Shown here piece by piece: positions 1 to 64,000 of a DNA stretch of 64,000 nt. Location: positions 2,335-66,334 of the forward strand of contig CBFHAS010000002.1 of NCBI GenBank assembly GCA_965653625.1, in the 5' to 3' direction. This DNA is from an uncultured Burkholderiaceae bacterium. Lineage in GTDB: Bacteria > Pseudomonadota > Gammaproteobacteria > Burkholderiales > Burkholderiaceae_C. How positions within the stretch are numbered: position 1 is the first letter of the stretch; each line of letters begins with the position of its first letter. Made by a program: the position numbers and the translations under genes. The notes beneath the pieces were generated by a model, which saw only the letters and a program-made list of their open reading frames with translations, searched no databases and was not told where the DNA came from.

Positions 1-1117
1 CTGCACCGAGCGCCACAACTTCGTCCGGGTTGAGGTCCGTAAGCGGGGTTCGACTGAAGTACTCGGCCACTGCTCGGCGCACCATGGGCATGCGAGTCGA
101 TCCGCCAACCAGAACGACGCCGTGCACATCTTTCTTCTGCGCACGCCCATCGCGCAGCACCTTGCGCACCGCGGTCAACGTGCGGCCCACCAGATCGTGG
201 CCCAAGGTCTCGAGCTGCTCGCGGGTCACGCGCACCGAAAGCTCGCCGCTGGACAGCGGACACGCGAGCGTGGCGTGATCGGCGGACGAGAGCTTTTCCT
301 TGGCCGCGCGCGCGGCCACCAGGACGGCACGCTTATCCTCGGGGGTCTCGGCGTCCAGGGCAGCCTGGTGCAGAGCCCAGTCGGCGAGAAGCCGATCGAA
401 GTCGTCGCCACCGAGGGCCGAATCACCCCCCGTGGCCACAACCTCGAACACACCCTTTGACAGCCGCAGCAGCGAGATGTCGAAGGTGCCGCCACCCAGG
501 TCGTACACGGCATACAGGCCCTCCGAACCGTGCTCGAGGCCGTAGGCGATGGCCGCCGCGGTCGGTTCATTGATGAGGCGCAGCACGTTCAATCCGGCAA
601 GCTGCGCAGCGTCCTTCGTCGCCTGGCGCTGAGCGTCATCGAAGTACGCGGGCACGGTGATCACTGCGCCGAACAGCTCATCGTCGAAGGTGTCCTCGGC
701 CCTCTGCCGCAGCGCGGCCAGAATCTCGGCAGAGATCTCGACCGGTGACTTGACACCGTCGATCGTCGAGATCTGCACCATGCCGGGTACATCAACGAAC
801 TCATAGGGCAGCTTTTCCCGGTGTGCAATATCGGCCAGCCCGCGCCCCATGAAACGCTTGACCGAAACCAGCGTGTTGCGCGGGTCATGGGCCGCGTCGG
901 CAAGCGCCGCATGGCCGATGCGGCGGCGCCCACCCGGCAGGTAGTGCACGGCGGAGGGCAGGATGACCCGCCCCTCTTCGTCAGGCAGGCACTCAGCAAC
1001 GCTATGGCGCACCGCGGCGATCAGCGAATGCGTCGTGCCGAGGTCGATACCTACCGCGATGCGCCTCTGGTGTGCATCGGGTGTCCCGCCGGGCTCGGAA
1101 ATTTGCAGCAATGCCAT
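1..1117 (-). CDS. hscA: Fe-S assembly Hsp70 chaperone HscA (runs off window start)
   Basis: Manual translation from ATG at 1117: [11 protein letters not shown]...[13 protein letters not shown]; also INEPTAAA and YDLGGGTFD Hsp70 motifs; follows hscB. Confidence 0.95.
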
Positions 1118-1121
1118 CTCG

Positions 1122-1640
1122 TCATTGTCCCAACGCTTCGAGCCGGTGATCGACGTCCTCGGCAAAGCGCTCAACGAACATGAGGGCTCTGACCTGGTCG
1201 GCCGCCGCGGCCGCATCGTGTCGCTCGTCTAACGTGCGCGCAAGCTGCTCTATGGCCGCCTGTTTGCGCTGTGCCACCTCTCCGGCCAGAGCCTCAACCT
1301 CATCGAGCGAGCGCGCTTCGTCCAGCGCCTCGCGCCACGCCATCTGCTGCATGAGGAAGGCGGGCGGCATCGCCGTGTTGTCATGCGCATCCACCGGCAT
1401 GCCAGCGAGCTCGCACAGATAGGCAGCTCGCGTCAACGGATCCTTCAGCCGCTGGTAGGCCTCGTTCACGCGCACCGCCCACTGCATCGCCACGCGCTGC
1501 GCCGCTTGCCCCTGCGCCGCGAAGCGGTCGGGATGCACCTCGGCTTGAAGCGCACGCCAAAGCGCGTCCAACGCAGCGCGGTCGAGCTGGAAGCGGCGTG
1601 GCAAGCCGAAAAGTTCAAAGTCGTCGCTGTCGAGCGTCAT
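1122..1640 (-). CDS. hscB: Fe-S co-chaperone HscB
   Basis: J-domain HPD motif (VHPDRF); isc operon position; start trimmed to [12 protein letters not shown]. Confidence 0.95.
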
Positions 1641-1695
1641 GCGGTCAACAAAAAGGCGCGGCATTCAGCCGCGCCTCGTCATCACAGGCCGCGCG

Positions 1696-2019
1696 TCACA
1701 CGCGGAACGACTCGCCGCAACCGCAGCGGTCCTTCTCACGTGGATTGCGGAACTTGAAGCCTTCGTTGAGGCCTTCTCGAACGAAGTCGAGTTCGGTTCC
1801 GTCGAGGTACGGAAGGCTCTTGGGGTCGACCAGCACCTTCACGCCGTGCCCCTCGAACACCACGTCCTCAGACGCGATCTCGTCTGCGTACTCGAGCTTG
1901 TAGGCCAATCCGGAACAGCCGGTCGTCTTCACGCCCAGGCGAACACCCACCCCCCTGCCCCGCTTGGTGAGGTAGCGCGAGACGTGGCGTGCGGCCGCTT
2001 GGGTCAGGGTGACGGCCAT
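1696..2019 (-). CDS. iscA: Fe-S cluster carrier IscA
   Basis: MAVTLT..., TTGCSG and C-terminal CGCGESF; 107 aa. Confidence 0.96.
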
Positions 2020-2023
2020 CGCC

Positions 2024-2434
2024 TCACGCTGCCTTGGCCTCGGCAACCGAGCCGCCCACCTTGGCTTTGTAGTCCTGCACCGCCGCCTTGATGGCATCCT
2101 CGGCGAGGATCGAGCAGTGAATCTTCACCGGAGGCAAAGCCAGCTCCTCCGCGATCTGCGTATTCTTGATCGTCAGGGCCTGATCAAGCGACTTGCCCTT
2201 CACCCACTCGGTCACGAGCGAGCTGGAGGCAATGGCCGACCCGCAGCCGTAGGTCTTGAACTTCGCATCCTCGATGAGGCCCGTCCGGGGATTGACCTTG
2301 ATTTGCAGCTTCATCACATCGCCACAGGCGGGGGCACCGACCATGCCGGTGCCCACGGTTTCGTCGCCCTTGGCGAACGAGCCAACGTTGCGAGGATTTT
2401 CGTAATGGTCTACGACCTTGTTGCTGTATGCCAT
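2024..2434 (-). CDS. iscU: Fe-S scaffold IscU
   Basis: [39 protein letters not shown]. Confidence 0.97.
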
Positions 2435-2452
2435 GTCAGTTCTCCAACAACT

Positions 2453-3673
2453 TCAATGCGCGGCCCACTGGATCGAGTTGAGGTCGATGCCGTCCTTGTA
2501 CATCTCCCACAGCGGCGATAGCTCGCGCAGTTTGGCGACCCGGTCCTTCAGCGTGGTGACTGCGTAGTCCACTTCCTCCTCCGTCGTGAAGCGCCCCATG
2601 GTCATGCGCAGGGACGAATGCGCAAGCTCGTCGCTGCGCCCCAACGCCCGCAGTACGTAGCTCGGCTCGAGACTGGCCGAGGTGCAGGCCGATCCCGATG
2701 AGACGGCGATGCCCTTGATACCCATGATGAGCGACTCGCCCTCCACAAAATTGAAGGACATGTTCACGTTGTGGGGGACGCGCTGGTCAGGGTGGCCGTT
2801 GAGGAACACCTGTTCGATGTCGGATAGACCATCGACCAGCCGCTTGTGCAACATGTGGATGCGCTCACGCTCCTCGCCCATCTCCACGCGGGCGAGGCGG
2901 AAGGCTTCGCCCATACCGACGATCTGGTGCGTGGGCAGCGTGCCGGAGCGCATACCACGCTCGTGGCCGCCACCGTGCATCTGCGCTTCGATCCGCACGC
3001 GCGGCTTGCGACGCACATACAGCGCACCGATACCCTTGGGGCCATAGGTCTTGTGCGAGGCGAGGCTCATCAGGTCCACGGGGAGCTTAGATAGATCGAT
3101 GTCGACCTTGCCAGTGGCCTGTGCGGCGTCGCAGTGAAAGATGATCCCGCGCTCGCGGCACATCCCTCCGATGGCCGGTATATCCTGGATGACGCCGATC
3201 TCGTTGTTCACGAGCATCACCGACACCAGAATGGTGTCCGGCCGCATGGATTCCTTCAGCAGGTTCAGGTCTAGCATGCCGTCGGGCTGCACCGGCAGAT
3301 AGGTCACCTCGAAGCCCTGGCGCTCCAGTTCCCGCATCGTGTCAAGCACGGCCTTGTGCTCGGTTTTCACGGTAATGAGGTGCTTGCCGCGAGGCTTATA
3401 GAACTGCGCCGCGCCCTTGAGCGCCAGATTGTCGGACTCGGTGGCTCCGGATGTCCAGATGATCTCGCGCGGATCGGCGCCGATGAGCCGGGCCACTTCC
3501 GAGCGCGCGTTCTCGACTGCCTCTTCGGCTTCCCACCCCCATGCGTGACTGCGCGAAGCCGGATTTCCGTAGTGCTCGCGCAGCCAGGGGATCATCTTGT
3601 CGACTACACGCTGGTCCACGGGCGTGGTGGCGCCATAGTCCATGTAGATCGGGAAATGGGGAGTCATGTCCAT
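2453..3673 (-). CDS. iscS: Cysteine desulfurase IscS
   Basis: PLP lysine motif SHKTYGPKG; catalytic SSGSACTS. Confidence 0.97.
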
Positions 3674-3727
3674 GGAGGGGCGAGTGTGCTCATGGGCGGC
3701 GCGCACGGCGCCGCCGGGTCTAAGGTC

Positions 3728-4261
3728 CTACTTCGAATACGCGTTGCCGAGCGCAAAGACCGAGTTCGGCGCATTCACCTTGATCGGCTTGACCACGGGC
3801 TGCGTCGAAATGGCCCGCTTGACCGGGTGCTCTTCGATCGACACTCCCTTGGCAAGCTGCTCGTCGACCAGCGACTTCAGCGTTATGGAATCGAGGTACT
3901 CGATCATTTTGGTGTTCAGGCTGGCCCACAGGTCGTGGGTCATGCAGCGACCGGTGTCCTCGCCCATGCAGTTTTCCTTGCCGCCGCAGCCGGTGGCATC
4001 GATCGGCTCGTCCACGGCGACGATGATGTCCGCCACAGTTATCTCTTCCGACTTGCGCCCCAGCGAGTAGCCGCCCCCCGGACCGCGGGTGCTTTCCACG
4101 AGCTCGTGGCGGCGCAGCTTGCCGAACAGCTGTTCCAGGTAGGACAGCGAGATCTGCTGCCGCGCCGAAATGGCAGCAAGCGCCACCGGACCTGAGTGCT
4201 CACGGAGAGCCAAGTCGATCATGGCGGTGACGGCGAAACGTCCTTTGGTGGTCAAACGCAT
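3728..4261 (-). CDS. iscR: Fe-S cluster assembly transcription regulator IscR
   Basis: Rrf2 N-terminus MRLTTKGRFAVTAM; cluster ligands C-x5-C-x7-C-x2-H (CGGKENCMGEDTGRCMTH). Confidence 0.95.
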   Translation of the reverse strand: MRLTTKGRFAVTAMIDLALREHSGPVALAAISARQQISLSYLEQLFGKLRRHELVESTRGPGGGYSLGRKSEEITVADIIVAVDEPIDATGCGGKENCMGEDTGRCMTHDLWASLNTKMIEYLDSITLKSLVDEQLAKGVSIEEHPVKRAISTQPVVKPIKVNAPNSVFALGNAYSK

Positions 4262-4379
4262 ATGCGAATCTCCTGAAGCTTGCGGCGAAACAAAAACTAC
4301 GACTTCTCTCGCTCTCGCGGCTCCCAGTGCCGACTCACCGCAGGATCCGGGACTTCCCTTATTGGGAAACCCTTTGCTG

Positions 4380-4432
4380 TATTCCGAGTGGATTGGTCGA
4401 GTATAACGTACCCGACCGATTTGGTCGGCATT
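4380..4432. promoter_or_regulatory. Two tandem type-1 IscR operator sites
   Basis: 4380-4404 (rc ATACTCGACCAATCCACTCGGAATA) and 4408-4432 (GTACCCGACCGATTTGGTCGGCATT) resemble ATASYYGACTRWWWYAGTCRRSTAT; directly upstream of iscR. Confidence 0.8.
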
Positions 4433-4479
4433 GCTCCCCGAAGTTCCGTCCTGGGGACGCTGACGCGCAAGTGTGTCTT

Positions 4480-4953
4480 TTACCCGCGCGTGAGGTGTGC
4501 AAGGAGTCCGTCGCAGGCGTCCTCGATGAGATCGAGCACACGTTCGAAGCCATCGGCCCCGCTGTAGTACGGGTCCGGCACCACGGGGCTATCGTGCCGG
4601 CATGCGAACTCCGTTAGCCGCCTCAGCTTGTCACGGTGATCCGGCGGGCAATCCTCTTCAAGCAATGCAAAATTGTCCCAATCCATTGCGAGGATGAGAT
4701 CGAATTCCTCGAAGTCCGACTCGCAGACCATGCGCGCACGCAGCGGTGAAAGGTCGTAGCCCCGCCGCCGGGCGTGCTGGATGGCGCGGTGGTCTGGCGG
4801 ATCGCCCTCGTGGTAGGCATGCGTGCCGGCCGAGTCGACGATTACCGAGTCCAGCCCGGCTTGGCGCAGCTTATGGCGAAGGACGCCTTCTGCCGTAGGG
4901 GAACGGCAGATATTTCCCATGCACACCATAAGGACCTTGCGTGGAGGAGTCAT
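4480..4953 (-). CDS. Low-molecular-weight protein-tyrosine phosphatase
   Basis: P-loop VCMGNICRS and DPYY. Confidence 0.93.
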   Translation of the reverse strand: MTPPRKVLMVCMGNICRSPTAEGVLRHKLRQAGLDSVIVDSAGTHAYHEGDPPDHRAIQHARRRGYDLSPLRARMVCESDFEEFDLILAMDWDNFALLEEDCPPDHRDKLRRLTEFACRHDSPVVPDPYYSGADGFERVLDLIEDACDGLLAHLTRG

Positions 4954-7061
4954 TACGGCTCTTGCGGGGGGACAGGATGGTCGTCGGGTGCTGCGCCGAA
5001 TGCCTGCTCACGCAGCTGGGCCAACTGGTCGCGCACCCGTGCCGCCTTCTCGAACTCGAGGTTGCGGGCATGCTCGAGCATCTGTCGTTCGAGCATCTTG
5101 ATGCGTTTGCCGAGATCCTTCTCGGACATGGCCTCCACTTCGGCAGCATCGTGGGCTCTCTTGAGAACTTCCTTGGCCGATTTCTCGGAGTAGACCCCGT
5201 CGATCATCTCCTTGATCTGCTTGCTCACGCTGCGCGGCGTGATGCCCATGGCCAGGTTATGCGCGATCTGCTTGGCCCGCCGACGCTCTGTTTCCCCTAG
5301 CGCCCGACGCATGGACTCGGTCATCCGATCGGCATAGAGAATGGCCTTGCCGTTCACGTTGCGCGCGGCACGCCCGATCGTCTGGATCAGCGAGCGCTCG
5401 GCGCGCAGGAAGCCTTCCTTGTCGGCATCGAGGATGGCCACGAGAGACACCTCGGGAATGTCCAGGCCCTCGCGCAACAGGTTGATACCGACCAGCACGT
5501 CGAAGCGGCCCAGGCGCAAGTCGCGGATGATCTCGACCCGCTCCACGGTTTCGATGTCACTGTGCAGGTAGCGGACCTTCACGCCGTTGTCGGTCAGGTA
5601 GTCGGTGAGCTGCTCCGCCATGCGCTTGGTCAGGGTGGTGATGAGCACACGCTCGTTCTTCTGCACACGCTCGTGGATCTCTTGCAACACGTCGTCAACC
5701 TGGTGGGCGGCCGGGCGGACCTCGACTTGCGGATCGACCAGGCCCGTGGGGCGAACAAGCTGCTCGACCACCTGCCCCGCGTGCTCCTGCTCGTAGGCCG
5801 CGGGCGTGGCGGAAACAAAGATGGCCTGGCGCGCCTTGCGCTCGAACTCTGCGAACTTCAGTGGTCGGTTATCCAGCGCGCTGGGCAGGCGAAATCCGTA
5901 CTCGACCAGCGTCGTCTTGCGGGCGCGGTCGCCATTGAACATGCCACCAAGCTGGCCGATCAGCACGTGGCTCTCGTCCAGGAACATCACAGCGTCGGGC
6001 GGAAGGTAGTCCACCAGCGTGGGCGGCGGATCGCCAGGCTTTGCGCCAGACAGGTGCCGCGTATAGTTCTCGATGCCCTTGCAGTGGCCCACCTCCTGCA
6101 GCATCTCCAGGTCGAATCGGGTGCGCTGCTCCAGCCGCTGCGCCTCCACCAGTTTGCCGGCCTTGACCAGCTCGTCCAGCCGCCAGCGCAGTTCCTCCTT
6201 GATACCCTCGATAGCGTTGAGCACCTGCTCACGCGGCGTCACGTAGTGGCTGGACGGGTAGACCACAAAGCGCGGGATCTTCTGGCGGATGCGGCCCGTG
6301 AGGGGATCCAGCAGGGCCAGCGTCTCGACCTCGTCGTCGAAAAGCTCGATGCGCAGGGCAAGCTCGGAATGCTCCGCCGGGAACACGTCAATCACCTCCC
6401 CGCGCACACGGAACGTGCCGCGGCCGAACTCCATCTCGTTTCGCGTGTACTGCATGCGGATGAGCTGAGCGATGAGATCGCGCTGCCCGAGTTTGTCGCC
6501 CACGCGCACGATGAGGCGCATCTGCGTGTAGTCCTCGGGCTTGCCGATGCCGTAGATGGCGCTCACCGTGGCAACGATGATCACGTCGCGCCGCTCAAGG
6601 ATGCTTTTGGTAGCAGACAGGCGCATCTGCTCGATGTGCTCGTTGATCGAGCTGTCCTTCTCGATGAAAAGATCCCGCTGCGGAACGTAGGCCTCGGGCT
6701 GGTAGTAGTCGTAGTAGCTCACGAAGTACTCGACGGCGTTCTTCGGGAAAAACTCGCGGAACTCGCTGTAAAGCTGCGCAGCCAGCGTCTTGTTGGGCGC
6801 GAACACGATGGCAGGTCGTCCCAGCCTTGCGATCATGTTCGCCATCGTGTAAGTCTTGCCTGACCCGGTCACCCCCAGCAGCGTCTGAAAGCTCAGGCCG
6901 TCGCGCACACCCTCCACCAGTTGTTCGATGGCCGCAGGCTGGTCGCCCGCCGGCGGGTACGGCTGGAACAGCTGGAACGGCGAGCCGGGAAAGCTCATGA
7001 ACTGGTCCGGCGTGGCGCCTTCGGCAGCACGGGTAGCGGCTATGGCAGACAAATCAGCCAT
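4953..7061 (-). CDS. uvrB: Excinuclease ABC subunit B
   Basis: [33 protein letters not shown]-terminal UVR motif. Confidence 0.98.
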
Positions 7062-7195
7062 CGGACAGATCCTTACTCGAAACTAGAATCCCCGAGGTTT
7101 TTGGCGCAGGGCAAACGTGGAGGGCGACCGACGAGCGTAGCCCAACTCCCAAGCCGCTTCTCACGCATATTGCGAAAATCACCTCAAGGACTGAC

Positions 7196-8395
7196 ATGGC
7201 TTCGTTGTTCACCGCCGTTGACATGGCGCCCCGTGATCCCATCCTCGGCCTGAACGAGCAGTTCGCCGCCGATCCCAACCCGGCGAAGGTCAACCTGGGC
7301 GTCGGTGTGTACTACGACGACGAAGGCAAGTTGCCGCTGCTCAAGTGCGTGGCCCGGGCCGAACGGCAAATGGCGGACTCGCCCAAGCCCCGGGGCTACC
7401 TCCCCATCGATGGCATCGCGGCCTACGACCGCGCGGTCCAGGGCCTCGTATTTGGTGCCGAGTCGGAGCCAGTCAAGACGGGCCGCATCGCCACCGTACA
7501 GGCCGTGGGTGGCACGGGCGGGCTGAAGATCGGCGCAGACTTCCTGCATCGGCTCGCCCCCGCCGCCAAGGTACTGATCAGCGACCCCAGTTGGGAGAAC
7601 CATCGCGCGCTTTTCGAGGGGGCCGGCTTCGTGGTGGAAAGCTATCCTTACTACGACGCGGCACGGCGCGGCATCGACTTTCCCGCCATGCTCGGCGCGC
7701 TGCAGTCTGCGGCACCTGGCAGCATCGTCGTGCTACACGCCTGCTGCCACAACCCGACAGGCTACGACCTCGACCCATTGCAGTGGTCGCAGGTAGTGGA
7801 TGCAGTGAAGATGCGCGGCCTGGTGCCCTTCCTTGACATGGCCTATCAGGGCTTTGGCGAGGGCATCGCGGAGGACGGCGCGGTCGTTGGCCAGTTCGTG
7901 GCGTCTGGGCTTGATTTCTTCGTCTCCACGAGCTTCTCCAAGAGTTTCTCGCTGTACGGCGAGCGCGTCGGCGCGCTAAGCGTCGTTTGCTCGTCCGAGG
8001 ACGAAGCCGAGCGAGTCCTGAGCCAGCTGAAGCGGGTCATTCGCACCAACTACTCCAACCCGCCGACCCACGGCGCGCACGTCGTCGCGACCGTGCTTAC
8101 CACACCGGAGCTACGCTCGCTCTGGGAGGAGGAACTGGCCGGCATGCGGGTGCGTATCAAGCAGATGCGCCTGGCGCTGGTGGAAAAGCTCAAGACCGCG
8201 GGCGTCAAGCAGGACATGAGCTTCATCACCCAGCAGAAGGGCATGTTCAGCTACTCCGGCCTGAGCCGCGAACAGATGCATCGGCTGCGCAGCGAGTTCG
8301 GCATCTATGGCGTAGATTCCGGGCGCATCTGCGTGGCGGCGCTCAACAGCAGGAACCTCGAGGCGGTGACGCGTGCCATAGCAAGCGTCATGTGA
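7196..8395 (+). CDS. tyrB: Aromatic amino acid/aspartate aminotransferase (TyrB/AspC family)
   Basis: HACCHNPTG, DMAYQGF, SFSKSFSLYGERVG. Confidence 0.9.
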   Translation: MASLFTAVDMAPRDPILGLNEQFAADPNPAKVNLGVGVYYDDEGKLPLLKCVARAERQMADSPKPRGYLPIDGIAAYDRAVQGLVFGAESEPVKTGRIATVQAVGGTGGLKIGADFLHRLAPAAKVLISDPSWENHRALFEGAGFVVESYPYYDAARRGIDFPAMLGALQSAAPGSIVVLHACCHNPTGYDLDPLQWSQVVDAVKMRGLVPFLDMAYQGFGEGIAEDGAVVGQFVASGLDFFVSTSFSKSFSLYGERVGALSVVCSSEDEAERVLSQLKRVIRTNYSNPPTHGAHVVATVLTTPELRSLWEEELAGMRVRIKQMRLALVEKLKTAGVKQDMSFITQQKGMFSYSGLSREQMHRLRSEFGIYGVDSGRICVAALNSRNLEAVTRAIASVM

Positions 8396-8417
8396 TCGGA
8401 TCCCTGGAGACCTCAAG

Positions 8418-8442
8418 GGCCCGGCATGTGCCGGGCCTTTTT
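8418..8442 (+). terminator. Rho-independent terminator after tyrB
   Basis: GGCCCGGC-atgt-GCCGGGCC followed by TTTTT. Confidence 0.85.
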
Positions 8443-8628
8443 CTTGCTGCTAATTGCCGCTCGAGGCGGGTTGCGTGGCCCGCTTCACTGCTTCGGGACG
8501 TTCCGACTTCTAGAATGCGCGCGGGCGGCATGGTTTTGTGCGAAACATGCCGGTTCGAGATGCCGGGATGCGGAAGGGATTTCATAGTCCCCCGTCACGC
8601 CGTGAATCGCTGAAAACAAGGAACTTCG

Positions 8629-9939
8629 ATGCTGTACCAGATGTATGAAGCCCAGCGTGCGTTGCTGAGCCCATTTGCGGAGTTCGCCAGCGCGTCCTCC
8701 AAGCTATACAACCACCCCCTGTCGCCCTTCACCCACACGCCCATGGCGCACCGGGTATCCGCGGGTCTGGATCTGATGCATCGGCTGTCCAAGGAGTACG
8801 AGAAGCCGGAGTTCAACATCACGTCGGTCAATGTCGGCGGCGTCGATGTCGCAGTGCAGGAGCAGGTGGCCATTCGCAAGCCCTTCTGCCGGCTATTGCG
8901 CTTCAAGCGCTTCACCGACAACCTGCCGATGTTGACCAAGATGAAGGACCAGCCCACGGTTCTGATCGTCGCGCCGCTGTCGGGCCACCATGCCACGCTG
9001 CTGCGTGACACCGTGCGCTCCCTGCTTCAAGACCACAAGGTCTACATCACCGACTGGACGGATGCGCGCATGGTGTCGGTGGAGGAAGGGCCCTTCCACT
9101 TGGACAACTATGTCGCCTACGTGCAGGAGTTCATCCGGCACGTGGGACCCGAAGTGAACGTCATCTCGGTATGCCAGCCCACGGTGCCGGTGCTGGCCGC
9201 AATCTCTCTCATGGCTTCCAGCGGGGAGCCGACGCCGCGCACCATGACGATGATGGGCGGGCCCATCGACGCGCGCCGCTCGCCCACCGCGGTGAACAAC
9301 CTGGCGATGAACAAGAGCCACGAGTGGTTCGAGCACAACGTGATCTATCGCGTACCGGTGAACTATCCCGGTGCGGGCCGCCGGGTGTACCCGGGTTTTC
9401 TGCAACACACCGGATTCGTGGCGATGAACCCCGACCGCCACCTCAGCTCGCACTACGACTACTTCCTGGATCTCGTGCGGGGCGATGATGAAAGCGCCGA
9501 GGCCCATCGGAAGTTTTACGACGAGTACAACGCTGTGCTGGACATGCCGGCCGAGTACTACCTGGACACGATCAAAGTGGTGTTCCAGGATTTCGCGCTG
9601 GTCAACGGCACCTGGGAGGTGAACGGCGAGCTGGTGCGCCCGCCAGACATCAGCACCAGTGCACTGCTCACCATCGAAGGCGAGCTCGACGACATCTCGG
9701 GCGCCGGGCAGACCAAGGCGGCTCACGTGCTGTGCACCGGCATCCCCAAGGAAAGGCAGTTCCATTACGACGTGCAAGGCGCCGGGCACTACGGCATCTT
9801 CTCCGGTCGACGCTGGCGCGAGGCCGTCTACCCGGAGGTTCGCCGGTTCATCGCCAACCACCAGGAGCCGATGGGGCGCGCCACACGCGGCAACGGCAAC
9901 AGCGCTCGCGCCCGACGGAAAGTGACAGTCGGCGCGTAG
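8629..9939 (+). CDS. phaZ: Intracellular polyhydroxyalkanoate depolymerase
   Basis: MLYQMYE start; [16 protein letters not shown] nucleophile box, GELDDI, GHYGIF. Confidence 0.93.
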
Positions 9940-9952
9940 GCATGATCCCGCG

Positions 9953-10621
9953 GTGAGAGCCCCAAGCCAACTGGCCGACGCCATCGATGCGGTGCTGCCG
10001 CAGACGCAGTGCACACGCTGCGGCTTCCCGAACTGCCGGTCGTACGCCGAGGCGATCGCAGAGCACTCCGCGCCGATCAACCGCTGCCCGCCGGGCGGCG
10101 CGCAGGGCATCGCAAGGCTCGCCGAGCTGACCGGTCTCCCGGTCGAGCCCCTGGACCCGGCGCACGGCAAGGAAGCCCCGCGCAGCGTGGCCGTTATCGA
10201 CGAGGCCTGGTGCATTGGCTGCACGCTATGCCTGAAAGACTGTCCGGTCGATTGCATCGTGGGGGGCTCCAAGCAAATGCACACCGTTGACCAGGACAGC
10301 TGCACCGGCTGCGAGCTTTGCATTCCGGCGTGCCCGGTGGACTGCATTGCGCTGGTGAGTATCAGCGGCGAGCGCACCGGCTGGGATGCCTGGAGTGCCG
10401 AGGCCGCCCAGACGGCTCGCGAGGCATACACCTTCCATCGGGAGCGCCTGGATCGCGAGCGCGAAGGACACGAAGAGTGGCTGGCGGCGAAGACCAGCAG
10501 CGCACTCGCTGACCTGCCGGGCACCTTGCGAATCATGGACCCGCAGGAGCTGGAAGCCAAGCGGGCGGTTTTGGAAGCTGCGCTCGCCCGTATGCGGGCA
10601 CGGAGGGCGCCCCCCCGTTGA
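9953..10621 (+). CDS. rsxB: RnfB/RsxB-like Fe-S protein (stand-alone)
   Basis: [10 protein letters not shown] FeS domain plus two CxxCxxCxxxCP ferredoxin motifs; upstream of nth. Confidence 0.85.
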
Positions 10622-10918
10622 CGCAGCAATCGCCAGCCGCAAAAGAGCCCTCCCTCGGTTTGTCGGCTGCTTCCTACAGCGTTATCAGCGCTCTCCTATG
10701 CGCAACCGGATGCCATGCCGACCGGACGCGCGCACTCCGGGCGCATAGGCTTGAGCAGTGGCACGCCACTGGGCGGGCCCGATGGGAGCCCGCATGAACT
10801 GTGATCGCGTCGAGCCCATTGGAAGCAGACGAAGGGACGTACGTCCAAGGCGGGGCGATGGCGGCCCACCGTACGGCAGCCGGCAGGCGTCGTCTGCGCA
10901 TGACTGCACGCAAACTGC

Positions 10919-11113
10919 ATGAATAAGCTGCCCCTGGCATTTGCGCTGGCCGCCATGGCCATCGCCGCGTGCGACCCAAAGAAGCCCGCGGATCCGCCGC
11001 GTCCGAAGACGCCTTCGGCGCACGCGGTGGGAGAATCGGCGCCCGATGAACGCAGCGCAAATCGAGCCCTTCTTCGCCGTCCTGAAGGCGGCCAACCCAC
11101 AACCCGCCAGTGA
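10919..11113 (+). CDS. Small putative lipoprotein
   Basis: MNKLPLAFALAAMAIAA-C lipobox followed by Pro/Lys-rich DPKKPADPPRPK; 3' end overlaps nth. Confidence 0.5.
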   Translation: MNKLPLAFALAAMAIAACDPKKPADPPRPKTPSAHAVGESAPDERSANRALLRRPEGGQPTTRQ

Positions 11114-11720
11114 GCTGGAGTACAGCAGCGTGTTCGAGCTGCTGGCCGCCGTGCTGCTGTCTGCGCAGGCCACCGATGCGGGTGTGAACAAGGCCACCCG
11201 GCGCCTGTTCGCGGTGGCCAATACACCGGTGCGCATGGTGGCCTTGGGCGTGGACGGGATCACCGAGTACATCAAGTCGATCGGCCTGTTTCGCAACAAG
11301 GCGCGCAATCTCCACGAGACCTGCCGCATCTTGCTCGAAGAACATGGGGGCGAAGTCCCGCGCACGCGGGAAGCCTTGCAGGCTCTGCCCGGCGTGGGGC
11401 GCAAGACCGCCAACGTGGTGCTCAACGTGGCCTTCGGCGAGCCGACGATGGCGGTGGACACGCACATTTTCCGCGTGAGCAATCGCACCGGGCTCGCATC
11501 CGGCAAGGATCCGCTGGAGGTGGAACTGAAGCTGCTGGAGCGCGTGCCCGAGGCCTATCGGGTGAACGCGCATCACTGGCTGATCCTGCACGGCCGCTAT
11601 GTGTGCGTTGCGAAACGCCCCCGCTGCGAGGAATGTGCGGTTGCCCAGTTCTGCGATGCTCGGCCGATGTTTCAGGGCACATCTCCGCGAGAGCGCGAGA
11701 AACTAGCCGGGGCGGCGTGA
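11046..11720 (+). CDS. nth: Endonuclease III
   Basis: LLSAQATD, HhH motif LPGVGRKTANVV, VDTH, C-x6-C-x2-C-x5-C cluster motif. Confidence 0.97.
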   Translation: MNAAQIEPFFAVLKAANPQPASELEYSSVFELLAAVLLSAQATDAGVNKATRRLFAVANTPVRMVALGVDGITEYIKSIGLFRNKARNLHETCRILLEEHGGEVPRTREALQALPGVGRKTANVVLNVAFGEPTMAVDTHIFRVSNRTGLASGKDPLEVELKLLERVPEAYRVNAHHWLILHGRYVCVAKRPRCEECAVAQFCDARPMFQGTSPREREKLAGAA

Positions 11721-11785
11721 GGGCCGGCCGCCGCTGTCGCGGCTGTCTACAATCAAAAGTTCCTTGCGACCACGCCTGTGCGCCC

Positions 11786-12016
11786 ATGTCGAAGATCGAT
11801 GAACTTGCCGAACGCGTCGAGAGGTTGCTGCTTCGGCATGAAGAGATCAAGCGCACGAATGCGCTGCTGGAGCGGCAGCTCGCAGCTGTGATACAGGAGC
11901 GCGACAGCCTCAAGCAGCGGCTGAATGCGGCGCGCACGCGCATCGATGCGTTGCTCGAAAGGCTACCCGGCGATGACTCCGTCACTACCGACACCGACGG
12001 CACGGAGGCGCGATGA
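11786..12016 (+). CDS. ZapB-like / DUF904 coiled-coil protein
   Basis: 76 aa heptad-rich sequence (MSKIDELAERVERLL...); ATGA-coupled to zapA. Confidence 0.75.
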   Translation: MSKIDELAERVERLLLRHEEIKRTNALLERQLAAVIQERDSLKQRLNAARTRIDALLERLPGDDSVTTDTDGTEAR

Positions 12017-12327
12017 AGCAGCTGGAAGTAACCATCATGGGGCAGAGCTACATCCTGGCCTGCCCCGAAGGTGGTGAGCAGTCGCTGCTTGAAGCGGTGG
12101 CCCAGGTGGATCGCGAGATGAGCGCCATACGCGATGCTGGAAAAGTCAAGGCACGCGAACGTATCGCCGTGCTGGCGGCATTGAACCTGGCGTATGCGTT
12201 GGCCCAGCGGCCCGCCGTAGCAACTGTAGCCTGTGCACCGGGCACAGCGACGGGGCATAGCACGGACGTTGGCGCACTCATCCAACGCATCGACCAAGCC
12301 CTTGGTGTGGACGGTCAATTGCTGTGA
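12013..12327 (+). CDS. zapA: Cell division protein ZapA
   Basis: VTIMGQSYILACP...ERIAVLAALNLA. Confidence 0.92.
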   Translation: MKQLEVTIMGQSYILACPEGGEQSLLEAVAQVDREMSAIRDAGKVKARERIAVLAALNLAYALAQRPAVATVACAPGTATGHSTDVGALIQRIDQALGVDGQLL

Positions 12328-12344
12328 TGCGAAGGGTGCGCGCG

Positions 12345-12350
12345 TAGAAT
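12345..12350 (+). promoter_or_regulatory. Probable sigma70 -10 element of the 6S RNA
   Basis: TAGAAT 5 nt before the predicted 6S 5' end. Confidence 0.6.
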
Positions 12351-12355
12351 CATTC

Positions 12356-12531
12356 TGTCCGTTGCGTTCGCGTGGGTTCTATAGTTCCTTGAACCGATGC
12401 TCGTGCGAGCAAGGGCTTGGAAAATGCCCGGCAGGCGTGATCGTCTCGCGTCAGATGAACCCGAAGCCCGGCTGACCTCGCCCACCTGAATCCTTGGGTT
12501 CAGGAATGCGGCTCACGGCTCGCGACGGACA
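12356..12531 (+). ncRNA. ssrS: 6S RNA
   Basis: Canonical position after zapA; terminal stem TGTCCGTTGCG / CGCGACGGACA; about 176 nt; internal CCTTGAACC / GGTTCAGG pairing. Confidence 0.85.
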
Positions 12532-12559
12532 CCATCCTTTATCTTCCCTCGCCGGTGAC

Positions 12560-13024
12560 ATGGCCTACTGGCTGATGAAGAGCGAGCCAGACGAGTGCTC
12601 GATCGACGACCTCGCGTGCGCGCCTTCGCAGAAGGTGCCGTGGTTCGGTGTGCGCGGCTGGCAGGCGCGTAACTTCATGCGCAACGACATGCGCATCGGC
12701 GACGGTGTGCTCTTCTATCACTCGTCGTGCGCTGTGCCCGGAATCTACGGCTTGGCCGAAGTAGCGGGCGAGCCCTATCCCGACGAGACGCAGTTCGATC
12801 CGGCCAGCCCCTACTACGACGAGAAGTCGCGTCGCGAGCGCCCGCGCTGGTATCTGGTCGACGTCAAGCTGGTGCGCAAGACGCGCCCGCTGCCACTGAG
12901 TGAGATGCGCCGCACACCTTCTATCGCGGGCATGCAGGTTCTGCGTCGCGGCAATCGCCTGTCCATTACGCCCGTCACGCCGGAAGAGTGGGCCGCGGTG
13001 CTCGAGCTGCTGGAAGCCGAATGA
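12560..13024 (+). CDS. EVE domain-containing protein
   Basis: YWLMKSEP, WFGVRGWQARNFMR, GDGVLFYHS, RLSITPV. Confidence 0.92.
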   Translation: MAYWLMKSEPDECSIDDLACAPSQKVPWFGVRGWQARNFMRNDMRIGDGVLFYHSSCAVPGIYGLAEVAGEPYPDETQFDPASPYYDEKSRRERPRWYLVDVKLVRKTRPLPLSEMRRTPSIAGMQVLRRGNRLSITPVTPEEWAAVLELLEAE

Positions 13025-13842
13025 TCTTCGGACTCGAGTGGCCACTCATCCTGCAACTGCTTCTCCTCGGCTGCTTCACCGGCTTCCTCGCGGGGCTACT
13101 GGGCATCGGCGGCGGCATGTTGATGGTGCCGTTCATGACGCTGATCCTCTCGGCGCACGGCCTGCAAGCGGTGCTATCGGTGAAGATGGCCATCGCCACG
13201 TCCATGGCCACCATCCTGTTCACCTCGGTCTCCAGCGTGCGCGCGCATCACAAGCGCGGCGCTGTGCGATGGAATCTGGTGCGCACGCTTGCACCCGGCA
13301 TCATGGCCGGCGGCCTGCTGTCGGGGGCAGCCGTCTTTGCCTTGCTCAAGGGCACGACGCTGGCCTTGGTGTTCGCGCTGTTCGTCGGCTTCTCCGCCAC
13401 CCAGATGCTGGTCAACAAGAAGCCGCATGCCAGCCGGCAGATGCCCGGCCCGGCCGGCCGGTTCGCAGCGGGAGGCGTGATCGGTTTTGTCTCGGGCCTG
13501 GTCGGTGCGGGCGGCGGCTTCATCTCCGTGCCCTTCATGACCCGCTGCAACGTGCCCATGCACAACGCGGTGGCCACGAGCGCTGCACTGGGGTTTCCCA
13601 TCGCATTGGCCAACACGGTGGGCTATGTCATCAGCGGGTGGTTCGAGCGACCCGCACTCCCAGGCAGCTTTGGCTACCTCTGGCTGCCCGCCTTGGCCGT
13701 GATCGCCATGGCAAGCGTACTGTTCGCGCCGCTGGGTGCGAAGGCAGCCCATGCAATGAACGTACTGCAATTGAGGCGGCTTTTCGCGCTGATGTTGTAC
13801 CTTCTGGCGGCGTACATGCTTCACAAGGCGGTGGGCGGTTAA
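13021..13842 (+). CDS. TauE/SafE-family sulfite exporter
   Basis: GLLGIGGG and GLVGAGGG repeats; about 8 hydrophobic segments. Confidence 0.88.
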   Translation: MIFGLEWPLILQLLLLGCFTGFLAGLLGIGGGMLMVPFMTLILSAHGLQAVLSVKMAIATSMATILFTSVSSVRAHHKRGAVRWNLVRTLAPGIMAGGLLSGAAVFALLKGTTLALVFALFVGFSATQMLVNKKPHASRQMPGPAGRFAAGGVIGFVSGLVGAGGGFISVPFMTRCNVPMHNAVATSAALGFPIALANTVGYVISGWFERPALPGSFGYLWLPALAVIAMASVLFAPLGAKAAHAMNVLQLRRLFALMLYLLAAYMLHKAVGG

Positions 13843-13856
13843 AACCGCCGGCGCGG

Positions 13857-14900
13857 CTAGACCGCGTCGAAACGGATGCTGGCGAGCGTGACGTGGTTGC
13901 CGCCGCGGCGCTGCGCTTCTGCAAGTGCATGATCAGCCGCCTGCTTGAGCTCTTCCTGCGTGTGCGCGGTGTGCGGGAAACTGGCGACACCCATGGAGAC
14001 GGTGAAGCCCAGGTCGCGGCCGTCGAGCACGACGATCTGCGTCGCACACTGTCGCCGCAGGCCTTCCATGCGCGAATGCGCGGTCGCCAGTCCCACGCCC
14101 GACAGCAGGATGGAGAAACGGTCCTCGTCCAGGCGGCACGAAGCATCCATCGCACGAGTATTACCGCGCAGCAGTCGCCCCAGCGCCTCCAGCACGCGGG
14201 TGCGCGCGCCCTCCCCCATGGCCTGCACTGCATCCGACAGCGAATCGAGCGCAATGGAAACCAGTGCGAACTCGCGGTGCTCACGGGAAGACAGGTCAAC
14301 TTCCCGGCGAAGCTGGTCGTCGAAGTGCACGCGCTGGTACAGCCCGGTGACGGTATCGCGCAACGCCTGGTCCTGCGTCTCGCGACGCAGGACCTCAGTG
14401 GCCGCCTGCTGCTGCTCGAGCTGCTTCAGGGCCTTGTCCAGCTGCGCATCGCGCAGGTGGGCCTGTGTGGTTTCGATCCAGACGCACCCGAGATGCCGGG
14501 AGGCGCTTCCGGCGGCGGAAGGCAGCGGGGCGCGCACGACGTTGAAGTCGCGCCGCTGACGCTCGCGCCCGATGTGGTGCTCGGTGGAAGTGGAGCCGGA
14601 CTGTCCGACGGCGGCCTGGTCTGCGGCTCGCAGCGCACCGGCCAGGTCTGGTCCGAACAGCTGCGCGTCGGTGTGCCCGATCACGTGATCCGGGGAGCGG
14701 CCGACCAGGGCCGCCATGCGTAGGTTGGCGTAGACGTAACGGCCACCGGCCATCTCTTTGATGGCAAAGGGTGCCTCGAGCCGCTCCACGAGGGACAGAA
14801 GCAAGCCCCCCAGCGCGCCATCCGCCAAGCCATGCACTGCCGCGAGCTGGCATACCTGATCGGCCAACTCAGAAGGCGTGAACTGCATGGTCTCCGTCAT
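13857..14900 (-). CDS. PAS + degenerate GGDEF-domain protein
   Basis: PAS-like YVYANLRMAALVG...IGHTD; DTVTGLYQR; active-site motif reads DEDRF; RxxD (RAMD) retained. Confidence 0.85.
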   Translation of the reverse strand: MTETMQFTPSELADQVCQLAAVHGLADGALGGLLLSLVERLEAPFAIKEMAGGRYVYANLRMAALVGRSPDHVIGHTDAQLFGPDLAGALRAADQAAVGQSGSTSTEHHIGRERQRRDFNVVRAPLPSAAGSASRHLGCVWIETTQAHLRDAQLDKALKQLEQQQAATEVLRRETQDQALRDTVTGLYQRVHFDDQLRREVDLSSREHREFALVSIALDSLSDAVQAMGEGARTRVLEALGRLLRGNTRAMDASCRLDEDRFSILLSGVGLATAHSRMEGLRRQCATQIVVLDGRDLGFTVSMGVASFPHTAHTQEELKQAADHALAEAQRRGGNHVTLASIRFDAV

Positions 14901-15066
14901 TGCTGGGTCTCTCTTCGGCACGATGCAGAACGGGCACCGCCCGGGCGATCTTTGTCCGGGGGGGTTGGCTTTGCAAGCTCCGAACTCAGATGCGAACCCC
15001 CTATGTTGATGATAGCGGCGGGCATCAAAGGCCCCCGCACGCACGCCTATCGAAGTGCCGAGTTCT

Positions 15067-15390
15067 TCACGCGCGATAGGCCCCCCGCGCAGGGGGTCGG
15101 CGCGTAAGGAGGATTCGCACATGGGCGCCGCATGCGGCACGCGAAACGCCTCGTCCTCGCAGACCTGGCGGGCGCGCATGGGGATGCACTTGGTTCGATC
15201 CACAACCTTGATATGCGTCTTCCGGACTGGCCCGCTGAACCACGATGACGTCCTGCCCAGCCTCGCCCACGTGCCGCACCAAGTTGCTGCGCTCCACCGC
15301 ACCAAGGACGTGAATGCCGACGCGACGGAGTCGGCGGCCGCAGTCGTGAGGCCCGTTGAATGCTGTTAGCAGCAGCCAAGAGTTCATCAT
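15067..15390 (-). pseudogene. Possible truncated remnant of a NasT-like (ANTAR) response regulator N-terminus
   Basis: LRRVGIHVLGAVERSNLVRHV...QDVIVV resembles, from recall, the receiver-like N-terminus of Burkholderiales ANTAR regulators; then degenerates with no ANTAR domain; divergent from the nitrate transporter. Confidence 0.4.
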
Positions 15391-15486
15391 CGGGAACCAG
15401 GGCTCTACATCGGGGGAGACGCGGCTTGCATTGCATCACCGATGCGAGCGCGCTGGGTCAGCACCATAGCCCCGTCTGCGGGCATC

Positions 15487-15502
15487 TGGCACAGCGTTTG
15501 CG
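15487..15502 (+). promoter_or_regulatory. Sigma54 -24/-12 promoter of the nitrate transporter
   Basis: TGGCAC-agcgt-TTGCG. Confidence 0.8.
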
Positions 15503-15709
15503 AGACAGCGATCGGGGGTAACGCTGCACCCTGATCGGCTCGCTGCAGGGCCAGTCGTGCTCACGAGGCTGTGGGCGCGGCTTGTGACCTGACCCGGACC
15601 TGCACCGCGTCGCACCGCCGCGTCCCGCCCGCCCGGCACATGCCATCGGCGCGGGTCGACAGGCTTGCGCGCGGTGCTGTCGTCAACCCTTCGACCTTCT
15701 ATCCACAAC

Positions 15710-16987
15710 ATGGGCATGTCGCACTTCAAGACCTTCACGCGCGCCGGCCACTGGCCGACGCTTTTCGCCGCATTCCTGTACTTCGACTTCTGCTTCGCCA
15801 TCTGGGTGCTCAACGGTGCCATGGCGCCGTTCATCAGCGAAAGCTTCACGCTCACGCCAGCGCAGAAGGGTTTCATGGTGTCGGTGCCCATCCTGGCCGG
15901 CGCGCTGATGCGCTTTCCGCTGGGCGTGCTGTCGCAGTACATCGGCCGCAAGAACGCCGCCATGGTGGAGATGGCACTCATCGTCATGGCGTTGGGCTAT
16001 GGGTTCATGTGGGTCGACACCTATGACGAGGTGTTGGCCATGGGCGTGCTGCTGGGCATCGCCGGCGCGAGCTTCGGTGTCGCGCTGTCGCTCGGCTCCG
16101 GCTGGTATCCGGCCAAGTACAAGGGGCTCGCAATGGGCATCGCCGGTGCGGGCAACTCCGGCACCGTCCTGGCCGTGCTTTTCGCGCCGCCGCTGGCCAC
16201 GACGTACGGCTGGCAAACGGTCTATGGCATCGCCGCATCCACCATGCTGGTCCCCATGGCAGTGATGTGGCTTGCCGCCAAAGAGCCGCCTGACCGGGAG
16301 CACCAGACGTTGCGCGAGCACATCTCCTGCCTGTTCGAAAAGGACGGCTGGGCCTTCAGCCTCATCTACATCGTCACCTTCGGCGGCTTCATCGGCTTGG
16401 CGAGCTTCCTGCCCACCTACTTTCACGACCAATTCGGCGTCACCAAGGTTCAGGCGGGCCAGTTGACCATGCTGGCCACGCTGATGGGCTCGGCAGTGCG
16501 CGTCCTTGGCGGCTACATCTCCGACCGAGTGGGCGGCATCAACACGCTGTCCGGCGTGCTGGTGCTTGTGGCGGTGACGCTGGTGCTGTGCGGGTTCGCA
16601 TCCACGTCGGTGGCGGTGACCACGCTGCTGTTCATGCTGTGCTTCGCCGCGTTAGGCGCAGGCAACGGAGCGCTGTTCCAGCTGGTGCCGCTGCGCTGGC
16701 CGCTTGCCACCGCGGTGGCGGGCTCCATGATCGGCGAGATTGGCGCGCTGGGCGGCGGCTTCCTGCCTAACGCAATGGGCCAATCGAAGCAGCTTGCGGG
16801 CACCTACCTGTGGGGCTTCGTGTCCTTCGCGGTGCTGGCGATCGCCATGCTCCTCATGCTGCGCGTCGTGCAGATCCGCTGGACGCGCACCTGGGCCGAG
16901 AAAGGCGGACGCGCGCGCTCCACTCCGGCTGCGCCGGAGGTTGGCTTCGCGCCCAGCACGGTCGGCACCCGCAGCGCCCGGCCTTGA
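15710..16987 (+). CDS. NarK/NasA-family nitrate/nitrite MFS transporter
   Basis: Nitrate signature GIAGASFGVA...GIAGAGNSG; FGGFIG; GAGNGALFQ. Confidence 0.92.
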   Translation: MGMSHFKTFTRAGHWPTLFAAFLYFDFCFAIWVLNGAMAPFISESFTLTPAQKGFMVSVPILAGALMRFPLGVLSQYIGRKNAAMVEMALIVMALGYGFMWVDTYDEVLAMGVLLGIAGASFGVALSLGSGWYPAKYKGLAMGIAGAGNSGTVLAVLFAPPLATTYGWQTVYGIAASTMLVPMAVMWLAAKEPPDREHQTLREHISCLFEKDGWAFSLIYIVTFGGFIGLASFLPTYFHDQFGVTKVQAGQLTMLATLMGSAVRVLGGYISDRVGGINTLSGVLVLVAVTLVLCGFASTSVAVTTLLFMLCFAALGAGNGALFQLVPLRWPLATAVAGSMIGEIGALGGGFLPNAMGQSKQLAGTYLWGFVSFAVLAIAMLLMLRVVQIRWTRTWAEKGGRARSTPAAPEVGFAPSTVGTRSARP

Positions 16988-17034
16988 TGGCCCGAAGGAG
17001 GCCGCCTATGCATGCGCCCGTATCGGCCCGTTTG

Positions 17035-18786
17035 CTAGCGCGGCAGGAAGAGCAGCCAATACACGAGCAGCAGGTTGAACAGCACCGACACGGCGAGCGC
17101 CACTTTCCACAGCGCGGCCGGATCGCGGGCGACCAGCGGCGTGCTGACGGGTGCAGCCAGTGCCCGCGACGCGCCGCGCTCCAGCGCGAGCACCAGTTCC
17201 TCCGCGGTCTCGAACCGCTGTCGCGGATCGAGTGCGATGGCCTTGAGCGCCACGTGGTCCAACCAAATCGGAACGTCTGGCCGTAGTCGCGACGGCGGCT
17301 TGGGGTCGCGTCGGAAGCGGGCCTTCTGGTAGGGCTCGACCTCGCCATAGGGCAGCTTGCCGGTGAGCCATTGGTACAGCGTGACGCCGAGCGCGAAAAG
17401 GTCGCTTCCCGCATCGGCGGGCGCCGGATCCTCGTCGTTCCACTGTTCCGGGTTCATGTAGCTCGGCGTGCCCGCGTGCAGCAGACGCAGCGGCTTGGGC
17501 TCGTTGCCGGACACCGCGACGCCGAGGTCCAGCACGCGCCACTGGCCGTCGTCACCCAGGTGGAGGTTGGCGGGCTTGAGATCGCGATGCACCACGCCGT
17601 GCCGGTGCAGCCGCCCAAGGGCGCGCGCCACGGCGAGGGAGCCCGCCACGATGTCGGGAACCGTGAACAGCGTTCCCCTGTCGAGCATGTGCTCGAGCGT
17701 GCGCCCGGCATGCCAGTCGAACACAGCGTAGAACGATGTGGGATTCACCGGGTCGCGCACGCACACGAATCCCGCGTCACCGTGGCCGCCAGAACCCGGG
17801 GCCACGCGGCTGGACAGCCACACCTCGTGCGCCAGCATGGCACGCTCTTCGCGGTCGCTGGCACGCGCCTCGTGCAGTGTCTTGATGGCGACCAACTCAT
17901 GCGTGCCGATGACGCGCGCTTGGTAAAGCCGATGCACACCGCTGTTGGAGATCTGGGCGGTGATGGTGTAGTCGTCCAGCCGGTCGCCGACCTTGAGCCG
18001 CGGCGGCACAGGCAACTGCCGCCCTTGAAGCAGGCTGTCTTCCAGCCGCCCCGGCGCGAGGCCGCGCACGCGCAGCACCAGCGCCGTCGCGTTGTCGCGC
18101 GTGCCGGCGCCGAGCGCTGCCATCACGATGGCATGGCTGGCAGCCTGAGCGTCTCCCTCGCGCGCCAGCGCGGCGAGCCGGGTGTGCTTGAGCACGCCAT
18201 GGACACCGTCGGTGGTGAGGACGAAGACATCGCCGATGTGCAGCTCGCCCTGCAGGAAGTCGATGCGCACGCGGTCATCCAGGCCCACGGCGCGCGTCAG
18301 CCGGCTGCGTTGGTCAGGATGGTCGAAGCAGTGGTCCTGCGTCAGCTGCACAAATTCGCTGCCCTGCCCGTCGCGCCGCTCGCGCCAGAGGCACGCCCGC
18401 GTGTCGCCCACGTGCGCCAGCGTGAACGCATGGCCTCGCAGCACCAGCGCCGTGACGGTGGTCATGGCCGCACCGCCGTCCGAACCGATGCCTTGCCGAC
18501 GCCGGTTGTGATCGGCCAGCCAAGCGTTTTGCGCGCCGATAAGGCGATCGAGCACGACCGTGGTGTCCCAGGTGTCAGGGCAACCGAAATAGTCCTGCAC
18601 GATGCTCATCACGGTGGTCTGCGCTGCCTCGAGGCCGCGGCCCCCGGCAGACACGCCGTCCGCGATCGCGGCGACGAGCCCGCGCGCCTCATCGTGGGGC
18701 GCCGGCCGCACCAAAGCGGCGAAATCCTCGTTGACTTCTCGCGGCCCCTTCACACTGAAGTGGCCGATTTCTACTTCAAAGCTCAT
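17035..18786 (-). CDS. Bifunctional PP2C phosphatase / Ser-Thr kinase with C-terminal TM helix
   Basis: PP2C: NEDF, IADGV, HVGDTR, TTDGV, RDNAT. Kinase: VAIK, HRDLKPAN, DLG, GTPSYMNPE. Confidence 0.92.
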   Translation of the reverse strand: MSFEVEIGHFSVKGPREVNEDFAALVRPAPHDEARGLVAAIADGVSAGGRGLEAAQTTVMSIVQDYFGCPDTWDTTVVLDRLIGAQNAWLADHNRRRQGIGSDGGAAMTTVTALVLRGHAFTLAHVGDTRACLWRERRDGQGSEFVQLTQDHCFDHPDQRSRLTRAVGLDDRVRIDFLQGELHIGDVFVLTTDGVHGVLKHTRLAALAREGDAQAASHAIVMAALGAGTRDNATALVLRVRGLAPGRLEDSLLQGRQLPVPPRLKVGDRLDDYTITAQISNSGVHRLYQARVIGTHELVAIKTLHEARASDREERAMLAHEVWLSSRVAPGSGGHGDAGFVCVRDPVNPTSFYAVFDWHAGRTLEHMLDRGTLFTVPDIVAGSLAVARALGRLHRHGVVHRDLKPANLHLGDDGQWRVLDLGVAVSGNEPKPLRLLHAGTPSYMNPEQWNDEDPAPADAGSDLFALGVTLYQWLTGKLPYGEVEPYQKARFRRDPKPPSRLRPDVPIWLDHVALKAIALDPRQRFETAEELVLALERGASRALAAPVSTPLVARDPAALWKVALAVSVLFNLLLVYWLLFLPR

Positions 18787-18823
18787 GTTGGTGCGGGGAG
18801 GTGGTTGTGCGAGCACCAGTCTC

Positions 18824-18839
18824 TGGCACCGGCCTTGCT
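18824..18839 (+). promoter_or_regulatory. Sigma54 -24/-12 promoter of nirBD-nasA
   Basis: TGGCAC-cggcc-TTGCT about 40 nt before the nirB ATG. Confidence 0.85.
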
Positions 18840-18878
18840 AAATCCTTTTGCGAGACCACGCGGTATGCGGAGACATCC

Positions 18879-21314
18879 ATGAGAAAGATGAAGTTGGTGA
18901 TGGTGGGCAACGGCATGGCCGGCGTGCGAACCCTTGAGGAGTTGCTGAAGATCGCTCCCGATCTTTACGACATCACAGTCTTCGGTGCGGAGCCGCACCC
19001 GAACTACAACCGCATCCTCTTGTCCCCCGTACTGGCCGGCGAGCAGACGCTGGACGAAATTGTGCTGAACCCACTCTCCTGGTACGAGGAGAACGGCATC
19101 CGCCTGCACCTGGGCAAGAAGGTGGTCGAAGTGGACCGCACACGGCGCATCGTGCGCGCCGCCGACGGCACCGAGGCCGAGTACGACCGGCTGCTGTTGG
19201 CCACTGGCTCCAATCCATTCATTCTGCCGGTGCCCGGAAAGGATCTGGAAGGCGTGATCGCCTACCGGGACATCGCCGACACCAACGCCATGATCGAGGC
19301 GGCCGCCAAGTTCAAGCATGCAGTGGTTATCGGCGGCGGCCTGCTCGGGCTGGAGGCGGCAAATGGCCTGATGCTGCGCGGCATGCAGGTCAGCGTGGTC
19401 CACATCATGCCGTGGCTGATGGAGCGGCAGCTGGACGACACAGCGGGCAAGCTGCTGCAGAAGTCACTCGAAGACCGGGGTCTCAAATTCCTCATCGGCG
19501 CGCAGACACAAGCGCTCATCGGCGGCAAGGACGGCCATGTGATGGCTGTGCAGTTCAAGGACGGCAGCGAGGTCCCGGCCGACCTGGTCGTCATGGCGGC
19601 CGGCATCCGGCCAAATACCGAGCTCGCGGAGAAGATCGGCATCCACTGCAACCGCGGCATCGTGGTCACCGACACCATGCAGACGATCACCGACCCGCGC
19701 GTGTACTCGGTCGGCGAATGCGCCTCGCACCGCGGCGTGGCCTATGGGCTGGTGGCGCCGCTGTTCGAGCAGGGCAAGGTGTGCGCCACGCACCTCGCGC
19801 AGTTCGGCATCGGCCGCTATACCGGCAGCCAGGTGAGCACCAAGCTCAAGGTCACCGGCATCGACCTGTTCTCCGCCGGCAACTTCACTGGCGGCAAGGA
19901 CTGCGAGGAGATCGTCATGAGCGATCCCTTTGGCGGCGTGTACAAGAAGCTGGTCATACAGAATGACAAGCTGGTCGGCGCCTGCCTGTACGGCGACACG
20001 GTCGACGGCTCGTGGTACTTCAAGCTGCTGCGCGAGGGCCGCAATGTCTCCGACATCCGCGACAAGCTGATGTTCGGCGAATCGAACATCGGCGACACCG
20101 GACACGAAGGCCACAACAAGGCCGCGGTGATGGCCGACGCCGACGAGGTTTGCGGCTGCAACGGAGTGAACAAGGGCACCATCTGCAAGGCCATCAAGGA
20201 GAAGGGCTTGTTCACGCTCGACGAGGTGCGCAAGCACACCAAGGCCAGCGCCTCGTGCGGGTCGTGCACGGGGTTGGTCGAGCAACTGCTCATGTTCACC
20301 GCCGGAGGCGACTACTCCAAGGCACCCACCAAGAAGGCAATGTGCGGGTGCACTGATGCAAGCCATCAGGATGTGCGCGAGGTCATTCGCAACGAGCATC
20401 TGCTCACCATCGACGCCGTGTACCAGCGCATGGGCTGGCGCACGCCCAATGGCTGCGCGAGCTGCCGGCCGGCAGTGAACTACTACCTCATCAGCACTTG
20501 GCCCAAGGAGGCCAAGGACGATCCGCAGTCGCGCTACATCAACGAGCGCAGCCACGCCAACATCCAGAAGGACGGCACCTACTCGGTGATCCCGCGCATG
20601 TGGGGCGGCGAGACGACGGCCGACGAACTGCGCCGTATCGCGGACGCGGTGGACAAATACAAGATTCCCACCGTCAAGGTGACCGGCGGGCAGCGCATCG
20701 ACCTGCTGGGCGTGAAGAAGGAAGACCTGGTCAATGTGTGGAAGGACATCGGCATGCCTTCCGGCCATGCCTATGCCAAGGCGCTGCGCACGGTGAAGAC
20801 GTGCGTGGGCAGCGAGTGGTGTCGCTTTGGCACGCAGGACTCCACGCAGATGGGCAAGGACCTGGAGCGAGCGCTGTGGCGCATGTACGCGCCGCACAAG
20901 GTCAAGCTCGCCGTGTCGGGCTGCCCGCGCAACTGCGCCGAAGCGGGCATCAAGGACGTGGGTGTCATCGGCGTCGACTCCGGCTGGGAGATCTACGTGG
21001 CCGGCAACGGCGGCATCAAAACCGAGGTGGCGCATTTCCTGTGCAAGCTGAAAAGTGCCGAGGAAGTGCTCGAATACAGCGGCGCGTTCCTGCAGCTCTA
21101 CCGGGAAGAAGGCTGGTACCTGGAACGCACGGTGCATTACGTGGGTCGTGTGGGGCTCGATTACGTGAAAAACAAGATTTTGGAAGACCATGCTGGTCGC
21201 AAGGCGCTGTGGGAACGGCTGCAGTTCTCGCTCGACGGCGAACCCGATCCGTGGTTCGAGTTCGACAAGGCCACTGTCGACACGCGGCAGTTCGTTCCGG
21301 TGGAGGCCGTATGA
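18879..21314 (+). CDS. nirB: NAD(P)H-dependent assimilatory nitrite reductase large subunit
   Basis: VGNGMAG, GGGLLGLEAA, two BFD-like CxC...CxxC motifs, siroheme ligands CVG...C / SGCPRNC. Confidence 0.96.
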   Translation: MRKMKLVMVGNGMAGVRTLEELLKIAPDLYDITVFGAEPHPNYNRILLSPVLAGEQTLDEIVLNPLSWYEENGIRLHLGKKVVEVDRTRRIVRAADGTEAEYDRLLLATGSNPFILPVPGKDLEGVIAYRDIADTNAMIEAAAKFKHAVVIGGGLLGLEAANGLMLRGMQVSVVHIMPWLMERQLDDTAGKLLQKSLEDRGLKFLIGAQTQALIGGKDGHVMAVQFKDGSEVPADLVVMAAGIRPNTELAEKIGIHCNRGIVVTDTMQTITDPRVYSVGECASHRGVAYGLVAPLFEQGKVCATHLAQFGIGRYTGSQVSTKLKVTGIDLFSAGNFTGGKDCEEIVMSDPFGGVYKKLVIQNDKLVGACLYGDTVDGSWYFKLLREGRNVSDIRDKLMFGESNIGDTGHEGHNKAAVMADADEVCGCNGVNKGTICKAIKEKGLFTLDEVRKHTKASASCGSCTGLVEQLLMFTAGGDYSKAPTKKAMCGCTDASHQDVREVIRNEHLLTIDAVYQRMGWRTPNGCASCRPAVNYYLISTWPKEAKDDPQSRYINERSHANIQKDGTYSVIPRMWGGETTADELRRIADAVDKYKIPTVKVTGGQRIDLLGVKKEDLVNVWKDIGMPSGHAYAKALRTVKTCVGSEWCRFGTQDSTQMGKDLERALWRMYAPHKVKLAVSGCPRNCAEAGIKDVGVIGVDSGWEIYVAGNGGIKTEVAHFLCKLKSAEEVLEYSGAFLQLYREEGWYLERTVHYVGRVGLDYVKNKILEDHAGRKALWERLQFSLDGEPDPWFEFDKATVDTRQFVPVEAV

Positions 21315-21670
21315 GCAGCGGCTGGAAAGCCATCTGCCAGGTGGGCGACATCCCCATGCTGGGCGCGCGTCGTGTGGCGCGCAGTTGCGGCAGCGACGTG
21401 GCCATCTTCCGTAACGCCCAGGACAAAGTCTTCGCGCTGCTCGACCGCTGCCCGCACAAGGGCGGCCCGCTGAGCCAGGGCATCGTGTTCGGCGAGAGCG
21501 TAGCCTGCCCGCTGCACAACTGGACCATCGGGCTGGACGACGGCTGCGCCAAGGCGCCCGACGTAGGCTGCACCACCAAGTTCAGCGTGAGGGTCGAGAA
21601 CGGCACCGTGCATCTGAACCTGGACGAGCTGAACGGCCTGGCCTTGAACGAGGCGCGCGACACCGCATGA
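21311..21670 (+). CDS. nirD: Nitrite reductase small (Rieske) subunit
   Basis: CPHKGG...CPLHNW; ATGA overlap with nirB. Confidence 0.93.
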   Translation: MSSGWKAICQVGDIPMLGARRVARSCGSDVAIFRNAQDKVFALLDRCPHKGGPLSQGIVFGESVACPLHNWTIGLDDGCAKAPDVGCTTKFSVRVENGTVHLNLDELNGLALNEARDTA

Positions 21671-24474
21671 ACGCCGTGGACTCGGCGCGCATGGAGACGC
21701 GCTCGACCTGTCCTTACTGCGGTGTGGGTTGCGGCGTGATCATCGAATCGCAGGGCAGCCGGATCACCGGCGTGCGCGGCGATCCGCAGCATCCGTCGAA
21801 CTTCGGCCGGCTGTGCACCAAGGGCAGCACGCTTGCCCTCACGGCCGCGCAGCCCATCACGCTGCAGACCCGCCTGCTGCATCCTCAGTGGCGTTCACAG
21901 CGCGGCACCGCACCTCAGCGCATCGGCTGGGACTCCGCGCTCAACGTGGCCGCCGAGCGGTTCGACCGCATCATCTCGGAGCACGGCCCGGACGCGGTGG
22001 GCTTCTACATCTCCGGCCAACTGCTTACCGAGGACTATTACGTTTTCAACAAGCTGGCGAAGGGCCTCATCGGCACCAACAACATCGACACCAACTCGCG
22101 CCTGTGCATGAGCAGCGCGGTGGCAGGCTACAAGCTCACGCTGGGCGCCGACGCGCCACCCCCCTGCTACGAAGACCTCGCGCACGCCAGCGTGCTGTTC
22201 ATCGTGGGATCGAACACGGCCTTCGCCCACCCGATCCTCTTTCGGCGCATCGAGGATGCGAAGCGTGCCAACCCGCAACTGAAGATCGTCGTTGCCGACC
22301 CGCGTCGCACGGAAACGGCCGAAGCAGCGGACTTGTACTTGCCCATCATGCCCGGCAGCGACGTCGCCCTGTTCAACGGCATGCTGCACGTGATGCTGTG
22401 GGAGGGCCTCACCGACCAAAGCTTCATCGCCAATCACACCAGTGGTTTCGACCTGCTGCGCGATCGGGTGCGCAACTACACGCCCAAGGAAGTGGCCACG
22501 CTGTGCGGCATCCCGGAGCAAGACCTCATCACGGCCGCGCGCTGGTTCGCCGGCCTGCGCGATAAAGCGCCAGGCCACCGGGATCCCACGCTGTCGCTGT
22601 ACTGCCAGGGCCTGAACCAGAGCAGCAGCGGCACCCTGAAGAACGCCGCGCTCGTCAACCTGCACCTGGCCACGGGCCAGATCGGCCAGCCTGGTGCGGG
22701 GCCTTTCTCGCTCACTGGCCAACCCAACGCCATGGGCGGGCGCGAGGTGGGCGGCATGGCCAACTTGCTAAGCGCGCACCGCGACTTGTCCAACGCCGAC
22801 CATCGCGCCGAAGTGGCCCGGCTGTGGGGCGTGCCTCAGGTGCCGTCGCTGCCCGGCAAGACGGCGGTCGAAATGTTCGAGGCTGCCGCCGACGGCGAGA
22901 TCAAGGCGCTGTGGATCGCGTGCACCAATCCCGCCCAGTCGCTGCCCGACCAGGCCACGGTGCGCCGCGCCCTGCAGCGCGCCGAGTTCGTGGTGGTGCA
23001 GGAAGCGTTCGCCACCACTGCGACCTGCTCCTTTGCCGACCTGCTGCTGCCGGCCACCACCTGGGGCGAGAAGGACGGCACCGTCACCAACAGCGAACGC
23101 CGCATCAGCCGCGTGCGCCCCGCCGTGCCGGCACCGGGCGAGACGCGCGACGACTGGCTCATTGCCACCGAGTTCGCACACCGGCTCGAATCGCGCCTGC
23201 GGGCCGGCCGGCTCACGCTGTTTCCCTACGCGACGCCCGAGTCGGTGTGGAACGAACACCGCGAATCGACGCGCGGCCGCGACCTCGACATCACGGGCCT
23301 GAGCTATGCGCAGCTCGACGAGCAACCCGCGCAGTGGCCTTTCCCCGAGGGCGCGGCCCAAGGCAAGCCCAGGCTGTACGAAGACGGTGTCTTCCCGACC
23401 GACGACGGGCGCGCGCGCTTTGCCGACACGCCCCATGAGAAGCTGGCCGAGCCGCGCGATGCTCGCTACCCGTTCTCACTCACCACCGGCCGGCTGCGCG
23501 ATCAGTGGCACGGCATGAGCCGCACCGGCACGCTGGGCCGCCTGTTCGGCCACGTGCCGGAGCCCGCCATCGAGATGAGCGCTCAGGACATCGCGCGTCT
23601 GCGCTTGGCCGACGGCGACCTCGTCTACGTGACCTCGCGCCGAGGCAGCATCGTGCTGCCGGTGCAAGCCAGCGCACAGGTGGCGCCGGCGCAGGCTTTC
23701 ATCGCCATGCATTGGGGCGAGGAGTTCGTGTCGGGCCACAGCAGCACAGGCCAGCCCAGCGCGGGCGTCAACGCGCTCACCACACCGGCCTTTTGCCCGC
23801 GCTCGAAACAGCCCGAACTCAAGCACGCGGCGGTGAAGATCCTCAAAGCCGAACTCCCCTGGCGCCTGCTCGCCGTGGCCTGGCTACCGGACGACCATGC
23901 CTGGCAGGCGCGCGAGCAGCTGCGCGAGTTGATGCCGCGGTTCACCTACGCCACTTGCGTGCCCTTCGGCCGTGAGCGCACCGGCCTGCTGTTCCGCGCG
24001 GCAGCCCACGAGGCGGCCGCCGACGACATCGTGGCCCGCATCGAGCAGACGCTGGGCCTGGCCGGCGCCGACGTGCTGCACTACGCGGACCGCCGCCGCG
24101 GCCAGCGGCGCAGCGTGCGGCTACAGCGGCATGGCAGCGATGCCCGGCTCGAGGCTTTCCTTCTGGCCGGCGATATCACCGCCGAAGCCTGGATCAAAAC
24201 CCTGCTGCAGGATGAGCTGCCGGCGCAGGCTTACGGCCGCCTGCTGCTCGTGCCCGGCGCCAAGGCGCCGGTGGCCGTGACCGCGCGTGGCCGGCAGGTG
24301 TGCAGCTGCTTCAACGTGAGTGAACCCGAGATCGGCGCTGCACTGGTGTCCTGCGCCGGCCCACCCGACACGCAGCTACAGCAGCTCCAGGAGGCGCTCA
24401 AATGCGGCACGCAATGCGGCTCCTGCGTACCGGAGCTCAAGCGAATCGTGAGGCTACGGCAGCAGGCCGCGTAG
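21667..24474 (+). CDS. nasA: Assimilatory nitrate reductase catalytic subunit (Mo-bisPGD)
   Basis: CPYCGVGC...LCTKG, NSRLCMSSA, GQPNAMGGRE, TTGRLRDQWH, C-terminal CSCF...CGSC. Confidence 0.95.
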   Translation: MNAVDSARMETRSTCPYCGVGCGVIIESQGSRITGVRGDPQHPSNFGRLCTKGSTLALTAAQPITLQTRLLHPQWRSQRGTAPQRIGWDSALNVAAERFDRIISEHGPDAVGFYISGQLLTEDYYVFNKLAKGLIGTNNIDTNSRLCMSSAVAGYKLTLGADAPPPCYEDLAHASVLFIVGSNTAFAHPILFRRIEDAKRANPQLKIVVADPRRTETAEAADLYLPIMPGSDVALFNGMLHVMLWEGLTDQSFIANHTSGFDLLRDRVRNYTPKEVATLCGIPEQDLITAARWFAGLRDKAPGHRDPTLSLYCQGLNQSSSGTLKNAALVNLHLATGQIGQPGAGPFSLTGQPNAMGGREVGGMANLLSAHRDLSNADHRAEVARLWGVPQVPSLPGKTAVEMFEAAADGEIKALWIACTNPAQSLPDQATVRRALQRAEFVVVQEAFATTATCSFADLLLPATTWGEKDGTVTNSERRISRVRPAVPAPGETRDDWLIATEFAHRLESRLRAGRLTLFPYATPESVWNEHRESTRGRDLDITGLSYAQLDEQPAQWPFPEGAAQGKPRLYEDGVFPTDDGRARFADTPHEKLAEPRDARYPFSLTTGRLRDQWHGMSRTGTLGRLFGHVPEPAIEMSAQDIARLRLADGDLVYVTSRRGSIVLPVQASAQVAPAQAFIAMHWGEEFVSGHSSTGQPSAGVNALTTPAFCPRSKQPELKHAAVKILKAELPWRLLAVAWLPDDHAWQAREQLRELMPRFTYATCVPFGRERTGLLFRAAAHEAAADDIVARIEQTLGLAGADVLHYADRRRGQRRSVRLQRHGSDARLEAFLLAGDITAEAWIKTLLQDELPAQAYGRLLLVPGAKAPVAVTARGRQVCSCFNVSEPEIGAALVSCAGPPDTQLQQLQEALKCGTQCGSCVPELKRIVRLRQQAA

Positions 24475-24556
24475 CAACGCACGGCAGCCTCCCATCCATG
24501 TGTGCGCACCATTTCCAGAAGCCCGAAACTTGCCTCTCGCCGGTGCAGGAGACCTC

Positions 24557-25510
24557 ATGAGCATCGCCCCCTACATCAAGGAAATCGGACGCGGCAAGGA
24601 TGGTGCGCGTTCGCTCGACCAGGCTCAAGCCTACGACTTGATGAGCCAGGTGCTAGACGGCCGGGTCACCGACCTGGAGATTGGCGCCTTCTGCGTGGCC
24701 ATGCGCATCAAAGGTGAGTCCATCGAGGAACTGGCCGGTTTCCTGGATGCGGTGGAAGAGCGATGCCACCCGCTTCGCACGACGCAACCCATCGTGGTGC
24801 TGCCTTCGTACAACGGCGCACGCAGGCTGCCCAACCTCACCCCGCTGCTGGCGCTGCTGCTTGCACAGGACGGCGTTCCCGTGCTGGTGCATGGGCCCAT
24901 GCGCGATCCCGGCCGAGTGACGAGCGCCGAGGTGTTCCACGATCTGGGCCTGCCCGTCGCGCACGACGTCGCCGATGTCACTCACGCCTGGTCGCGGCAC
25001 GAGCCCGTCTTCATCGCCACCGAGGTGCTATGCCCGCCGCTGGCGCGGCTGCTGGAGGCGCGCTGGGTGATCGGCCTGCGCAATCCCGGTCATACGGTCG
25101 CCAAGCTCATCGATCCCACGCGGGGCGGGGCGGCCTTGCGCGTGTGCAACTACACCCATCCGGAGTACGGCCAGGCGCTGGCCCTGTTCCTGCGCCACAC
25201 CGGGGCGAACGCCGTGCTGATGCGCGGCACCGAGGGCGAGCCGGTGGCCGATCCGCGCCGCCTGCCCAAGCTCGACGTGTACATGCGTGGCAGCCCGCGG
25301 CCCGACCTCTCCCTCGCTGCTCAGGAAGGCGTGCTCACCGAGCTGCCCGTGCTGCCGCGTGACATCGATGCCGCGACCACCGCTGTGTACATCCAGTCCG
25401 TGGTGAGCGGTGAGAAGCCCGCGCCCTCGCCGCTGCTGCAGCAGGCCGAAGCCCTGCGGCGGGCGCTCGGCGCCTGGACTGAAGCGCCTTCCCGGGAGTT
25501 GACAGCATGA
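24557..25510 (+). CDS. ybiB: YbiB / TrpD2-like (anthranilate PRTase fold) protein
   Basis: YIKEIGRGKDGARSL, MRIKGES, PSYNGAR, RGTEGE. Confidence 0.85.
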   Translation: MSIAPYIKEIGRGKDGARSLDQAQAYDLMSQVLDGRVTDLEIGAFCVAMRIKGESIEELAGFLDAVEERCHPLRTTQPIVVLPSYNGARRLPNLTPLLALLLAQDGVPVLVHGPMRDPGRVTSAEVFHDLGLPVAHDVADVTHAWSRHEPVFIATEVLCPPLARLLEARWVIGLRNPGHTVAKLIDPTRGGAALRVCNYTHPEYGQALALFLRHTGANAVLMRGTEGEPVADPRRLPKLDVYMRGSPRPDLSLAAQEGVLTELPVLPRDIDAATTAVYIQSVVSGEKPAPSPLLQQAEALRRALGAWTEAPSRELTA

Positions 25511-26298
25511 GCACGGCTTCAAATCTGGCGGTACCCGGTCAGCCCGTCGTCCACCTCGTCGGCGCCGGGCCCGGCGATCCTGAGCTGCTCACGGTCAAGG
25601 CCATCAAGGCCATCCGCTCGGCCACCGTGCTGCTGGTCGATGATCTGGTCGGCCCCGATGTGCGGCGCTATGCGCGCCGTTCGACGCGCATCGTCCATGT
25701 GGGCAAGCGCGGCGGCTGCGCCAGCACCCCGCAAGCCTTCATCGAGAAGCTGATGGCCGCCGAGGCGCTGAAGGGAGAGCGTGTGGTGCGGCTCAAGGGG
25801 GGTGACCCCTTCGTGTTCGGCCGCGGGGGCGAGGAGGCCGAGCATCTGCGTGCTCACGGCATCCGCGTCGAGGTCATCAACGGCATCACCTCCGGCCTTG
25901 CCGCGGCCACCTCTCTTGGCGTGCCGCTCACTCACCGCGAGCACGCCCATGGCGTGCTGTTCGTGACAGGGCACGCCAAGGGAGACGACGCAGGTCTGCA
26001 CTGGCCCACGCTCGCCGCTGCGGCGGCGCAAGGCATCACGCTGGTGATCTACATGGGCGTGTCCACCGTGGAAGCCCTGCAGGACGGCCTGCTCGAGGCT
26101 TTGCCGCACGGCACGCCCGTGGCTGTGGTGCAGCGGGCGAGCCTGCCGGACCAAAGACAATGGCATGCGACCCTCGGCGAGCTGGTGGAACTGGTGCGGC
26201 GCGAAGGCGCGGCCAGCCCGGCCATCATCATCGTGGGCGACGTGCTGCGGGGCATGCAGCATTGGCAAGCGGCACAACACGAAAGCCGCGTGGCCTGA
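25507..26298 (+). CDS. cobA: Uroporphyrinogen-III C-methyltransferase (siroheme synthesis)
   Basis: VGAGPGDPELLT, RLKGGDPFVFGRGGEE. Confidence 0.93.
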   Translation: MSTASNLAVPGQPVVHLVGAGPGDPELLTVKAIKAIRSATVLLVDDLVGPDVRRYARRSTRIVHVGKRGGCASTPQAFIEKLMAAEALKGERVVRLKGGDPFVFGRGGEEAEHLRAHGIRVEVINGITSGLAAATSLGVPLTHREHAHGVLFVTGHAKGDDAGLHWPTLAAAAAQGITLVIYMGVSTVEALQDGLLEALPHGTPVAVVQRASLPDQRQWHATLGELVELVRREGAASPAIIIVGDVLRGMQHWQAAQHESRVA

Positions 26299-26299
26299 T

Positions 26300-27457
26300 T
26301 CAGGGCAAGGCCCGACGAGCGGCCAGCGCCAGCACCACAGCGAAAGCCGCCACCGTGTACAGGCCGGTGGTGAGCGAGGAGCGTTCCGCAATCATCCCGA
26401 TCAAGGGGGGCCCGGCCATCATCCCGAGGTAGCCGAGCGACGCGACAGCCGCGATGCCATGCGCGGGCGTCACGCCCGGCGCCCGCGCCGCGGCGCTGAA
26501 GAGCAACGGCACCACGTTGGCGAATCCCAGCCCGACGAGAGCAAAGCCCAGCAACGCAGCGACCGGCTGCGGCACCACCAGCGCCAACAGCATGCCGGCA
26601 GCACCCAGCGCACCGCTCATGCGCAGCAACAGCACCGCCGACAGGCGCGCTCGCACCCAGTCGCCACCGAACCGCGCCAGCGCCATGGCCGCGCTGAAGC
26701 TGGCGTAGGCCAGCGCGGCCACGCCCGCGTCGGCGCGCAACTCCTGAGCCAGGTAAAGCACGCTCCAGTCGTACATCGCCCCCTCGCCGATGAGGCCCAA
26801 AGCCGCGAGCACGCCGATGAGCGCCAGCGGCCCGGTGGGCAGGCTCATCGAGCTGCTTCGAGCCGATGGCCCCTGCATGCGCAGCATCAGGCACGCTCCC
26901 GCGATGATTACCAGGGCACTCGCCACGGCCGCCGTAAGCAGGTGCTGCGGCGCCCTCACCTGCGCCGCATGGAACATGCTGCCCATCGCGGCGCCGGCCA
27001 TGCCACCGAGGCTGAACATGCCGTGAAAGCCGCTCATCATCGGTCGGCCGGCCAGGCGTTCGAGTTCGCTCGCTTCGGCGTTGATGGACACATCCATGAG
27101 GCTGCCGGCCGTGCCGTACGCGAGCATCACCGCAAGCAGCGCTGCATAGCGATCGAAGGCCAGCAGCAAGGCGATGCTGATGGCGCACACCAGCCCCGTG
27201 GCCAGCGTGACGCCGCGGGGGCCAAACCGACCCACCACGCGGCCCGCTTGCGGCAGGGCCACCAACGCGCCCACGCCCGCGGCAAGCATGGCGATTCCCA
27301 GGGCCTGCTCGCCCAGCGCGTAGTGCACCTTGATGCTCGGCACGTGCACGCCCCAGGTGGCGAAAAGTGCACCGGAAATGAAGAACTGCGCGCGCACACC
27401 CCAGGCCGCCTGTGCCAGCACGCGGCTCGATTGGGACGTGGCGGTGACGGACGACAT
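26300..27457 (-). CDS. MFS transporter (YbjJ-like)
   Basis: About 12 hydrophobic segments; HGMFSLG, EGAMYDWS. Confidence 0.85.
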   Translation of the reverse strand: MSSVTATSQSSRVLAQAAWGVRAQFFISGALFATWGVHVPSIKVHYALGEQALGIAMLAAGVGALVALPQAGRVVGRFGPRGVTLATGLVCAISIALLLAFDRYAALLAVMLAYGTAGSLMDVSINAEASELERLAGRPMMSGFHGMFSLGGMAGAAMGSMFHAAQVRAPQHLLTAAVASALVIIAGACLMLRMQGPSARSSSMSLPTGPLALIGVLAALGLIGEGAMYDWSVLYLAQELRADAGVAALAYASFSAAMALARFGGDWVRARLSAVLLLRMSGALGAAGMLLALVVPQPVAALLGFALVGLGFANVVPLLFSAAARAPGVTPAHGIAAVASLGYLGMMAGPPLIGMIAERSSLTTGLYTVAAFAVVLALAARRALP

Positions 27458-27530
27458 GTGACCCGCGGCAAAGGCACGCATTCTAGGAATGAGTGCGGAG
27501 CGCACAGATGGGCCGGGATAATGCCGCGCC

Positions 27531-28775
27531 ATGCCCCACTTCGATGCCGTCGTCATCGGCGCCGGCGCCGCCGGCTTGCTCTGTGCCGGCCTGGCCGGAC
27601 AGCGCGCACTGTCAGTTCTACTCCTTGACCATTCGAGTCGGCTTGCGGAGAAGATCCGCATCTCGGGCGGCGGCCGGTGCAACTTCACCAACCGCGACGC
27701 CGGCCCGGCAAACTTCTTGTCTGCCAATCCGCCGTTCTGCCGCTCGGCGCTGGCGCGCTACACGCCGCAGGATTTCATCGCGCTGGTGCAGCGGCACCGC
27801 ATCACCTTCCACGAGAAGCACAAGGGCCAGCTCTTTTGCGACGACTCCAGCGAACGCATCATCGAGATGCTGCTTGGCGAGTGCGAACAAGGCGGGGTGA
27901 CGCGCTGGCAGCCGTGCCGGGTGCACGAGTTGCGCCGCCACGGCGCCGGGGGTTTCGAGCTGGAGACCGAAGGCGGCAACGTACGCGCGGCACAGGTCGT
28001 CGTCGCCACCGGCGGGCTGTCGATTCCCAAGATCGGGGCCACCGACTTCGGCTACACCATCGCACGCCGCTTTGGCCACCGCATCGTGCCCACGCGGCCG
28101 GCACTGGTTCCGCTCACTTTTGACGCGGCTGCCTGGGCGCCTTTCGCCCCGTTGTCCGGTTTGTCGCTCCCGGCCCGCGTGTGCACTGGCACAGGCTCAG
28201 CGCGCGGCGAGTTCCTCGAAGACCTGCTATTCACCCACCGCGGCCTGAGCGGGCCGGCCACTCTGCAGATCTCCAGCTACTGGACTCCGGGCGACCCGAT
28301 CTGCCTCGATCTCGCTCCAAGCCGCGATTTGGCCGTGGATCTTGCGCACGCCAAGAATTCGTCGCGGCGAAAGCTCGACAACGAACTGGCGCAGCTCATT
28401 CCGCGACGTCTGGCGGAAACCTGGCTTGCAGGCCTTCCTGAAATCGCGGGCCGACCCCTTCCCGAATTGCGCGACAAGCAACTGCATCACCTTGCGAGCA
28501 CGCTCCAACAGTGGCGGCTCGTGCCATCCGGCACAGAGGGATATCGCAAGGCCGAGGTCACTGCCGGAGGCGTGGATACGCGCGAGCTTAGCTCGCAGAC
28601 CATGGAAAGCCGCCTGTGCGCGGGCCTGTTCTTCATCGGTGAAGTCGTGGACGTGACCGGCTGGCTAGGCGGCTACAACTTCCAATGGGCATGGGCCAGC
28701 GCCGCGGCGTGCGCCCGCTCGTTGGTCGGCAGCACGGCGCACACCGCGAGCACCGCTGACAGCTCATTGCGGTGA
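27531..28775 (+). CDS. HI0933/YhiN-family flavoprotein
   Basis: [34 protein letters not shown]. Confidence 0.92.
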
Positions 28776-28791
28776 GGGATTTTGGCGTGGC

Positions 28792-28797
28792 TATAAT
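28792..28797 (+). promoter_or_regulatory. Probable sigma70 -10 element of rpsU
   Basis: Perfect TATAAT about 125 nt before rpsU; -35 not convincing. Confidence 0.55.
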
Positions 28798-28920
28798 CGC
28801 CGACTTTGCTGGCAAACCGCGCCGCGACCGTGTGGGACACGCAGGCTTGGAAAGTCCGGACCTTTCCCCGCCAGGCAACACCCGGCACCGCGCCAAAATC
28901 ATTTAGGACCTATCGACTAC

Positions 28921-29133
28921 ATGACTACGATTCGCGTCAAAGAAAACGAGCCGTTCGACGTGGCATTGCGCCGCTTCAAGCGCACCATCGAGAAACTCGG
29001 CCTGCTGACCGATCTTCGTGCCCGCGAGTTCTATGAGAAGCCCACCGCCGAGCGCAAGCGCAAGAAGGCGGCTGCGGTCAAGCGCCACTTCAAGCGCATC
29101 CGCAGCATGCAGCTGCCCAAGCGCCTGTACTGA
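28921..29133 (+). CDS. rpsU: 30S ribosomal protein S21
   Basis: [21 protein letters not shown]...YEKPT. Confidence 0.98.
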
Positions 29134-29183
29134 ACTGCTGCGGCAACCGCCGCTATCCGCCCCTACGGGCGACGATTTCGCAC

Positions 29184-29209
29184 CGAAAGCCCGCTCTTGC
29201 GGGCTTTCG
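29184..29209 (+). terminator. Hairpin (possible weak terminator) between rpsU and yqeY
   Basis: CGAAAGCCCGC-tctt-GCGGGCTTTCG. Confidence 0.6.
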
Positions 29210-29235
29210 CGTTTCCACCCCATCCCCTGCCCACC

Positions 29236-29682
29236 ATGAGCCTCAAGGACCAGATCACCGAAGACATGAAGACAGCCATGCGCGCCAAGGACGCGGCCCG
29301 GCTACTCACCATCCGCGGGCTCCTGGCCGCGGTGAAGCAGCGCGAGATCGACGAGCGCATCACGCTGGACGACGCCGGCGTGCTCGCGGCAATCGAGAAG
29401 CTGGTCAAGCAGCGCAAGGACTCCATCTCGCAGTTCGCCGCCGCAGGCCGCACCGACCTGGTCGACAAGGAGAGCGCCGAGCTGAAGGTGCTGGAAGGCT
29501 ATCTCCCGCAGCGGCTGTCGGCCGAGGAGATCGCCACCGAAATAGCCAGCATCGTGGCCGAGTTGGGCGCCAGCGGGCCCGCCGACATGGGCAAGGTTAT
29601 GGGCGCCGCCAAGACGCGGCTGGCCGGCAAGGCCGACATGGGCCAGGTGTCGGCAGCAGTCAAACAGGCACTCGCGAAGTAA
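29236..29682 (+). CDS. GatB/YqeY domain protein
   Basis: MSLKDQITEDMKTAMRAKD...DMGKVMG. Confidence 0.93.
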   Translation: MSLKDQITEDMKTAMRAKDAARLLTIRGLLAAVKQREIDERITLDDAGVLAAIEKLVKQRKDSISQFAAAGRTDLVDKESAELKVLEGYLPQRLSAEEIATEIASIVAELGASGPADMGKVMGAAKTRLAGKADMGQVSAAVKQALAK

Positions 29683-29710
29683 CCTGATTCACTGATTCGA
29701 GGAGCCCGAC

Positions 29711-30052
29711 ATGACCATTCAGGTACAGCAACTCGGCCCCGACCTGTGCGTGGCGCCGCAGCTCACACCCGATGCCATGGCCCCCGCCGCAGAGGCCGGC
29801 TTTAAAAGCATCGTCAACAACCGCCCGGATTTCGAGGGCGGACCCGACCAGCCCACCAGCGCGAGCATCGAGGCCGCAGCTCACACCGCTGGCCTGGCCT
29901 ACGTGCACCAGCCCGTCGCCCCGGGGCACCAGACGCCCGAGGAGGTCGCCCGCTTCGCCGAGCTGCTGGCCACCTTGCCGAAGCCCATTCTTGCGTTCTG
30001 CCGTACCGGCACCCGCTGCGGCAAGCTGTACCGCGCCGCCACGGGCGGCTGA
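29711..30052 (+). CDS. TIGR01244-family sulfur transferase / phosphatase-like protein
   Basis: GFKSIVNNRPDFE; C-x5-R loop AFCRTGTR. Confidence 0.85.
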   Translation: MTIQVQQLGPDLCVAPQLTPDAMAPAAEAGFKSIVNNRPDFEGGPDQPTSASIEAAAHTAGLAYVHQPVAPGHQTPEEVARFAELLATLPKPILAFCRTGTRCGKLYRAATGG

Positions 30053-30277
30053 TTGCCACAAGGGCAGCAACGGCCACTTCTTCGTTCGACGGCGTACTCG
30101 CCGTGAAGCCCCACCGCTTGAAAATCAGTACGCCGAGCCAAGTACGCGGTGGAGCCTTGCGCGGATGCCGGTGAGCCGCTGCTGCCGGGTAGTTCCACGT
30201 AGCTGTAAGACCCGTTGCCCGCAGCCTTGACCTGCGGTCTGATGCTCGCTGACTCATTCACTTCGGAGCCCCATTCC

Positions 30278-30883
30278 GTGTCTTCCCTTCTCACCCTGTC
30301 AAGGCTGATCGACCGCCTGAGTGAGTTCGTCGGGCGATGGCTGGCCTGGCTGGTACTGGCCGCCGTGCTGATCAGCACAGTGAACGCCGTCGTCCGCAAG
30401 CTGTTCAACTTCAGCTCAAACGCCTACCTCGAAATCCAGTGGTACCTGTTCGCCGCCATCTTCCTGCTGGCTGCCGGCTACACCTTGCTGCGCCAGGAGC
30501 ACGTGAAGATCGACGTGATCCTCGGCCGCTTCAGCCGGCGCACCCAGGTCAAGGTTGAAACCTTCGGGCTGGTGGCTTTCCTGATGCCGTTCGTGGTGGT
30601 GGTCATCGCCATGGTGATGCCGCTGGTCATCGACGCCTGGCGTAGCGGCGAGATGTCTTCGAATGCCGGCGGCCTGATCCGCTGGCCCGTGTACGCCATG
30701 GTGCCCATCGGCTTCACGCTGCTGGGCCTGCAGGGGGTGTCGGAAGTCATCAAGCGCGCGGCCTTCCTCATGGGCCTCAGTGAAGACCCGGCGCTCACGT
30801 TCAAGAGCAGGTCCGCCGAGGAGGAGCTGGCCGAGGCGATTCGCGCGCAAGCCGAGCGCGCCGCGCAGGGAGGCAAGGCATGA
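30278..30883 (+). CDS. TRAP transporter small permease (DctQ)
   Basis: 4 TM segments; HVKIDV motif; GTG start inferred. Confidence 0.88.
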   Translation: MSSLLTLSRLIDRLSEFVGRWLAWLVLAAVLISTVNAVVRKLFNFSSNAYLEIQWYLFAAIFLLAAGYTLLRQEHVKIDVILGRFSRRTQVKVETFGLVAFLMPFVVVVIAMVMPLVIDAWRSGEMSSNAGGLIRWPVYAMVPIGFTLLGLQGVSEVIKRAAFLMGLSEDPALTFKSRSAEEELAEAIRAQAERAAQGGKA

Positions 30884-32598
30884 CCGCGTTCATCGTGGCG
30901 AACCTGGCACCGATCATGTTCGCCGGGCTGTTCGTCTTCCTGCTGATGGGCTTCTCGGTGGCCTTCTCGCTGGCCGCCTGCGGGCTGCTGTTCGGCTTCG
31001 TCGGCATCGAGCTCGGTGTCCCGGGCATGGCCTCGCTGATGCAGGCACTGCCGCTGCGCATGTTCGGGATCATGCAAAACGACACACTGCTGGCGATTCC
31101 GTTCTTCACGTTCATGGGCCTCATCCTTGAACGCTCCGGCATGGCGGAGGACCTGCTCGACACCATCGGCCAGCTGTTCGGCCCGTTACGCGGCGGGCTG
31201 GCCTTCGCGGTGATCTTCGTGGGCGCCATGCTGGCCGCAACCACGGGCGTGGTGGCCGCCTCGGTGATTTCCATGGGCCTCATCTCGCTGCCCATCATGC
31301 TGCGTTACGGATACGACCGGCGCGTGGCGAGCGGCGTGATCGCGGCCTCGGGTACGCTAGCGCAGATCATCCCGCCTTCGCTGGTGCTGATCGTCATGGC
31401 CGATCAGCTCGGCCGCAGCGTGGGCGACCTGTACAAAGGTGCTTTCCTGCCGGGCTTCATGCTCACCGGGCTGTATGCCGTTTATGTGCTGCTCATTGCG
31501 TTAATGCGGCCCCAGTGGGTGCCGGCGCTGCCGAAGGAGGCACGCACCATCCGTGAAGACGATGGCTCGGCGGGCCTCGCCTCGCTGGCGTTGCTCACCC
31601 TCGTCTCGGTGGGCAGCGCCGTGGCCTACGCGCAGACGCGGCCGGCGGAGATGGCGACCGACGTGCTCATCGTCATGTCGCTCAGCGTGGGCATCGGCGT
31701 GGCCTTCGCGCTGGCAGTGCTGAACCGCCTGCTGCGGTTGAAGCTGCTGTCGCGCATGGCCGAGCGGGTGACCTTCGTGCTGATCCCGCCGCTGGCGCTC
31801 ATCTTCCTCGTGTTGGGCCCCATCTTTGTGGGCATCGCCACGCCCACCGAGGGGGGCGCCATGGGCGCCTCGGGCGCGCTGGCGATGGCGCTGGTGCGAC
31901 GTCGGCTCACGCTGCCGCTGCTGCGGCAGGCGATGGACACCACGATGAAGCTGTCGTGCTTCGTGTTGTTCATCCTCATCGGCTCCACCGTGTTCAGCCT
32001 GTCGTTCCAGGGCGTGGACGGGCCAAAGTGGGTGGAGCACCTGATGACCAGTTTGCCCGGCGGCCAGCTGGGCTTTCTGATCGTCGTCAACATCCTCATC
32101 TTCCTGCTCGCCTTTTTCCTCGATTTCTTCGAGCTAGCCTTCATCGTGGTGCCACTGTTGGCGCCGGTGGCCGAGAAGCTGGGCATCGACCTGGTGTGGT
32201 TCGGCGTGCTGCTGGCCGTGAACATGCAGACCTCGTTCATGCACCCGCCGTTCGGCTTTGCGCTGTTCTACCTGCGCAGCGTGGCGCCGGGCGAGGATTA
32301 CACCGACAGGGTGACTCGCCAGCCGGTCGCGCGCATCACCACCGGGCAGATCTACTGGGGCGCCGTGCCTTTCGTGCTGATCCAGATCCTCATGGTCGCC
32401 GCGATCATCGTGTTCCCCGGCCTCGTCTCGGGCGGCCTGTCCAAGAAGCAGGAGTTGGACACATCGAAGGTTCGGATCGAAATTCAGGAGCCGGACGCAG
32501 CGCCTGAGATGGATACTGACAAGCTCTTCGGTCCCTCCGACGGGGCGAGTGCACCCGCGCCGAAGGAGGAAGACCCGATGGAGGTGTTCAAGCGCTGA
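30880..32598 (+). CDS. TRAP transporter large permease (DctM)
   Basis: GTLAQIIPPS, TPTEGGA, QTSFMHPPFG. Confidence 0.92.
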   Translation: MTAFIVANLAPIMFAGLFVFLLMGFSVAFSLAACGLLFGFVGIELGVPGMASLMQALPLRMFGIMQNDTLLAIPFFTFMGLILERSGMAEDLLDTIGQLFGPLRGGLAFAVIFVGAMLAATTGVVAASVISMGLISLPIMLRYGYDRRVASGVIAASGTLAQIIPPSLVLIVMADQLGRSVGDLYKGAFLPGFMLTGLYAVYVLLIALMRPQWVPALPKEARTIREDDGSAGLASLALLTLVSVGSAVAYAQTRPAEMATDVLIVMSLSVGIGVAFALAVLNRLLRLKLLSRMAERVTFVLIPPLALIFLVLGPIFVGIATPTEGGAMGASGALAMALVRRRLTLPLLRQAMDTTMKLSCFVLFILIGSTVFSLSFQGVDGPKWVEHLMTSLPGGQLGFLIVVNILIFLLAFFLDFFELAFIVVPLLAPVAEKLGIDLVWFGVLLAVNMQTSFMHPPFGFALFYLRSVAPGEDYTDRVTRQPVARITTGQIYWGAVPFVLIQILMVAAIIVFPGLVSGGLSKKQELDTSKVRIEIQEPDAAPEMDTDKLFGPSDGASAPAPKEEDPMEVFKR

Positions 32599-33805
32599 GC
32601 GCGGGCAGGGCCTGTTCGCAGTCGGCGATGAGGTCGTCGACCGCTTCCAGGCCGACCGAAAAGCGCACCATCCGGCCGCGCCAGCCGCTGCTCGGGCGCA
32701 GCACGGCCAAGTCGTAGGGCACAGCCAGGCTCACGGGCCCAGCCCAGGACCAGCCGATGCGAAACAGCCGCAGCGCATCGACAAAAGCATCGACCTGAGC
32801 TGCGGTGTAGCGCTCTTCGAACACCACCGACACCAGGCAGGCGGCCCCGCGACACAAGCGGTGCCAATGCTCGTGGCCTGGCGATCCTGGCAGCGCGGGA
32901 TGCAGCACCCTCACCGCCTCGGGCCGCCGCGACCACCACTGCGCCAGTGCGCGTGTGGCGCGGTCGTGCGCCTCGTAGCGCACCGGCAGCGAGTGCAGCG
33001 AGCGCAGCACCAGTTCGGCGTCGCTCGCGTTGACGCCGAAGCCGATGCGCATGTGCGCCAGGCTCAGGCACGTGTGCAGCGATTCGTCGCGCGTGGTGAC
33101 CGCGCCCATGAGCAGGTCGCCGCCACCCGAGGGGTACTTGGTCAGCGCCTGCATCGAGATGTCGACCGCCAAGGGTTCGTCTTCCCGCCCCGGGCTGAGG
33201 TCGAAGGGGTTGAAGGCCATACCCGCACCCCAGGTGTTATCGAGCGCGGTGAGCACGCCTTTGTCCCGCGCGAGGCGCACCAGGGCAGGCAGGTCGGGAA
33301 ACTCCAGCGTCACGGAGCCGGGCGCTTCCAGCCACACCAGTCGGGTGGCGGGACCGATGGCCTGGGCCAGCGACTGCACATCCATCGGGTCGTAGAGACG
33401 GTGCGCAATGCCCCAGCGCGCCAGATCATGCCGAGCCAGTTCCTTGCTGGGGTTGTACGCGTTGTCCGGAATGAGCACCTCGTCGCCCGCTTTCAGCAGC
33501 GCCATGTCGACGAGTGCGATCGCGGCCAATCCGCTGGGCAGCAGCAACGTGCGCGTGCCGCCTTCCAGCGTGGCGATGCGCTCCTCAAGCGTAAAGGTGG
33601 TGGGCGTGCCGTGCAGCCCATAGGTGTAGCCGGCCTTGTTCCGCCACTCGCGTGCACGCATCGCCGTGGTGTTGGCGAAGATCACCGTGGATGCCTTGTG
33701 CACGCCGACTTGCGGCGCCTCGAAGCCGGCCGGCGGTCGATAGGGATGGTGGATCAGCGAAGTGCTGAGGGCGGGTGGGGTTCCGTCTGCAGGGCGCTCG
33801 GACAT
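32588..33805 (-). CDS. metC: Cystathionine beta-lyase
   Basis: YGLHGTPT, DNTWGAG, ALTKYPSG, SWAGPVSL. Confidence 0.88.
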   Translation of the reverse strand: MSERPADGTPPALSTSLIHHPYRPPAGFEAPQVGVHKASTVIFANTTAMRAREWRNKAGYTYGLHGTPTTFTLEERIATLEGGTRTLLLPSGLAAIALVDMALLKAGDEVLIPDNAYNPSKELARHDLARWGIAHRLYDPMDVQSLAQAIGPATRLVWLEAPGSVTLEFPDLPALVRLARDKGVLTALDNTWGAGMAFNPFDLSPGREDEPLAVDISMQALTKYPSGGGDLLMGAVTTRDESLHTCLSLAHMRIGFGVNASDAELVLRSLHSLPVRYEAHDRATRALAQWWSRRPEAVRVLHPALPGSPGHEHWHRLCRGAACLVSVVFEERYTAAQVDAFVDALRLFRIGWSWAGPVSLAVPYDLAVLRPSSGWRGRMVRFSVGLEAVDDLIADCEQALPALSA

Positions 33806-33813
33806 GACAGTCC

Positions 33814-35202
33814 TCAGACCGGCAGGCCAACAAGATCATGGCCCTGCGTGCCCACGATCTGGGCGCGCGTGAACTCACCGACCTTCAGCGTCTTCGACGC
33901 CTTGGCAGGCGGCAGCAGCCGGACAGTGCCATCGATCTCGGGCGCATCGGCGTAGGACCGCCCCACCCCGCCCTTGCGGCCCAGCGCGGGCGCGGAATCG
34001 ACCAGCACCTGCATGGTGGCGCCGACACGCTCGCGCAGCTTGGCGGACGAAACCTCCTCGGCCACTGCCATGAAGCGGACGCGCCGCTGCTCACGGATGT
34101 CCGCTGCGAGCATGCCGGGCAGTTCGTTGGCCGTGGCGCCTTCCACCGGCGAATACGCGAAGCAGCCGGCCCGGTCGATGCGCGCTTCGCGCATGAAGGC
34201 CAGCAGGTGCTCGAACTCTTCCTCGGTTTCACCGGGGAAGCCCGCGATGAAGGTGCTTCGCACCACGAGCTGCGGGCAGATCTCCCGCCATCGGGCCAGT
34301 CGCTCGAGGTTGCGCTCGCCGCTGGCGGGGCGCTTCATGCGCTTGAGGACATCGGGATGCGAGTGCTGGAACGGCACGTCGAGGTAGGGCAGCACCCGGC
34401 CGGCGGCCATGAGCGGCAACACCTCGTCAACGTGCGGATAGGGATACACATAGTGCAGCCGCACCCAGGCACCATGCTTCTCAGCCAAGTCGCCGAGCTT
34501 CTCGCACAGGTCGAGCATGCGCGTCTTCACTGGTTTGCCGTCCCAGAAGCCGGTGCGGTACTTCACGTCAACGCCATAGGCGCTGGTGTCCTGGCTGATG
34601 ACCAGAAGTTCTTTCACGCCGGCCTCGAACAGGCGTTGCGCTTCGGCCAGCACATCGCCCACCGGGCGCGACACCAGATCGCCGCGCATGCTGGGGATGA
34701 TGCAGAAGGTGCAACGGTGGTTGCACCCCTCGCTGATCTTCAAGTAGGCATAGTGCCTTGGAGTGAGCTTCACGCCCTGAGAAGGCACGAGGTCAACGAA
34801 GGGATCATGCGGGCGCGGCACGTGCAGGTGAACCGCATCCATGACCTCATGTGTGGCGTGAGGGCCGGTCACGGCGAGCACGCTGGGGTGCATCTGCTGG
34901 ACGAGGTTGCGGCCACCCTCGCCGGTCTTGGCGCCCAGGCATCCGGTCACGATGACCTTGCCGTTCTCGGCCAGCGCCTCGCCGATGGTGTCAAGGCTTT
35001 CCTTGACGGCGTCGTCGATGAAGCCGCACGTGTTGACGATCACCAGGTCGGCGCCGGCGAACGTTTTGGAGGTGTCGTAGCCCTCTGCGCGCAGCTGCGT
35101 GAGGATCAGCTCGGAGTCAGTGAGGGCCTTGGGGCAGCCGAGCGATACGAACCCGATTTTGGGCGCGGCGGGCACGGCAGCCGCCGGGATGTTTTGCGTC
35201 AT
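33814..35202 (-). CDS. rimO: Ribosomal protein S12 methylthiotransferase
   Basis: [18 protein letters not shown], radical [12 protein letters not shown]-terminal TRAM domain. Confidence 0.96.
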
Positions 35203-35246
35203 GGGGATGAATTTTCCCCGATGTCGCACGGCGCCGGCGATTGACC

Positions 35247-35846
35247 TTACGAGGGCCGCTTCGGCGTAATGCCCGGAAGACCCGGGAACAGCGATTCGGC
35301 CTGTTTGGTCATCTGTTCCTGCATCTGCACGAAGAGCTGCTTGCTCTGCTCGAGGTAGTTGCCCATCAGGCCCTGCACCACCGGCGCCTGGCCATTGAGG
35401 AACTGCGTCCACACTTCGGGCGACATGACCTTGGGGTCGTACAGGCCCTTGGACTGGTCGGCCAGCTTGTTCTGGATGTCGGTGAAGGTCTGCAAGTTCT
35501 TCTCAAGGTACGAGCCCATCATCCCCTGCATGGCGTGCCCGTAGAAACGGATGATCTGCGCCAGCATCTGGCTCGAGAACATCGGCATACCGGCCGTCTC
35601 CTCTTCGAGAATGATCTGCAACAGAATGCTTCGCGTGAGGTCGTCTCCGGTCTTCGCGTCGCGCACGACGAAGTCCTGCCCGGTGAGCACCATCTTCTTC
35701 ACATCCGCCAGCGTGATGTAGCTGCTGGTGCGGGTGTCGTACAAACGGCGATTGGGGTACTTCTTGAGGATTCGCGTGCCGGTGTCCTGGACTGCGCGAC
35801 TCTCCGCGGCCGCCTTGGGTTGCGCGGCTCGGCGGGACTGGACCAT
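35247..35846 (-). CDS. phaR: PHA synthesis repressor
   Basis: [12 protein letters not shown]-type motif ([13 protein letters not shown]), [12 protein letters not shown]. Confidence 0.94.
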
Positions 35847-36016
35847 TGAATGCTCCTGAGGTCGGATGGGCAGATGCGACAAACATTCTAGGAGCCGGCG
35901 CTCTGGGGCCGAACAGGGGTAACCCGCCCGCGCAAACTTCTCCACGCCTGGCGTCCATGCCGCTGCGGCCACCGGCGTGGCACGGTGTGCAGGACAGCAC
36001 ACTTAGACTGCCGGGT

Positions 36017-36814
36017 ATGCCCGCCACCGAGTTCTGGCTCGAAGAGATCTGCCGCATCGCGCGCCACGCGGGAGAGGTCGTGATGGCTGTGTACGCGCAC
36101 GATTTCGCGGCGCGGCGCAAGCGCGACGACTCCCCCGTGACCGAGGCGGATGAAGCCGCCGAGGCGCTCATCGTGCCCGCCTTGCAGCAGCTGGCGCCGG
36201 GCCTCTCGGTCGTGGCGGAGGAAGCCGTCTCTGCCGGCCGGGTGCCTGCGATCGGGGCGCGCTTCTGGCTGGTGGATCCACTCGACGGCACGCGCGAGTT
36301 CCTGGCTCGCAACGACGAGTTCACGGTGAACATCGCGCTGGTCGAGCAAGGCGCGCCTGTGATGGGCGTAGTGCATGCCCCGGCCCTGGGCGTGCTCTAC
36401 GCCGGGGGCGCCGGACTCGGCGCCTTCACCGAGGACGCGGCCGGCAGGCGCCCCATCCATTGCCGGCATGAGCCGACTGACGGCGCAACCATTCTGGCCA
36501 GCCGCTCGCATGGCGACCCGGCGGCATTGCAGGCGTTCCTCGCCGGCCACCGGGTAGCCCTGCTGCGCCACATCGGCTCGTCGCTGAAGTTCGGCCTGCT
36601 GGCCGCGGGCGAGGCAGACCTTTATCCCCGCTCCGGCAAAACGATGGAATGGGACATCGCCGCCGGCCATGCGGTGCTCGCCGCAGCCGGCGGCTCGGTG
36701 ACGGATCTCGCCGGCCAACCGATCCGCTACGGCAAGCCCGGCTTCGGCAATCCGCCCTTCGTGGCCCGCGGCTTGGCCAGCATCACGACGGGAGGAAGTC
36801 CACCGGCCACGTGA
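36017..36814 (+). CDS. cysQ: 3'(2'),5'-bisphosphate nucleotidase
   Basis: SPVTEAD, AEE, WLVDPLDGTREF, WDIAAG. Confidence 0.9.
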   Translation: MPATEFWLEEICRIARHAGEVVMAVYAHDFAARRKRDDSPVTEADEAAEALIVPALQQLAPGLSVVAEEAVSAGRVPAIGARFWLVDPLDGTREFLARNDEFTVNIALVEQGAPVMGVVHAPALGVLYAGGAGLGAFTEDAAGRRPIHCRHEPTDGATILASRSHGDPAALQAFLAGHRVALLRHIGSSLKFGLLAAGEADLYPRSGKTMEWDIAAGHAVLAAAGGSVTDLAGQPIRYGKPGFGNPPFVARGLASITTGGSPPAT

Positions 36815-37868
36815 CGACCATTTGATCCACGTCCTTCGTGCCGAAGTCGAACTGCCGGATGCGCGCGAGGAGCTTGGCCTCCAGCTGCGACGCCTTGAGC
36901 TCGCTGGAGACGACGCGGCAGTCGATCACCTGCCCGGCCGGTGAAATCTTCAGCTCCACCACGACCTTGCCTTGCAGCGACGGGTCATCGCGCAGCGCGC
37001 GGTTGTAGATGGCATAGATCGCGCCTTTGTTGCGCTCGAAGACGAGCTTGATTTCCTCGATGGAGCGGGAGACCTTGCCGCTCGAACCCTTGTGTAGCGT
37101 GCCGCCTTTGCCGCCCGGGCCGCCTGCGCCGTCGCCCTTTCCGCCGCCCCCACCGGCGCCACCGCCTCCGCCGCCCCCGGCCACGCCTTCGACCAGGGTG
37201 GTGGCACGGCCAGCGAGACCCCCGCCGCCGGTGTTGCGGCTGTATGCCGCCGTGTTGATGCCGCCGCTGCCGCCCGTTGCATTGGAGGTAATGAGCGAGC
37301 GCACCGGCGCGCCGGCCTCTCGTCCCGATCCCACGCCGACGCCGACTTCGGTACCTACGCCTGGCCCCTGCTTGATGTCCTGCTTCAATTGCACGGCAGC
37401 CGGTGCGCCACGCAGTTCGGCAAGCTGGTCGGCCATGGCGAGAAGGCCCACGCCGGCGGCCCGGCGCCGGGCGCCTTCAATCTCCCCGGGTGGGCGGTTC
37501 GGCAGCGGCCGGCGAGCCTCGGGCACCGGTGCTTCGCGCGAAGGTTGCGTCTTCACCGGCTCGGGCTTGCGGGTCGCGGCGGCCTGTGGTTGCTGCGGCT
37601 GCTTCTGGGCTTCGGACTCGACCTTGGGCTTGGGCGGCGGAGGCGGTGGCGTCTCGCGCTCAAGCACCAGCTTGGCAAGCCGGGGCGGCAGCTCCTGCGG
37701 CTGCGTGCGATCCGACTGGGGCCGGGGCAGCAGCAGGAAGATCAGACACAGCAGCGCACTGGCGCCAAGCACCCCATTGCGGATGCGGCGAAAGCGCGCC
37801 TCGTCCTGCGGCGACACCGCCCACGGCAGCACCGGCGCGCGAAACGACACGGCAAAGGTGGCACTCAT
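36783..37868 (-). CDS. TonB-like protein with AgmX/PglI-type C-terminal domain (GltG-like)
   Basis: Single N-terminal TM, Pro-rich then Gly-rich linker, C-terminal IYAIYNRALRDDPSLQGKVVVELKISPAG...WPVDF. Confidence 0.85.
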   Translation of the reverse strand: MSATFAVSFRAPVLPWAVSPQDEARFRRIRNGVLGASALLCLIFLLLPRPQSDRTQPQELPPRLAKLVLERETPPPPPPKPKVESEAQKQPQQPQAAATRKPEPVKTQPSREAPVPEARRPLPNRPPGEIEGARRRAAGVGLLAMADQLAELRGAPAAVQLKQDIKQGPGVGTEVGVGVGSGREAGAPVRSLITSNATGGSGGINTAAYSRNTGGGGLAGRATTLVEGVAGGGGGGGAGGGGGKGDGAGGPGGKGGTLHKGSSGKVSRSIEEIKLVFERNKGAIYAIYNRALRDDPSLQGKVVVELKISPAGQVIDCRVVSSELKASQLEAKLLARIRQFDFGTKDVDQMVVTWPVDFLPS

Positions 37869-38359
37869 GACGCCAGCTTCCTGGTCACAGCGAAGGACAC
37901 GTCGCTGAAGTTGGCCCGCGCGGCCGTGTACATGACCTTGCGAAGCAGCTGGTAGGGGATGTCCTTGTCACCCATGATGGTCACCGCCTTGGTCTGCGCC
38001 TGGTTTTCGGCGCGGATCACCTTGCGGCCGGCCTGCAGGTCGAGCTCGTCCTTGAGCGGCGCGATGAGGTCGCCCGCCGCGGCCATCACCTCGGACACCG
38101 AGGCGACCTTGCGGCCATCGACCACGATGTCGGTCTGGCTGATCATGACGACCACGGTCTCGCGCGGGCTCTTATCGGAGATCGACTGCGGCAGCTTCAC
38201 CGCCTTGGAACTCGGGAGAAGCTCCACGCCCGAGGCGCTGGACAGCAGGAAGAAGATGAGGATCGTGAAGATGTCGATCAGCGCGACCAGGTTGAGGTCG
38301 ACCGCCGACTGGTTGCGCGCGTGCCGCTCGGCGCGCTTTTGCAGCGGAGTGAGCTTCAT
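37865..38359 (-). CDS. ExbD/TolR-family protein (AglS-like)
   Basis: LNLVALIDIFTILIFFLL TM with conserved Asp; IMGDKDIPY. Confidence 0.88.
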   Translation of the reverse strand: MKLTPLQKRAERHARNQSAVDLNLVALIDIFTILIFFLLSSASGVELLPSSKAVKLPQSISDKSPRETVVVMISQTDIVVDGRKVASVSEVMAAAGDLIAPLKDELDLQAGRKVIRAENQAQTKAVTIMGDKDIPYQLLRKVMYTAARANFSDVSFAVTRKLAS

Positions 38360-38362
38360 GCG

Positions 38363-38857
38363 CTACTTCCTGGCGACGGGCGCGTCGCCGATGGAGATAT
38401 CGGGAAACAGCTCGATTTGCGTGACCTTCGGGCCGTTCACCTGCTGCGTCTCGCGTACCGCGTCCATCACCTGCACCAACACGTCGTAGGGCGTGTCGGG
38501 CTGGGCCAGCACGGTGGCGGCCACAGCCTGCGGAAAGCGGGCTTTCACCTGCTGCATGAGCGCAGACAACGCCTTCACGTCATAGCCGCCGGCGGTGTTG
38601 GGAATGCGCTGGATCAGGCCGCCGATGCGGTCGCCCACCTCCAGCGCATCGGGCCGGATCACGATCTCGAGCTTCAGGTCCTCGACCTTCAGTTGCTCCA
38701 CGGCGCCGGACGACTGGGCCGGCAGTGTGAGGTCGAGCACCGCCAGGCGGGTGAACACCGCCGTCGACAGCAGGAACGGCACGAGCACCACGATCAGGTT
38801 GATGAACGCGGTGACTTCGAGCGCCGCTGCGTGTTTGCGCAGGCGTCTGACACGCAT
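38363..38857 (-). CDS. ExbD/TolR-family protein (AglQ-like; TM Asp replaced by Asn)
   Basis: LEVTAFINLIVVLVPFLL TM; PDTPYDVLVQVMDAVR. Confidence 0.85.
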   Translation of the reverse strand: MRVRRLRKHAAALEVTAFINLIVVLVPFLLSTAVFTRLAVLDLTLPAQSSGAVEQLKVEDLKLEIVIRPDALEVGDRIGGLIQRIPNTAGGYDVKALSALMQQVKARFPQAVAATVLAQPDTPYDVLVQVMDAVRETQQVNGPKVTQIELFPDISIGDAPVARK

Positions 38858-38864
38858 GGTCGGC

Positions 38865-39524
38865 TTACCTGCCGGTGGTGGCGGTGGTCTCGGCCTTCAC
38901 GCGCTGCACCAGGTTCAGGAAGCTGATCTTGGCCGCCTCCAGACCGTCGACGATCTCGCTGGTGCGCGCCTGCAGGAAGGAGTGGATCAGCAGGAACGGA
39001 ATGGCCACCATCAGTGCGAAGGCGGTGTTGTTCATCGCGATGGAGATGGACGCCGAAAGCAGCTCCGCCTTCTCGGCCGGGTTGACCTGAGCCACCGCAG
39101 TGAAGCCCTTGATCAGGCCGATGATGGTGCCCAGCAGGCCCACCAGCGTGATCACGTTGGCAAATGTCGCGATGTAGTGCGTACGCCGCTCCAGTCGGGG
39201 CACGATTTCCATCATGCCCTCCTCCATGGCGGCATCGATGTCCTCGCGTCGGCCGGGGCTCTGCATGCGCGTGAGGCCGTTGGCCACGATCTTGCCGATG
39301 GCCGCGTCCGACTCGGAGGCCATGCCCAGCACCTCCTTGAAACGGCCGTTTTGCAGCATCGGCAGCAGCTTGGCCCACAGCTGCCGGTTCTGCGTGCGCG
39401 CCCGGCGCAGGAAGATGAAGCGCTCGATCGCGATGGCCAGGCCGGTCGACATGATGAGCAGGCTGGGGTAGATGAACAAGCCGCTGTCCTGAAAGAACTT
39501 CACGGCGGTCTGGAAGGCATTCAT
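38865..39524 (-). CDS. MotA/TolQ/ExbB proton channel protein (AglR-like)
   Basis: IAIERF; LVGLLGTIIGLI; ISIAMNNTAFAL. Confidence 0.92.
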   Translation of the reverse strand: MNAFQTAVKFFQDSGLFIYPSLLIMSTGLAIAIERFIFLRRARTQNRQLWAKLLPMLQNGRFKEVLGMASESDAAIGKIVANGLTRMQSPGRREDIDAAMEEGMMEIVPRLERRTHYIATFANVITLVGLLGTIIGLIKGFTAVAQVNPAEKAELLSASISIAMNNTAFALMVAIPFLLIHSFLQARTSEIVDGLEAAKISFLNLVQRVKAETTATTGR

Positions 39525-39586
39525 CGCTCACTCTTCTCCAATGACAAGAACTGCTGATTCAAAACACGCTTGCTCGGGACACACAT

Positions 39587-39892
39587 TCACTTGGGCGCAG
39601 GCGCGGGTGGCGCGCCCTGCGTGGCGGGCACGCGCACCAGGGCGTCGTACTGGATCCGGCGGCGAAACACGTCGCGGTCCACGGGCGCCAGCGTCTCATC
39701 GAGCACGCTGTCCACCGGGCGCCCGGCGAGCCCGCCAGGCAGCGGCTTTTTCCACGGCACGATGTAGAGCACCTTCGGCAATTCGCGATTGCCGATGATC
39801 TGCGTGCGATCGATGTCGGCGCGATCCTGGGCCCAGGCCGGGGCGGCCGGCATGAGGGCCGTGAACAGCAGTGCAAGCACGGCGTGCCTCAT
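39587..39892 (-). CDS. Small secreted protein (positional GltF/CglF equivalent)
   Basis: Signal peptide (APAWA); IIGNRELPKVLYIVPWK motif; ATGA-coupled. Confidence 0.7.
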   Translation of the reverse strand: MRHAVLALLFTALMPAAPAWAQDRADIDRTQIIGNRELPKVLYIVPWKKPLPGGLAGRPVDSVLDETLAPVDRDVFRRRIQYDALVRVPATQGAPPAPAPK

Positions 39893-40599
39893 TCCTTTTC
39901 CTTCTGGTTCAGCGCCACGGGGGTCGGCTTGCGGTTGCGCAGGTCAGCCACCCACTTGGAGACGGTGGCATCGCCGCCCGGCGACAAGCTCAGGTAGCGG
40001 TCATACAGGGCGAGTGCGCGCGCGCCATCGCCGAGGTACAGGTCGTGCAGGATGCCGAGGTTGAGCTGCGGCGCGGCGTAGTTCGAGTCCAGCGCGATGG
40101 CTTGCTCATAGGCTTGGCGGGCCTGCGTGAAGCGGCCTTGCATGCGGTACGTGATGCCTAGCTGGTTGAAATAGATCGGCTGCTGTGGGTTGGCCTTCAC
40201 GGCTTGCTCCAGCGCAGCGGCGGACTCATCGAGCCTGCCGGCCTGGCGCAGCAAGAGACCGAGGTTGGCGTGCGGGCCGCCCAGTTCGGGATGCGAGCCG
40301 GCGAGTGCGCGAAAGCCCTGCTCGGCCTGCGCGGTACGCCCGTCGCGCAGGGAGCGAAGCGCATCGTCGTACGCTCGCTGCACGGCCGGCGCCACGGGCT
40401 CCGCGGCAGTGCGCTCAGGCGTCGCCGTGACCGCGGCAGGCGCCGACTCGGCAGCGGCCGACGCGAACTGCCCGACCGGCACCATTTTGTACACGGCGTG
40501 CTTCAGAGCCTCGACCGGCTTGTCTGCGGACGCGCAGCCGACGAGTGCGAGGGCCAGCGCCATCGTCGCGCCGCGTTGTGTGCGTTCAGCGAATCGCAT
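39889..40599 (-). CDS. TPR lipoprotein (GltE/AglT-like)
   Basis: Lipobox LVGC; TPR repeats (NLGLLLRQAG, NQLGITYRMQG, NLGILHDLY). Confidence 0.8.
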   Translation of the reverse strand: MRFAERTQRGATMALALALVGCASADKPVEALKHAVYKMVPVGQFASAAAESAPAAVTATPERTAAEPVAPAVQRAYDDALRSLRDGRTAQAEQGFRALAGSHPELGGPHANLGLLLRQAGRLDESAAALEQAVKANPQQPIYFNQLGITYRMQGRFTQARQAYEQAIALDSNYAAPQLNLGILHDLYLGDGARALALYDRYLSLSPGGDATVSKWVADLRNRKPTPVALNQKEKE

Positions 40600-43405
40600 C
40601 GATCGCCCCCTCGCTGTGTTCGTTCTTGCCGTAACGCACCGGGCGTAGCTCGCGCAACGCAGTGAAGCTGCGTTGCACCCAGGTGTCGTAGATGCCGGCA
40701 GCCGCGCGCCGTGTGTTCACCTCGTGCAGCTCGGTGGCCTTCTCTTCGAACGGGAATGCCTGCTCCTCCAGCAGCACGTCGTACTGCTCGCGTTCCAGCT
40801 TGGACAGCTTCCTCGGCCGCTCGGACGCGAGAAGCGCGCGACCGAAATCCTGGTATAGCGACGCGGTGTGGAAGGTGGCCGCGGTGGTCACGTCAGCCAC
40901 GCCGTAGTCGGCCGCGACGGCGTAGGCTTTGAGCACCTCTTCCATGCGGGTCTTTTTCAACTTGAGCTGGCGCGCCAGGGGTTCCACCAGCGCGACCTTG
41001 CGGTAAGCCTCGAGCGTCGGCGCCGCCATGGCAAGCGCCGCCATGCCTCCCAGATACCGAGTGCGCGGCGTGCGTGCCGCGCCGCCTCGCTGGTCAGCCT
41101 GGAAGACTTCCTTCATCAGGGCCAGCTCGCGTGCGGATTGGCCCTCGGCGTGCGCGAGGCCGGCCAGGCGATAGCGCGCCTCGACCGATCGCTCCAGCGG
41201 CTGCGGGTACTTCTTCGCATAGCTTTCATAGGCGTTCGCCGCCGCGGCTCGCGAACCGCCCTTTTCGTGCAGCTCGGCCGCCTGCCAGAGAGCATCACGC
41301 GCCAGCGTCGCGTCATTACCGGTAGCCGCCAGGCGCTCGAGTTCGCTGGCAGCCTGCGACCACCGGCTTTGCTCCATGTAAGCCAGGGTCAGCTTGTTAC
41401 CTACCTCGCCCTGTAGCGGATGCTGCGGGAAGCGTCGGCGAAAGTCTTCGAGCCTGCGTGCAGCGGCGTCCCAGTCCTTCAGCCCGATGAGCGCGGCGGC
41501 CGCGTCGTACTGCGCCGCGACGCGCACGGCCGACTGCGGGGCGACCTGGCCCACGCGATCGAAATGCCCGACCGCCGTGCGCAACTCTCCTGCCTCGCGT
41601 GCCTTTTCACCCTGCTTGTAGACCGATGCCGCAAGCCGCTCCACCAGCTCGGAGCGACCTTTCTCCTTGTCGTCCCTGAGCGCCAATGCCTCGCCGTAAG
41701 CCTGCTCCGCGCGGTCAAACGTGCCGCGGTCGAAGGCCGTGTGCGCAATCACCGTCCACGCCACGCGGCGCTGTGCCGGCGACGCCTGCGGCTTGATGTC
41801 GAGCACCCGCTGCGCGACCGAGGCGGCTTCGCCGTCATTCATGGCGAAGAGCATCTCGGCTGCACGGGTCAGCACCGCTCCCGCACGAGAGTCGGCCGCG
41901 AAGGCATCGGCAAAGCGCAGCGCACTGGCGACCGCTTCGCGCTGCTGCGCGGGAAGATCACCGGCCGCGGCGCGCCTTTCCTGCTGCGCATGGGCGAGCA
42001 ACGCGGAGTAGCCTGCGTCGGCGCTGCGTGCGTGCGCGGGGTAGCCGTAGGCCGTCTTTTCGTACTCGGCGATGGCCTCGGCAAACCGCTGGTTCTCGAA
42101 CAACAGCTCGGCGAGGAGGAAGTTGTTGTGCGGCGCGTCGCCATCGTTGGGGAAGGACTCCAGCCAGGCGCGGTACCAGCGCACCGCCTCCTCGACATCG
42201 GCGCTGCTCCTGCTCTTTTGCGCAGTGGCGTGGCTGTGGCGCGCCAGCTCCGCCAGCTGCGTCTTGACCAGCGGTTGCGCGCGCCCCCAAGCCTGCGGAT
42301 TGGCGCGGCGGAAGTCACTGGCGATGCCGTAACGCACCACGTATTCCTTCTTGGCATCGAGGGCCAGCGTGCCGAACCCGGCCTGCTGGTAAATCTCGAT
42401 GACGCGCGTCTGCAGTTGGGGCGCCCGCTCGTGCAGCGGATGCTCGCGTGCGAACAAGGCAAAGGTGTCGGCCGCGTCCTTGACACGCTCCTGGCGCAGG
42501 TACAGCTCGCCGAGCTGCTCGTACACGCGGAACTCGTAGCTGCGCCTTTGCGGGCTGTCCATGTACGGGGCGATGGACGCCGCGCCTTGCAGGTTGGCCA
42601 GGCACAGGCTGGAGACGCGGAAGGTGTCCTCCACCAGCTCGCGGTCGGCGCGCGTGAGGCCCTTCAGGGTATCGAATCCGCCCTCGCCTTCGCGGTCAGC
42701 GACCTTTCGGTCCAGCACACCGAGGAAGGAGTGCAGCGCATCCTCCAGCCGGCCCTGTTTGAACAACGACCAGCCGTGCATGTACAGCGCGCGCTCGTGA
42801 TACGGGTTGCCGCTGTCGCCCTTCAGCACGGTGGCGTACGCCTGTTCGGCCTTCGCGTAGGCACGCATGGCAAACAGCAGCTCGCCGCGGCGGAAATGAG
42901 CCTCGTCGCCATGGTGAGTCGCCGGGTACTGGGCCACCAGCCGGTCGAGAGTTGCCAGCGCGGGTTCCAACTGGCCGCCTTGCTCGTGCGCGCGGGCCAG
43001 CTGATAGAGCACTCGATCGTTGGCCGGATTTTGCGGATAAGCCTTGAGGTATTCCTCGTAGCGCGCGATGGCGGCACGGTAGTCGGGGCCCGAGCCGGCA
43101 GCATCGCTGGCGCTCTGCCGGTCGGCACTGTCCATCTCGAGGTCCGCAATGCGGCGCATCGCATCGGCGCGCTGCGGCGCATGCGGCGCCACTTCGAGGA
43201 ACTTGCGATACGCGGCGATGGCCTGTTCCTCGCTGGGCGCGATGCCCGGATCCGGCTCCACCTTCACGCTGCGGCCTTCCAGAGTCTTGAGTGTGGGCGG
43301 CTCCGGCGGGATGGCGTTGCGCTTGCTGGCGCAGGCCGCCAGCCCGCACGCCACCATCACCGCGAGCAGCGCGCGGCCGGGGCTACTGGGGCTGCTGCGT
43401 CGCAT
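40586..43405 (-). CDS. Large TPR lipoprotein (GltD/AgmU-like)
   Basis: Lipobox LAAC; many TPR-like helical repeats; C-terminal LEEQAFPFEEKA. Confidence 0.8.
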   Translation of the reverse strand: MRRSSPSSPGRALLAVMVACGLAACASKRNAIPPEPPTLKTLEGRSVKVEPDPGIAPSEEQAIAAYRKFLEVAPHAPQRADAMRRIADLEMDSADRQSASDAAGSGPDYRAAIARYEEYLKAYPQNPANDRVLYQLARAHEQGGQLEPALATLDRLVAQYPATHHGDEAHFRRGELLFAMRAYAKAEQAYATVLKGDSGNPYHERALYMHGWSLFKQGRLEDALHSFLGVLDRKVADREGEGGFDTLKGLTRADRELVEDTFRVSSLCLANLQGAASIAPYMDSPQRRSYEFRVYEQLGELYLRQERVKDAADTFALFAREHPLHERAPQLQTRVIEIYQQAGFGTLALDAKKEYVVRYGIASDFRRANPQAWGRAQPLVKTQLAELARHSHATAQKSRSSADVEEAVRWYRAWLESFPNDGDAPHNNFLLAELLFENQRFAEAIAEYEKTAYGYPAHARSADAGYSALLAHAQQERRAAAGDLPAQQREAVASALRFADAFAADSRAGAVLTRAAEMLFAMNDGEAASVAQRVLDIKPQASPAQRRVAWTVIAHTAFDRGTFDRAEQAYGEALALRDDKEKGRSELVERLAASVYKQGEKAREAGELRTAVGHFDRVGQVAPQSAVRVAAQYDAAAALIGLKDWDAAARRLEDFRRRFPQHPLQGEVGNKLTLAYMEQSRWSQAASELERLAATGNDATLARDALWQAAELHEKGGSRAAAANAYESYAKKYPQPLERSVEARYRLAGLAHAEGQSARELALMKEVFQADQRGGAARTPRTRYLGGMAALAMAAPTLEAYRKVALVEPLARQLKLKKTRMEEVLKAYAVAADYGVADVTTAATFHTASLYQDFGRALLASERPRKLSKLEREQYDVLLEEQAFPFEEKATELHEVNTRRAAAGIYDTWVQRSFTALRELRPVRYGKNEHSEGAIDAIR

Positions 43406-45293
43406 CACTGGGGTTCCTTGCCAGGCTGGCGCGGTCGTAGAGCTGCGCCACGGCGAAGCGCGCCTGCATGGCGTACACCGCGAGTCGCTCCTTCTGGTGG
43501 GTGAGTTCGGCCACGGCGATGTCTTCCACTGCGCGCTGCTGTTCAGCCACAAGCGTGGTCACTTGAGGGATGAGGGCCTGGACGCGCCCGTTGAGTTGGG
43601 CGATGCGCCGTCCGAAGGCATCGAAGCGCGCCGGCTCGTCGCGCTGCGCCTGCACGAGCGCCGCATCGCGGCTGCGGGCCTCGGCCAATTGCCGGTCCAC
43701 GATGTCCATGTCCTTCTTCGCGGCCCAGGCGCGTGCCGGGAAGTCCTGCGCCAACTGCCACGTGAGCACGCCGGCGGCGACACGGGCATGCTGGCGAGCA
43801 TCACCGTAGTCGGGCTGGTTTCCGAGCCTCGCAAGCGTTTCCCTCACACCGGCCAGCCGGGCCATCAACGCGCGCTCGCGCTCGTTGGCGAAAGCCAACC
43901 CGGTGGCGGTGCTCATGGCTTCGGAGAATTCGCTGGCCAGCGCGTTGCGGCGCTGCTCCAACCCGGCGATGCCGCGCGTGCTGTCCTTCGCGCCTGCCAG
44001 CACCTGCGGCAGACGCTCGGTATAGGCGTGGCGGCGGTTGTCGAGCATGTCGACGAAGACCGCGAGTTGCTCGTCCCAATGCGCCAGGTTGCGGCCCAGG
44101 AAACGCAAGTCGCGCAGGTTCTTGAACGACTCCTGGAACTCGTGCTGCGCGAGTACCTGGGCCAGATGGCCGGCGTAGGGCATCTCGGGCAAGACGCGCA
44201 GCGCCCACGCCTGGCCGGCGTTGTCGCCTGGGTTGCGCTCCAGCAGACCCTCCACCAGCTTGCCGGCGCGGATGGCGGCGATGGATTCATCGAGCTGAGC
44301 GCTCTCTCGCTCGAACAGCGTGATCGCGTCCTGGTATCGCGCGAGCGACTGCCCGTAGGCGCCCAGCTCGGCATAGGCGTAGGGCACCGCGATGCGCGCT
44401 TCGAGCACCGCGGCGTCGGAGCCGTCGCGGTCGAGAAGCTCCATCCAGGGCACCAGGGCCAGCTTGGGCTGGTGCAGCGAGGCAGCGGCCCAGCCGAAGC
44501 CGAGCAGGGCCTTGTTCGAATCCATGGCAGACAAACGCACGCGCGACAGTGCGTGGCGCGCCGCCTGCGGACGCTGATCCTGCAGCGCGGCGAAGCCGAG
44601 CGCGACATTGGCGCGGTCTCGCAGGCTGCGGAACTCCTCGACCGGCATGTGGGCTGGCGTGGGCGAGCCGCCCAGCTCATCGAGCATGGCCGTGCCTCGC
44701 TCGGCGTCGCCGCTGCGCACGAGCGCCACGCCGAGGTTGAAGCGGGCATACCAGGTGGCCTTGGCTTGCTGCGCCATGCCGTTCAGCACGCCGGCGGCAC
44801 CGGCATGGTCGCCGCGCGCCATGAGCAGGTTGGCGTGCAACAGCGCGCGCTCCTCTTCCAGTTCGCCGGGCAGAACGCCGTCGATGCGCGCCAGCGCATC
44901 GACGGCCTCAGCGTCGAAGCCGCGCTGGTAGCGGATCTTGGCGAGGAAAAACCAGGCGCGGTTGCGCACCGAGGGCACTGCCCCTTTGTCGATGAGCTCG
45001 GCGAAGATGCGGCCCGCTTCGCGGTGCAACCCGTACGACAGCAGCATGCCGCCGCGCAGCAACTCGGCTTCGTCGGCATGCAACACGACGCGGCCGAAAT
45101 GCTGCGAGGCCATCAGGGTGGTGATGGCGGTGAAGTGGCTGTCCTGGAAGAAATGGAACAGCGTGTCGCCGTAATGGGGCTCGCGCACCGGCTGCGGCGC
45201 CGGCCCGGCAGAAGGCTCGGCCTGCACGCCGACGGCGCATAGCCCGGCCGCCGCGGCCAGCACTGCGTGGCGGAGAAAGCGGTGCAGGCGCAT
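43383..45293 (-). CDS. Periplasmic TPR / coiled-coil protein (GltC-like)
   Basis: Signal peptide (GVQA); TPR-like N-half; coiled-coil C-half. Confidence 0.75.
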   Translation of the reverse strand: MRLHRFLRHAVLAAAAGLCAVGVQAEPSAGPAPQPVREPHYGDTLFHFFQDSHFTAITTLMASQHFGRVVLHADEAELLRGGMLLSYGLHREAGRIFAELIDKGAVPSVRNRAWFFLAKIRYQRGFDAEAVDALARIDGVLPGELEEERALLHANLLMARGDHAGAAGVLNGMAQQAKATWYARFNLGVALVRSGDAERGTAMLDELGGSPTPAHMPVEEFRSLRDRANVALGFAALQDQRPQAARHALSRVRLSAMDSNKALLGFGWAAASLHQPKLALVPWMELLDRDGSDAAVLEARIAVPYAYAELGAYGQSLARYQDAITLFERESAQLDESIAAIRAGKLVEGLLERNPGDNAGQAWALRVLPEMPYAGHLAQVLAQHEFQESFKNLRDLRFLGRNLAHWDEQLAVFVDMLDNRRHAYTERLPQVLAGAKDSTRGIAGLEQRRNALASEFSEAMSTATGLAFANERERALMARLAGVRETLARLGNQPDYGDARQHARVAAGVLTWQLAQDFPARAWAAKKDMDIVDRQLAEARSRDAALVQAQRDEPARFDAFGRRIAQLNGRVQALIPQVTTLVAEQQRAVEDIAVAELTHQKERLAVYAMQARFAVAQLYDRASLARNPSDATQQPQ

Positions 45294-45298
45294 CGCGG

Positions 45299-45898
45299 CT
45301 ATTGCCACACTTTGACGTCGAACTCGGGCTGCAGCTTGCCGGCCGAATCTTTGATGCGCAGCTCGATGTACTTCGGATCGGTTCCCTTGTCGAAGCGCAT
45401 CGTCGCACCGCGCTTGTAGTCACGCGTGTGCGGCCCCCGGCCAGTGAAGAAGGCCACGAGCTCATGCGCGCCCGCCTTCAGGTTGCCCAAGTACAGGCGC
45501 TGCACGCCACCTCGATGCAGTGCCTGCACTTCCAGCGGTGTGTAGAGGTAGTTGGCCACCACCTTGTCATCGAGCTTGACCTGCACGGAATCCAGCTCGA
45601 AGAGCTTGCCCACGTCCATGGAGACGAACACCGCCACCTGCGTGCCGGCGGGAAACAGAAGCTCCTCTTCCAGCACCAACAGGTCGCGGTTGAGCTTGAT
45701 GACGTCGGCCTTGGCGTCCTGGACGCGCGTGTCGAGGCCGGTGCGCGAATCGGGCGCGCTGGCCGCCGAAGCGGCGGAGGCGGGCGAGGCGGGTGCCGCC
45801 ACCGCGGTCGGCGCTGCATCCGCGGCCTGCGCCAAGGGTGACCACGCAAAGCCGGCGAAGAGCATCGCGGCGAGGATCAAACGGCATCGAGTCAGCAT
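45299..45898 (-). CDS. Conserved secreted hypothetical protein
   Basis: Signal peptide (LAQA), Ala-rich linker, coiled coil LNRDLLVLEEELLFP, beta-rich C-terminus. Confidence 0.75.
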   Translation of the reverse strand: MLTRCRLILAAMLFAGFAWSPLAQAADAAPTAVAAPASPASAASAASAPDSRTGLDTRVQDAKADVIKLNRDLLVLEEELLFPAGTQVAVFVSMDVGKLFELDSVQVKLDDKVVANYLYTPLEVQALHRGGVQRLYLGNLKAGAHELVAFFTGRGPHTRDYKRGATMRFDKGTDPKYIELRIKDSAGKLQPEFDVKVWQ

Positions 45899-45912
45899 GG
45901 GAGCACTCTGTG

Positions 45913-47073
45913 TCAGTAGGTCGCCGTCACGTACAGCTGGAGCACGTTGGCATTGAACGAATAGGGCTTTCCGCTGCGAACGTCGGTGAAGTCCTTGTAG
46001 CGAAAGTTCACCAGCTCCCATGCGCCGTGCGCCTTGAGCTCGTACCGGCCCGGCACGCGCTTCCAGTCGTACGAAAGCTTGGCGCCCAGCCCGGTGCTGG
46101 TGAACGTGCTGAGCTGCCGGTTGCGCGTGACGTAGAGCGTCTCCGCGGTGGCGTTGTCGCTGTAGAACAGGGCCTTGTCCTGCGTGTGCAACCGCAGCGT
46201 GGCATCGCCCAGCCAGCGCTCGCGGAAGTAGCGGCGGTAGCCGGCCTCCAGGGTGTGCGCCTTGATATCCCAGTTGTCCCAGAAATAGCGGTACTGGCCA
46301 TGCAGCGCGTCGCGCGAGCCCAGGTCGAACGCGGTGCGCAGCGAGAGGGCCCGCGACGAGCGCGTGCGCGGCAGCCGCTCCGGAACGGCGGCCCCGAAAA
46401 CACGCGCCACACGGTAGGGGCTGCCGAGGAAGCCGTCGTCGGCGATCACCTCGAAGTTCGCGCTCATGAGCCAGCGCGGCGTGAGGATCTGCGTGGCACC
46501 GAGGCGGTACTGCCAGTGCTTCACGTTGTCGAAGAAGCCGGGCGTGCCTTTCTGGCCGACCTTGTCGCTGGAGCGGGTGAAGCCCAGCGTCACGGTGGTC
46601 ATGCCGCCGAAGGTCTCCTGGCTCACATCGACACCGGCGCTCGAGACTTGGTAGTCGGGCTCCCGGCTGGTCGATGCCGACAGCGTGATCTGCGAATCGC
46701 GCACCACGTAGTCGGCGGCGAGGCCGTACTCCGTGCGTGTCTCCTTGTACGGGCTGGCGGTGGTGACTACGTCGATGGAGGCGCTGCTCACCGCATCGAC
46801 GTAGTACGACCCCGACAGCGAGACCTTGTCAGCCAGGCTCTTGCGCACCAGCAGCGCGGGGCCCGCGGCGGTGAGCCCGCCTCCCTTGTAGACGTGCAGC
46901 ATCGCCTCGCCGCTGTCCTCGGGCAGCGTCACTGCGCGGCCCGTGCCCGCGGCCAGCACGCCACCGAGCACTCCGGCAATCTTGGCCATGCCCGCATACG
47001 GCACCCGGCCCAACACCGCGCCGAGCCGGCGCCACGCGCGCAAGACGCCGACGCAGAGGCTACTTGCACCCAC
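45913..47073 (-). CDS. DUF3570-family predicted outer-membrane beta-barrel
   Basis: VDAVSSASIDVVTTASPY, SREPDY, alternating amphipathic strands, terminal aromatic residue; GTG start overlapping DUF4266 end inferred. Confidence 0.8.
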   Translation of the reverse strand: MGASSLCVGVLRAWRRLGAVLGRVPYAGMAKIAGVLGGVLAAGTGRAVTLPEDSGEAMLHVYKGGGLTAAGPALLVRKSLADKVSLSGSYYVDAVSSASIDVVTTASPYKETRTEYGLAADYVVRDSQITLSASTSREPDYQVSSAGVDVSQETFGGMTTVTLGFTRSSDKVGQKGTPGFFDNVKHWQYRLGATQILTPRWLMSANFEVIADDGFLGSPYRVARVFGAAVPERLPRTRSSRALSLRTAFDLGSRDALHGQYRYFWDNWDIKAHTLEAGYRRYFRERWLGDATLRLHTQDKALFYSDNATAETLYVTRNRQLSTFTSTGLGAKLSYDWKRVPGRYELKAHGAWELVNFRYKDFTDVRSGKPYSFNANVLQLYVTATY

Positions 47074-47302
47074 AGCCGCCTCCTTGCACGCCGGAACCAC
47101 CGCGCGATGCCTCACGCACGTCGCGCACGTGTTCACGATGCTTGTCGGGCAGCGCGGCGCCGCTGCCGAACTTCATGATCGGATCGGCCAGGCGCTCGCG
47201 CTCATATGGCTTGACCCAGGGCTCGATAGAGGCGCAGCCCCCCAACCCACAGGCCATGATGAGCGCCGCCAGCCGCGCTGCGATGAGGATGCGTGAGTTC
47301 AT
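47060..47302 (-). CDS. DUF4266-family small lipoprotein
   Basis: Lipobox LGGC, VKPYERERLADPIM, C-terminal GGGCGCK. Confidence 0.85.
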   Translation of the reverse strand: MNSRILIAARLAALIMACGLGGCASIEPWVKPYERERLADPIMKFGSGAALPDKHREHVRDVREASRGGSGVQGGGCGCK

Positions 47303-47814
47303 TCCTTCAGCAAGTCCCGGATCTGCTGCTCATAGGTCTGCTCCATGCCTTCGCGGTAGCCGCGGTGCAGGAAACGTGCGCGTCCATCGCGGTCGATGAG
47401 CACGGTGGCCGGCATGGCGCTCAAGTCGTACAGCCGGCTCACGCGCTTGTCGGTGTCCAGCAGCACAGGGAACTTCAGGCCGAGCCGCAAAGCCAGCTCG
47501 GCGGCAGCCTTCGCGTCCTCGTCGATGTTCACGCCCAGCAGCACGAAACCCGAAGGCCGGTACTTCTCGTACAGACGATTCAGATGCGGCATCTCCTGCC
47601 GGCAAGGGCCGCACCAGGTGGCCCAGAAGTTGACCAGCACCACCTGCCCGCGCTGCTCCTGCAAGCGCAGGTTGGGCCCGTCCACGCGGCGCAGCGTGAA
47701 GTCTGGCGCGGCAGCGAACAGCGCGACAGCGGACATCGCCGCCGACGCGCCAGCCGCCAGCGTGGCAGCCAGCAACGCGCGAGCGGCGCGGCGCAGGACG
47801 CATCGGTACGTCAT
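47299..47814 (-). CDS. TlpA/ResA-family thiol-disulfide oxidoreductase
   Basis: VNFWATWCGPC, cis-Pro AMPATVLID, N-terminal export signal. Confidence 0.92.
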   Translation of the reverse strand: MTYRCVLRRAARALLAATLAAGASAAMSAVALFAAAPDFTLRRVDGPNLRLQEQRGQVVLVNFWATWCGPCRQEMPHLNRLYEKYRPSGFVLLGVNIDEDAKAAAELALRLGLKFPVLLDTDKRVSRLYDLSAMPATVLIDRDGRARFLHRGYREGMEQTYEQQIRDLLKE

Positions 47815-47826
47815 CGTGGGCTCCCT

Positions 47827-48486
47827 TCAGAAGTAGTACGACAGCCCGGACGTCAGCTCCAGGTTCTGCGTGGTCTGCCGCCTGCCGAGCAGGTCGAGCG
47901 AGTAGATGTGGTCGCGCATGTCCACCTGCACCGACCAGCGATCGGCCAGCATGAGGCGCACGCCGAGGCCAAAGTTGAAGGTGTGCCGACGCTGCTCGAT
48001 GAAGCGTGTGCTGCCCACGCCGCCCATCAGATAAATGGCAGTGGCCTTGGCGCGATTGCTGCCGATGAAAACTTCGCCAGGCAGCACGTTGTAGCCGGCG
48101 GAGAAGTTGTAGTAGGTCAGCTTCTCCTTGGGACGTGTGAACACGCCGCCCGGCAGGATCTGGCGGAAGTTCTCGTCGCTCACGCGAGTCTGCGCCAGCG
48201 TGGCCTGCACGAAGATGTCTTCGCTGATGTGGTAGCCCAGGCGCATACCCGCCACCGCGCTGGACCCGAAGTTCTCTGTGGCGTAGGTTCCGGCAAACAG
48301 GCCGACCTCGATGTCCTTGGAGGGAAAGCGTGGCAGCGGGATCTGGCGCCGCTCGACTTGCGGCTGGATCACCTGATCGCCGGCGGGCTGCGGGGCCTGC
48401 TGAGCCAGCGCGGCGGCCGGCGCGATGGCGACGGCCGCCAGGAGAGCAGCGGCGAAGAGCGAGTCGACGGATGTCTTTGGGGTCAT
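47827..48486 (-). CDS. Outer-membrane beta-barrel protein (GltA/B/H-like OMP family)
   Basis: Signal peptide (ALA), about 8 amphipathic strands, C-terminal SYYF. Confidence 0.8.
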   Translation of the reverse strand: MTPKTSVDSLFAAALLAAVAIAPAAALAQQAPQPAGDQVIQPQVERRQIPLPRFPSKDIEVGLFAGTYATENFGSSAVAGMRLGYHISEDIFVQATLAQTRVSDENFRQILPGGVFTRPKEKLTYYNFSAGYNVLPGEVFIGSNRAKATAIYLMGGVGSTRFIEQRRHTFNFGLGVRLMLADRWSVQVDMRDHIYSLDLLGRRQTTQNLELTSGLSYYF

Positions 48487-48495
48487 GGTCGTCGG

Positions 48496-49281
48496 TCAGA
48501 AGAAGAACGCGAGTCCGGCCGTGAAGGCCTTGAACTCGCTGCTGCGCGTGTCGGCCACAAAGGCGGTGTAGAAGGAGTAATCAGCGCGCAGCACGAAGCG
48601 CTCGGTGAGATGCCAGCGCAGCCCGATGCCGGCGTGAGCCAGCTTCGCGTCTGTGGGCAGCGCGCCCACGAGGCTCAGGTTCGGCACATTGCGGAACCTG
48701 CCGAAGCCCACGCCGAAGAAGGGCGACAGCCGCCGGTCGGACCACGGCTCGGACACGAGTCCGACATGCCAGAAGTCGCTGCCCGAGTACAAGCCCTGCA
48801 CCTGGCCCAGGTCGCCTTCGAGGCTGAGCGTTTCAGACACGCGCCAGCCGGTCCAGAGCTTGAGCATCGGCTTGGCATCGAAGCGGCCCCACGCGACGCC
48901 GAACTGCACCTTGCGGCCCAGGTAGTCGTCGAGCATCACGTCGCGGAAGGTCTTGGTGCCGCCTGCCTCCGTGAGCGTGGTTTCGAGCTGATGGCGATGC
49001 ACCCAGCCGACCTTGCCGCCCGCTGTGCGGACCTTGTACCAGTCGGTGTGGCGCAACTCGACCTCGATCCACTCAGAACGTGCGGCCACGAAGAAGACGG
49101 GGTAGCCGCGTCCCGGCCCGGTGCGAAGCTCGATGTACGGATCGGTGACTTGCAGTCTTTCCAGCGCCGGCTCGGCGGCACGCGAGGGCATGGCGGCCAA
49201 GGCACACCAGCCCAGGAGCAAGGCCGCCAGGATGCGCGGCACGGTGCCCCACAGGGTCATGAGCGAGGGCTGAAGTCTCAT
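48496..49281 (-). CDS. SH3b domain + outer-membrane beta-barrel protein
   Basis: IELRTGPGRGYPVF...WYKVRTAGGKVGWV (SH3b), then barrel ending LAFFF. Confidence 0.8.
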   Translation of the reverse strand: MRLQPSLMTLWGTVPRILAALLLGWCALAAMPSRAAEPALERLQVTDPYIELRTGPGRGYPVFFVAARSEWIEVELRHTDWYKVRTAGGKVGWVHRHQLETTLTEAGGTKTFRDVMLDDYLGRKVQFGVAWGRFDAKPMLKLWTGWRVSETLSLEGDLGQVQGLYSGSDFWHVGLVSEPWSDRRLSPFFGVGFGRFRNVPNLSLVGALPTDAKLAHAGIGLRWHLTERFVLRADYSFYTAFVADTRSSEFKAFTAGLAFFF

Positions 49282-49907
49282 TGGGTGTTGCAAGCCCCGT
49301 TGGACGTGAACATGGCGCTGCTGCCGGCGCTGCTGAACTCATCCTGGCCCTGCCCCACCGGATGCGTGATCCAGTACTGGATCAGCCGGGCATTCGGGTC
49401 TTGCGTGCTCTCGAAGATGAGCCCGCCCCCGTGCAACACCTGCATCACCAGCGGCTTGGTGAGAAGCCGGCTCTGCAGTGGCGTGCCCACGAGCACCGAG
49501 CCGCGCGCCGAGTAGTAGTTCTTGTACATGTCGGTCGCACGGATCGCCTCTGGCGTGTTCGCCGGGTCATCCACATCGACTTCGGCAGCCGCCGGAATGA
49601 CCCGGAAGGCGCCGCCGGTGCCGGTGGCGTTGTCATGGCAACCCGAGGAGGCACATGTGTTGGTGGACACCACACCCCCCTGTTGGATCTGCAACTGGGC
49701 CAGGAAGATCGGGTTGATGCACTTCTGGAAGTACACGAACGACAGCGACTGGCCCGTGATGCTTCCCGGGTTCTCGACCAGCGGAGGGTTGTCCAGCGGG
49801 TTCGAACCCGAGCCGCCACACGCGGTCAGCGCGAGCGCGAGTGCGGCCACGCCGAACGTGTGTCGCAGGGCAAGCGCACCGCGACGCCTCAGACGAAGGA
49901 TCGGCAT
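49278..49907 (-). CDS. Putative c-type heme lipoprotein (CX4CH)
   Basis: Lipobox LTAC; INPIF...TCASSGCH...SRLLTKP...LHGGG...IQYWI. Confidence 0.7.
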   Translation of the reverse strand: MPILRLRRRGALALRHTFGVAALALALTACGGSGSNPLDNPPLVENPGSITGQSLSFVYFQKCINPIFLAQLQIQQGGVVSTNTCASSGCHDNATGTGGAFRVIPAAAEVDVDDPANTPEAIRATDMYKNYYSARGSVLVGTPLQSRLLTKPLVMQVLHGGGLIFESTQDPNARLIQYWITHPVGQGQDEFSSAGSSAMFTSNGACNTQ

Positions 49908-49909
49908 GG

Positions 49910-52900
49910 TCAGGGGCAGCCTCCCTGGATCCAATTGAAGATGGTGGTGTAGCTGGCACTGCCCGCCGGCAGCACGGCAGTGCCCTGCCCCTGCGCGCCC
50001 GCGGGATGCGGCACCGTGGACGGACGCGATAGCAATGAATTAGACCCCGCATTGCACGCGTCGTTGATCATCGTCAGCGTGACGTTGTAGTCACCTTCCG
50101 GGTCACCGGTCAGCACGAAGCGGTTGTTGTTGAACGACGTGCCCGCCGCCACGCCATCGGCACCGCTGCCCACAGCCTGGTGGCAGCCCGACGCGCAGGT
50201 GCTGCGCAAGATGGGGAACACCTGCGAGTTGAATGTCGTCTCGCTGAGTCCGCTGATGGTGAGCACGCCGTTGCCGGGGCTCATCGGGTCGTTGTAGTAC
50301 TGCCCACCCAGATCCATCCACTCGGCGAGAAGGCGCTTCTCGGCCGCGTTGAGCATGGTCGCGTGATTCGGCGCGCCAGCCGGCGGATTTGGATGCGCTT
50401 CGAATGCGTCTGCGCCGGTCATGAGCCGCTCGCCGAAGAGGATTTCGGTGAGCCGGCTCTTGCGCGCCAAGCCCACGGCATCTCCTTCGCTGGCTTCGGT
50501 GCTCACGAGCGCCGGGCCGCGCTCAACCACCGGCACGCCGTCTTCGATGCGGGTGCGCGGCAGGCCGGTGTCGGTGTCGATCACCGGATCGCCCAACAGC
50601 AGTTCCTCATAAGAGGTGAGCCGGCCGGTGCCGGCCACGCCATTGCGCAGATCAAGCTTGGCCGGGTCGTTGTGGCACGCGGTGCAGGTGTTGGCGCCAC
50701 GGTTGCGCGCCCACAGGGGCTGGATGTGCTCGGGGTAGTTGATGATCCCGTTCACCGGCACCGCTGTGGCCAGGTCGTCAGCGGCGTTCGCGTTGCCGGT
50801 GTAGCGCAGAGAAATGGCGGTGCGCGCGGTGACGCCAGGCTTGGCGGTGTCGGCCCAACGATCGGTCCACAGCAGGTCGGCGAGACGGTTCAGCGCCGTG
50901 GGATCGTCCCGCGTCAGCGTGGAAGCCATTGTTTCGCCGGAACGATGCTTGGAGGCCATGGCAGCCAGCCAGCCTTCAGGCACGTTGTTCACGATGGCGC
51001 CGGAGTTCAGCGCAGCCCCGCGACGCGGGCTGTGGCAACCGTCGCAGGTGCGCCGCTCGCCGGGGCGCACCTGGATCCAGTTGGTGTGGGTCTGGAAGGC
51101 GCGACCTTTTTCGTCGATGACCGCCAGCGCGATCGGCACGTCGGCCGGCACCTTCAGCTTGAACGACCCATCGGGCTCGATGGGCATGTAGCCAAGGATC
51201 TGCTGCATCTCGAAGTCGGTTTCGCCAATGGCGCGACGCAGTCCCATGCTGCCGGACGGTGGAGCCACCGCGCGGGTGACGCGCACGAAACGCGCAGGCG
51301 CGCAGCGATAGGCCGGATCGGCCGGGTTTTTCATGCGCACCAGATCAGCCACCAGCGGCCTCGTGTCCAGCGTGTCGCTCGGGGCGATCTTGGGGATGGC
51401 GGTAGTGCAGCCCGGCGCGAGGTCGGCCGCTGTCAGCACTGGGTCACCCATGCGCCCGAGGCCATCGGTGTCGTAAACGCTGCGAACTTCGAGCAGGCCC
51501 TCGTTTGCGGTAGCAAGGTCGTCGTCGATTTGGGTCGGGTCGACCACGTTCGGCTCGTCGCGCGCCAGCAGCGCGACCGGGTCGGTGTACATGTACTCGG
51601 ACCCGCCGGGTGTCGCCACCGGACGCCACTTCTTCTCTGCCGGGTCGAACATGTAGATTGCGTAGGCGGGCGGCGCGGTGTCCTGCAGTTCATCGGCCTG
51701 CGCCTCGGCACGCGAGCGGTTTCGGTTGGAAAGCCTCGCGAGTTCATCATCGGTGAGTTCGGCGCAGGGAATCACGTCGCCATTGCGCGTGACTTCACAG
51801 GGCCGGAACGCTGCGAGCACACGGTCGGTGCCGTCCCACAGCGGGTACGGGGTGGTGACGCGCCCGAAGCGCGACAGCCCCCGCCCGATGCTCAGTTGCT
51901 TCTCGGGCTCTGTGGGCTGCGACTGGCCGCCCTGCGCCGGCACGAGCGAACTGCTCGGCGTGTTGTGCTCCGAGTAGTTCGCAACGTCGACGAACACCAG
52001 CGCGCCGCCCTCCCTCGTGCCCGACAGCGGCATGAGGTCCGACGACACGAAGCCTTTGTACTGACCCTTGGGATCCATGTCGCGCGGATGCAGGAAGCTG
52101 TTGCCTTCGCTGTGCGCGCCGTACAGCACAAACATGTCGGTGCCATCGGGCTTCACGCGGAAGATCTTGAAGTGGTTGCGCCCGCCGACGTGATCCCAGC
52201 GCGAGAACATGATGTCACCGTTGGGCCTCACCACCGGGTTGCGGTCGTGGCTCTGGTTCACCGAGATCTGAACGATGTTGCCGCCATCGGCATCCATGGT
52301 GTGCAGGTTCATCACCCGCTCGCGCTCGTATTCATCGAGCGCGAAGTAGGTGCGGTCCAGCGCCTGCTTGCTCGACTGCAGCTGACGGTTCGACGTGAAC
52401 ACGAAGCCGCGCCCACCAGGAAGATAGACCGGGTCGGCGTCGTCGTCCTGCGTGGAGTGCGTCAGGCGGCGGAACGTACCGTTGGCCAGGTCGCTGTCGG
52501 TGGTGTCGTATTCCCAGATATTCCATCGCCCGGTACAGGCAGGCTGCCCTTCGATGGTGGACGTGTTGTCCGTCGGGCATCGCATGGCGAAGACGATTTT
52601 CTTGCCGTCGTACGACACCTCGGGGTCGGAGGCGTCTCCTTTACCCTGCGTGAAGCGCTCGGTGATGTTGATCTCCGGCGCGCTGGGCGAGGACTTCTCC
52701 CGAATGATGAGGTCACCGCCGGGCGCGGTGGGTGCGCCGTTGGTGGGATTCGCCTCGATTTCGGTGGATCGCTTCACATAGGCGATGGGCACATCGCCCT
52801 GCACCGTCACTTCGCCACTGCCGCTGCCGCAGCCCCCCACGGCCCCGACGAGCGTGGCTACGGCCAGTGCGAACGCACCCCTGCCTCCGATGTATTTCAT
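49910..52900 (-). CDS. Hydrazine synthase alpha-like lipoprotein: PD40/TolB propeller + HZS-alpha-like middle domain + cytochrome c domains
   Basis: Lipobox VGGC; PD40-like repeats (DPEVSYDGKKIVF, DPVYLPGGRGFVFTS, NPVVRPNGDIMFSRWDH); PIEPDGSF...VPAD...WIQVRPGERRTCDGCH; CTACH; CASGCH. Confidence 0.78.
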   Translation of the reverse strand: MKYIGGRGAFALAVATLVGAVGGCGSGSGEVTVQGDVPIAYVKRSTEIEANPTNGAPTAPGGDLIIREKSSPSAPEINITERFTQGKGDASDPEVSYDGKKIVFAMRCPTDNTSTIEGQPACTGRWNIWEYDTTDSDLANGTFRRLTHSTQDDDADPVYLPGGRGFVFTSNRQLQSSKQALDRTYFALDEYERERVMNLHTMDADGGNIVQISVNQSHDRNPVVRPNGDIMFSRWDHVGGRNHFKIFRVKPDGTDMFVLYGAHSEGNSFLHPRDMDPKGQYKGFVSSDLMPLSGTREGGALVFVDVANYSEHNTPSSSLVPAQGGQSQPTEPEKQLSIGRGLSRFGRVTTPYPLWDGTDRVLAAFRPCEVTRNGDVIPCAELTDDELARLSNRNRSRAEAQADELQDTAPPAYAIYMFDPAEKKWRPVATPGGSEYMYTDPVALLARDEPNVVDPTQIDDDLATANEGLLEVRSVYDTDGLGRMGDPVLTAADLAPGCTTAIPKIAPSDTLDTRPLVADLVRMKNPADPAYRCAPARFVRVTRAVAPPSGSMGLRRAIGETDFEMQQILGYMPIEPDGSFKLKVPADVPIALAVIDEKGRAFQTHTNWIQVRPGERRTCDGCHSPRRGAALNSGAIVNNVPEGWLAAMASKHRSGETMASTLTRDDPTALNRLADLLWTDRWADTAKPGVTARTAISLRYTGNANAADDLATAVPVNGIINYPEHIQPLWARNRGANTCTACHNDPAKLDLRNGVAGTGRLTSYEELLLGDPVIDTDTGLPRTRIEDGVPVVERGPALVSTEASEGDAVGLARKSRLTEILFGERLMTGADAFEAHPNPPAGAPNHATMLNAAEKRLLAEWMDLGGQYYNDPMSPGNGVLTISGLSETTFNSQVFPILRSTCASGCHQAVGSGADGVAAGTSFNNNRFVLTGDPEGDYNVTLTMINDACNAGSNSLLSRPSTVPHPAGAQGQGTAVLPAGSASYTTIFNWIQGGCP

Positions 52901-52940
52901 GGTTCCCCTCAACTGTTCCGATTCGACGAGCGAGTCGCGT

Positions 52941-53936
52941 TCATGCCGGTTTGGCTGGCGCGGCGGCCAGCAGCCCGGACGAGTAATGCAGTTCTCCAGC
53001 AGCGTCGACCACGACAGCGTCGACTCCCTCCAGCGACTCCACGAGCCGCATTCCTTGTTCGACGCCCAGCACGAACACCGTCTTCGACATCGCCTCGGTG
53101 GTCAGGCCGTCGGCGGCGACGATGGTCACGCTGTGCACGCCCGACGGTGACTTGCCCGTCTTCGGGTCGATGAGGTGATGGCACCGCTCGCCGTTCACCT
53201 CGAAGTAGCGCTCGTAATCGCCTGATGTGGAGAGGGCCAGGTCTTCGAGCGGCAACATGGCCACGACCTCTCCTTCCCGCCGCGGATGGCGGATGCCGAT
53301 GGTCCAAGGCCGGCCCCGCCGGTCGCCAATCACACGGCTGTCGCCGCCGGCAGTCACGATGGCATGGGCAATGCCACGTCGGCGCAAGATGGCCGCACCC
53401 ATCTCCACCGCATGGCCCTTGGCGAAACCGCCGAGATCGATGCGAACACCTTCGCGGGCGAAACGAACGCTGCGGTGCCGAGGATCGAGCTCCAGGTGTC
53501 GCCAGCCGACGGCGTCGCGGGCGCGTGCCAAAGCGTCTTCAGTCGGCCGCACGCCTTGCCGGTAGTCGTACAGCTGGCCGGCACTCGCAAAGGTGATGTC
53601 GAACGCGCCACCCGACAGACTCGAGAATTCGATGGCGCAGGCCAGCAGGTGGAAAAGTTCCTCGCTCACCGGTACCGGCGCGGCGGCGGCCTCGCGGTTG
53701 ATGCGGGAGAGATCCGAGTCGGGCCTGAATGGGCTCATGGCGCGGTCGATGCGGTGCATCTCGGCCATGACCGCATCGATGGCCGCCTCTCCGGCCGGGC
53801 GATCCTCGCTCCACAGCTCCACGCGGATGGCGGTGCCCATGATCGCCTCGTCGCGTGCGAGCCAACCGGCCTCTGCACGGGCGCGAGAACCACTCGAACC
53901 GGCGTGCGGCGCCGGCGCCAGGAACCCGAAGCGCAT
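52941..53936 (-). CDS. apbE: FAD:protein FMN transferase
   Basis: MGT, IDLGGFAKG, AGGD, STSGDYERYF, HHLIDPKTG. Confidence 0.93.
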   Translation of the reverse strand: MRFGFLAPAPHAGSSGSRARAEAGWLARDEAIMGTAIRVELWSEDRPAGEAAIDAVMAEMHRIDRAMSPFRPDSDLSRINREAAAAPVPVSEELFHLLACAIEFSSLSGGAFDITFASAGQLYDYRQGVRPTEDALARARDAVGWRHLELDPRHRSVRFAREGVRIDLGGFAKGHAVEMGAAILRRRGIAHAIVTAGGDSRVIGDRRGRPWTIGIRHPRREGEVVAMLPLEDLALSTSGDYERYFEVNGERCHHLIDPKTGKSPSGVHSVTIVAADGLTTEAMSKTVFVLGVEQGMRLVESLEGVDAVVVDAAGELHYSSGLLAAAPAKPA

Positions 53937-54310
53937 GGCTAGGGTCGGCTCCGAACCGCGAAACTGAACGAACTCCAACCCTCACCGAATGGCTGCACGC
54001 CGTTTCTCGCTCGTTTGTTTATTGACAGACGCACACGGCGTCCTGGAGAGCAACCACGCAGTTCACGTGCCCGCACAACGGGGCGCATCTTGAGGCTGTC
54101 GGGCGGGCGAATTCGTCAAACTCCCTGCAAAAGGCGCAGTTTTTACATCAGGACGCGGAAGAAACATGACGCTTTTTGGCGCGTGTGCATACAAGCAATT
54201 CATCTGTGTACGAACGCAACGAGAATCGCTTCAGAACCGGCTGGTCCGTTTATTGCGGCCTCGCAGGGTTGCGCAGCGCACTGCCGTGCCGACATTTCGC
54301 CACTGCCTCA

Positions 54311-54964
54311 GTGACCCGATCACCCTCCACCGCCGCGCCGCGCCTGAGCGCCATCGACCTCGCCTGCCGACGCGGTACCCGGTTGCTCTTCCAGCACCTG
54401 GCCTTCGACCTCGCACCAGGACAGCTCGCCTGGGTGCGAGGACACAACGGGCGCGGCAAGACAAGTCTGTTGCGCTTGGCGGCCGGGCTGTCGTCACCGG
54501 AGCACGGCCAGATCCTGTACGACGGCAAGCCTGCGCGGCGCCTGCACGACGAGCATGGGCTGCCCCTTTTCATCGCGCATGCCAACGCGCTGAAGGACGA
54601 CCTCACCGCCTCGGAATCGCTGCAGTTCCTGCTGCGGCTGCATGGGCGCGCCTGGGATGGCGCCACCATCCAGACCGCGCTGCAGCGCCTGGGCTTGCTG
54701 GGCCGCCGCGATGCGCCGGTTCGGACCCTGTCGCAGGGGCAGCGGCGGCGCGTGGCACTCGCGCGTCTGGCGGTGGAAGAAGAGCCCTCGCTGTGGATCT
54801 TGGACGAGCCCTTTGATGCGCTGGACGCCGGGGGCGTGGCCCTGCTGAACCAGCTGCTCGCCGGCCACCTGGCTCGCAGTGGCAACGTGCTGCTCACAAG
54901 CCACCTTCCGCTCGACGCGGATCTCCTGCGCCCAATGCACATCGATCTGGATGCATTCGCCTGA
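54311..54964 (+). CDS. ccmA: Heme ABC exporter ATPase CcmA
   Basis: GHNGRGKT, LSQGQRRRVALARL, WILDEPF; GTG start inferred. Confidence 0.9.
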   Translation: MTRSPSTAAPRLSAIDLACRRGTRLLFQHLAFDLAPGQLAWVRGHNGRGKTSLLRLAAGLSSPEHGQILYDGKPARRLHDEHGLPLFIAHANALKDDLTASESLQFLLRLHGRAWDGATIQTALQRLGLLGRRDAPVRTLSQGQRRRVALARLAVEEEPSLWILDEPFDALDAGGVALLNQLLAGHLARSGNVLLTSHLPLDADLLRPMHIDLDAFA

Positions 54965-54965
54965 C

Positions 54966-55634
54966 ATGGCCGACCTGTTCCTTGCCGTCTATGCGCGCGA
55001 TGTCCGTCTCGCTCTGCGCCGACGCATCGAGGCCTTGCTGCCGGTGGCCTTCTTCGTGGTCGCGGCAAGCCTCTTTCCGCTCGGCGTCGGGCCCGAGCCC
55101 CAAATGCTGCGCGCCATAGCGCCGGGCGTGGTGTGGGTGAGTGCCTTGCTGGCCGCCATGCTGTCCCTGGGCACCCTGTACGGCGGCGACCATGCCGATG
55201 GCTCGCTCGAACAGATGCTGCTTGCGGGTGGCAGCGCGGTGGGTGTGGCCGCGGCCAAGGCCGCCGCACACTGGACGCTTACCGGCGCGCCATTGGTCGC
55301 TGCGGCGCCCGTGATAGGGCTGTTGTTCGGCATGCCAGCCGATGCGATTGGCGTGCTGGTGCTGTCGCTGCTGCTCGGCACGCCCACGCTCAGCCTACTG
55401 GGCTCAGTGGGCGCGGCGCTCACCCTGGGTTTACGCAGCGCCGGCCTGCTCATGATTCTGGTCGTGCTGCCGTTGGCCATCCCTGCGCTGGTGTTCGGCA
55501 CCGGTGCCGTGGTGGCGGTGGAGGCCGGCCTGTCGGCCGAGGGGCATTTCTCCATCCTCGGAGCGCTATTGATCTTCGCTGCACTCACCGCCCTGCCGGC
55601 CACCGCCGCGGCCCTGCGTATCGCCGTGGAGTGA
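54966..55634 (+). CDS. ccmB: Heme exporter permease CcmB
   Basis: LFPLGVGPE, DHADGSLEQ, HWTLTGAP, LPLAIPALVFG. Confidence 0.92.
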   Translation: MADLFLAVYARDVRLALRRRIEALLPVAFFVVAASLFPLGVGPEPQMLRAIAPGVVWVSALLAAMLSLGTLYGGDHADGSLEQMLLAGGSAVGVAAAKAAAHWTLTGAPLVAAAPVIGLLFGMPADAIGVLVLSLLLGTPTLSLLGSVGAALTLGLRSAGLLMILVVLPLAIPALVFGTGAVVAVEAGLSAEGHFSILGALLIFAALTALPATAAALRIAVE

Positions 55635-55678
55635 ACAGGGCAGCGCAACCGTCTTGCTGCGACGCTGTTCCCACGCCC

Positions 55679-55720
55679 AAAAACAAGACGCCCCCGGACA
55701 GCCGAAGCCGTGCGGGGGCG
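55679..55720 (-). terminator. Probable Rho-independent terminator of phaP
   Basis: CGCCCCCG...CGGGGGCG stem with adjacent A-run (U-tract on minus strand). Confidence 0.6.
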
Positions 55721-55761
55721 AAAGCGGCGCCGGATCACCGGCGCCGGAGGTTCAACTGATC

Positions 55762-56307
55762 TCAGGAGCCGCGCTTGGCGCGCGAACCGGTGGCCTTCGA
55801 CACGGTGCCGCTCACCGCTTCGACGTTGGCCTCGGCCACGTCGGCGGCCTGCTTGACGGCCTTCTGGATGGTGTCGTAAGCGCTGCTGGCAGCGGCCACG
55901 GCCGACTTCACGAAAGCCACGGCGTTGTCGGTGCCCGCGGGCGCGTTCTTGGCAGCCTGCTCCAGCGTGGCAGCGAAGGCGGTGCGCGCGTCAGCGGCGC
56001 TTTCCTCAACGATGCGAGCGATTTCGGCGTTGGTCGCCGAAACGATGTCATAGACCTGACGGCCGTAGGCGGAGAACTTGTCCACGTTCGGCTGCAGCGC
56101 GGCGGTCTGCAGGGCGAACAGGCTGGAGGCGTCCTTTGCGCCGAACAGGCTCTGGCTGGCTTCCTGAACTTCGGCCAGTGAAGCCCGGCCGGCTTGCAGG
56201 TTCAACTGGGCCAGCTTCTCGACGCCTTCCAGCGTCTTGGCGGCGATGCTCAACACATTGCCCACTGTGGTCTTCTGGGCGGCTGTAAGTTGCTCAACGG
56301 TCAACAT
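55762..56307 (-). CDS. phaP: Phasin (PHA granule protein)
   Basis: MLTVEQLTAAQK...EGVEKLAQLNLQ...KFSAYGRQVYDI...NAPAG. Confidence 0.92.
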   Translation of the reverse strand: MLTVEQLTAAQKTTVGNVLSIAAKTLEGVEKLAQLNLQAGRASLAEVQEASQSLFGAKDASSLFALQTAALQPNVDKFSAYGRQVYDIVSATNAEIARIVEESAADARTAFAATLEQAAKNAPAGTDNAVAFVKSAVAAASSAYDTIQKAVKQAADVAEANVEAVSGTVSKATGSRAKRGS

Positions 56308-56343
56308 GGTCGGGGGATCCTATGGACTGATGGAGGAGGAGTG

Positions 56344-56360
56344 ATGCTGCACTGCAGCAT
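56344..56360. promoter_or_regulatory. Putative PhaR operator upstream of phaP
   Basis: Perfect inverted repeat ATGCTGC-act-GCAGCAT containing CTGC-N3-GCAG. Confidence 0.6.
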
Positions 56361-56444
56361 GCAAGGATTCTAGGGGCTTTCCCAACGGATTCAAGCCCTT
56401 TTTGTGCTTTGCCGCATCGTTGCCGCATCGCACCGAACGCGACA

Positions 56445-57350
56445 TTAGGCAGGGAGCAGTTGGGCGCGAGCGGCCGTGGTCACAGCAGCGACGCATGGAT
56501 GGCGGATGCGGCGCTCCGCCGACACCGCGTAGAACTCCTCGACCAGTTCTTCACTGCGGCCCAGGACTTTCACTGCGTACTGCTCGCAGGTTTCGGCTTC
56601 GAGCACCGTGGGCGACATGAAAACCCCTCGGCCTTCGCGGCCAAAAGCCTTCATCAGCGCGGCGTCATCGAACTCCCCCACGGGCTGCGGGCGCACGCCC
56701 TGCTGCTCCAGCCAGAGTTCCAGCTTGCGGCGCATGGCTGACGATGAACCCTGGATCAGCATGGGCGCGCCATCAAGCACGTGCGGAAAGCGGCCCTTCA
56801 GTGTGCGCGCCAGCGCCGGTGCGGCAAAGAAGCTCATCGCCGTGCTGCCCAGCGCGTGGTTGAACGCCCGCACGCTGAACTGCCGGCTCATAGGTTCGTC
56901 GGCCATGACGAGGTCCAGCCTGTGCACCGCCAACTGTGCCAGCAGGTCCGGGAACTTGCCCTCGTGACAGATCATGCGGACCTGTGGTGCGGCGGCGAGT
57001 GCGGGCTCCAGCAGCCGGTAGGCGATGGCCTTGGGCACCGCGTCCGCGATGCCCACGCTGAACTCCAGCGCGCCGCCATCGGGGCGCGCCGGGCGGCCCA
57101 GAGCGGCCTCGAGTTCGGCCCCGATGGCGAAGATGCGATCGGCGTAGCCCAGCGCCACGCGGCCATCCTCCGTGAGCTCGACCGTGCGCCCTCGTTTTCG
57201 AAGCAGCTTGCAGCCTAATCGCTCCTCCAGCAGCTTGATCTGGCTGGAAAGCGTCTGGGGGCTGGTGTGCAGCTGCTCGCCGGCGCGCACCACGCCACCG
57301 GCCTGCGCCGTGGCCCAGAAGTAATACAGGTGCTTGAAGTTGATCGGCAT
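56445..57350 (-). CDS. nhaR: LysR-family regulator NhaR-like
   Basis: INFKHLYYFW...TSPQTLSSQIKLLE; VGIADAVPKAIAYRLL; GEFDDAALMKAFG. Confidence 0.88.
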   Translation of the reverse strand: MPINFKHLYYFWATAQAGGVVRAGEQLHTSPQTLSSQIKLLEERLGCKLLRKRGRTVELTEDGRVALGYADRIFAIGAELEAALGRPARPDGGALEFSVGIADAVPKAIAYRLLEPALAAAPQVRMICHEGKFPDLLAQLAVHRLDLVMADEPMSRQFSVRAFNHALGSTAMSFFAAPALARTLKGRFPHVLDGAPMLIQGSSSAMRRKLELWLEQQGVRPQPVGEFDDAALMKAFGREGRGVFMSPTVLEAETCEQYAVKVLGRSEELVEEFYAVSAERRIRHPCVAAVTTAARAQLLPA

Positions 57351-57391
57351 GCGGTGTGTGCCATGCGCATCATCTGCTGACGATGCGGTTT

Positions 57392-57425
57392 TTCGGAAAT
57401 ATGGAAGCTGTAAATTCGACTTTAC
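57392..57425. promoter_or_regulatory. Probable LysR binding region between nhaR and terC
   Basis: TTC-N9-GAA (contains T-N11-A) and GTAAA-N6-TTTAC inverted repeat in an AT-rich divergent spacer. Confidence 0.45.
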
Positions 57426-57500
57426 CGGACTCTTTCGGGCCCGTAGAGTGGCGCTTTGCGCCGCCGTGCGGCGCATCCCTCAACTCCACGCCGCATGCCC

Positions 57501-58247
57501 ATGGAATTCCTGTTCGACCCCAACATCTGGATCGCCTTCGCGATGCTGACCGCCCTCGAGATCGTTTTGGGCGTCGACAACATCATCTTCATCTCCATCC
57601 TGGTCGGTCGCCTGCCGAGCGAACGGCGTGACCTGGCGCGCCGGTTGGGCCTGGCCTTCGCGATGCTCACGCGGCTGGCACTGCTGTTCTCGCTGAGCTG
57701 GGTCATGGGCCTCACCTCCGATCTGTTCAGCGTGGCGGGCGAGGGCATCAGCGGTCGCGACCTCGTGCTGCTGCTGGGTGGCCTCTTCCTGCTCTACAAG
57801 GCCTCGCACGAAATCTTCGTGGAGGTGGAGGCGCGCGATGAGCGTGGCCCTGAAGCGACGCCGGCCGCCGTAGCTGCCGCGCACCGCACTCTCTTCTGGA
57901 ACACCATTGCGCAAATCGCCGTCATCGACATCGTCTTCTCGCTCGACTCCGTCATCACCGCGGTCGGCATGGTCGACCAGATCTGGGTGATGGCCGCCGC
58001 CGTCATCGCGTCCGTGGGCGTGATGCTCGTGGCCGCCAAGCCGATCGGCGACTTTGTCGACCGTCACCCCTCGGTGAAGGTACTGGCACTGGCCTTCCTG
58101 GTGATGGTGGGCATGGTGCTCGTCGGCGAGGCCTTCGACATGCATGTGCCGAAGGGCTATGTGTACGTTGCCATGGCCTTCTCACTCGCCGTGGAGGCGC
58201 TCAACATCCGCGCCCGCGCCAAGCGTTTGGCCGAGGCCAGCGCCTGA
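57501..58247 (+). CDS. TerC-family membrane protein
   Basis: LEIVLGVDNIIFI, DIVFSLDSVITAVG, HPSVKVLAL, PKGYVY. Confidence 0.92.
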   Translation: MEFLFDPNIWIAFAMLTALEIVLGVDNIIFISILVGRLPSERRDLARRLGLAFAMLTRLALLFSLSWVMGLTSDLFSVAGEGISGRDLVLLLGGLFLLYKASHEIFVEVEARDERGPEATPAAVAAAHRTLFWNTIAQIAVIDIVFSLDSVITAVGMVDQIWVMAAAVIASVGVMLVAAKPIGDFVDRHPSVKVLALAFLVMVGMVLVGEAFDMHVPKGYVYVAMAFSLAVEALNIRARAKRLAEASA

Positions 58248-58307
58248 CAGGCCGGCGCCCGCACAAGGCGCATCACCGAAGCCGCGCAGCTGCCGGGCCT
58301 GCAGCCG

Positions 58308-61300
58308 CTATTGCGTAGGCACGGACAACTGCACGTAGCTTCCCGGGCGCTGCCTGCGAATCAGCAGGTTGCGCGCCTCCCACTGGGCGCCCGGATCCAG
58401 CGGGGCGAGATACCGCACCTCGCTGCCGCTTTGCACGGCGATCGGCACACCGTTCTCGAAAAGCAGGCGGTTGCCGGGTAGGCGCGGCACCTTTTCACCG
58501 GGGGTCAGGATGCCGGCGAGGTTGAGCGGATCGGCCGCGGAGATGGACACGCGCTCTCGCCCCTCGCGCCGGCCCGTCTGGCGCAGTGCCGCAGCGGCCT
58601 CGGGCAGCGCAAACTGTTCGCCTGAGAAGCCGCTCACGAAGCGACCGCCGCGGATCTCTCCGCGCGCTTCGAGTCGCCGGTACACGTAGAACAGATCCCG
58701 CCACGGCGGCAGCCCTTCCTCGCGCTCCAGCAGCCGGCGAAACACCACCCCATAGCGACGCAAGAGCACGCGGGCGATATGCTCAACGCGCGGCTCGGCC
58801 AGGGCGCCAGCCGACTCCACTGCCGCGCGCGGCCGGCGCGTGAGCGACCATCGCCCAGCATCGTCCATCGGTTCGTGGCCGGGCCGCCTGCGGCGCAGAC
58901 GCTGACGATGCTCGGCAGGCATCACCAGCGCGCGCAGGCCGGCAAATGAGTCGCAGGTGGCCAGACCCTGCGCCACCAGTTCGCCCAGCGCTTGTTCAAG
59001 CTCGGTGCCCAGCAAGCCGGCGTCGTGCTGGAGGTCGGCGAAGAAGCTCGCGCCGTGCGTGCTCAGCGCGTCCAGCACACGCCGGGCCTTGCCCGACAGC
59101 GCGGGCTCGTCAGCAACCGCGCCGCCTGCCGCCTGCTGCCAGTGCACCAATGCGTCCCGTTCGGCCAGCACGATGGGCGTGGCGCGAACCGGCCCGCTGC
59201 GGCGAGCCGTATCGTCGCTGCTGCGCTCCTGCGCCCGGCCGAAAGGCCGCCACCAAGCCACCTGGCCGGCGCTGCACAGGCGGTCGAGCATGTGGGGCAG
59301 GTAGTCCTTCACGCGCGCGGCGAGCAGGTCTTCTTCCCATGCGGAGGCGGGCGCGGCGCAGCCTTCGAGCTGCCGAAGCGCGCCGGCCAGCCCGGCTTCA
59401 CCTTCGCGCCGCTCGTCATCCTCGGCCGTGGCGAGCTGGTGCCATCGGAGCAGGAAGCGCATGAACTGCGCCGGCGGCACAGGCTGGATCTCGGCACGCA
59501 GCCGTTCTCGGGTAAGGCGATGCATGCGAGCGAGCAGCCGCCGGTCGCACCACTGCGCCGCATCTGGGGCGGTGAAGCCGCCGCGCATCACCGCGCCTTC
59601 GGCTTCCAGCTGCAGCAGCGCCGGCAGCAATTGCGGGGCCGACAGGCCCAGCGGCCGACCCAGCGCCTCGGCAGTGACGGGCCCCAGCAGCTCCAGCCGC
59701 CCCCGCACAAGCTCGCGCAGCGCGTCGCTGGCCGCAGGATGCATACGCGACACCGGCTCGATGGGCGGCGAGCACACCGCCGCCGGCCACAGCGCTAGAA
59801 GGTCGTGCAGGCGTTCGGCCGCCACATGCAGCACCTCGCCACCCGCCGTCTGGAGGCGAGTGACGCGACGCTGCAACGAAAGCTCGCCGACCAGCTGCGG
59901 CAGGTCAGACTCCGCCACGGTGAGGAAGCCATGCACGACCAGTGCGTCGTGCAGTTCGTCGGCACTGTCGACATCGGGCCAGGCTTCCTCGCGCACCTGC
60001 GCAATGGCCTGCGGATCGAGCCGACCCAGGTCCGCGGCCGTCTGCACATCCATCAAGGACTGCGTGCGGACTGCCTTGGTGCGCCGCTCCTCGGCGGCGC
60101 CGCCATCGAGGAAAGCATAGGGCCGCGCGTTCAGAATGGCGTGCGACAGCGGCGAAGGCGAGGCCAGCTCGCGCACAACGACCTCCACCTCGCCGGCCTC
60201 CATGCGTTTGAGCAAGGACGCGAAGCCCTCCGCATCCATGGTTTCGTGCAGGCAGTCACGCAGCGTCTGGGCCACCAGCGGATGGTCGGGGATGTCGCGC
60301 TCGCCTATCAGGTTCTCAGCGCACGCCTGCTGCTCGGGGAACACCACGCACAGCATGTCCTGCGCGTCCGAACGCTGAAACTGCGGCGGCACTTTTCGGC
60401 CACCGCTCATGCGGCGCACGGCGAGCGCCGCGGTGGCGTTCCAGCGCCAGCGAGTGGCGAACATCGGCGCGTCGAGCAGCGCCTGCACGAGCACGTCGTG
60501 CGCCGAGGCGGACTTGAGGTAGTGCCTCACCTCGTCGAGCGGGAAGCTGTGCGTGGGCCCGAGGGACAGCACGATGCTGTCTTCCAGCGCGCTGGCCTGC
60601 AGCTCGAAGTTGAACTTGCGGCACATGCGCTTGCGAAGCGCGAGACCCCAGGCGCGGTTGATGCGCGAGCCGTAGGGCGAATGGATCACGAGGTGCGTGT
60701 CGCCCACTTCGTCGAAAAAACGCTCGAACACGATGCGGCGTTGGGTCGGCAGCACGCCCAAGGCGGCCTTGGAGGCGCCGAGGTACAGCGCGAGCTGCCG
60801 CGACGCGGCCTCACTGAGGTGCAGCCGATCGCGCAGCCAGCGAACGCAGGCCTCCACGCCCTCCTCCAGCTTCGCCTCCGCGGTCTCCGTGAGGCGCGAC
60901 ACCGCACGGCACAGCTCGTCGCTGCGGCCCAGGCTTTCGCCAAGCCAGAAAGGCATGGACGGTGGCTGACCCTTCGCGTCTTCCACCAGCACCTTGCCGG
61001 TCTCGACCTTGACGATGCGATAGGACGCATTGCCGAGCTGGAACACATCGCCGGGCAGGCTTTCGAAGGCGAAGTCCTCGTTGAGGGTGCCCACGCGATG
61101 CTCCTCGGGCAACAACACCACGTCGTAGTCGAACTGGTCGGGGATCACGCCGGCATTGGTGACGGCCGCGAGCCGCGCGCCACGCCGCGCGCGCAGCACG
61201 CGATTGACCGCGTCGTAGTGCAGGTAGGCGCCGCGACGACCGCGCCGCGTGCTGTACCCCTCGGCCAGCATGTGGACCACGTGCTCGAAGCTCGTGAGCG

Positions 61301-62633
61301 TGAGGTTTCGGAACGGGTGCGCCAGGCGGCAGCGCTCGTACAGGGGCTCCAGCCCCCACTCCCGGCACGCCGTTTCCGCGACGATCTGCTGCGCCAGCAC
61401 GTCCAGCGGCTGCTCGGGCACTTGGATGCGGTCGAGCTCGCCGCGCTCCACGGCATGCAGCAGGGCCGTGCATTCCAGCAGGTCGTCCAGCGCCAGCGGG
61501 AAGAGCCGCCCTTTGGGAATGGCGCCGATGGCATGGCCGGCGCGGCCCACGCGCTGCAGGAAGGCGTTCACCGCCCGGGGCGAGCCCAGCTGGCACACGA
61601 GGTCGATCTCGCCGATGTCGATGCCCAGCTCCAGCGAGCTGGTGGCCACCAGCGCCTTCAGCGCGCCGGACTTGAGCCGCTGCTCGGCCTTGAGCCGATG
61701 CTCTCGCGCAAGGCTGCCGTGGTGCGCGGCGACATGCTCCTCGCCCAGGCGCTCGGCCAGATGCCGCGCCGCACGCTCTGCGAGCCGACGCTGGTTGACA
61801 AAGATGAGCGTCGTGCGGTGCTGGTGCACCAGTTCGGCCAGGCGGTCGTACAGCTCGTCCCACACTTCGGTGGCCATCACCGCGGTGAGCGGCGAGCGCG
61901 GCATCTCGATGGCGAGGTCGCGCTCACGCACATGACCAGCGTCGATGATGGCCGCTTGTTGATTGCGCAGACCCACCAGGAAGCGCGCCATCTCGTCCAG
62001 CGGTTTCACCGTGGCCGACAGGCCGATGCGCACCGGCGACTGCTCAGCCAGCGCCTCCAGGCGCTCCAGCGACAGCATGAGGTGCGCCCCGCGCTTGCTG
62101 CCGGCCACCGCATGCAGCTCGTCGACGATCACGCTCCTCACCGAGCGCAACATCTGTCGGCCGGAGTCGGAAGTGAGGAGGATGTACAGCGACTCCGGCG
62201 TGGTCACCAGGATGTGCGGCGGCATGCGGCGCATCCGGTCGCGCTCGGCCGCGGTCGTGTCTCCCGTGCGCACAGCGTCGCGTATACCCACGTCGGGCAG
62301 CCCCATGGCAGCAAGCCCCGCGCGGATGCCAGCCAGTGGCTCCTCGAGGTTCCTGCGGATGTCGTTGGACAGTGCCTTCAGGGGCGAGACGTACAGCACG
62401 TGCACCTCGTCGGCCAGCCCCTGCGCCAGGCCTTGCATCACGAGTTCGTCGATGGCGGAAAGGAAAGCGGCAAGCGTCTTGCCGGAACCCGTGGGCGCAG
62501 CGATCAGCGCATGGCGGCGCTGCGCGGTGACCGCCCAGGCGCGCGACTGGGTTTCGGTGGGCTCGCCGAAGCGCGTGCGCAGCCAATTCGTGACAGCGGG
62601 GTGGAACCGGTCGAGGACGTTCAGCACGCCCAT
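58308..62633 (-). CDS. lhr: Lhr-family SF2 helicase, long form with C-terminal winged-helix/AlkZ-like region
   Basis: APTGSGKT, DELH, SAT, HHGSL, ATSSLELGID, QRVGRAGH; C-terminal LLRRYGVVFR, GEQFALP, ISAADPLNLAG. Confidence 0.9.
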   Translation of the reverse strand: MGVLNVLDRFHPAVTNWLRTRFGEPTETQSRAWAVTAQRRHALIAAPTGSGKTLAAFLSAIDELVMQGLAQGLADEVHVLYVSPLKALSNDIRRNLEEPLAGIRAGLAAMGLPDVGIRDAVRTGDTTAAERDRMRRMPPHILVTTPESLYILLTSDSGRQMLRSVRSVIVDELHAVAGSKRGAHLMLSLERLEALAEQSPVRIGLSATVKPLDEMARFLVGLRNQQAAIIDAGHVRERDLAIEMPRSPLTAVMATEVWDELYDRLAELVHQHRTTLIFVNQRRLAERAARHLAERLGEEHVAAHHGSLAREHRLKAEQRLKSGALKALVATSSLELGIDIGEIDLVCQLGSPRAVNAFLQRVGRAGHAIGAIPKGRLFPLALDDLLECTALLHAVERGELDRIQVPEQPLDVLAQQIVAETACREWGLEPLYERCRLAHPFRNLTLTSFEHVVHMLAEGYSTRRGRRGAYLHYDAVNRVLRARRGARLAAVTNAGVIPDQFDYDVVLLPEEHRVGTLNEDFAFESLPGDVFQLGNASYRIVKVETGKVLVEDAKGQPPSMPFWLGESLGRSDELCRAVSRLTETAEAKLEEGVEACVRWLRDRLHLSEAASRQLALYLGASKAALGVLPTQRRIVFERFFDEVGDTHLVIHSPYGSRINRAWGLALRKRMCRKFNFELQASALEDSIVLSLGPTHSFPLDEVRHYLKSASAHDVLVQALLDAPMFATRWRWNATAALAVRRMSGGRKVPPQFQRSDAQDMLCVVFPEQQACAENLIGERDIPDHPLVAQTLRDCLHETMDAEGFASLLKRMEAGEVEVVVRELASPSPLSHAILNARPYAFLDGGAAEERRTKAVRTQSLMDVQTAADLGRLDPQAIAQVREEAWPDVDSADELHDALVVHGFLTVAESDLPQLVGELSLQRRVTRLQTAGGEVLHVAAERLHDLLALWPAAVCSPPIEPVSRMHPAASDALRELVRGRLELLGPVTAEALGRPLGLSAPQLLPALLQLEAEGAVMRGGFTAPDAAQWCDRRLLARMHRLTRERLRAEIQPVPPAQFMRFLLRWHQLATAEDDERREGEAGLAGALRQLEGCAAPASAWEEDLLAARVKDYLPHMLDRLCSAGQVAWWRPFGRAQERSSDDTARRSGPVRATPIVLAERDALVHWQQAAGGAVADEPALSGKARRVLDALSTHGASFFADLQHDAGLLGTELEQALGELVAQGLATCDSFAGLRALVMPAEHRQRLRRRRPGHEPMDDAGRWSLTRRPRAAVESAGALAEPRVEHIARVLLRRYGVVFRRLLEREEGLPPWRDLFYVYRRLEARGEIRGGRFVSGFSGEQFALPEAAAALRQTGRREGRERVSISAADPLNLAGILTPGEKVPRLPGNRLLFENGVPIAVQSGSEVRYLAPLDPGAQWEARNLLIRRQRPGSYVQLSVPTQ

Positions 62634-62816
62634 CTGCATTGATCCAAGAGCGAGATCGCGTGGCATCGGGGCATTGTGGACGCCCGGCCGCATGCTCGCA
62701 TGCGGAGACTTATATGTCAGCGTCGGCGCTGCGGGAGCGGTTGATTGCCCATGCGCAGGAGCAAGAAATCACTATTGCAACGGCCCAACGAGACACACCC
62801 CGGTCCGCCCGAAGGG

Positions 62817-64000
62817 TCACCCTTTCGCCACCATCATTGGCACGAAAAGGCTCTCCTCGCCGCGCCGCACGAGCAGCGCAACGTTGCTGCCCGGCTGCGC
62901 ATCGGCCAGGCGGCGGTTGAACTCTTCCAGGCTGCGGAAGCGCTGATTGTTGATGGCCACGATCACGTCGCCCTGCTGCAACGGTGCGTCCGCGTTCGGA
63001 CCCTGCACGCCTTCGACCACCAGGCCGTAGTCCACTCCCAATGCCTTGCGGCCGGCCGGCGCAAGCTCGCTCACCAGCAAGCCCAGTCGCCCGGCGCTGG
63101 ACTGCGGGGATGCTGAGGGGGCTTGTTCTGGCCGCGCCGCGGCCTGGGTCTCCAGTTGTCCCACTGTCATCTTCACGGTACGACGCTCGCCGTTGCGCCA
63201 CACCTCCACGTCGATCTCGGTGCCCGGTTTGGCGCGCGCCACGACACGCGGCAAGTCCTCGGCGCTGGCCACCTCCTGTCCGCCGAAGCGCGTGATGACG
63301 TCGCCCACCGCCATACCGGCGCGCTGCGCAGGGCCACCCTTCTCGACCGTCGTGACGAGCGCGCCCCGCGGCTCGGGCATGCGGAACGATTTAGCCAGTT
63401 CGGGGCTCACTTCCTGGATCGCCACGCCGATTCGGCCGCGCGTCACTTTGCCCTCGGTGCGCAACTGGCGCGCGATGTCCATCGCCACGTCGACGGGGAT
63501 GGCGAACGACACGCCCATGTAGCCACCCGTGCCGCTGTAGATGGCGGAGTTGATGCCCACCACCTCGCCGTTCATGTTGAGCAGAGGGCCACCCGAGTTT
63601 CCCGGGTTGACCGCCACGTCGGTCTGGATGAACGGCACCAGCGTTTCTTCGGGCAGCGAGCGCTCGGTGGCGCTCACGATGCCGGCGGTGATGGTGTTCG
63701 CAAAGCCGAACGGCGAGCCGATGGCCGCCACCCATTCCCCCGCGCGCACGCCTTTGGCGGTGCTGATGGGCGCCACCGACAGGCCCTTGGCCTCGACCTT
63801 GAGCAGCGCCACGTCGGTCTGCGGATCGACGCCCACCACCCGCGCCTTGTGCTCACCCTTGCTGTCCGCAAGCCGCACCGTCACCTCGTCGGCGCCTTCG
63901 ACCACGTGCGCGTTGGTGAGGATGTAGCCCTCCTTGTCGATGACGAATCCCGAGCCGACGCCGCGGCTGCGAAGCTGCGGTCCGCTGCCGTCGGGCGGCA
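62817..64000 (-). CDS. DegP/DegQ (Do family) serine protease, N-terminus beyond window
   Basis: GSGFVI...LTNAHVV, DVALLK, NPGNSGG, two PDZ domains. Confidence 0.93.
   Translation of the reverse strand, partial: PPDGSGPQLRSRGVGSGFVIDKEGYILTNAHVVEGADEVTVRLADSKGEHKARVVGVDPQTDVALLKVEAKGLSVAPISTAKGVRAGEWVAAIGSPFGFANTITAGIVSATERSLPEETLVPFIQTDVAVNPGNSGGPLLNMNGEVVGINSAIYSGTGGYMGVSFAIPVDVAMDIARQLRTEGKVTRGRIGVAIQEVSPELAKSFRMPEPRGALVTTVEKGGPAQRAGMAVGDVITRFGGQEVASAEDLPRVVARAKPGTEIDVEVWRNGERRTVKMTVGQLETQAAARPEQAPSASPQSSAGRLGLLVSELAPAGRKALGVDYGLVVEGVQGPNADAPLQQGDVIVAINNQRFRSLEEFNRRLADAQPGSNVALLVRRGEESLFVPMMVAKG

Follow-up and report, generated by a model that had tools for sequence, protein, structure and literature searches.

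The Agl/Glt core complex of non-myxobacterial Proteobacteria consists of gltC, gltD, gltE, gltG, aglR, aglQ, aglS and one extra gene (Luciano et al., 2011, PLoS Genet 7:e1002268; PMC3169522). It has no assigned function (PMC3169522; bioRxiv 10.1101/2020.07.22.216333), and Luciano et al. argue that the core by itself cannot drive motility (PMC3169522). In Myxococcus, CglB, a beta-propeller lipoprotein adhesin, is exposed by GltA, GltB, GltH and GltK (bioRxiv 10.1101/2020.07.22.216333).

A second described system is the ApbE/DUF3570/thioredoxin-like/DUF4266 cluster, one of the ‘DsbD systems’ (Méheust et al., 2021, eLife 10:e66878). An adjacent DsbD is present in 227 of about 543 published DUF3570 clusters (Méheust et al., 2021). 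Flavinylation clusters are often linked to iron uptake, and the VIT1 iron transporter is found in 25 DUF3570 clusters (PMC8238504). A first-pass annotation of the locus described here had stated that ApbE flavinylates extracytoplasmic proteins, and DUF3570 is indeed an experimentally proven ApbE substrate (PMC8238504).

The 17-gene operon

The window analysed is the whole 64,000-nucleotide stretch of DNA from an uncultured Burkholderiaceae bacterium. Positions 36783-53936 hold 17 minus-strand genes, all in the same orientation, and the open reading frames lie where the first-pass annotation had placed them. Domain calls were made by Pfam and NCBIfam profile searches, and these together with the reading frames bear out the gene count and domain content given earlier. 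The genes, numbered in the direction of transcription, are as follows.

52941..53936, minus strand: g1, ApbE, FAD:protein FMN transferase (Pfam PF02424, 277 bits)
49910..52900, minus strand: g2, haem lipoprotein (Pfam PF18582, HZS_alpha middle domain, 71 bits)
49278..49907, minus strand: g3, small lipoprotein carrying CASSGCH, a CX4CH motif (sequence and motif)
48496..49281, minus strand: g4, outer-membrane protein, N-terminal SH3 domain plus small beta-barrel (SH3_3 34 bits, OMP_b-brl weak)
47827..48486, minus strand: g5, small outer-membrane beta-barrel, ‘OMP_myx_plus’ (TIGR04565 137 bits, cut-off 60)
47299..47814, minus strand: g6, TlpA/ResA-type periplasmic thiol-disulfide oxidoreductase, WCGPC (Redoxin and AhpC-TSA, 98 bits)
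47060..47302, minus strand: g7, DUF4266 lipoprotein, C-terminal GGGCGCK (PF14086, 69.8 bits)
45913..46989, minus strand: g8, divergent DUF3570 16-strand outer-membrane barrel, 358 aa (PF12094, 116 bits)
45299..45898, minus strand: g9, periplasmic protein, long helix plus beta-sandwich (AF2 pLDDT 85)
43383..45293, minus strand: g10, secreted 636-aa helical/TPR protein (weak TPR_19 match)
40586..43405, minus strand: g11, 939-aa TPR lipoprotein (TPR_6, TPR_19, YfiO; YbgF and BamD models)
39889..40599, minus strand: g12, TPR lipoprotein (TPR families; NF033758 GltE 45 bits, cut-off 225)
39587..39892, minus strand: g13, small secreted core protein (conserved in 130 loci)
38865..39524, minus strand: g14, ExbB/TolQ/AglR-type proton channel (PF01618 88.7 bits)
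38363..38857, minus strand: g15, ExbD/TolR paralogue in which Asn replaces the transmembrane Asp (PF02472 50.7 bits)
37865..38359, minus strand: g16, ExbD/TolR paralogue keeping the transmembrane Asp (PF02472 57.6 bits)
36783..37868, minus strand: g17, GltG-like TonB-family transducer (NF033768 63.9 bits, cut-off 40)

With the starts chosen here, the junctions from g1 to g17 measure 40, 2, -4, 9, 12, -4, 70, 14, 5, -23, -14, -4, 62, 7, 3 and -4 nt. There are six overlaps, of which four are ATGA. The first-pass annotation had given gaps of at most 62 nt and seven overlaps; the four ATGA overlaps stand, and the largest gap becomes 70 nt and the overlaps six with another start for g8, as both values vary with the start codon picked for that gene. 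Sec signal peptides or lipoboxes can be seen by eye in g2-g13, in keeping with the view that most products are exported, the exception being ApbE, which has no obvious export signal here or in the Sphaerotilaceae clade; its distant orthologues do have Sec signal peptides. Terminator-like sites are fewer within the operon than expected (6 against 10.6 from shuffled sequence). At its 3′ end the operon meets an inositol-monophosphatase gene in convergent orientation, and upstream of it is a ccmAB pair that points away.

The core and motor genes

The Agl/Glt core complex of Myxococcus has a motility-free homologue in g9-g17. An ExbB-like channel is joined by two ExbD proteins, one with Asn and one with Asp, and by a GltG-type transducer; the other five products are three TPR proteins and two small proteins of the periplasm. 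The earlier proposal that the TPR/ExbB/ExbD/ExbD/TonB set mirrors the Agl/Glt core, whose non-myxobacterial function is unassigned, thus agrees with the literature (PMC3169522; bioRxiv 10.1101/2020.07.22.216333).

The residue difference between the two ExbD paralogues is strongly conserved: g15 has the Asn in 60/60 near and 55/59 distant orthologues, and g16 the Asp in 59 of 60 near orthologues (the remaining one being a gap) and in all 58 distant ones. Genes g14-g16 also score against TolQ/TolR models. The g17 product has a short cytoplasmic N-terminus of about 30 residues, one transmembrane helix, a Pro-rich and Gly-rich linker, and an AgmX/PglI C-terminal domain; TonB_C is just below its cut-off (23.9 vs 24.6), and the GltG and GltJ equivalogs are far below theirs (43 vs 650 and 28 vs 450).

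The three TPR proteins match the size order of GltC, GltD and GltE, and only generic TPR models pass. Gene g10, which has more than 4467 homologues, is likened to GltC by size and position only; g11 is GltD-like by size and g12 weakly GltE-like. The first-pass annotation had set g9 down simply as a secreted protein. Its signal is there, but g9 is part of the motor/core half and serves as the best marker of the core: it is followed by g10 in all loci compared, it is the first core gene even where a locus is without the redox half, and its family comprises 1172 clusters at 50% identity. Searches with g9 against Pfam, NCBIfam and PDB sequences found nothing, nor did a fold search with the AF2 model at E<=0.001; g13 likewise matched no Pfam or NCBIfam family. 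Together g9 and g13 always accompany the core.

The flavinylation and haem genes

The published ApbE/TlpA/DUF4266/DUF3570 cluster is represented here by a divergent subtype, g1 and g6-g8, with all four families (ApbE, DUF3570, the thioredoxin-like family and also DUF4266) passing Pfam cut-offs. The WCGPC of g6 is found in 83/114 orthologue ORFs, and the C-terminal GGCGC[NK] of g7 is conserved in 92/98 orthologues. A single DsbD_TM match occurs in the genome, on another contig (C32) and not beside the operon.

The candidate FMN sites of g8 are S71 (DAVSSAS) and S79 (DVVTTAS), both in motifs without the usual Gly (SSAS, TTAS). Within the subfamily, site 1 is conserved as D-x-[IV]-S-[SG]-A-S and site 2 is degenerate. 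In the AF2 model (pLDDT 91, pTM 0.84) the protein forms a 16-strand barrel without a plug, similar in fold to PelB, FadL, AlgE and CymA; both motifs are in the strand 3-4 loop, and the predicted flavin sites are on the long-loop side. The same genome holds a second, canonical DUF3570 copy on contig C19, with the motifs SGAS and SGAT.

Of genes g2-g5, two encode haem lipoproteins, one multihaem and of the HZS_alpha type and the other small, and two encode small barrels of the outer membrane. The g2 product, with the lipobox VGGC, consists of a TolB-like propeller (weak PD40 match), the HZS_alpha middle domain with CDGCH, and two cytochrome-c-like domains (CTACH, CASGCH). A PDB sequence search gave HzsA as the sole match (5c2v_A, E=5e-11), plus collinear weak matches. 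HZS_alpha was found in all 26 g2 orthologues tested; orthologues have two to three CxxCH motifs and, in most, a lipobox. Gene g3 matched no Pfam or NCBIfam family and is apparently a free-standing copy of the g2 C-terminal cytochrome module; it occurs only in loci where g2 carries three haem motifs. The g4 product ends in FFF, and its gene moves together with g2 and g5 in rearranged loci; g5 also scores 29.4 bits with OMP_b-brl.

Linkage across genomes

All 17 genes are present in 43/43 related loci from Sphaerotilaceae that span 20 kb or more, at 45-90% identity, and in unchanged order in a genome of a different family (G128). Another genome (G300) has g9-g17 only. A wider survey covered 400 genomes sampled evenly from the class to which the source bacterium belongs; g9 was found in 76, and g9 of the operon's type (type 1), by a score threshold fixed after the data were seen, in 55. 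The divergent DUF3570 is present in 53 of these 55, the HZS_alpha haem lipoprotein in 47 and both in 46, and 47 of the 50 genomes with HZS_alpha are type 1; these are raw counts, uncorrected for phylogeny. The co-occurrence spans roughly 45 families. The g8-type DUF3570 subfamily occurs almost only in g9 genomes, and canonical DUF3570 gave 0/53 hits on a g9 contig in the 400-genome sample.

Linkage is physical as well. Of the 41 type-1 g9 loci with sufficiently long flanks, 38 have redox genes within 10 kb, and at least four different gene orders occur (the full 1-17; 2 4 5 6 7 8 (1) 9-17; 2′ / 1 9-17; and 5′ 4′ 2′ / 9-17). In the divergent arrangements the DUF3570 gene is 11-29 kb off on the same contig, and in many loci ApbE is directly 5′ of g9. 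The first-pass annotation had named rare joint occurrence of the redox and motor halves as the observation that would speak against it; instead the two nearly always co-occur, in many families and despite rearrangement.

It should be pointed out that 13 of the 38 type-1 loci with enough downstream room have no adjacent motor genes, so that linkage is closest with g9-g11(-g13) rather than with the motor itself. Seven of these 13 genomes have the motor at a second, type-2 g9 locus, and some of those second loci are incomplete. Type-2 cores without any redox genes exist, and redox chemistry is thus no inherent part of the core.

A proposed function and its alternatives

That the 17 genes encode one envelope-spanning unit, and not two neighbouring systems, is well supported. 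The explanation we favour as a whole, still tentatively, is that in this single unit a Glt-like motor, powered by protons, acts on a redox module in the outer membrane. The best reading of that module is two small barrels, a 16-strand barrel predicted to be flavinylated, and the haem lipoproteins. How the motor might act on it we infer by analogy with the exposure of CglB in Myxococcus. Several observations weigh against this explanation: the type-1 loci with no motor genes alongside, the type-2 cores free of redox genes, the two Gly-less flavinylation motifs of g8 with their degenerate second site, and the missing export signal of ApbE.

Reducing equivalents would enter the periplasm through the DsbD encoded elsewhere in the genome, and electrons would pass from DsbD to TlpA (g6) and to the CGC tail of the DUF4266 lipoprotein (g7). 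ApbE would put FMN on at least Ser71 of the DUF3570 barrel, a site in loop L2 that in the model is on the outer or lumenal side, and this flavin would connect to the haems in g2 and g3, lipoproteins that the g4 and g5 barrels may hold at the outer membrane. The direction of electron flow and the contact between haem and flavin are purely conjectural. The motor would contact the module via g17 and the TPR scaffold and would gate, expose or assemble the haem lipoprotein, much as the Glt platform exposes the propeller lipoprotein CglB.

An energised import system is unlikely. Here the Glt-like motor would work in the manner of a TonB system and drive a substrate (a metal, its chelate or some other redox-active compound) through one of the outer-membrane barrels, and the flavin/haem/thiol module would reduce or transform it, either on the cell surface or within the periplasm, as happens in reductive iron/metal assimilation. 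The TonB-family C-terminal domain of g17, the ExbB and ExbD proteins and the likeness of g8 to the substrate channels FadL, CymA and PelB all fit, as do the iron-uptake association of flavinylation clusters and the VIT1 genes in 25 DUF3570 clusters (PMC8238504). However, the operon has no inner-membrane permease or periplasmic binding protein, and Pfam found no match to the TonB-dependent transporter family (plug plus 22-strand barrel). TonB import systems also have no counterparts of the three large TPR proteins, g9 and g13, and the nearest characterised relatives, Agl-Glt and Nfs, work outwards.

A role in envelope maintenance appears distinctly improbable. A Tol-Pal-like core would position or stabilise outer-membrane components, the redox module would repair or mature oxidised proteins or lipids, and the haem lipoprotein would be a periplasm-facing detoxifier, for example of N-oxides or peroxides. 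TlpA-type redoxins typically act in maturation or repair pathways, the g2 propeller is similar to TolB, g11 has matches to the TPR models of YbgF/CpoB and BamD, and the TolQ/TolR models pick up g14-g16. Yet the operon has no Pal or TolA-like gene, and the predicted flavin sites of g8 are on the long-loop side of the barrel. Moreover, the divergent DUF3570 and HZS_alpha are dedicated partners of this core, hardly ever seen without it, and a specific enzyme system is therefore favoured over general maintenance.

Two independent systems, adjacent by chance and co-inherited with no functional coupling, are disfavoured as very unlikely. Canonical DUF3570 clusters without a core, type-2 cores without redox genes and the genome with g9-g17 only speak for independence, but the near-complete association of the DUF3570 subfamily and HZS_alpha with type-1 g9 across so many families, and a linkage that persists through at least four rearrangements, such as the relocation of ApbE directly before g9, argue against it.

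A gliding or surface-motility machine like Agl-Glt is scarcely credible: g14-g17 and the TPR proteins are homologous to AglRQS and GltG/E, but the GltG and GltE scores are far under the equivalog cut-offs (43 vs 650, 45 vs 225), g17 with its some 30 cytoplasmic residues has no FHA-containing part, no GltF/H/I/J/K-like genes were recognised in the operon, and Luciano et al. argue that the core alone is insufficient for movement (PMC3169522).

The joint occurrence of the parts in dozens of families points to a cargo for a motor that has had no assigned original role since 2011. Perhaps, though this is rather doubtful, the ancestral job of the gliding-motor core was to run an outer-membrane redox device, with the proton-driven motor mechanically gating or exposing a multihaem lipoprotein wired via a covalently flavinylated 16-strand barrel and a thiol relay, and Myxococcus later adapted the exposure mechanism for CglB. 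In that case the device would be an energised electron conduit across the outer membrane and would form a new class, separate from the MtrCAB-type porin-cytochromes.

Comparison with known systems

HzsA of anammox bacteria (PDB 5C2V) is collinear with g2, having a propeller, a CxxCH-ended middle domain and a C-terminal c-type cytochrome domain; g2 differs in being a lipoprotein with an additional cytochrome module. As an HzsA equivalog g2 was rejected (NF052339 52.9 bits vs cut-off 800, the middle domain alone matching), and neither HzsB nor HzsC was recognised in the operon. The likeness does not imply anammox chemistry.

With the clusters of Méheust et al. (2021) the operon shares the four families, the C-terminal CXC of DUF4266, and two tandem DUF3570 motifs at the same position. 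Canonical DUF3570 proteins score above 165 bits and have [ST]GA[ST] motifs, whereas the operon subfamily scores about 85-155 bits and has S-[SG]-A-S and [TA]-x-[AG]-S. No DsbD adjoins the operon. Méheust et al. (2021) mention neither the Glt-like core nor the HZS_alpha haem lipoprotein with which the operon's DUF3570 is linked.

The layout in common with the Agl/Glt core is a single operon of TPR proteins, ExbB, ExbD, ExbD and a GltG-type TonB-like protein. The extra small gene of 2011, absent from Myxococcales, could correspond to g9 or g13. One beta- and several gammaproteobacterial genomes were listed then, compared with a core family in 76/400 here. The operon, like most type-1 loci, adds the flavin/thiol/haem module and two small barrels to the core. 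From the full Agl-Glt machine it differs in that g17 is without the FHA-containing cytoplasmic part of GltG, and profile searches recognised none of GltF/H/I/J/K among its genes.

The Glt outer-membrane platform (Islam et al., bioRxiv 10.1101/2020.07.22.216333; Commun Biol 2025, 8:119) has two adjacent small barrels, GltA and GltB, to which g4 and g5 are alike in size. Also alike are a GltC-sized TPR protein, a propeller-first cargo lipoprotein, and PMF drive through a TonB-like arm. The operon has no GltH, GltK or cytoplasmic track proteins and gains a 16-strand barrel, predicted to be flavinylated, and a thiol relay; the platform's cargo, CglB, is a VWA adhesin, whereas the would-be cargo here is a multihaem protein.

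The first-pass annotation had suggested an undescribed machine. This needs qualification in that the redox half had already been published by itself, but a link between core and redox module was not found described in Luciano et al. (2011), later Agl-Glt papers or other literature. Both halves were known already, as published orphan systems, and what appears to be new is the link between them.

Organization of the operon

The 17 co-oriented genes claimed by the first-pass annotation are present as 17 minus-strand open reading frames that run from 53936 down to 36783, in a window with a G+C content of 62–71%. Each of the domains it had named was recovered with Pfam and NCBIfam, and the components of the operon are known families. 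The genes are listed below in transcription order.

Genes of the operon (window positions 36783–53936, minus strand)
g1, minus strand: ApbE (Pfam/NCBIfam)
g2, minus strand: lipoprotein with weak PD40 repeats and an HZS_alpha middle domain; CDGCH, CTACH and CASGCH motifs
g3, minus strand: lipoprotein with CASSGCH motif
g4, minus strand: SH3 domain and barrel
g5, minus strand: barrel, TIGR04565 family
g6, minus strand: TlpA
g7, minus strand: DUF4266
g8, minus strand: DUF3570
g9, minus strand: secreted protein with no family match
g10–g12, minus strand: three TPR proteins
g13, minus strand: small secreted protein
g14, minus strand: ExbB
g15 and g16, minus strand: ExbD
g17, minus strand: TonB-like; the C-terminal domain passes the AgmX/PglI (GltG/GltJ tail) model

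If the most plausible start codons are taken, the first eight junctions measure 40, 2, −4, 9, 12, −4, 70 and 14 nt, and the remaining eight 5, −23, −14, −4, 62, 7, 3 and −4 nt; the overlap is ATGA at four junctions. No sigma-70-like promoter was found inside the operon, and it contains 6 terminator-like sites, below the 10.6 expected from shuffled sequence. No riboswitch was detected by Rfam in the operon or its leader, the sole match being a chance one to mir-17 (E = 0.62). A convergent inositol-monophosphatase gene adjoins the operon end.

Directly upstream is a divergent ccmA-ccmB (haem exporter) pair at 54176–55634 (plus strand), which is followed by a phasin gene and by no further ccm genes. 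The pair was considered as a sign of haem handling and dropped; its position is probably incidental, as only 7 related loci keep ccmAB there.

The conserved gene set specifies a proton channel in the inner membrane that has a TonB-like arm, a TPR scaffold in the periplasm, and three outer-membrane barrels. Its other products are two haem lipoproteins, the proteins of a thiol relay, and a flavin transferase along with the predicted substrate of this enzyme. Genes g1–g8 are termed here the redox half and g9–g17 the core half, with g14–g17 as the motor.

Properties of the encoded proteins

A comparison of g2 with PDB sequences gives HzsA (5c2v_A) as the sole match (E = 5e-11), over the middle domain that carries CxxCH, and further weak collinear matches to HzsA cover the propeller and the C-terminal cytochrome domain. 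HZS_alpha is found in 26/26 g2 orthologues tested; g2 orthologues contain CxxCH two or three times, and most of them have a lipobox. The window contains variant haem-attachment motifs, CX4CH in g3 (49635–49655, minus strand) and CX3CH at the third site of g2 (50180–50197, minus strand). The 35 g2 orthologues checked from the class-wide sample described below have canonical CxxCH only, and the variants are peculiar to the clade of the window.

The g8 protein belongs to a divergent DUF3570 subfamily. Its first candidate flavin site, D-x-[IV]-S-[SG]-A-S, is found throughout the subfamily, and the second is DV[VIL]-[TA]-x-[AG]-S; a canonical paralogue in the same genome has SGAS and SGAT. AF2 modelling of g8 predicts a 16-strand barrel (pLDDT 91, pTM 0.84) that resembles PelB, FadL, CymA and AlgE. 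S71 and S79 are in an 11-residue loop that joins strands 3 and 4 of the model, and by the usual topology rule for outer-membrane proteins this loop would be either extracellular loop L2 or a lumen-facing segment.

The same genome has a second DUF3570 module, of the canonical type with SGAS/SGAT, on contig C19 (positions 1–9000; locus L005). The gene order is TlpA and DUF3570, then GH5 cellulase, GH6, Cip1-like and pectate lyase genes, then ApbE. This module ties a predicted flavinylated barrel to secreted enzymes that degrade plant cell walls.

DUF4266 has a conserved tail, GGCGC[NK], and TlpA a conserved WCGPC motif; the genome also encodes a DsbD homologue, away from the operon on contig C32. 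The ApbE proteins of the Sphaerotilaceae clade, the window copy included, have no recognisable Sec, Tat or lipoprotein signal (the N-terminus of the window copy is at 53840–53978, minus strand); ApbE orthologues of distant loci have clear Sec signal peptides.

An AF2 model of g9 consists of a long helix and a beta-sandwich (pLDDT 85). A fold search with it gave generic beta-sandwich matches only, none at E ≤ 0.001, and a g9 profile has no match among PDB sequences. The two ExbD proteins differ at the transmembrane proton site, which is Asn in the first (55/59 distant orthologues) and Asp in the second (58/58); the window codons are at 38798–38800 and 38273–38275 (both minus strand). Because it is kept in distant orthologues, this asymmetry is a design feature of the motor family and not a local mutation.

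Conservation in close relatives

An alignment of 12 g9 sequences, scanned against one genome per species, detects at least 585 loci. The best 80 of these are all from Burkholderiaceae/Sphaerotilaceae, and their genera include Piscinibacter, Rhizobacter, Methylibium, Caldimonas, Rubrivivax and Pelomonas. All 17 proteins are matched by tblastn at 43/43 of the loci of close relatives that are 20 kb or longer. Among close relatives with enough flank, g1–g4 are absent from one locus only, of 19 kb (L073, CAVVAQ010000016.1). The deposited record names an uncultured Nitrospira MAG as its source, although the locus itself is betaproteobacterial; the contig is therefore probably mis-binned. There are also cultured carriers, e.g. 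Piscinibacter aquaticus KACC 15278, Pelomonas candidula BYS78W and Piscinibacter sp. XHJ-5.

The border between the two halves was located in three further Burkholderiales genomes that have a GltG-type tail, by tblastn with all 17 proteins. In G128, from another family, 17/17 genes are present in the same order with 56–79% identity. In G295 the core is present and the contig stops within g11. The third genome, G300, has g9–g17 only (28–43% identity), the genes upstream of its core are divergent, and no DUF3570 was found in the genome. On the basis of these three genomes, g9 is assigned to the core half, as its head gene.

In G300 (contig C5, about 69100–71400; L003/L004), a core-only locus with the divergent form of g9 has a 767-aa lipoprotein gene 3 nt after its GltG-like gene. 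The protein has Ig-like and propeller-like repeats. One indication from this locus is that the lipoprotein partner may differ from core to core, and the G300 protein may be an alternative cargo of a Glt-like core.

Co-occurrence across the class

The g9 relatives listed by the species scan are all Burkholderiaceae and thus too close, and distant relatives were therefore sought among 400 genomes sampled evenly from the class, which represent about 300 families. The g9 profile matches 76/400 genomes, with 91 hits. Two forms are distinguished, the high-scoring type 1 of the operon, present in 55 genomes, and a divergent low-scoring type 2; the type-1 threshold of 170 bits was chosen after the data were seen. 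Architectures were determined with iterated HMMs of the 17 proteins over 10 kb on either side of all 91 hits.

Redox genes are present at 38 of the 41 type-1 loci with enough flank, and 29/34 type-2 loci have the core only. There are at least four type-1 arrangements: the full 1–17 order, the order 2-4-5-6-7-8-(1)-9...17, a divergent 2' beside 1-9...17, and a divergent 5'-4'-2' beside 9...17. The first-pass annotation took rare co-occurrence of the redox and motor halves in other genomes as a refutation of their coupling; the two do co-occur, in the 400 genomes as in the close relatives.

The Pfam DUF3570 hits in the 400 genomes fall into two groups, 53 canonical with high scores and 62 divergent with low scores. 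None of the 53 canonical proteins is encoded on a g9 contig. The divergent ones are in g9 genomes in 59/62 cases, 43 of them within 29 kb of g9, also in arrangements that first showed none. HZS_alpha is present in 50/400 genomes, 47 of which are type-1. Among the 55 type-1 genomes, divergent DUF3570 is found in 53, HZS_alpha in 47 and all three together in 46. Fisher tests give p values of about 1e-49 to 1e-58, in statistics that ignore kinship. The co-occurrence signal is by far greater than common ancestry and random gene-order drift would leave. A g9 tree, with weak backbone support, has one group of 66 rows, 55 of them redox-linked, and another of 30 rows with 3 linked.

The motor is not always adjacent. 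Genes g14–g17 are missing from the vicinity in 13/38 type-1 loci with enough downstream room, and the redox genes are therefore linked most tightly to the g9–g11(–g13) periplasmic scaffold and not to the motor itself. A second g9 locus, of type 2, is present in seven of the 13 genomes (G588, G407, G591, G412, G695, G345 and G550), in most cases with an ExbB/ExbD/GltG motor. In this split system the redox and g9–g11(–g13) loci without motor are L127, L130–L133, L135 and L136, and the second loci with divergent g9 are L145–L148, L154, L165 and L167.

Possible functions

The 17 genes very probably constitute one functional unit. Electrons might pass from DsbD to TlpA and to the CGC tail of DUF4266, then to FMN on the DUF3570 barrel and on to the g2/g3 haems, or the whole chain might be reversed. 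The motor, by way of g17 and the g10–g12 scaffold, would gate, expose or assemble the outer-membrane module. By analogy with Myxococcus, gating or exposure by the motor is a possibility that we put forward tentatively. The main rival, in which the machinery energises the import of a redox substrate, is less likely. A gliding-motility reading was rejected on comparison with the parts of the Agl-Glt machine, of which GltF/H/I/J/K were not recognised in the operon. An anammox/hydrazine reading was also rejected: g2 scores 53 bits against a cut-off of 800 in the hydrazine-synthase equivalog model, and anammox chemistry is therefore not implied.

Comparison with known systems

Both halves of the operon have already been published, as orphan systems. 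Luciano et al. (2011; PMC3169522) described a ‘core complex’ of gltC, D, E, G, aglR, Q, S and one extra gene, which is organised as one operon in several gammaproteobacteria and a single betaproteobacterium as well as in Geobacter and Fibrobacter. Méheust et al. (2021; PMC8238504) reported about 543 clusters in which ApbE and DUF3570 are encoded together with DUF4266 and a thioredoxin-like protein, DsbD being present in 227, and showed by experiment that Chlorobium DUF3570 is flavinylated by its own ApbE at two [S/T]GA[S/T] motifs. The text of the latter paper makes no mention of ExbB, TPR proteins or hydrazine-synthase-like proteins, and no published link between the core complex and the DUF3570 cluster was found in open-access papers and bioRxiv. 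The literature searched appears to contain no description of the conserved coupling, of the dedicated DUF3570 subfamily or of an HZS_alpha lipoprotein as common partner.

The two orphan systems are, very probably, partners. The core complex gains a candidate cargo, a propeller-bearing haem lipoprotein with outer-membrane barrels, and the predicted flavinylated barrel gains a candidate partner for energy and assembly. What the gliding motor ancestrally did and what covalent flavins do in an outer-membrane barrel become testable questions, both within reach of ordinary genetics because cultured carriers exist.

In Myxococcus, CglB, a lipoprotein that starts with a beta-propeller, is held and exposed by GltA/B/H/K (Islam et al., bioRxiv 10.1101/2020.07.22.216333), and its exposure takes place under the action of AglRQS and GltG/J (bioRxiv 10.1101/2020.07.22.216333; Commun Biol 2025, 8:119). 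The Myxococcus proteins GltB, GltA and GltC have 275, 256 and 673 residues, and g4, g5 and g10 have 261, 219 and 636.

Follow-up and report, generated by a model that had tools for sequence, protein, structure and literature searches.

A motif-variant DUF3570 outer-membrane barrel with two abutting sites for predicted flavinylation by ApbE in a Burkholderiaceae operon

DUF3570 is a protein family that was connected with covalent flavin in a search for the substrates of 'orphan' ApbE genes (Meheust, Huang, Rivera-Lugo, Banfield and Light, eLife 2021 10:e66878; PMC8238504). ApbE-associated members carry two conserved [S/T]GA[S/T] motifs, and the DUF3570 protein of Chlorobium luteolum (ABB24424.1) was flavinylated on co-expression with its cognate ApbE (ABB24423.1), the flavin signal being abolished only when both Ser-to-Ala changes were made. 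DUF4266 is a short secreted protein with CxC at its end, and in a typical cluster it is found with ApbE, DUF3570 and a thioredoxin-like protein; DsbD adjoins some of the clusters and is not near 316 of them, and the name 'DsbD systems' was used for these clusters. The text of that paper mentions no barrel, no outer membrane for DUF3570, no hydrazine synthase and, in the DUF3570 context, no TonB; neither HZS nor PF18582 was found in its eLife supplements. The ApbE motif is written D-x-x-[S/T]-G-A-[S/T] in a later review and in a 2024 preprint. Changing its Gly to Ala cuts flavinylation to about 50% in a single mutational study (PMC12052999), and an Asp-to-Ala change has little effect.

Because two-site flavinylation of DUF3570 by ApbE had already been shown (PMC8238504), the locus described here is a variant of a known system and not a new discovery; the idea of a flavinylated DUF3570 protein is not new, and the protein at this locus is a motif-variant member of the published system. 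The DNA analysed, a stretch of 64,000 nucleotides from an uncultured Burkholderiaceae bacterium (hereafter, the window), carries all four signature genes, ApbE, DUF3570, a TlpA-like thioredoxin and DUF4266, within the following set.

36783..45898, minus strand: downstream co-oriented genes (Pfam and NCBIfam matches, synteny)
45913..47073, minus strand: DUF3570 outer-membrane beta-barrel protein, 386 aa from GTG 47073 or 358 aa from ATG 46989
47060..47302, minus strand: DUF4266 lipoprotein, 80 aa (PF14086, E 3.8e-19; lipobox LIMACGLGGC; C-terminal GGCGCK, a CxC)
47299..47814, minus strand: TlpA/ResA-like periplasmic thioredoxin with WCGPC (Redoxin and AhpC-TSA, E 3.4e-28; ResA/TlpA NCBIfam)
47827..48486, minus strand: small outer-membrane beta-barrel of OMP_myx_plus type (TIGR04565, E 4.2e-40; PF13505)
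48496..49293, minus strand: SH3 domain plus outer-membrane beta-barrel protein (SH3_3, E 3e-8; weak OMP_b-brl match)
49278..49934, minus strand: small lipoprotein with one CX4CH haem-type motif, CASSGCH (motif scan)
49910..52912, minus strand: lipoprotein of about 1000 aa with a hydrazine-synthase-alpha (HZS-alpha) middle domain (PF18582, E 9.7e-20)
52941..53936, minus strand: ApbE (FAD:protein FMN transferase), open reading frame 52941-53978 with probable start ATG 53936 (PF02424, E 1.8e-82)

The locus resembles the clusters of the 2021 study in having the same Pfam family and the same four-gene signature, with two acceptor sites near the N-terminus that are positionally homologous to the canonical ones. 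The DUF4266 gene, which completes the signature, was not among the genes listed in the earlier note on this DNA. No DsbD is encoded in the cluster; the single DsbD_TM match of the genome lies on another contig (C32), outside the window, as in the 316 published clusters with DsbD elsewhere. The differences are several. Instead of PF13899 the thioredoxin is of the TlpA/Redoxin type; ApbE lies at a distance of six genes, lacks a signal peptide and falls in a lineage of its own; the Gly of [S/T]GA[S/T] is replaced at both sites of the DUF3570 protein; and the module is flanked by an HZS-alpha-like haem lipoprotein plus two small barrels on one side and by an Agl-Glt-type core complex on the other. 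The HZS-alpha-like lipoprotein has three haem-type motifs in a motif scan (CDGCH, CTACH and CASGCH). The downstream genes encode a 240-aa exported protein, three TPR proteins (641, 988 and 236 aa), an ExbB/AglR-like protein, two ExbD-like proteins and a TonB/GltG-like protein. By these matches they correspond to the Agl-Glt 'core complex', which Luciano et al. 2011 (PMC3169522) described as conserved in Gamma- and Betaproteobacteria and without a known function, in a paper that mentions neither ApbE nor thioredoxin; they provide context and lie outside the motif finding itself. The combination of HZS-alpha-like and Agl-Glt genes was not described in the literature searched.

The DUF3570 assignment is secure by profile (PF12094, 115.4 bits against a cut-off of 25, E 3.6e-33), and the protein has a signal peptide or hydrophobic N-terminus and a C-terminus reading ...TATY, with Tyr as the last residue. 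The sequence suggests GTG 47073 as the true start, with ATG 46989 as the alternative, because a 94%-identical homolog is 386 aa long; the overlapping upstream gene agrees. A plus-strand open reading frame (45793-47178, 461 aa) also covers the gene. Antisense open frames are common in high-GC DNA, and we take this one to be of that kind, the Pfam match sitting on the minus frame.

The longest minus-strand open reading frame over the site of interest, 45913..47136, contains ...LSGSYYVDAVSSASIDVVTTASPYKETRTEYG..., and its translation contains ...GSYYVDAVSSASIDVVTTASPYKETR.... The earlier note had reported tandem flavinylation-like motifs, DAVSSAS and DVVTTAS, in the DUF3570 protein, and translation confirms both their sequence and their coordinates: 46753-46797 on the minus strand encodes exactly the 15-residue tandem, D114-A-V-S-S-A-S120, I, D122-V-V-T-T-A-S128, in which the D114 codon is 46797-46795 and the S128 codon 46755-46753. 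The last Ser of each motif would be the acceptor.

46777-46779, minus strand: codon of S120, predicted FMN acceptor of the first motif
46753-46755, minus strand: codon of S128, predicted FMN acceptor of the second motif

In a strict reading the two sites are SSAS and TTAS, and neither is [S/T]-G-A-[S/T]. In a high-GC genome and a protein rich in Ser, Thr and Ala one might suppose that such a tandem arose by chance, since the relaxed pattern that accommodates it (D..[ST][STGN]A[ST]) is low in information and can be counted 53 times in this genome among open frames of 150 aa or more (3.9 million residues). From these heptad counts, however, about 0.01 pairs within 20 residues are expected and two are observed genome-wide, the tandem here and one in another frame. 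No other segment of the protein is as well conserved, even among homologs as distant as 36% identity, and this one aligns with the canonical sites. We give chance almost no weight. The other operon proteins were scanned as candidate ApbE substrates and ruled out, with no motif-like heptad in any exported one.

Conservation of the tandem extends well beyond the order. All 120 close homologs (62-94% identity, Burkholderiales) retain S[N/S]AS followed by [TS][TS]AS, and 120 homologs at 36-44% identity, gammaproteobacterial where their source is named (Thiodiazotropha, Lysobacterales, Steroidobacteraceae), retain a tandem of [ST]SAS, mostly with VVTTAS. Twelve window-type loci were taken from other families of the class, and 11 of them have the tandem too. 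Of the 344 stretches of 15 residues in a 98-sequence alignment, the eight most conserved all overlap the motif. D65, A70, S71, D73, A78 and S79 (numbered from M50) are invariant in this alignment; in full-length numbering, A119, S120, D122, A127 and S128 are invariant or nearly so, A127 and S128 across 98 to 120 sequences. The one locus to have lost both motifs (L103, reading NDDS and LAGG) is also without DUF4266, the HZS-alpha-like gene and a nearby ApbE.

Representatives of clusters at 50% identity show what is allowed to vary. Site 1 reads [ST]-[G/S/N/A]-A-S, with canonical SGAS common, and site 2 reads TTAS, TQAS, SYAS, TYGS or, with a one-residue insertion, [ST]GAS (IDVITSGAS), so that the Gly position holds S, N, G or A at site 1 and T, S, Q or Y at site 2. 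Of the two, site 2 is the less well kept across the family. The window protein is, on sequence grounds, a member of a divergent DUF3570 subfamily in which Gly is usually replaced (S or N at site 1; T, S or Q at site 2), and the absence of Gly appears to be the normal state of this subfamily, which has its own ApbE lineage.

To relate the two types, a window-type profile was aligned with hhalign to 17 canonical-type DUF3570 proteins from other genomes of the class. In this alignment (probability 100%, E 2.5e-41), D114-S120 (DAVSSAS) falls on canonical DTLTGAS, and V123-S128 (VVTTAS) falls on TFT[ST][PA]S. The window type has nine residues fewer between its two sites, so that they abut. Together with the conserved Ser residues, this alignment places both acceptor sites at the conserved positions of the DUF3570 family.

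Possibly only S120, whose site is homologous to canonical D-x-x-T-G-A-S, is flavinylated, with DVVTTAS kept for packing against or binding the flavin. Site 1 is canonical SGAS in several members of the subfamily, site 2 varies as listed above and is never a full motif unless the extra residue is inserted, and in canonical-type proteins site 2 reads T-[ST]-[PA]-S-G, far from the ApbE motif. Set against this are the invariance or near-invariance of A127 and S128 and the C. luteolum result, in which the flavin signal was lost only when both serines were changed (PMC8238504). We hold this one-site case, a sub-case of our main explanation, to be possible but doubtful. For the main explanation, flavinylation at Gly-less motifs, we predict that at least one site is likely to be used, and we put the use of both only a little above even.

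A structural model gives these sites a setting. AF2, run on the 98-sequence alignment, predicts a 16-strand barrel (mean pLDDT 89.2, pTM 0.83), and Foldseek matches the model to the barrels PelB, CymA, FadL, OmpG and AlgE, with E about 1e-8 for PelB, CymA, FadL and OmpG. The model and these matches support the prediction that DUF3570 is an outer-membrane beta-barrel, as the earlier note had proposed. Numbered from M50, the first heptad (65-71) is at the end of strand 3 (56-69), and the second (73-79) is inside an 11-residue connection (70-80). The pLDDT drops to values below 50 at residues 72-77, which is what a cofactor loop modelled without its cofactor would be expected to show. In barrels of this kind the N-terminus is usually in the periplasm and the short turns are periplasmic, and because of this rule we place the connection 70-80 as loop 2, on the outer or lumenal side. 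Loop 2 has a conservation of 0.97 against a protein average of 0.63, and the 'loop' side of the barrel is on average more conserved than the 'turn' side. Surface loops are not usually so well conserved, and the pattern is consistent with a functional site.

ApbE is linked to the module across many families. Culturable relatives, Piscinibacter aquaticus KACC 15278 and Caldimonas caldifontis among them (loci L056 and L071), carry the cluster. Among 80 related loci, all from Burkholderiales, gene order is constant wherever the contig is long enough: ApbE, HZS-alpha-like lipoprotein, 218-aa protein, SH3-barrel, barrel, TlpA, DUF3570, 240-aa protein, three TPR proteins and ExbB. ApbE is present in all 52 of these loci that have sufficient upstream flank, and the small CX4CH lipoprotein is syntenic in 69 of 80. 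Sixteen distant loci from other families, gathered separately, share a recurrent module of HZS-alpha-like, SH3-barrel, barrel, TlpA, DUF4266 and DUF3570, and in the loci compared the HZS-alpha-like lipoprotein always adjoins the window-type DUF3570 module. ApbE was found in 11 of the 16, at varying positions (upstream of HZS-alpha-like in 3, directly after DUF3570 in 6, divergent in 1 and at 6 kb in 1), and was not found within the fetched region in the other 5 (ENA contigs L088, L090 and L091 being without a nearby ApbE). Co-occurrence was counted across the class in 401 genomes, sampled evenly. ApbE occurs in 90 of 91 DUF3570-positive genomes as against 176 of 309 without DUF3570 (Fisher p 8.7e-18).

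The ApbE proteins themselves divide by the type of DUF3570 to which they are linked. In a maximum-likelihood tree, those linked to window-type and canonical-type DUF3570 are split on a branch with 100/100 support, and the window-type ApbE is, by this phylogeny, a separate lineage that tracks the subfamily. The N-terminus throughout its clade reads M-x-F-G ... G-W-x-x-R-[DE]-E-A-I-M-G-T, and hydropathy analysis shows no hydrophobic signal peptide in the window ApbE or across the clade. The maximum 12-residue hydropathy before the conserved GW..R[DE]EAIMGT is 1.1 for ApbE and 2.0-2.8 for exported neighbours, so by hydropathy neither a signal peptide nor a lipobox places the enzyme outside the cytoplasm. 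Ten of the 11 distant orthologs do have a clear signal peptide, which ends just before the same Trp. Because the clade ApbE has no signal peptide while DUF3570 is exported, either the unfolded precursor is modified in the cytoplasm or ApbE is exported by an unrecognised signal.

In the whole genome (96% complete) ApbE and DUF3570 are each encoded exactly twice, and the second ApbE and the second DUF3570 paralog belong to a system of their own.

Contig C19: second DUF3570 system, with TlpA-like thioredoxin, DUF4266, DUF3570 (P0122) and ApbE

This system consists of the same families as that of the window, with the first three genes in the same order and an ApbE of its own, which likewise has no signal peptide. 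Its DUF3570 is only 23% identical to the window protein, however, its motifs are canonical (VSGAS and ISGAT, seven residues apart), and four genes for polysaccharide-degrading enzymes separate it from its ApbE. FMN_bind (PF04205) has no match in the window protein or anywhere in the genome, and NqrB/RnfD and DUF2271 are absent from the genome as well. The earlier note's remark that the window holds no classical FMN_bind protein therefore extends, by profile search, to the whole genome, and DUF3570 is the sole known ApbE substrate family there.

These observations bear on a more sceptical account, in which the motifs are relics: the segment would be kept for folding or for another ligand, with no covalent flavin, and ApbE would serve another substrate or role. 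The strict motif is found at neither site, the clade ApbE has no export signal and some distant loci have no nearby ApbE, all of which such an account would accommodate. Yet the acceptor Ser and its neighbouring Ala do not vary, whereas the position once held by Gly changes from one small polar residue to another, ApbE linkage persists to the point that ApbE even relocates beside DUF3570, and a dedicated ApbE lineage follows the subfamily; the relic account is therefore disfavoured. It also has to reckon with an operon that holds no other motif-bearing protein, a genome that holds no other known substrate family, and the locus L103, which lost its partners along with the motifs. We judge it quite improbable.

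Flavinylation of the divergent DUF3570 protein is thus the explanation that we prefer. The claim of the earlier note that DUF3570 is the substrate of the operon's ApbE, modified at the last Ser of each motif, is supported by analogy with the family experiments of PMC8238504 and, at this locus, by site homology, the near-invariant Ser residues, ApbE linkage, the co-occurrence in 90 of 91 genomes and the lack of another known substrate family. We accordingly consider it probable that this family barrel is modified by ApbE after translation. Several observations count against the explanation: the departure from the strict motif at both sites; the drop in flavinylation to about 50% on a Gly-to-Ala change (PMC12052999); the degeneracy of site 2; the missing signal peptide of the clade ApbE; and the five of 16 distant loci with no ApbE in the fetched region.

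In the mechanism we propose, the operon ApbE would use FAD to form an FMN phosphoester on S120 (DAVSSAS) and S128 (DVVTTAS), which would leave the 16-strand barrel with a pair of covalent flavins, located where strand 3 ends and in loop 2. The barrel, the TlpA-like thioredoxin and the DUF4266 CxC lipoprotein would then form a thiol-to-flavin electron relay in the cell envelope, the latter two fed by the DsbD encoded elsewhere, and the relay would most likely serve the co-conserved HZS-alpha-like haem lipoprotein with its three haem-type motifs. In this scheme the way the electrons flow, the identity of the redox partner and the role in the cell are inferred. The flavin-based route across the outer membrane that the earlier note suggested would need further carriers, because a single loop holds both sites, only eight residues from each other.

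A bolder version would make the Gly-less, abutting-site DUF3570 protein and its own ApbE the outer-membrane redox element of a conserved supercluster, made up of the HZS-alpha-like multihaem lipoprotein, the two small barrels and the Agl-Glt 'core complex' motor. The flavin pair in loop 2 would carry electrons between the haem lipoprotein and a periplasmic thiol relay that runs from TlpA to the DUF4266 CxC arm, either at the outer membrane or across it, and ApbE would modify the precursor in the cytoplasm, while it is still unfolded and has not been exported by Sec. We offer this version tentatively and think it unlikely.

Comparison with other flavin and haem systems helps to define what is proposed. 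The classical FMN_bind substrates (NqrC, RnfG, NosR and PplA) and NqrB/RnfD share with the window protein a phosphoester-linked FMN, predicted here, and an extracytoplasmic setting; in the FMN_bind substrates, and by prediction in the window protein, the acceptor is the last Ser/Thr of a D-x-x-[ST]-x-A-[ST] heptad. The window protein has neither of these folds, however, and its sites would lie on a loop of an outer-membrane barrel. The porin-cytochrome conduits (MtrCAB) likewise combine an outer-membrane barrel, redox cofactors and haem proteins, a likeness that we intend as a functional analogy with no claim of homology. The window barrel is modelled with 16 strands and not 26, and its cofactors would be covalently attached to the barrel itself.

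As a discovery the finding is ordinary, and its added value is modest; it is useful as annotation. The gene can be annotated as a predicted ApbE-flavinylated DUF3570 outer-membrane barrel, with sites predicted on a highly conserved barrel loop, in an operon that fits the ApbE/DUF3570/thioredoxin/DUF4266 system. The subfamily provides a large natural set of Gly-less acceptor sites which, if confirmed, would widen the accepted ApbE motif. Two DUF3570 paralogs in one genome, each with a linked ApbE, make a clean test of enzyme-substrate specificity. Finally, the set of partners, an HZS-alpha-like haem protein and the Agl-Glt core complex, could give a function to two orphan systems.

The window-type DUF3570 module, whose barrel belongs to the Gly-less subfamily, often directly adjoins an Agl-Glt-type 'core complex', and does so across many families of the class; a literature search found no paper connecting the two. 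The module comprises an HZS-alpha-like haem lipoprotein with a hydrazine-synthase-alpha middle domain, two small barrels, TlpA, DUF4266 and DUF3570, and the 'core complex' genes here encode a 240-aa protein, three TPR proteins, and ExbB/ExbD-like and TonB-like proteins.

36783-53978, minus strand: module and 'core complex' side by side, an arrangement also seen at loci L089, L092, L094-L098, L100, L101 and L103.
54176-55634, plus strand: ORFs just past ApbE and divergently oriented, which by translation alone resemble an ABC ATPase plus a cytochrome c maturation-type membrane protein (CcmA/CcmB-like).

The HZS-alpha-like lipoprotein (within 49278-52912, minus strand) carries the motifs CDGCH, CTACH and a CX3CH (CASGCH), and the adjoining 218-aa lipoprotein carries a CX4CH (CASSGCH). 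CX3CH and CX4CH are unusual spacings for haem attachment, and these sites are putative.

Neither acceptor site survives in the DUF3570 homolog at L103 (G023:C12, 8049-8939), where EQVNDDSVDLLTLAGGPY stands instead. The small barrels, TlpA and TPR genes are retained at this locus, which has neither DUF4266 nor the HZS-alpha-like gene and no ApbE nearby. The full Burkholderiales-type cluster, with protein identities of 65-87%, occurs on the 1.07-Mb contig of L009 (CAVVYW010000006.1), whose record is labelled 'uncultured Solirubrobacterales' (Actinomycetota); the taxonomic label of this bin looks wrong.

In the AF2 model of the window DUF3570 (45913-47073, minus strand; m69eff548b1a0), which predicts a 16-stranded barrel, the presumed outer or lumenal connections are more conserved (L1, 1.0; L2, 0.97; L3, 0.72; L6, 0.75) than the presumed periplasmic turns (0.37-0.76). 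On this presumed topology, the pattern usual for outer-membrane proteins is reversed, with the loop side on average more conserved than the turn side.

The genome encodes a second, canonical DUF3570 system on another contig, C19.

L007 (contig C19), 6-8943: TlpA-like protein, DUF4266, DUF3570 and ApbE.

The motifs of this DUF3570 are VSGAS and ISGAT, and four genes for polysaccharide-degrading enzymes (GH5 cellulase, GH6, Cip1-like and pectate lyase) separate it from ApbE.

Neither a hydrophobic signal peptide nor a lipobox was found at the N terminus of the window ApbE (52941-53978, minus strand), which reads MRFGFLAPAPHAGSSGSRARAEA-GWLARDEAIMGT. A clear signal peptide is present in 10 of 11 ApbE orthologs from distant loci, ending just before a Trp shared with the window protein. 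The signal peptide has been lost in both the Burkholderiales clade and L093, and the ApbE tree places these two together. The C19 ApbE likewise has no signal peptide; both predicted DUF3570 substrates of this genome are exported proteins, yet both of its ApbEs lack an export signal of this kind.

Follow-up and report, generated by a model that had tools for sequence, protein, structure and literature searches.

The alpha subunit of hydrazine synthase (HZS), HzsA of Kuenenia (5C2V/5C2W, chain A), is built from a six-bladed propeller, a middle domain with a CxxCH motif and a cytochrome c domain of type I whose haem is bis-His ligated, and it works with the beta and gamma subunits. Residue Tyr591 is the proximal ligand of haem alpha-I, and His587 and Cys303 form a zinc site (PMC12758564, PMC12607021). 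Because of the Tyr ligation, haem alpha-I cannot be reduced, and the proposed chemistry is linked to this ligation; haem alpha-II is beyond electron-transfer distance of alpha-I and is without a known role (PMC12607021). Non-anammox homologues of HzsA, grouped in clades I-IV, were described from Planctomycetota, Syntrophobacter and Opitutus (Hagglund et al. 2025, PMC12758564). They lack the counterpart of His772, and their genes are co-located with those for FG-GAP proteins, ABC binding proteins and fused, CCP-like homologues of beta-gamma; a hydrazine synthase-type function was concluded against for these clades (PMC12758564), as it is here for the protein described below.

Two envelope systems are also relevant. 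The genes for ApbE, DUF3570, a thioredoxin-like protein and DUF4266 form a described extracytosolic electron-transfer cluster, in which DUF3570 was experimentally shown to be an ApbE substrate, and the function of the DUF3570 module was called "uncertain" (Meheust et al. 2021, PMC8238504). An HzsA-like cytochrome, outer-membrane barrels and a Glt-like motor are all absent from the text of that paper, and HZS_alpha does not occur in its supplements. The Agl/Glt core, known from the machine of Myxococcus xanthus, was found in non-gliding Gamma- and Betaproteobacteria with an "unknown function" there (Luciano et al., PMC3169522). In M. xanthus, the propeller lipoprotein CglB is located beside GltA, GltB and GltK (PMC11761067). 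In the window analysed here, which is the whole 64-kb stretch of DNA, a gene for an HzsA-like lipoprotein was found next to gene sets resembling both envelope systems.

Gene, domains and structural model

The gene was read on the minus strand from an ATG at 52898-52900, preceded by GAGGGGA-N5, to a stop codon at 49910-49912, and its 996-aa translation was identical to the database protein P0003. The ATG at 52900 was preferred to a TTG start at 52912 because it had a ribosome-binding site and agreed with the database protein. A plus-strand ORF of 997 aa at 50180-53173 was rejected as a high-GC shadow; its product was rich in Arg and Ala and had no family matches. The features of the protein and its neighbourhood are collected in Table 1.

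Table 1. Features of the HzsA-like gene and of the adjoining operon; coordinates are those of the window and residue numbers those of the 996-aa protein.
Feature	Coordinates	Strand	Basis
apbE (FMN transferase), directly upstream, first operon gene	52941..53978	-	PF02424, E 1.8e-82
Gene for HzsA-related, predicted tri-haem lipoprotein, 996 aa	49910..52900, stop codon included	-	ORF, GC3, RBS, Pfam, Foldseek
Signal peptide and lipobox MKYIGGRGAFALAVATLVGAVGG-C24	52829..52900	-	Translation; Cys24 conservation
TolB-like beta-propeller, residues ~37-445	51566..52792	-	AF2 secondary structure; Foldseek to TolB and HzsA propeller
His263 in YGAHS, aligned to zinc ligand Cys303 of Kuenenia HzsA	52112..52114	-	Profile alignment
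HZS_alpha-type middle domain, residues ~466-623	51032..51505	-	PF18582; aligned to HzsA chain residues 479-560
Haem-1 motif CDGCH (619-623), equivalent of haem alpha-I CSGCH in HzsA	51032..51046	-	Alignment
Arg627, aligned to proximal haem ligand Tyr591 of HzsA	51020..51022	-	Profile alignment
HzsA-type C-terminal cytochrome c domain, residues ~635-875, with EWxDxG motif	50276..50998	-	Aligned to HzsA CAMCH and His772
Second haem motif CTACH (739-743)	50672-50686	-	Aligned to HzsA CAMCH
Distal His846, counterpart of HzsA His772	50363-50365	-	Profile alignment
Third cytochrome-like domain, residues 880-996	49913..50263	-	CASGCH and His965; profile match to downstream lipoprotein
Third motif CASGCH (902-907), CX3CH	50180-50197	-	Sequence
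His965 of domain 3	50006-50008	-	Sequence
209-aa lipoprotein with CASSGCH (CX4CH)	49278..49907	-	Profile comparison with domain 3
SH3 plus barrel, small outer-membrane protein	48496-49293	-	Pfam SH3_3, OMP_b-brl
OMP_myx_plus barrel	47827-48486	-	TIGR04565, 137.4 bits (cut-off 60)
TlpA-like thioredoxin	47299-47814	-	Redoxin, E 3.4e-28; also matches AhpC-TSA model
DUF4266 CxC lipoprotein	47060-47302	-	PF14086, E 3.8e-19; tail GGGCGCK
DUF3570, true start probably further in	45913-47136	-	PF12094, E 3.6e-33
Agl/Glt-core-like block	36783..45308	-	Pfam, NCBIfam, synteny

An earlier note on this DNA had described the product as an HZS alpha-like lipoprotein of a non-anammox betaproteobacterium, with a PD40 propeller, an HZS-alpha-type middle domain ending in CxxCH and two further cytochrome domains, and this architecture was borne out. 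The HZS_alpha model PF18582 matched at E 9.7e-20 (71.4 bits against a cut-off of 26.6), covered residues 557-623 and stopped exactly at CDGCH, and the two further cytochrome domains each had a motif and a histidine, CTACH with His846 and CASGCH with His965. About 25 strands were present in the propeller of the AF2 model, consistent with six blades. Pfam PD40 itself scored below its threshold there (17.1 against 20.9 bits), while Foldseek matched the propeller to TolB structures at E 1.4e-11; TolB superposed on the propeller only (TMq 0.23), and the TolB equivalog TIGR02800 was not reached, with 27.6 bits against a cut-off of 343. When domain 2, domain 3 and the 209-aa lipoprotein were each scanned singly against Pfam, no match was obtained.

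The comparison with the Kuenenia HZS structure had been set beforehand as a check, and it gave a full-length match beyond a generic TolB propeller. The AF2 model of the 996-aa protein (pLDDT 88.8, pTM 0.89) matched HzsA (5c2v_A/D) with E values of 1e-28 to 2e-29 and a TM score of 0.65, normalised to HzsA, over about 960-965 columns, 963 for the match at E 2e-29, and TolB was the next match. A profile search against the PDB found 5c2v_A at E 1.1e-34, and the alignment took in CSGCH, CAMCH and His772. The predicted model showed that the lipoprotein is homologous in structure, over its full length, to the alpha subunit of hydrazine synthase, with only 16% identity to it; the lipoprotein anchor and the third cytochrome-like domain are extras over HzsA.

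The lipoprotein anchor proposed earlier was supported by the lipobox, in which Cys24 was conserved in at least 90% of 70 family representatives. The residue at position +2 of a lipoprotein sets its membrane sorting, and Gly at this position directs it to the outer membrane; with Gly at +2, the HzsA-like lipoprotein would be sorted to the outer membrane. The non-haem cysteines were even in number and could pair. An extracytoplasmic location fits the protein because of the lipobox and this even pairing.

Haem sites and comparison with hydrazine synthase

Conservation was counted in the 70 family representatives, which were 32-58% identical. The residues C619, G621 and C622 of CDGCH were present in 70/70 and H623 in 68/70, C742 and H743 of CTACH in 70/70, and the distal His846 in 69/70. 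Domain 3 was carried by 34 of the 70 representatives, all 34 of which had the C..CH motif and the histidine; its motif spacing in the Burkholderiales orthologues was CX3CH in 42 and CX2CH in 36. Judged from these alignment columns, strong selection acts on the haem sites throughout a family of such low identity. The source genome encoded both Ccm and ResB maturation genes, and all three predicted haems would be ordinary His-ligated, redox-active c-haems. Since haem alpha-II is too far from alpha-I in HZS, an internal haem wire is not guaranteed in the HzsA-like protein.

The two residues that set haem alpha-I of HZS apart were replaced. In the profile alignment, Arg627 and His263 occupied the positions of Tyr591 and Cys303 of HzsA. 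The Arg627 column contained R in 27, S in 11, D in 8, T in 7 and N in 4 of the 70 representatives, with Tyr outside the five commonest residues; His was found in 47/70 at position 263, and Gly261 was invariant. The HzsA equivalog NF052339 of NCBIfam scored 52.9 bits against a cut-off of 800, in a match limited to residues 565-628. The earlier note had reported that the window lacks hzsB and hzsC, and profile scores extended this to the whole genome (95.8% complete), where the best scores were 66.8 against 560 bits for hydrazine_beta and 36 against 625 bits for hydrazine_gamma; these sub-cut-off matches were located on other contigs. The statement that hydrazine dehydrogenase is missing from the window also held, because the HzsA-like gene was the only ORF with at least two CxxCH motifs in the whole 64 kb, and by this count per ORF no HAO/HDH-like multihaem gene was present. 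The HzsA-like lipoprotein is not a hydrazine synthase, because the equivalog score was far under the cut-off, Tyr591 and Cys303 were replaced, and hzsB and hzsC were absent. The N-N/N-O chemistry suggested earlier was not upheld by the comparison of active-site ligands, nor by the absence of the beta and gamma subunits, which deliver hydroxylamine; HzsA works with both subunits, whereas the present protein has neither. Its host is a betaproteobacterium of aerobic type, unlike that of the anammox HzsA.

The non-anammox clades I-IV resemble the present protein in that they have the HZS_alpha domain, TM scores to HzsA of 0.66-0.67 and no Tyr591 or Cys303 (PMC12758564). In contrast to them, the present clade has kept His772, has no beta-gamma partner, and is adjacent to a DUF3570 module and a Glt-like motor. 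The rarity implied earlier was contradicted by the databases. The family, with thousands of members (4150 clusters at 50% identity), is already named "HzsA-related protein" in NCBI/UniRef, the non-anammox homologues have been discussed in PMC12758564, and the protein was 69-74% identical to the "HzsA-related protein" of Piscinibacter, Ideonella, Albitalea and Aquabacterium. The HzsA-like protein alone is no discovery, being one more member of a catalogued family; the link to the operon is the interesting part.

The operon and its conserved order

All four gene types of the flavinylation cluster (PMC8238504) were also present in the operon, with tandem S/T-x-A-S/T motifs in DUF3570; a pattern search located these as DAVSSAS and DVVTTAS. 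The DUF3570 of the operon belonged to a divergent subtype that reached about 100 bits where typical members give 250-590, and a second DUF3570 gene with a higher model score was located on another contig of the genome. No DsbD gene was found in the operon. Flavinylation of the HzsA-like protein itself by ApbE was considered and rejected, as no D-x-x-[ST]-G-A-[ST]-type motif was seen by eye and the nearest candidate, NSGAIV, lacked the final S/T.

The CX4CH motif of the 209-aa lipoprotein was kept in 77/77 orthologues. Its kinship with domain 3 was visible only by profile-profile comparison (hhalign Prob 92.8%, E 3.9e-7), since BLASTP gave a non-significant E of 0.12, and its AF2 model (pLDDT 73) had no fold match in the PDB (best E 5.6). 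The sequence profiles suggest that it is a separately encoded paralogue of domain 3, and it is probably a mono-haem partner of the HzsA-like protein.

The Agl/Glt-like block encoded a 641-aa TPR protein, a 988-aa TPR protein with YbgF repeats, a GltE-like TPR protein, a 101-aa protein, ExbB, two ExbD proteins and a TonB-like protein whose C-terminal domain is of GltG/GltJ type (myxo_SS_tail, the AgmX/PglI tail; 63.9 bits, cut-off 40). In the same block, the tol_pal_ybgF model scored 110.6 bits, and the GltE and GltG equivalog models scored 45 against 225 and 43 against 650 bits. The ExbB/ExbD/ExbD set, the TonB-like protein with the AgmX/PglI tail, the GltD/E-like TPR proteins and the OMP_myx_plus barrels resemble parts of the Agl-Glt core and its outer-membrane platform in M. 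xanthus (PMC3169522), whereas the cytoplasmic Glt parts of that machine had no counterpart here. The HzsA-like protein is, like CglB (PMC11761067), a propeller lipoprotein beside barrels, a likeness of position and architecture only; the effector is a VWA adhesin in CglB and a set of haem domains here, and the NCBIfam gliding-family models gave no match to the HzsA-like protein at E up to 1.

In 80/80 Burkholderiales loci the genes stood in identical order over the extent of the contigs, and this order was retained in Alteromonadaceae and other families even though the HzsA-like protein was only 28-31% identical there. This order fits the earlier proposal that the protein is a client of the operon. 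The shared order consisted of the HzsA-like gene, two small outer-membrane barrels, TlpA, DUF4266, DUF3570, TPR proteins, ExbB/D/D and the GltG-type TonB. The two barrels were always directly downstream of the HzsA-like gene, distant genomes included. The apbE gene and the putative mono-haem lipoprotein were fixed in the Burkholderiales loci only, apbE being syntenic wherever the contigs extended to its position, and the Alteromonadaceae cluster had neither. In one genome, G259, DUF3570 was absent and the HzsA-like gene came directly after the GltG-like gene. Among 401 genomes from only about six bacterial families, 9 of the 12 with a GltG/J-type tail above cut-off also had HZS_alpha, against 12/401 overall (hypergeometric p 7e-14, phylogeny ignored). 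A DUF3570 gene was at most 5 kb away in 7 genomes. About two thirds of the DUF3570 clusters were without an HzsA-like gene, which implied that the flavin module can do without the HzsA-like protein.

Proposed role and alternative explanations

Of the partners of two envelope systems, the DUF3570 module and the Agl/Glt core in non-gliding bacteria, the HzsA-like protein is the most conserved. We consider, with a probability of about 0.55, that it is a redox-active haem client of an envelope machine, electron-transferring and probably catalytic but not hydrazine-making. Reducing equivalents would pass from TlpA to the CxC of DUF4266, to FMN-DUF3570, to the small cytochrome lipoprotein and finally to the HzsA-like haems, and DUF3570 would be flavinylated by the ApbE encoded just upstream of the HzsA-like gene. 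The haem between the propeller and the middle domain may turn over a small substrate, either an oxidant or a metal. The two GltA/B-type barrels would dock the HzsA-like protein at the outer membrane, and the proton-driven ExbB/ExbD/GltG-like motor would act on this platform of barrels and HzsA-like protein. Within this relay, the direction in which electrons flow and the class of substrate are conjectural.

A bolder version is offered tentatively. The ancestral Agl/Glt core might have had the HzsA-related propeller cytochrome as its native cargo, in the position of CglB, with the proton-driven Tol-like motor positioning, gating or exposing this cytochrome through the GltA/B-type barrels and the relay of TlpA, DUF4266 and FMN-DUF3570 wiring it to the reductant pool of the cell. 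If so, the operon of non-gliding Beta- and Gammaproteobacteria would encode an energised redox machine spanning the envelope, of a so far undescribed kind, and the task of the Glt core before its recruitment for gliding would become clear.

It is rather doubtful that the protein is instead a TolB-like structural adaptor, whose propeller binds the GltG/TonB-like C-terminus and the outer-membrane barrels as TolB binds TolA/Pal, with haems that turn nothing over and matter solely for folding, stability or redox sensing. The operon has the layout of Tol-Pal, with an ExbB/ExbD/TonB-like motor of TolQRA type, a YbgF-type TPR neighbour, a propeller protein and outer-membrane partners, and the order in G259 places the HzsA-like gene directly after the TonB-like gene. 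The propeller matches TolB structures at E ~1e-11, but the TolB equivalog score was only 27.6 against 343 bits, the N-terminal domain of TolB is missing, and a lipid anchor and some 550 more residues, which bear three haem motifs, are added. Although haem alpha-II of HZS is itself without an assigned role, three haem sites and a separate haem paralogue hardly vary across a family of great depth, which would be costly if purely structural, and the HzsA-like protein co-travels with a thiol/flavin redox module.

A sub-case of the redox-client reading, in which the TlpA/DUF4266/DUF3570 relay feeds the HzsA-like haems of a periplasmic peroxidase or oxidant-detoxifying terminal reductase acting on H2O2 or organic peroxides and the motor is outside catalysis, appears unlikely. 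The HzsA-like protein itself showed neither a CCP/MauG-type domain nor known peroxidase residues, two ordinary CCP/MauG genes are already present elsewhere in the genome, unlinked to the locus, and the proton-driven motor would be left without a reason. These points weigh against the adjoining low-potential thiol/flavin donor module, the match of the operon thioredoxin to both the Redoxin and AhpC-TSA models, and the aerobic life of the carriers. An enzyme of nitrogen oxides, hydroxylamine or hydrazine, with the alpha-I-type haem carrying out, in the periplasm, a condensation as in HZS or N-N/N-O chemistry of another sort, is highly improbable despite HzsA being the sole solved homologue and the middle domain that houses the catalytic haem alpha-I being the best-conserved stretch, given the changes of Tyr591 to Arg627 and Cys303 to His263, the lack of hzsB/hzsC in the genome and of HAO/HDH-type multihaem genes in the window, the equivalog score of 52.9 against 800 bits, the ordinary aerobic heterotrophs that carry the gene, and the equally negative verdict on other homologues from outside anammox bacteria (PMC12758564).

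The carriers of the HzsA-like gene include Glaciecola, Alteromonas, Ideonella and Rubrivivax, all ordinary aerobic heterotrophs, and culturable ones exist among Ideonella, Caldimonas, Rubrivivax and Alteromonadaceae. Many aerobes have an HzsA scaffold in which the bis-His alpha-II site is intact, which bears on the evolution of hydrazine synthase from existing periplasmic haem proteins.

Architecture of the HzsA-like lipoprotein and its family

The analysis of codon-position GC, together with the translations of both strands, revealed that the HzsA-like gene was the minus-strand open frame. Long open frames were present on both strands at the locus because the window was GC-rich (about 66-70%). 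The start codon followed GAGGGGA with a spacing of 5 nt and the 996-aa product was identical to the database protein P0003. The coordinates in the earlier note were exact. The AF2 model, calculated from an alignment of 70 diverse family members (32-58% identity), was confident, with a pLDDT of 88.8 and a pTM of 0.89. The conserved lipid cysteine of the signal, the score of the middle domain against Pfam and the CDGCH at its end bore out the proposed lipoprotein with an HZS-alpha-type domain ending in CxxCH, and the two further cytochrome domains that the note had read were both helical and carried their own motifs. The cysteines outside the lipid site and the three putative haem motifs made up four pairs, which suited an extracytoplasmic protein. 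Under the usual Lol rule, a glycine at position +2 predicts sorting to the outer membrane, and this glycine suggests that the protein would be anchored there.

Features of the HzsA-like protein, its operon and the flanking genes
Feature	Position	Strand	Remarks
phaR	35247-36002	-	PHB_acc domains
HzsA-like gene (operon gene 2)	49910-52900	-	ATG 52898-52900
Lipoprotein signal	residues 1-24		…LVGAVGG-C; Cys in at least 90% of 70 representatives
Propeller	residues about 37-445		about 25 strands, fitting six four-stranded blades (AF2 model)
HZS_alpha middle domain	residues about 466-623		beta-rich; Pfam HZS_alpha E 9.7e-20, 71.4 bits (cut-off 26.6); CDGCH (619-623) at end
Cytochrome c domain	residues about 635-875		helical; CTACH (739-743)
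Domain 3	residues 880-996		second helical domain; CASGCH (902-907)
Domain 3 CX3CH	50180-50197	-	one-residue insertion
Gene 1		-	apbE
Gene 3, small cytochrome	49278-49907	-	209-aa mono-haem-type lipoprotein; CX4CH (CASSGCH) in 77/77 orthologues
Gene 4		-	SH3 + OM barrel
Gene 5		-	OMP_myx_plus barrel (TIGR04565, 137 bits)
Gene 6		-	TlpA-like thioredoxin
Gene 7		-	DUF4266 (tail GGGCGCK)
Gene 8	45913-47136	-	DUF3570; DAVSSAS and DVVTTAS
Gene 9		-	641-aa TPR
Gene 10		-	988-aa TPR, YbgF-type repeats
Gene 11		-	GltE-like TPR
Gene 12		-	101-aa protein
Genes 13-15		-	ExbB; ExbD; ExbD
Gene 16		-	TonB-like; AgmX/PglI (GltJ/GltG) C-terminal domain, 63.9 bits (cut-off 40)
ccmA-like ABC ATPase	54176-54964	+	divergent from operon
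ccmB	54879-55634	+	divergent from operon; PF03379 E 5.8e-63
Phasin	55762-56307	-	

When 1.84 billion cluster representatives were searched in full with HMMER, 4150 clusters of this family were recovered at E ≤1e-3 and 422 at E ≤1e-30, and members already bear the name "HzsA-related protein" in NCBI and UniRef. Hagglund et al. 2025 counted over 600 proteins structurally homologous to HzsA, to none of which a function had been assigned, and rejected anammox activity for the homologues examined (PMC12758564). Since the family is large and named and homologues of HzsA have been surveyed, the HzsA-like protein is a further member of a family already named but uncharacterised. The Pfam HZS_alpha domain was also matched in the control genome of Bacteroides thetaiotaomicron. 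The precomputed annotation of many homologues (P0003-P0122) includes Pfam PF26549.1, a domain that the window's protein did not match in a Pfam scan even with E values up to 1 allowed. Another genome of the same order, G159, contained four HZS_alpha open frames of 1000-1800 aa (C1:2228762, 2784426, 3674139 and 3707275), whose likeness to the window's protein was limited to the middle domain and which seem to embed this domain in another, larger architecture; its DUF3570 match was located in an open frame of roughly 912 aa, about twice the usual length.

The operon and its conservation

The HzsA-like gene was the second gene of a co-directional operon, parts of which resembled known systems. 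ApbE, DUF3570, thioredoxin and DUF4266 form a described extracytosolic flavinylation cluster without an assigned function, and flavinylation of DUF3570 was shown at two tandem motifs (PMC8238504); the tandem motifs of the window's DUF3570 were located where these correspond. The operon also contained an ExbB/ExbD/ExbD, GltG-like and TPR set, which resembles the Agl/Glt "core complex" found by Luciano et al. in non-gliding Gamma- and Betaproteobacteria with "unknown function" (PMC3169522). At the outer-membrane end of the Myxococcus machine, the small barrels GltA and GltB are paired and accompanied by the lipoprotein GltK and the cargo CglB, a lipoprotein with a beta-propeller as its first domain (PMC11761067). 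The operon encoded the same kinds of parts, namely a pair of small barrels, some small lipoproteins and a lipoprotein that begins with a propeller and has predicted haem domains as its effector domains. The linkage of an HzsA-like protein, a flavinylation cluster and a Glt-type core was not found in the literature searched. This three-way linkage is the interest of the locus, since it makes the role of the Glt core in non-gliding bacteria testable.

All 80 related loci from the Burkholderiales had an identical gene order over the part covered by their contigs; the genera represented were Piscinibacter, Rhizobacter, Ideonella, Aquabacterium, Caldimonas, Rubrivivax, Methylibium and Rhodoferax. 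The order was also found in distant genomes with an HzsA-like protein of 28-31% identity, the nearest named relatives of which belonged to the Alteromonadaceae (Glaciecola, Paraglaciecola and Alteromonas); no apbE was seen in the retrieved stretches of these loci. In genome G175, apbE was on the opposite strand just beyond DUF3570. In G259, which belongs to the same class but a different family, ExbB-ExbD-ExbD-GltG-like genes were followed directly by the gene for an HzsA-like lipoprotein of 977 aa with two haem motifs (L105, G259:C1:2086001-2106000), and DUF3570 was not detected in the genome; a second GltG-type gene was located at C1:707684. One full Burkholderiales-type operon with 68% identity (L067, CAVVYW010000006.1) came from a metagenome-assembled genome labelled "uncultured Solirubrobacterales bacterium", probably because of misbinning or mislabelling and not through transfer.

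Among 401 genomes of the phylum, HZS_alpha was found in 12, DUF3570 in 28 and a GltG/J-type tail above the cut-off in 12. HZS_alpha and the tail occurred together in nine genomes of about six families (hypergeometric p 7e-14, not corrected for phylogeny), separated by 2-15 kb in six of the nine and by 21 kb in a seventh. In seven genomes of this sample the HzsA-like gene had a DUF3570 gene no more than 5 kb away. These linked DUF3570s were a divergent subtype, and the one in the operon scored low against the model; a second, higher-scoring DUF3570 gene was present elsewhere in the window's own genome (C19:757-1842) and in two others (G349 and G373).

The 17-kb operon, ccmAB and an inositol monophosphatase gene made up a block of roughly 20 kb, which was flanked by PHB genes (phaR and phasin) and showed no compositional sign of recent insertion.

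Relation to hydrazine synthase and proposed role

The sole solved sequence relative was Kuenenia HzsA (5c2v_A), which was matched at E 5.5e-11 by the single sequence and at E 1.1e-34 by the family profile. Foldseek aligned the AF2 model with HzsA over the whole length (E 2e-29, TM 0.65 normalised to HzsA, about 965 columns, 16% identity), whereas the next matches were to TolB (E 1.4e-11) and covered the propeller alone. The HzsA-like build was therefore real, and not the generic TolB propeller that the earlier note had named as the alternative outcome. Both CxxCH motifs of HzsA were kept in the family, with C619/G621/C622 and C742/H743 present in 70/70 representatives, and His772, the distal ligand of the bis-His haem alpha-II, was equivalent to His846 (69/70). 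In contrast, two further residues were not kept: Tyr591, the proximal ligand of haem alpha-I, aligned to Arg627 in a column where tyrosine was outside the five commonest residues, and Cys303, a zinc ligand with His587, aligned to His263 of the "YGAHS" motif (residue numbers and roles in HzsA from PMC12758564 and PMC12607021). In HZS, haem alpha-I cannot be reduced because of its tyrosine ligand, and this ligation is linked to the condensation chemistry proposed for the enzyme (PMC12607021). The HzsA NCBIfam equivalog gave 52.9 bits (cut-off 800). As the earlier note had observed for the window, HzsB and HzsC were absent, and they were not found in the 95.8%-complete genome either (66.8 bits vs 560 and 36 bits vs 625, respectively). 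The genome contained just two CCP/MauG genes, both ordinary and unlinked to the operon, and the window held no second open frame with at least two CxxCH motifs. Because of the replaced residues, the low equivalog score and the missing subunits, the protein is, as judged from its sequence, an HzsA-type scaffold without HZS-specific catalytic features.

We propose, with a probability of roughly 0.55, that the HzsA-like protein is a redox-active, probably catalytic client of an envelope machine. The thiol/flavin relay and the small cytochrome would feed electrons to the protein for a presumed substrate, the two barrels would dock it at the outer membrane, and the proton-driven motor may be mechanically coupled to it. 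The fold, the conserved motifs, the linkage and the co-occurrence are established by the analysis; the haem ligation, the outer-membrane location, the direction in which electrons flow, a substrate and any part played by the motor are inferred. The boldest reading, in which the HzsA-like cytochrome would be the cargo of an energised redox machine spanning the envelope, has a low probability. It is also improbable that the protein is a TolB-like structural adaptor with accessory haems. A peroxidase-type detoxifying reductase, a specific sub-case of the client reading without the motor, appears less likely again. The N-N/N-O chemistry suggested in the earlier note is very unlikely, since the Tyr/Cys site and the beta and gamma subunits are missing and the hosts are aerobic heterotrophs. 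The remaining weight falls on something outside the client reading and these three rivals.

Domain 3 and the small cytochrome

Domain 3 was present in 34 of the 70 representatives, and C..CH and a downstream histidine (His965) were kept in all 34. In 78 Burkholderiales orthologues (L001-L080) the motif was CX3CH in 42 and CX2CH in 36; a haem-attachment loop that tolerates such an indel among close orthologues is unusual. The product of the next gene, the small cytochrome, was aligned with domain 3 by profile-profile comparison (hhalign 92.8%, E 3.9e-7, 101 columns), including the cysteines, the histidine and the C-terminal WI helix, which shows that it is a free-standing paralogue of domain 3. 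It matched no family in Pfam or NCBIfam and no fold in the PDB, and the cluster of the Alteromonadaceae lacked it. The CX3CH of domain 3 and the CX4CH of the small cytochrome are putative haem-attachment sites.

The ccmB neighbour was kept in just seven related loci. No ccmC-H followed ccmAB, and the next gene was phasin on the opposite strand. Both cytochrome c maturation systems seem to be present in the genome, because CcmE was found on contig C54 and ResB on C12.
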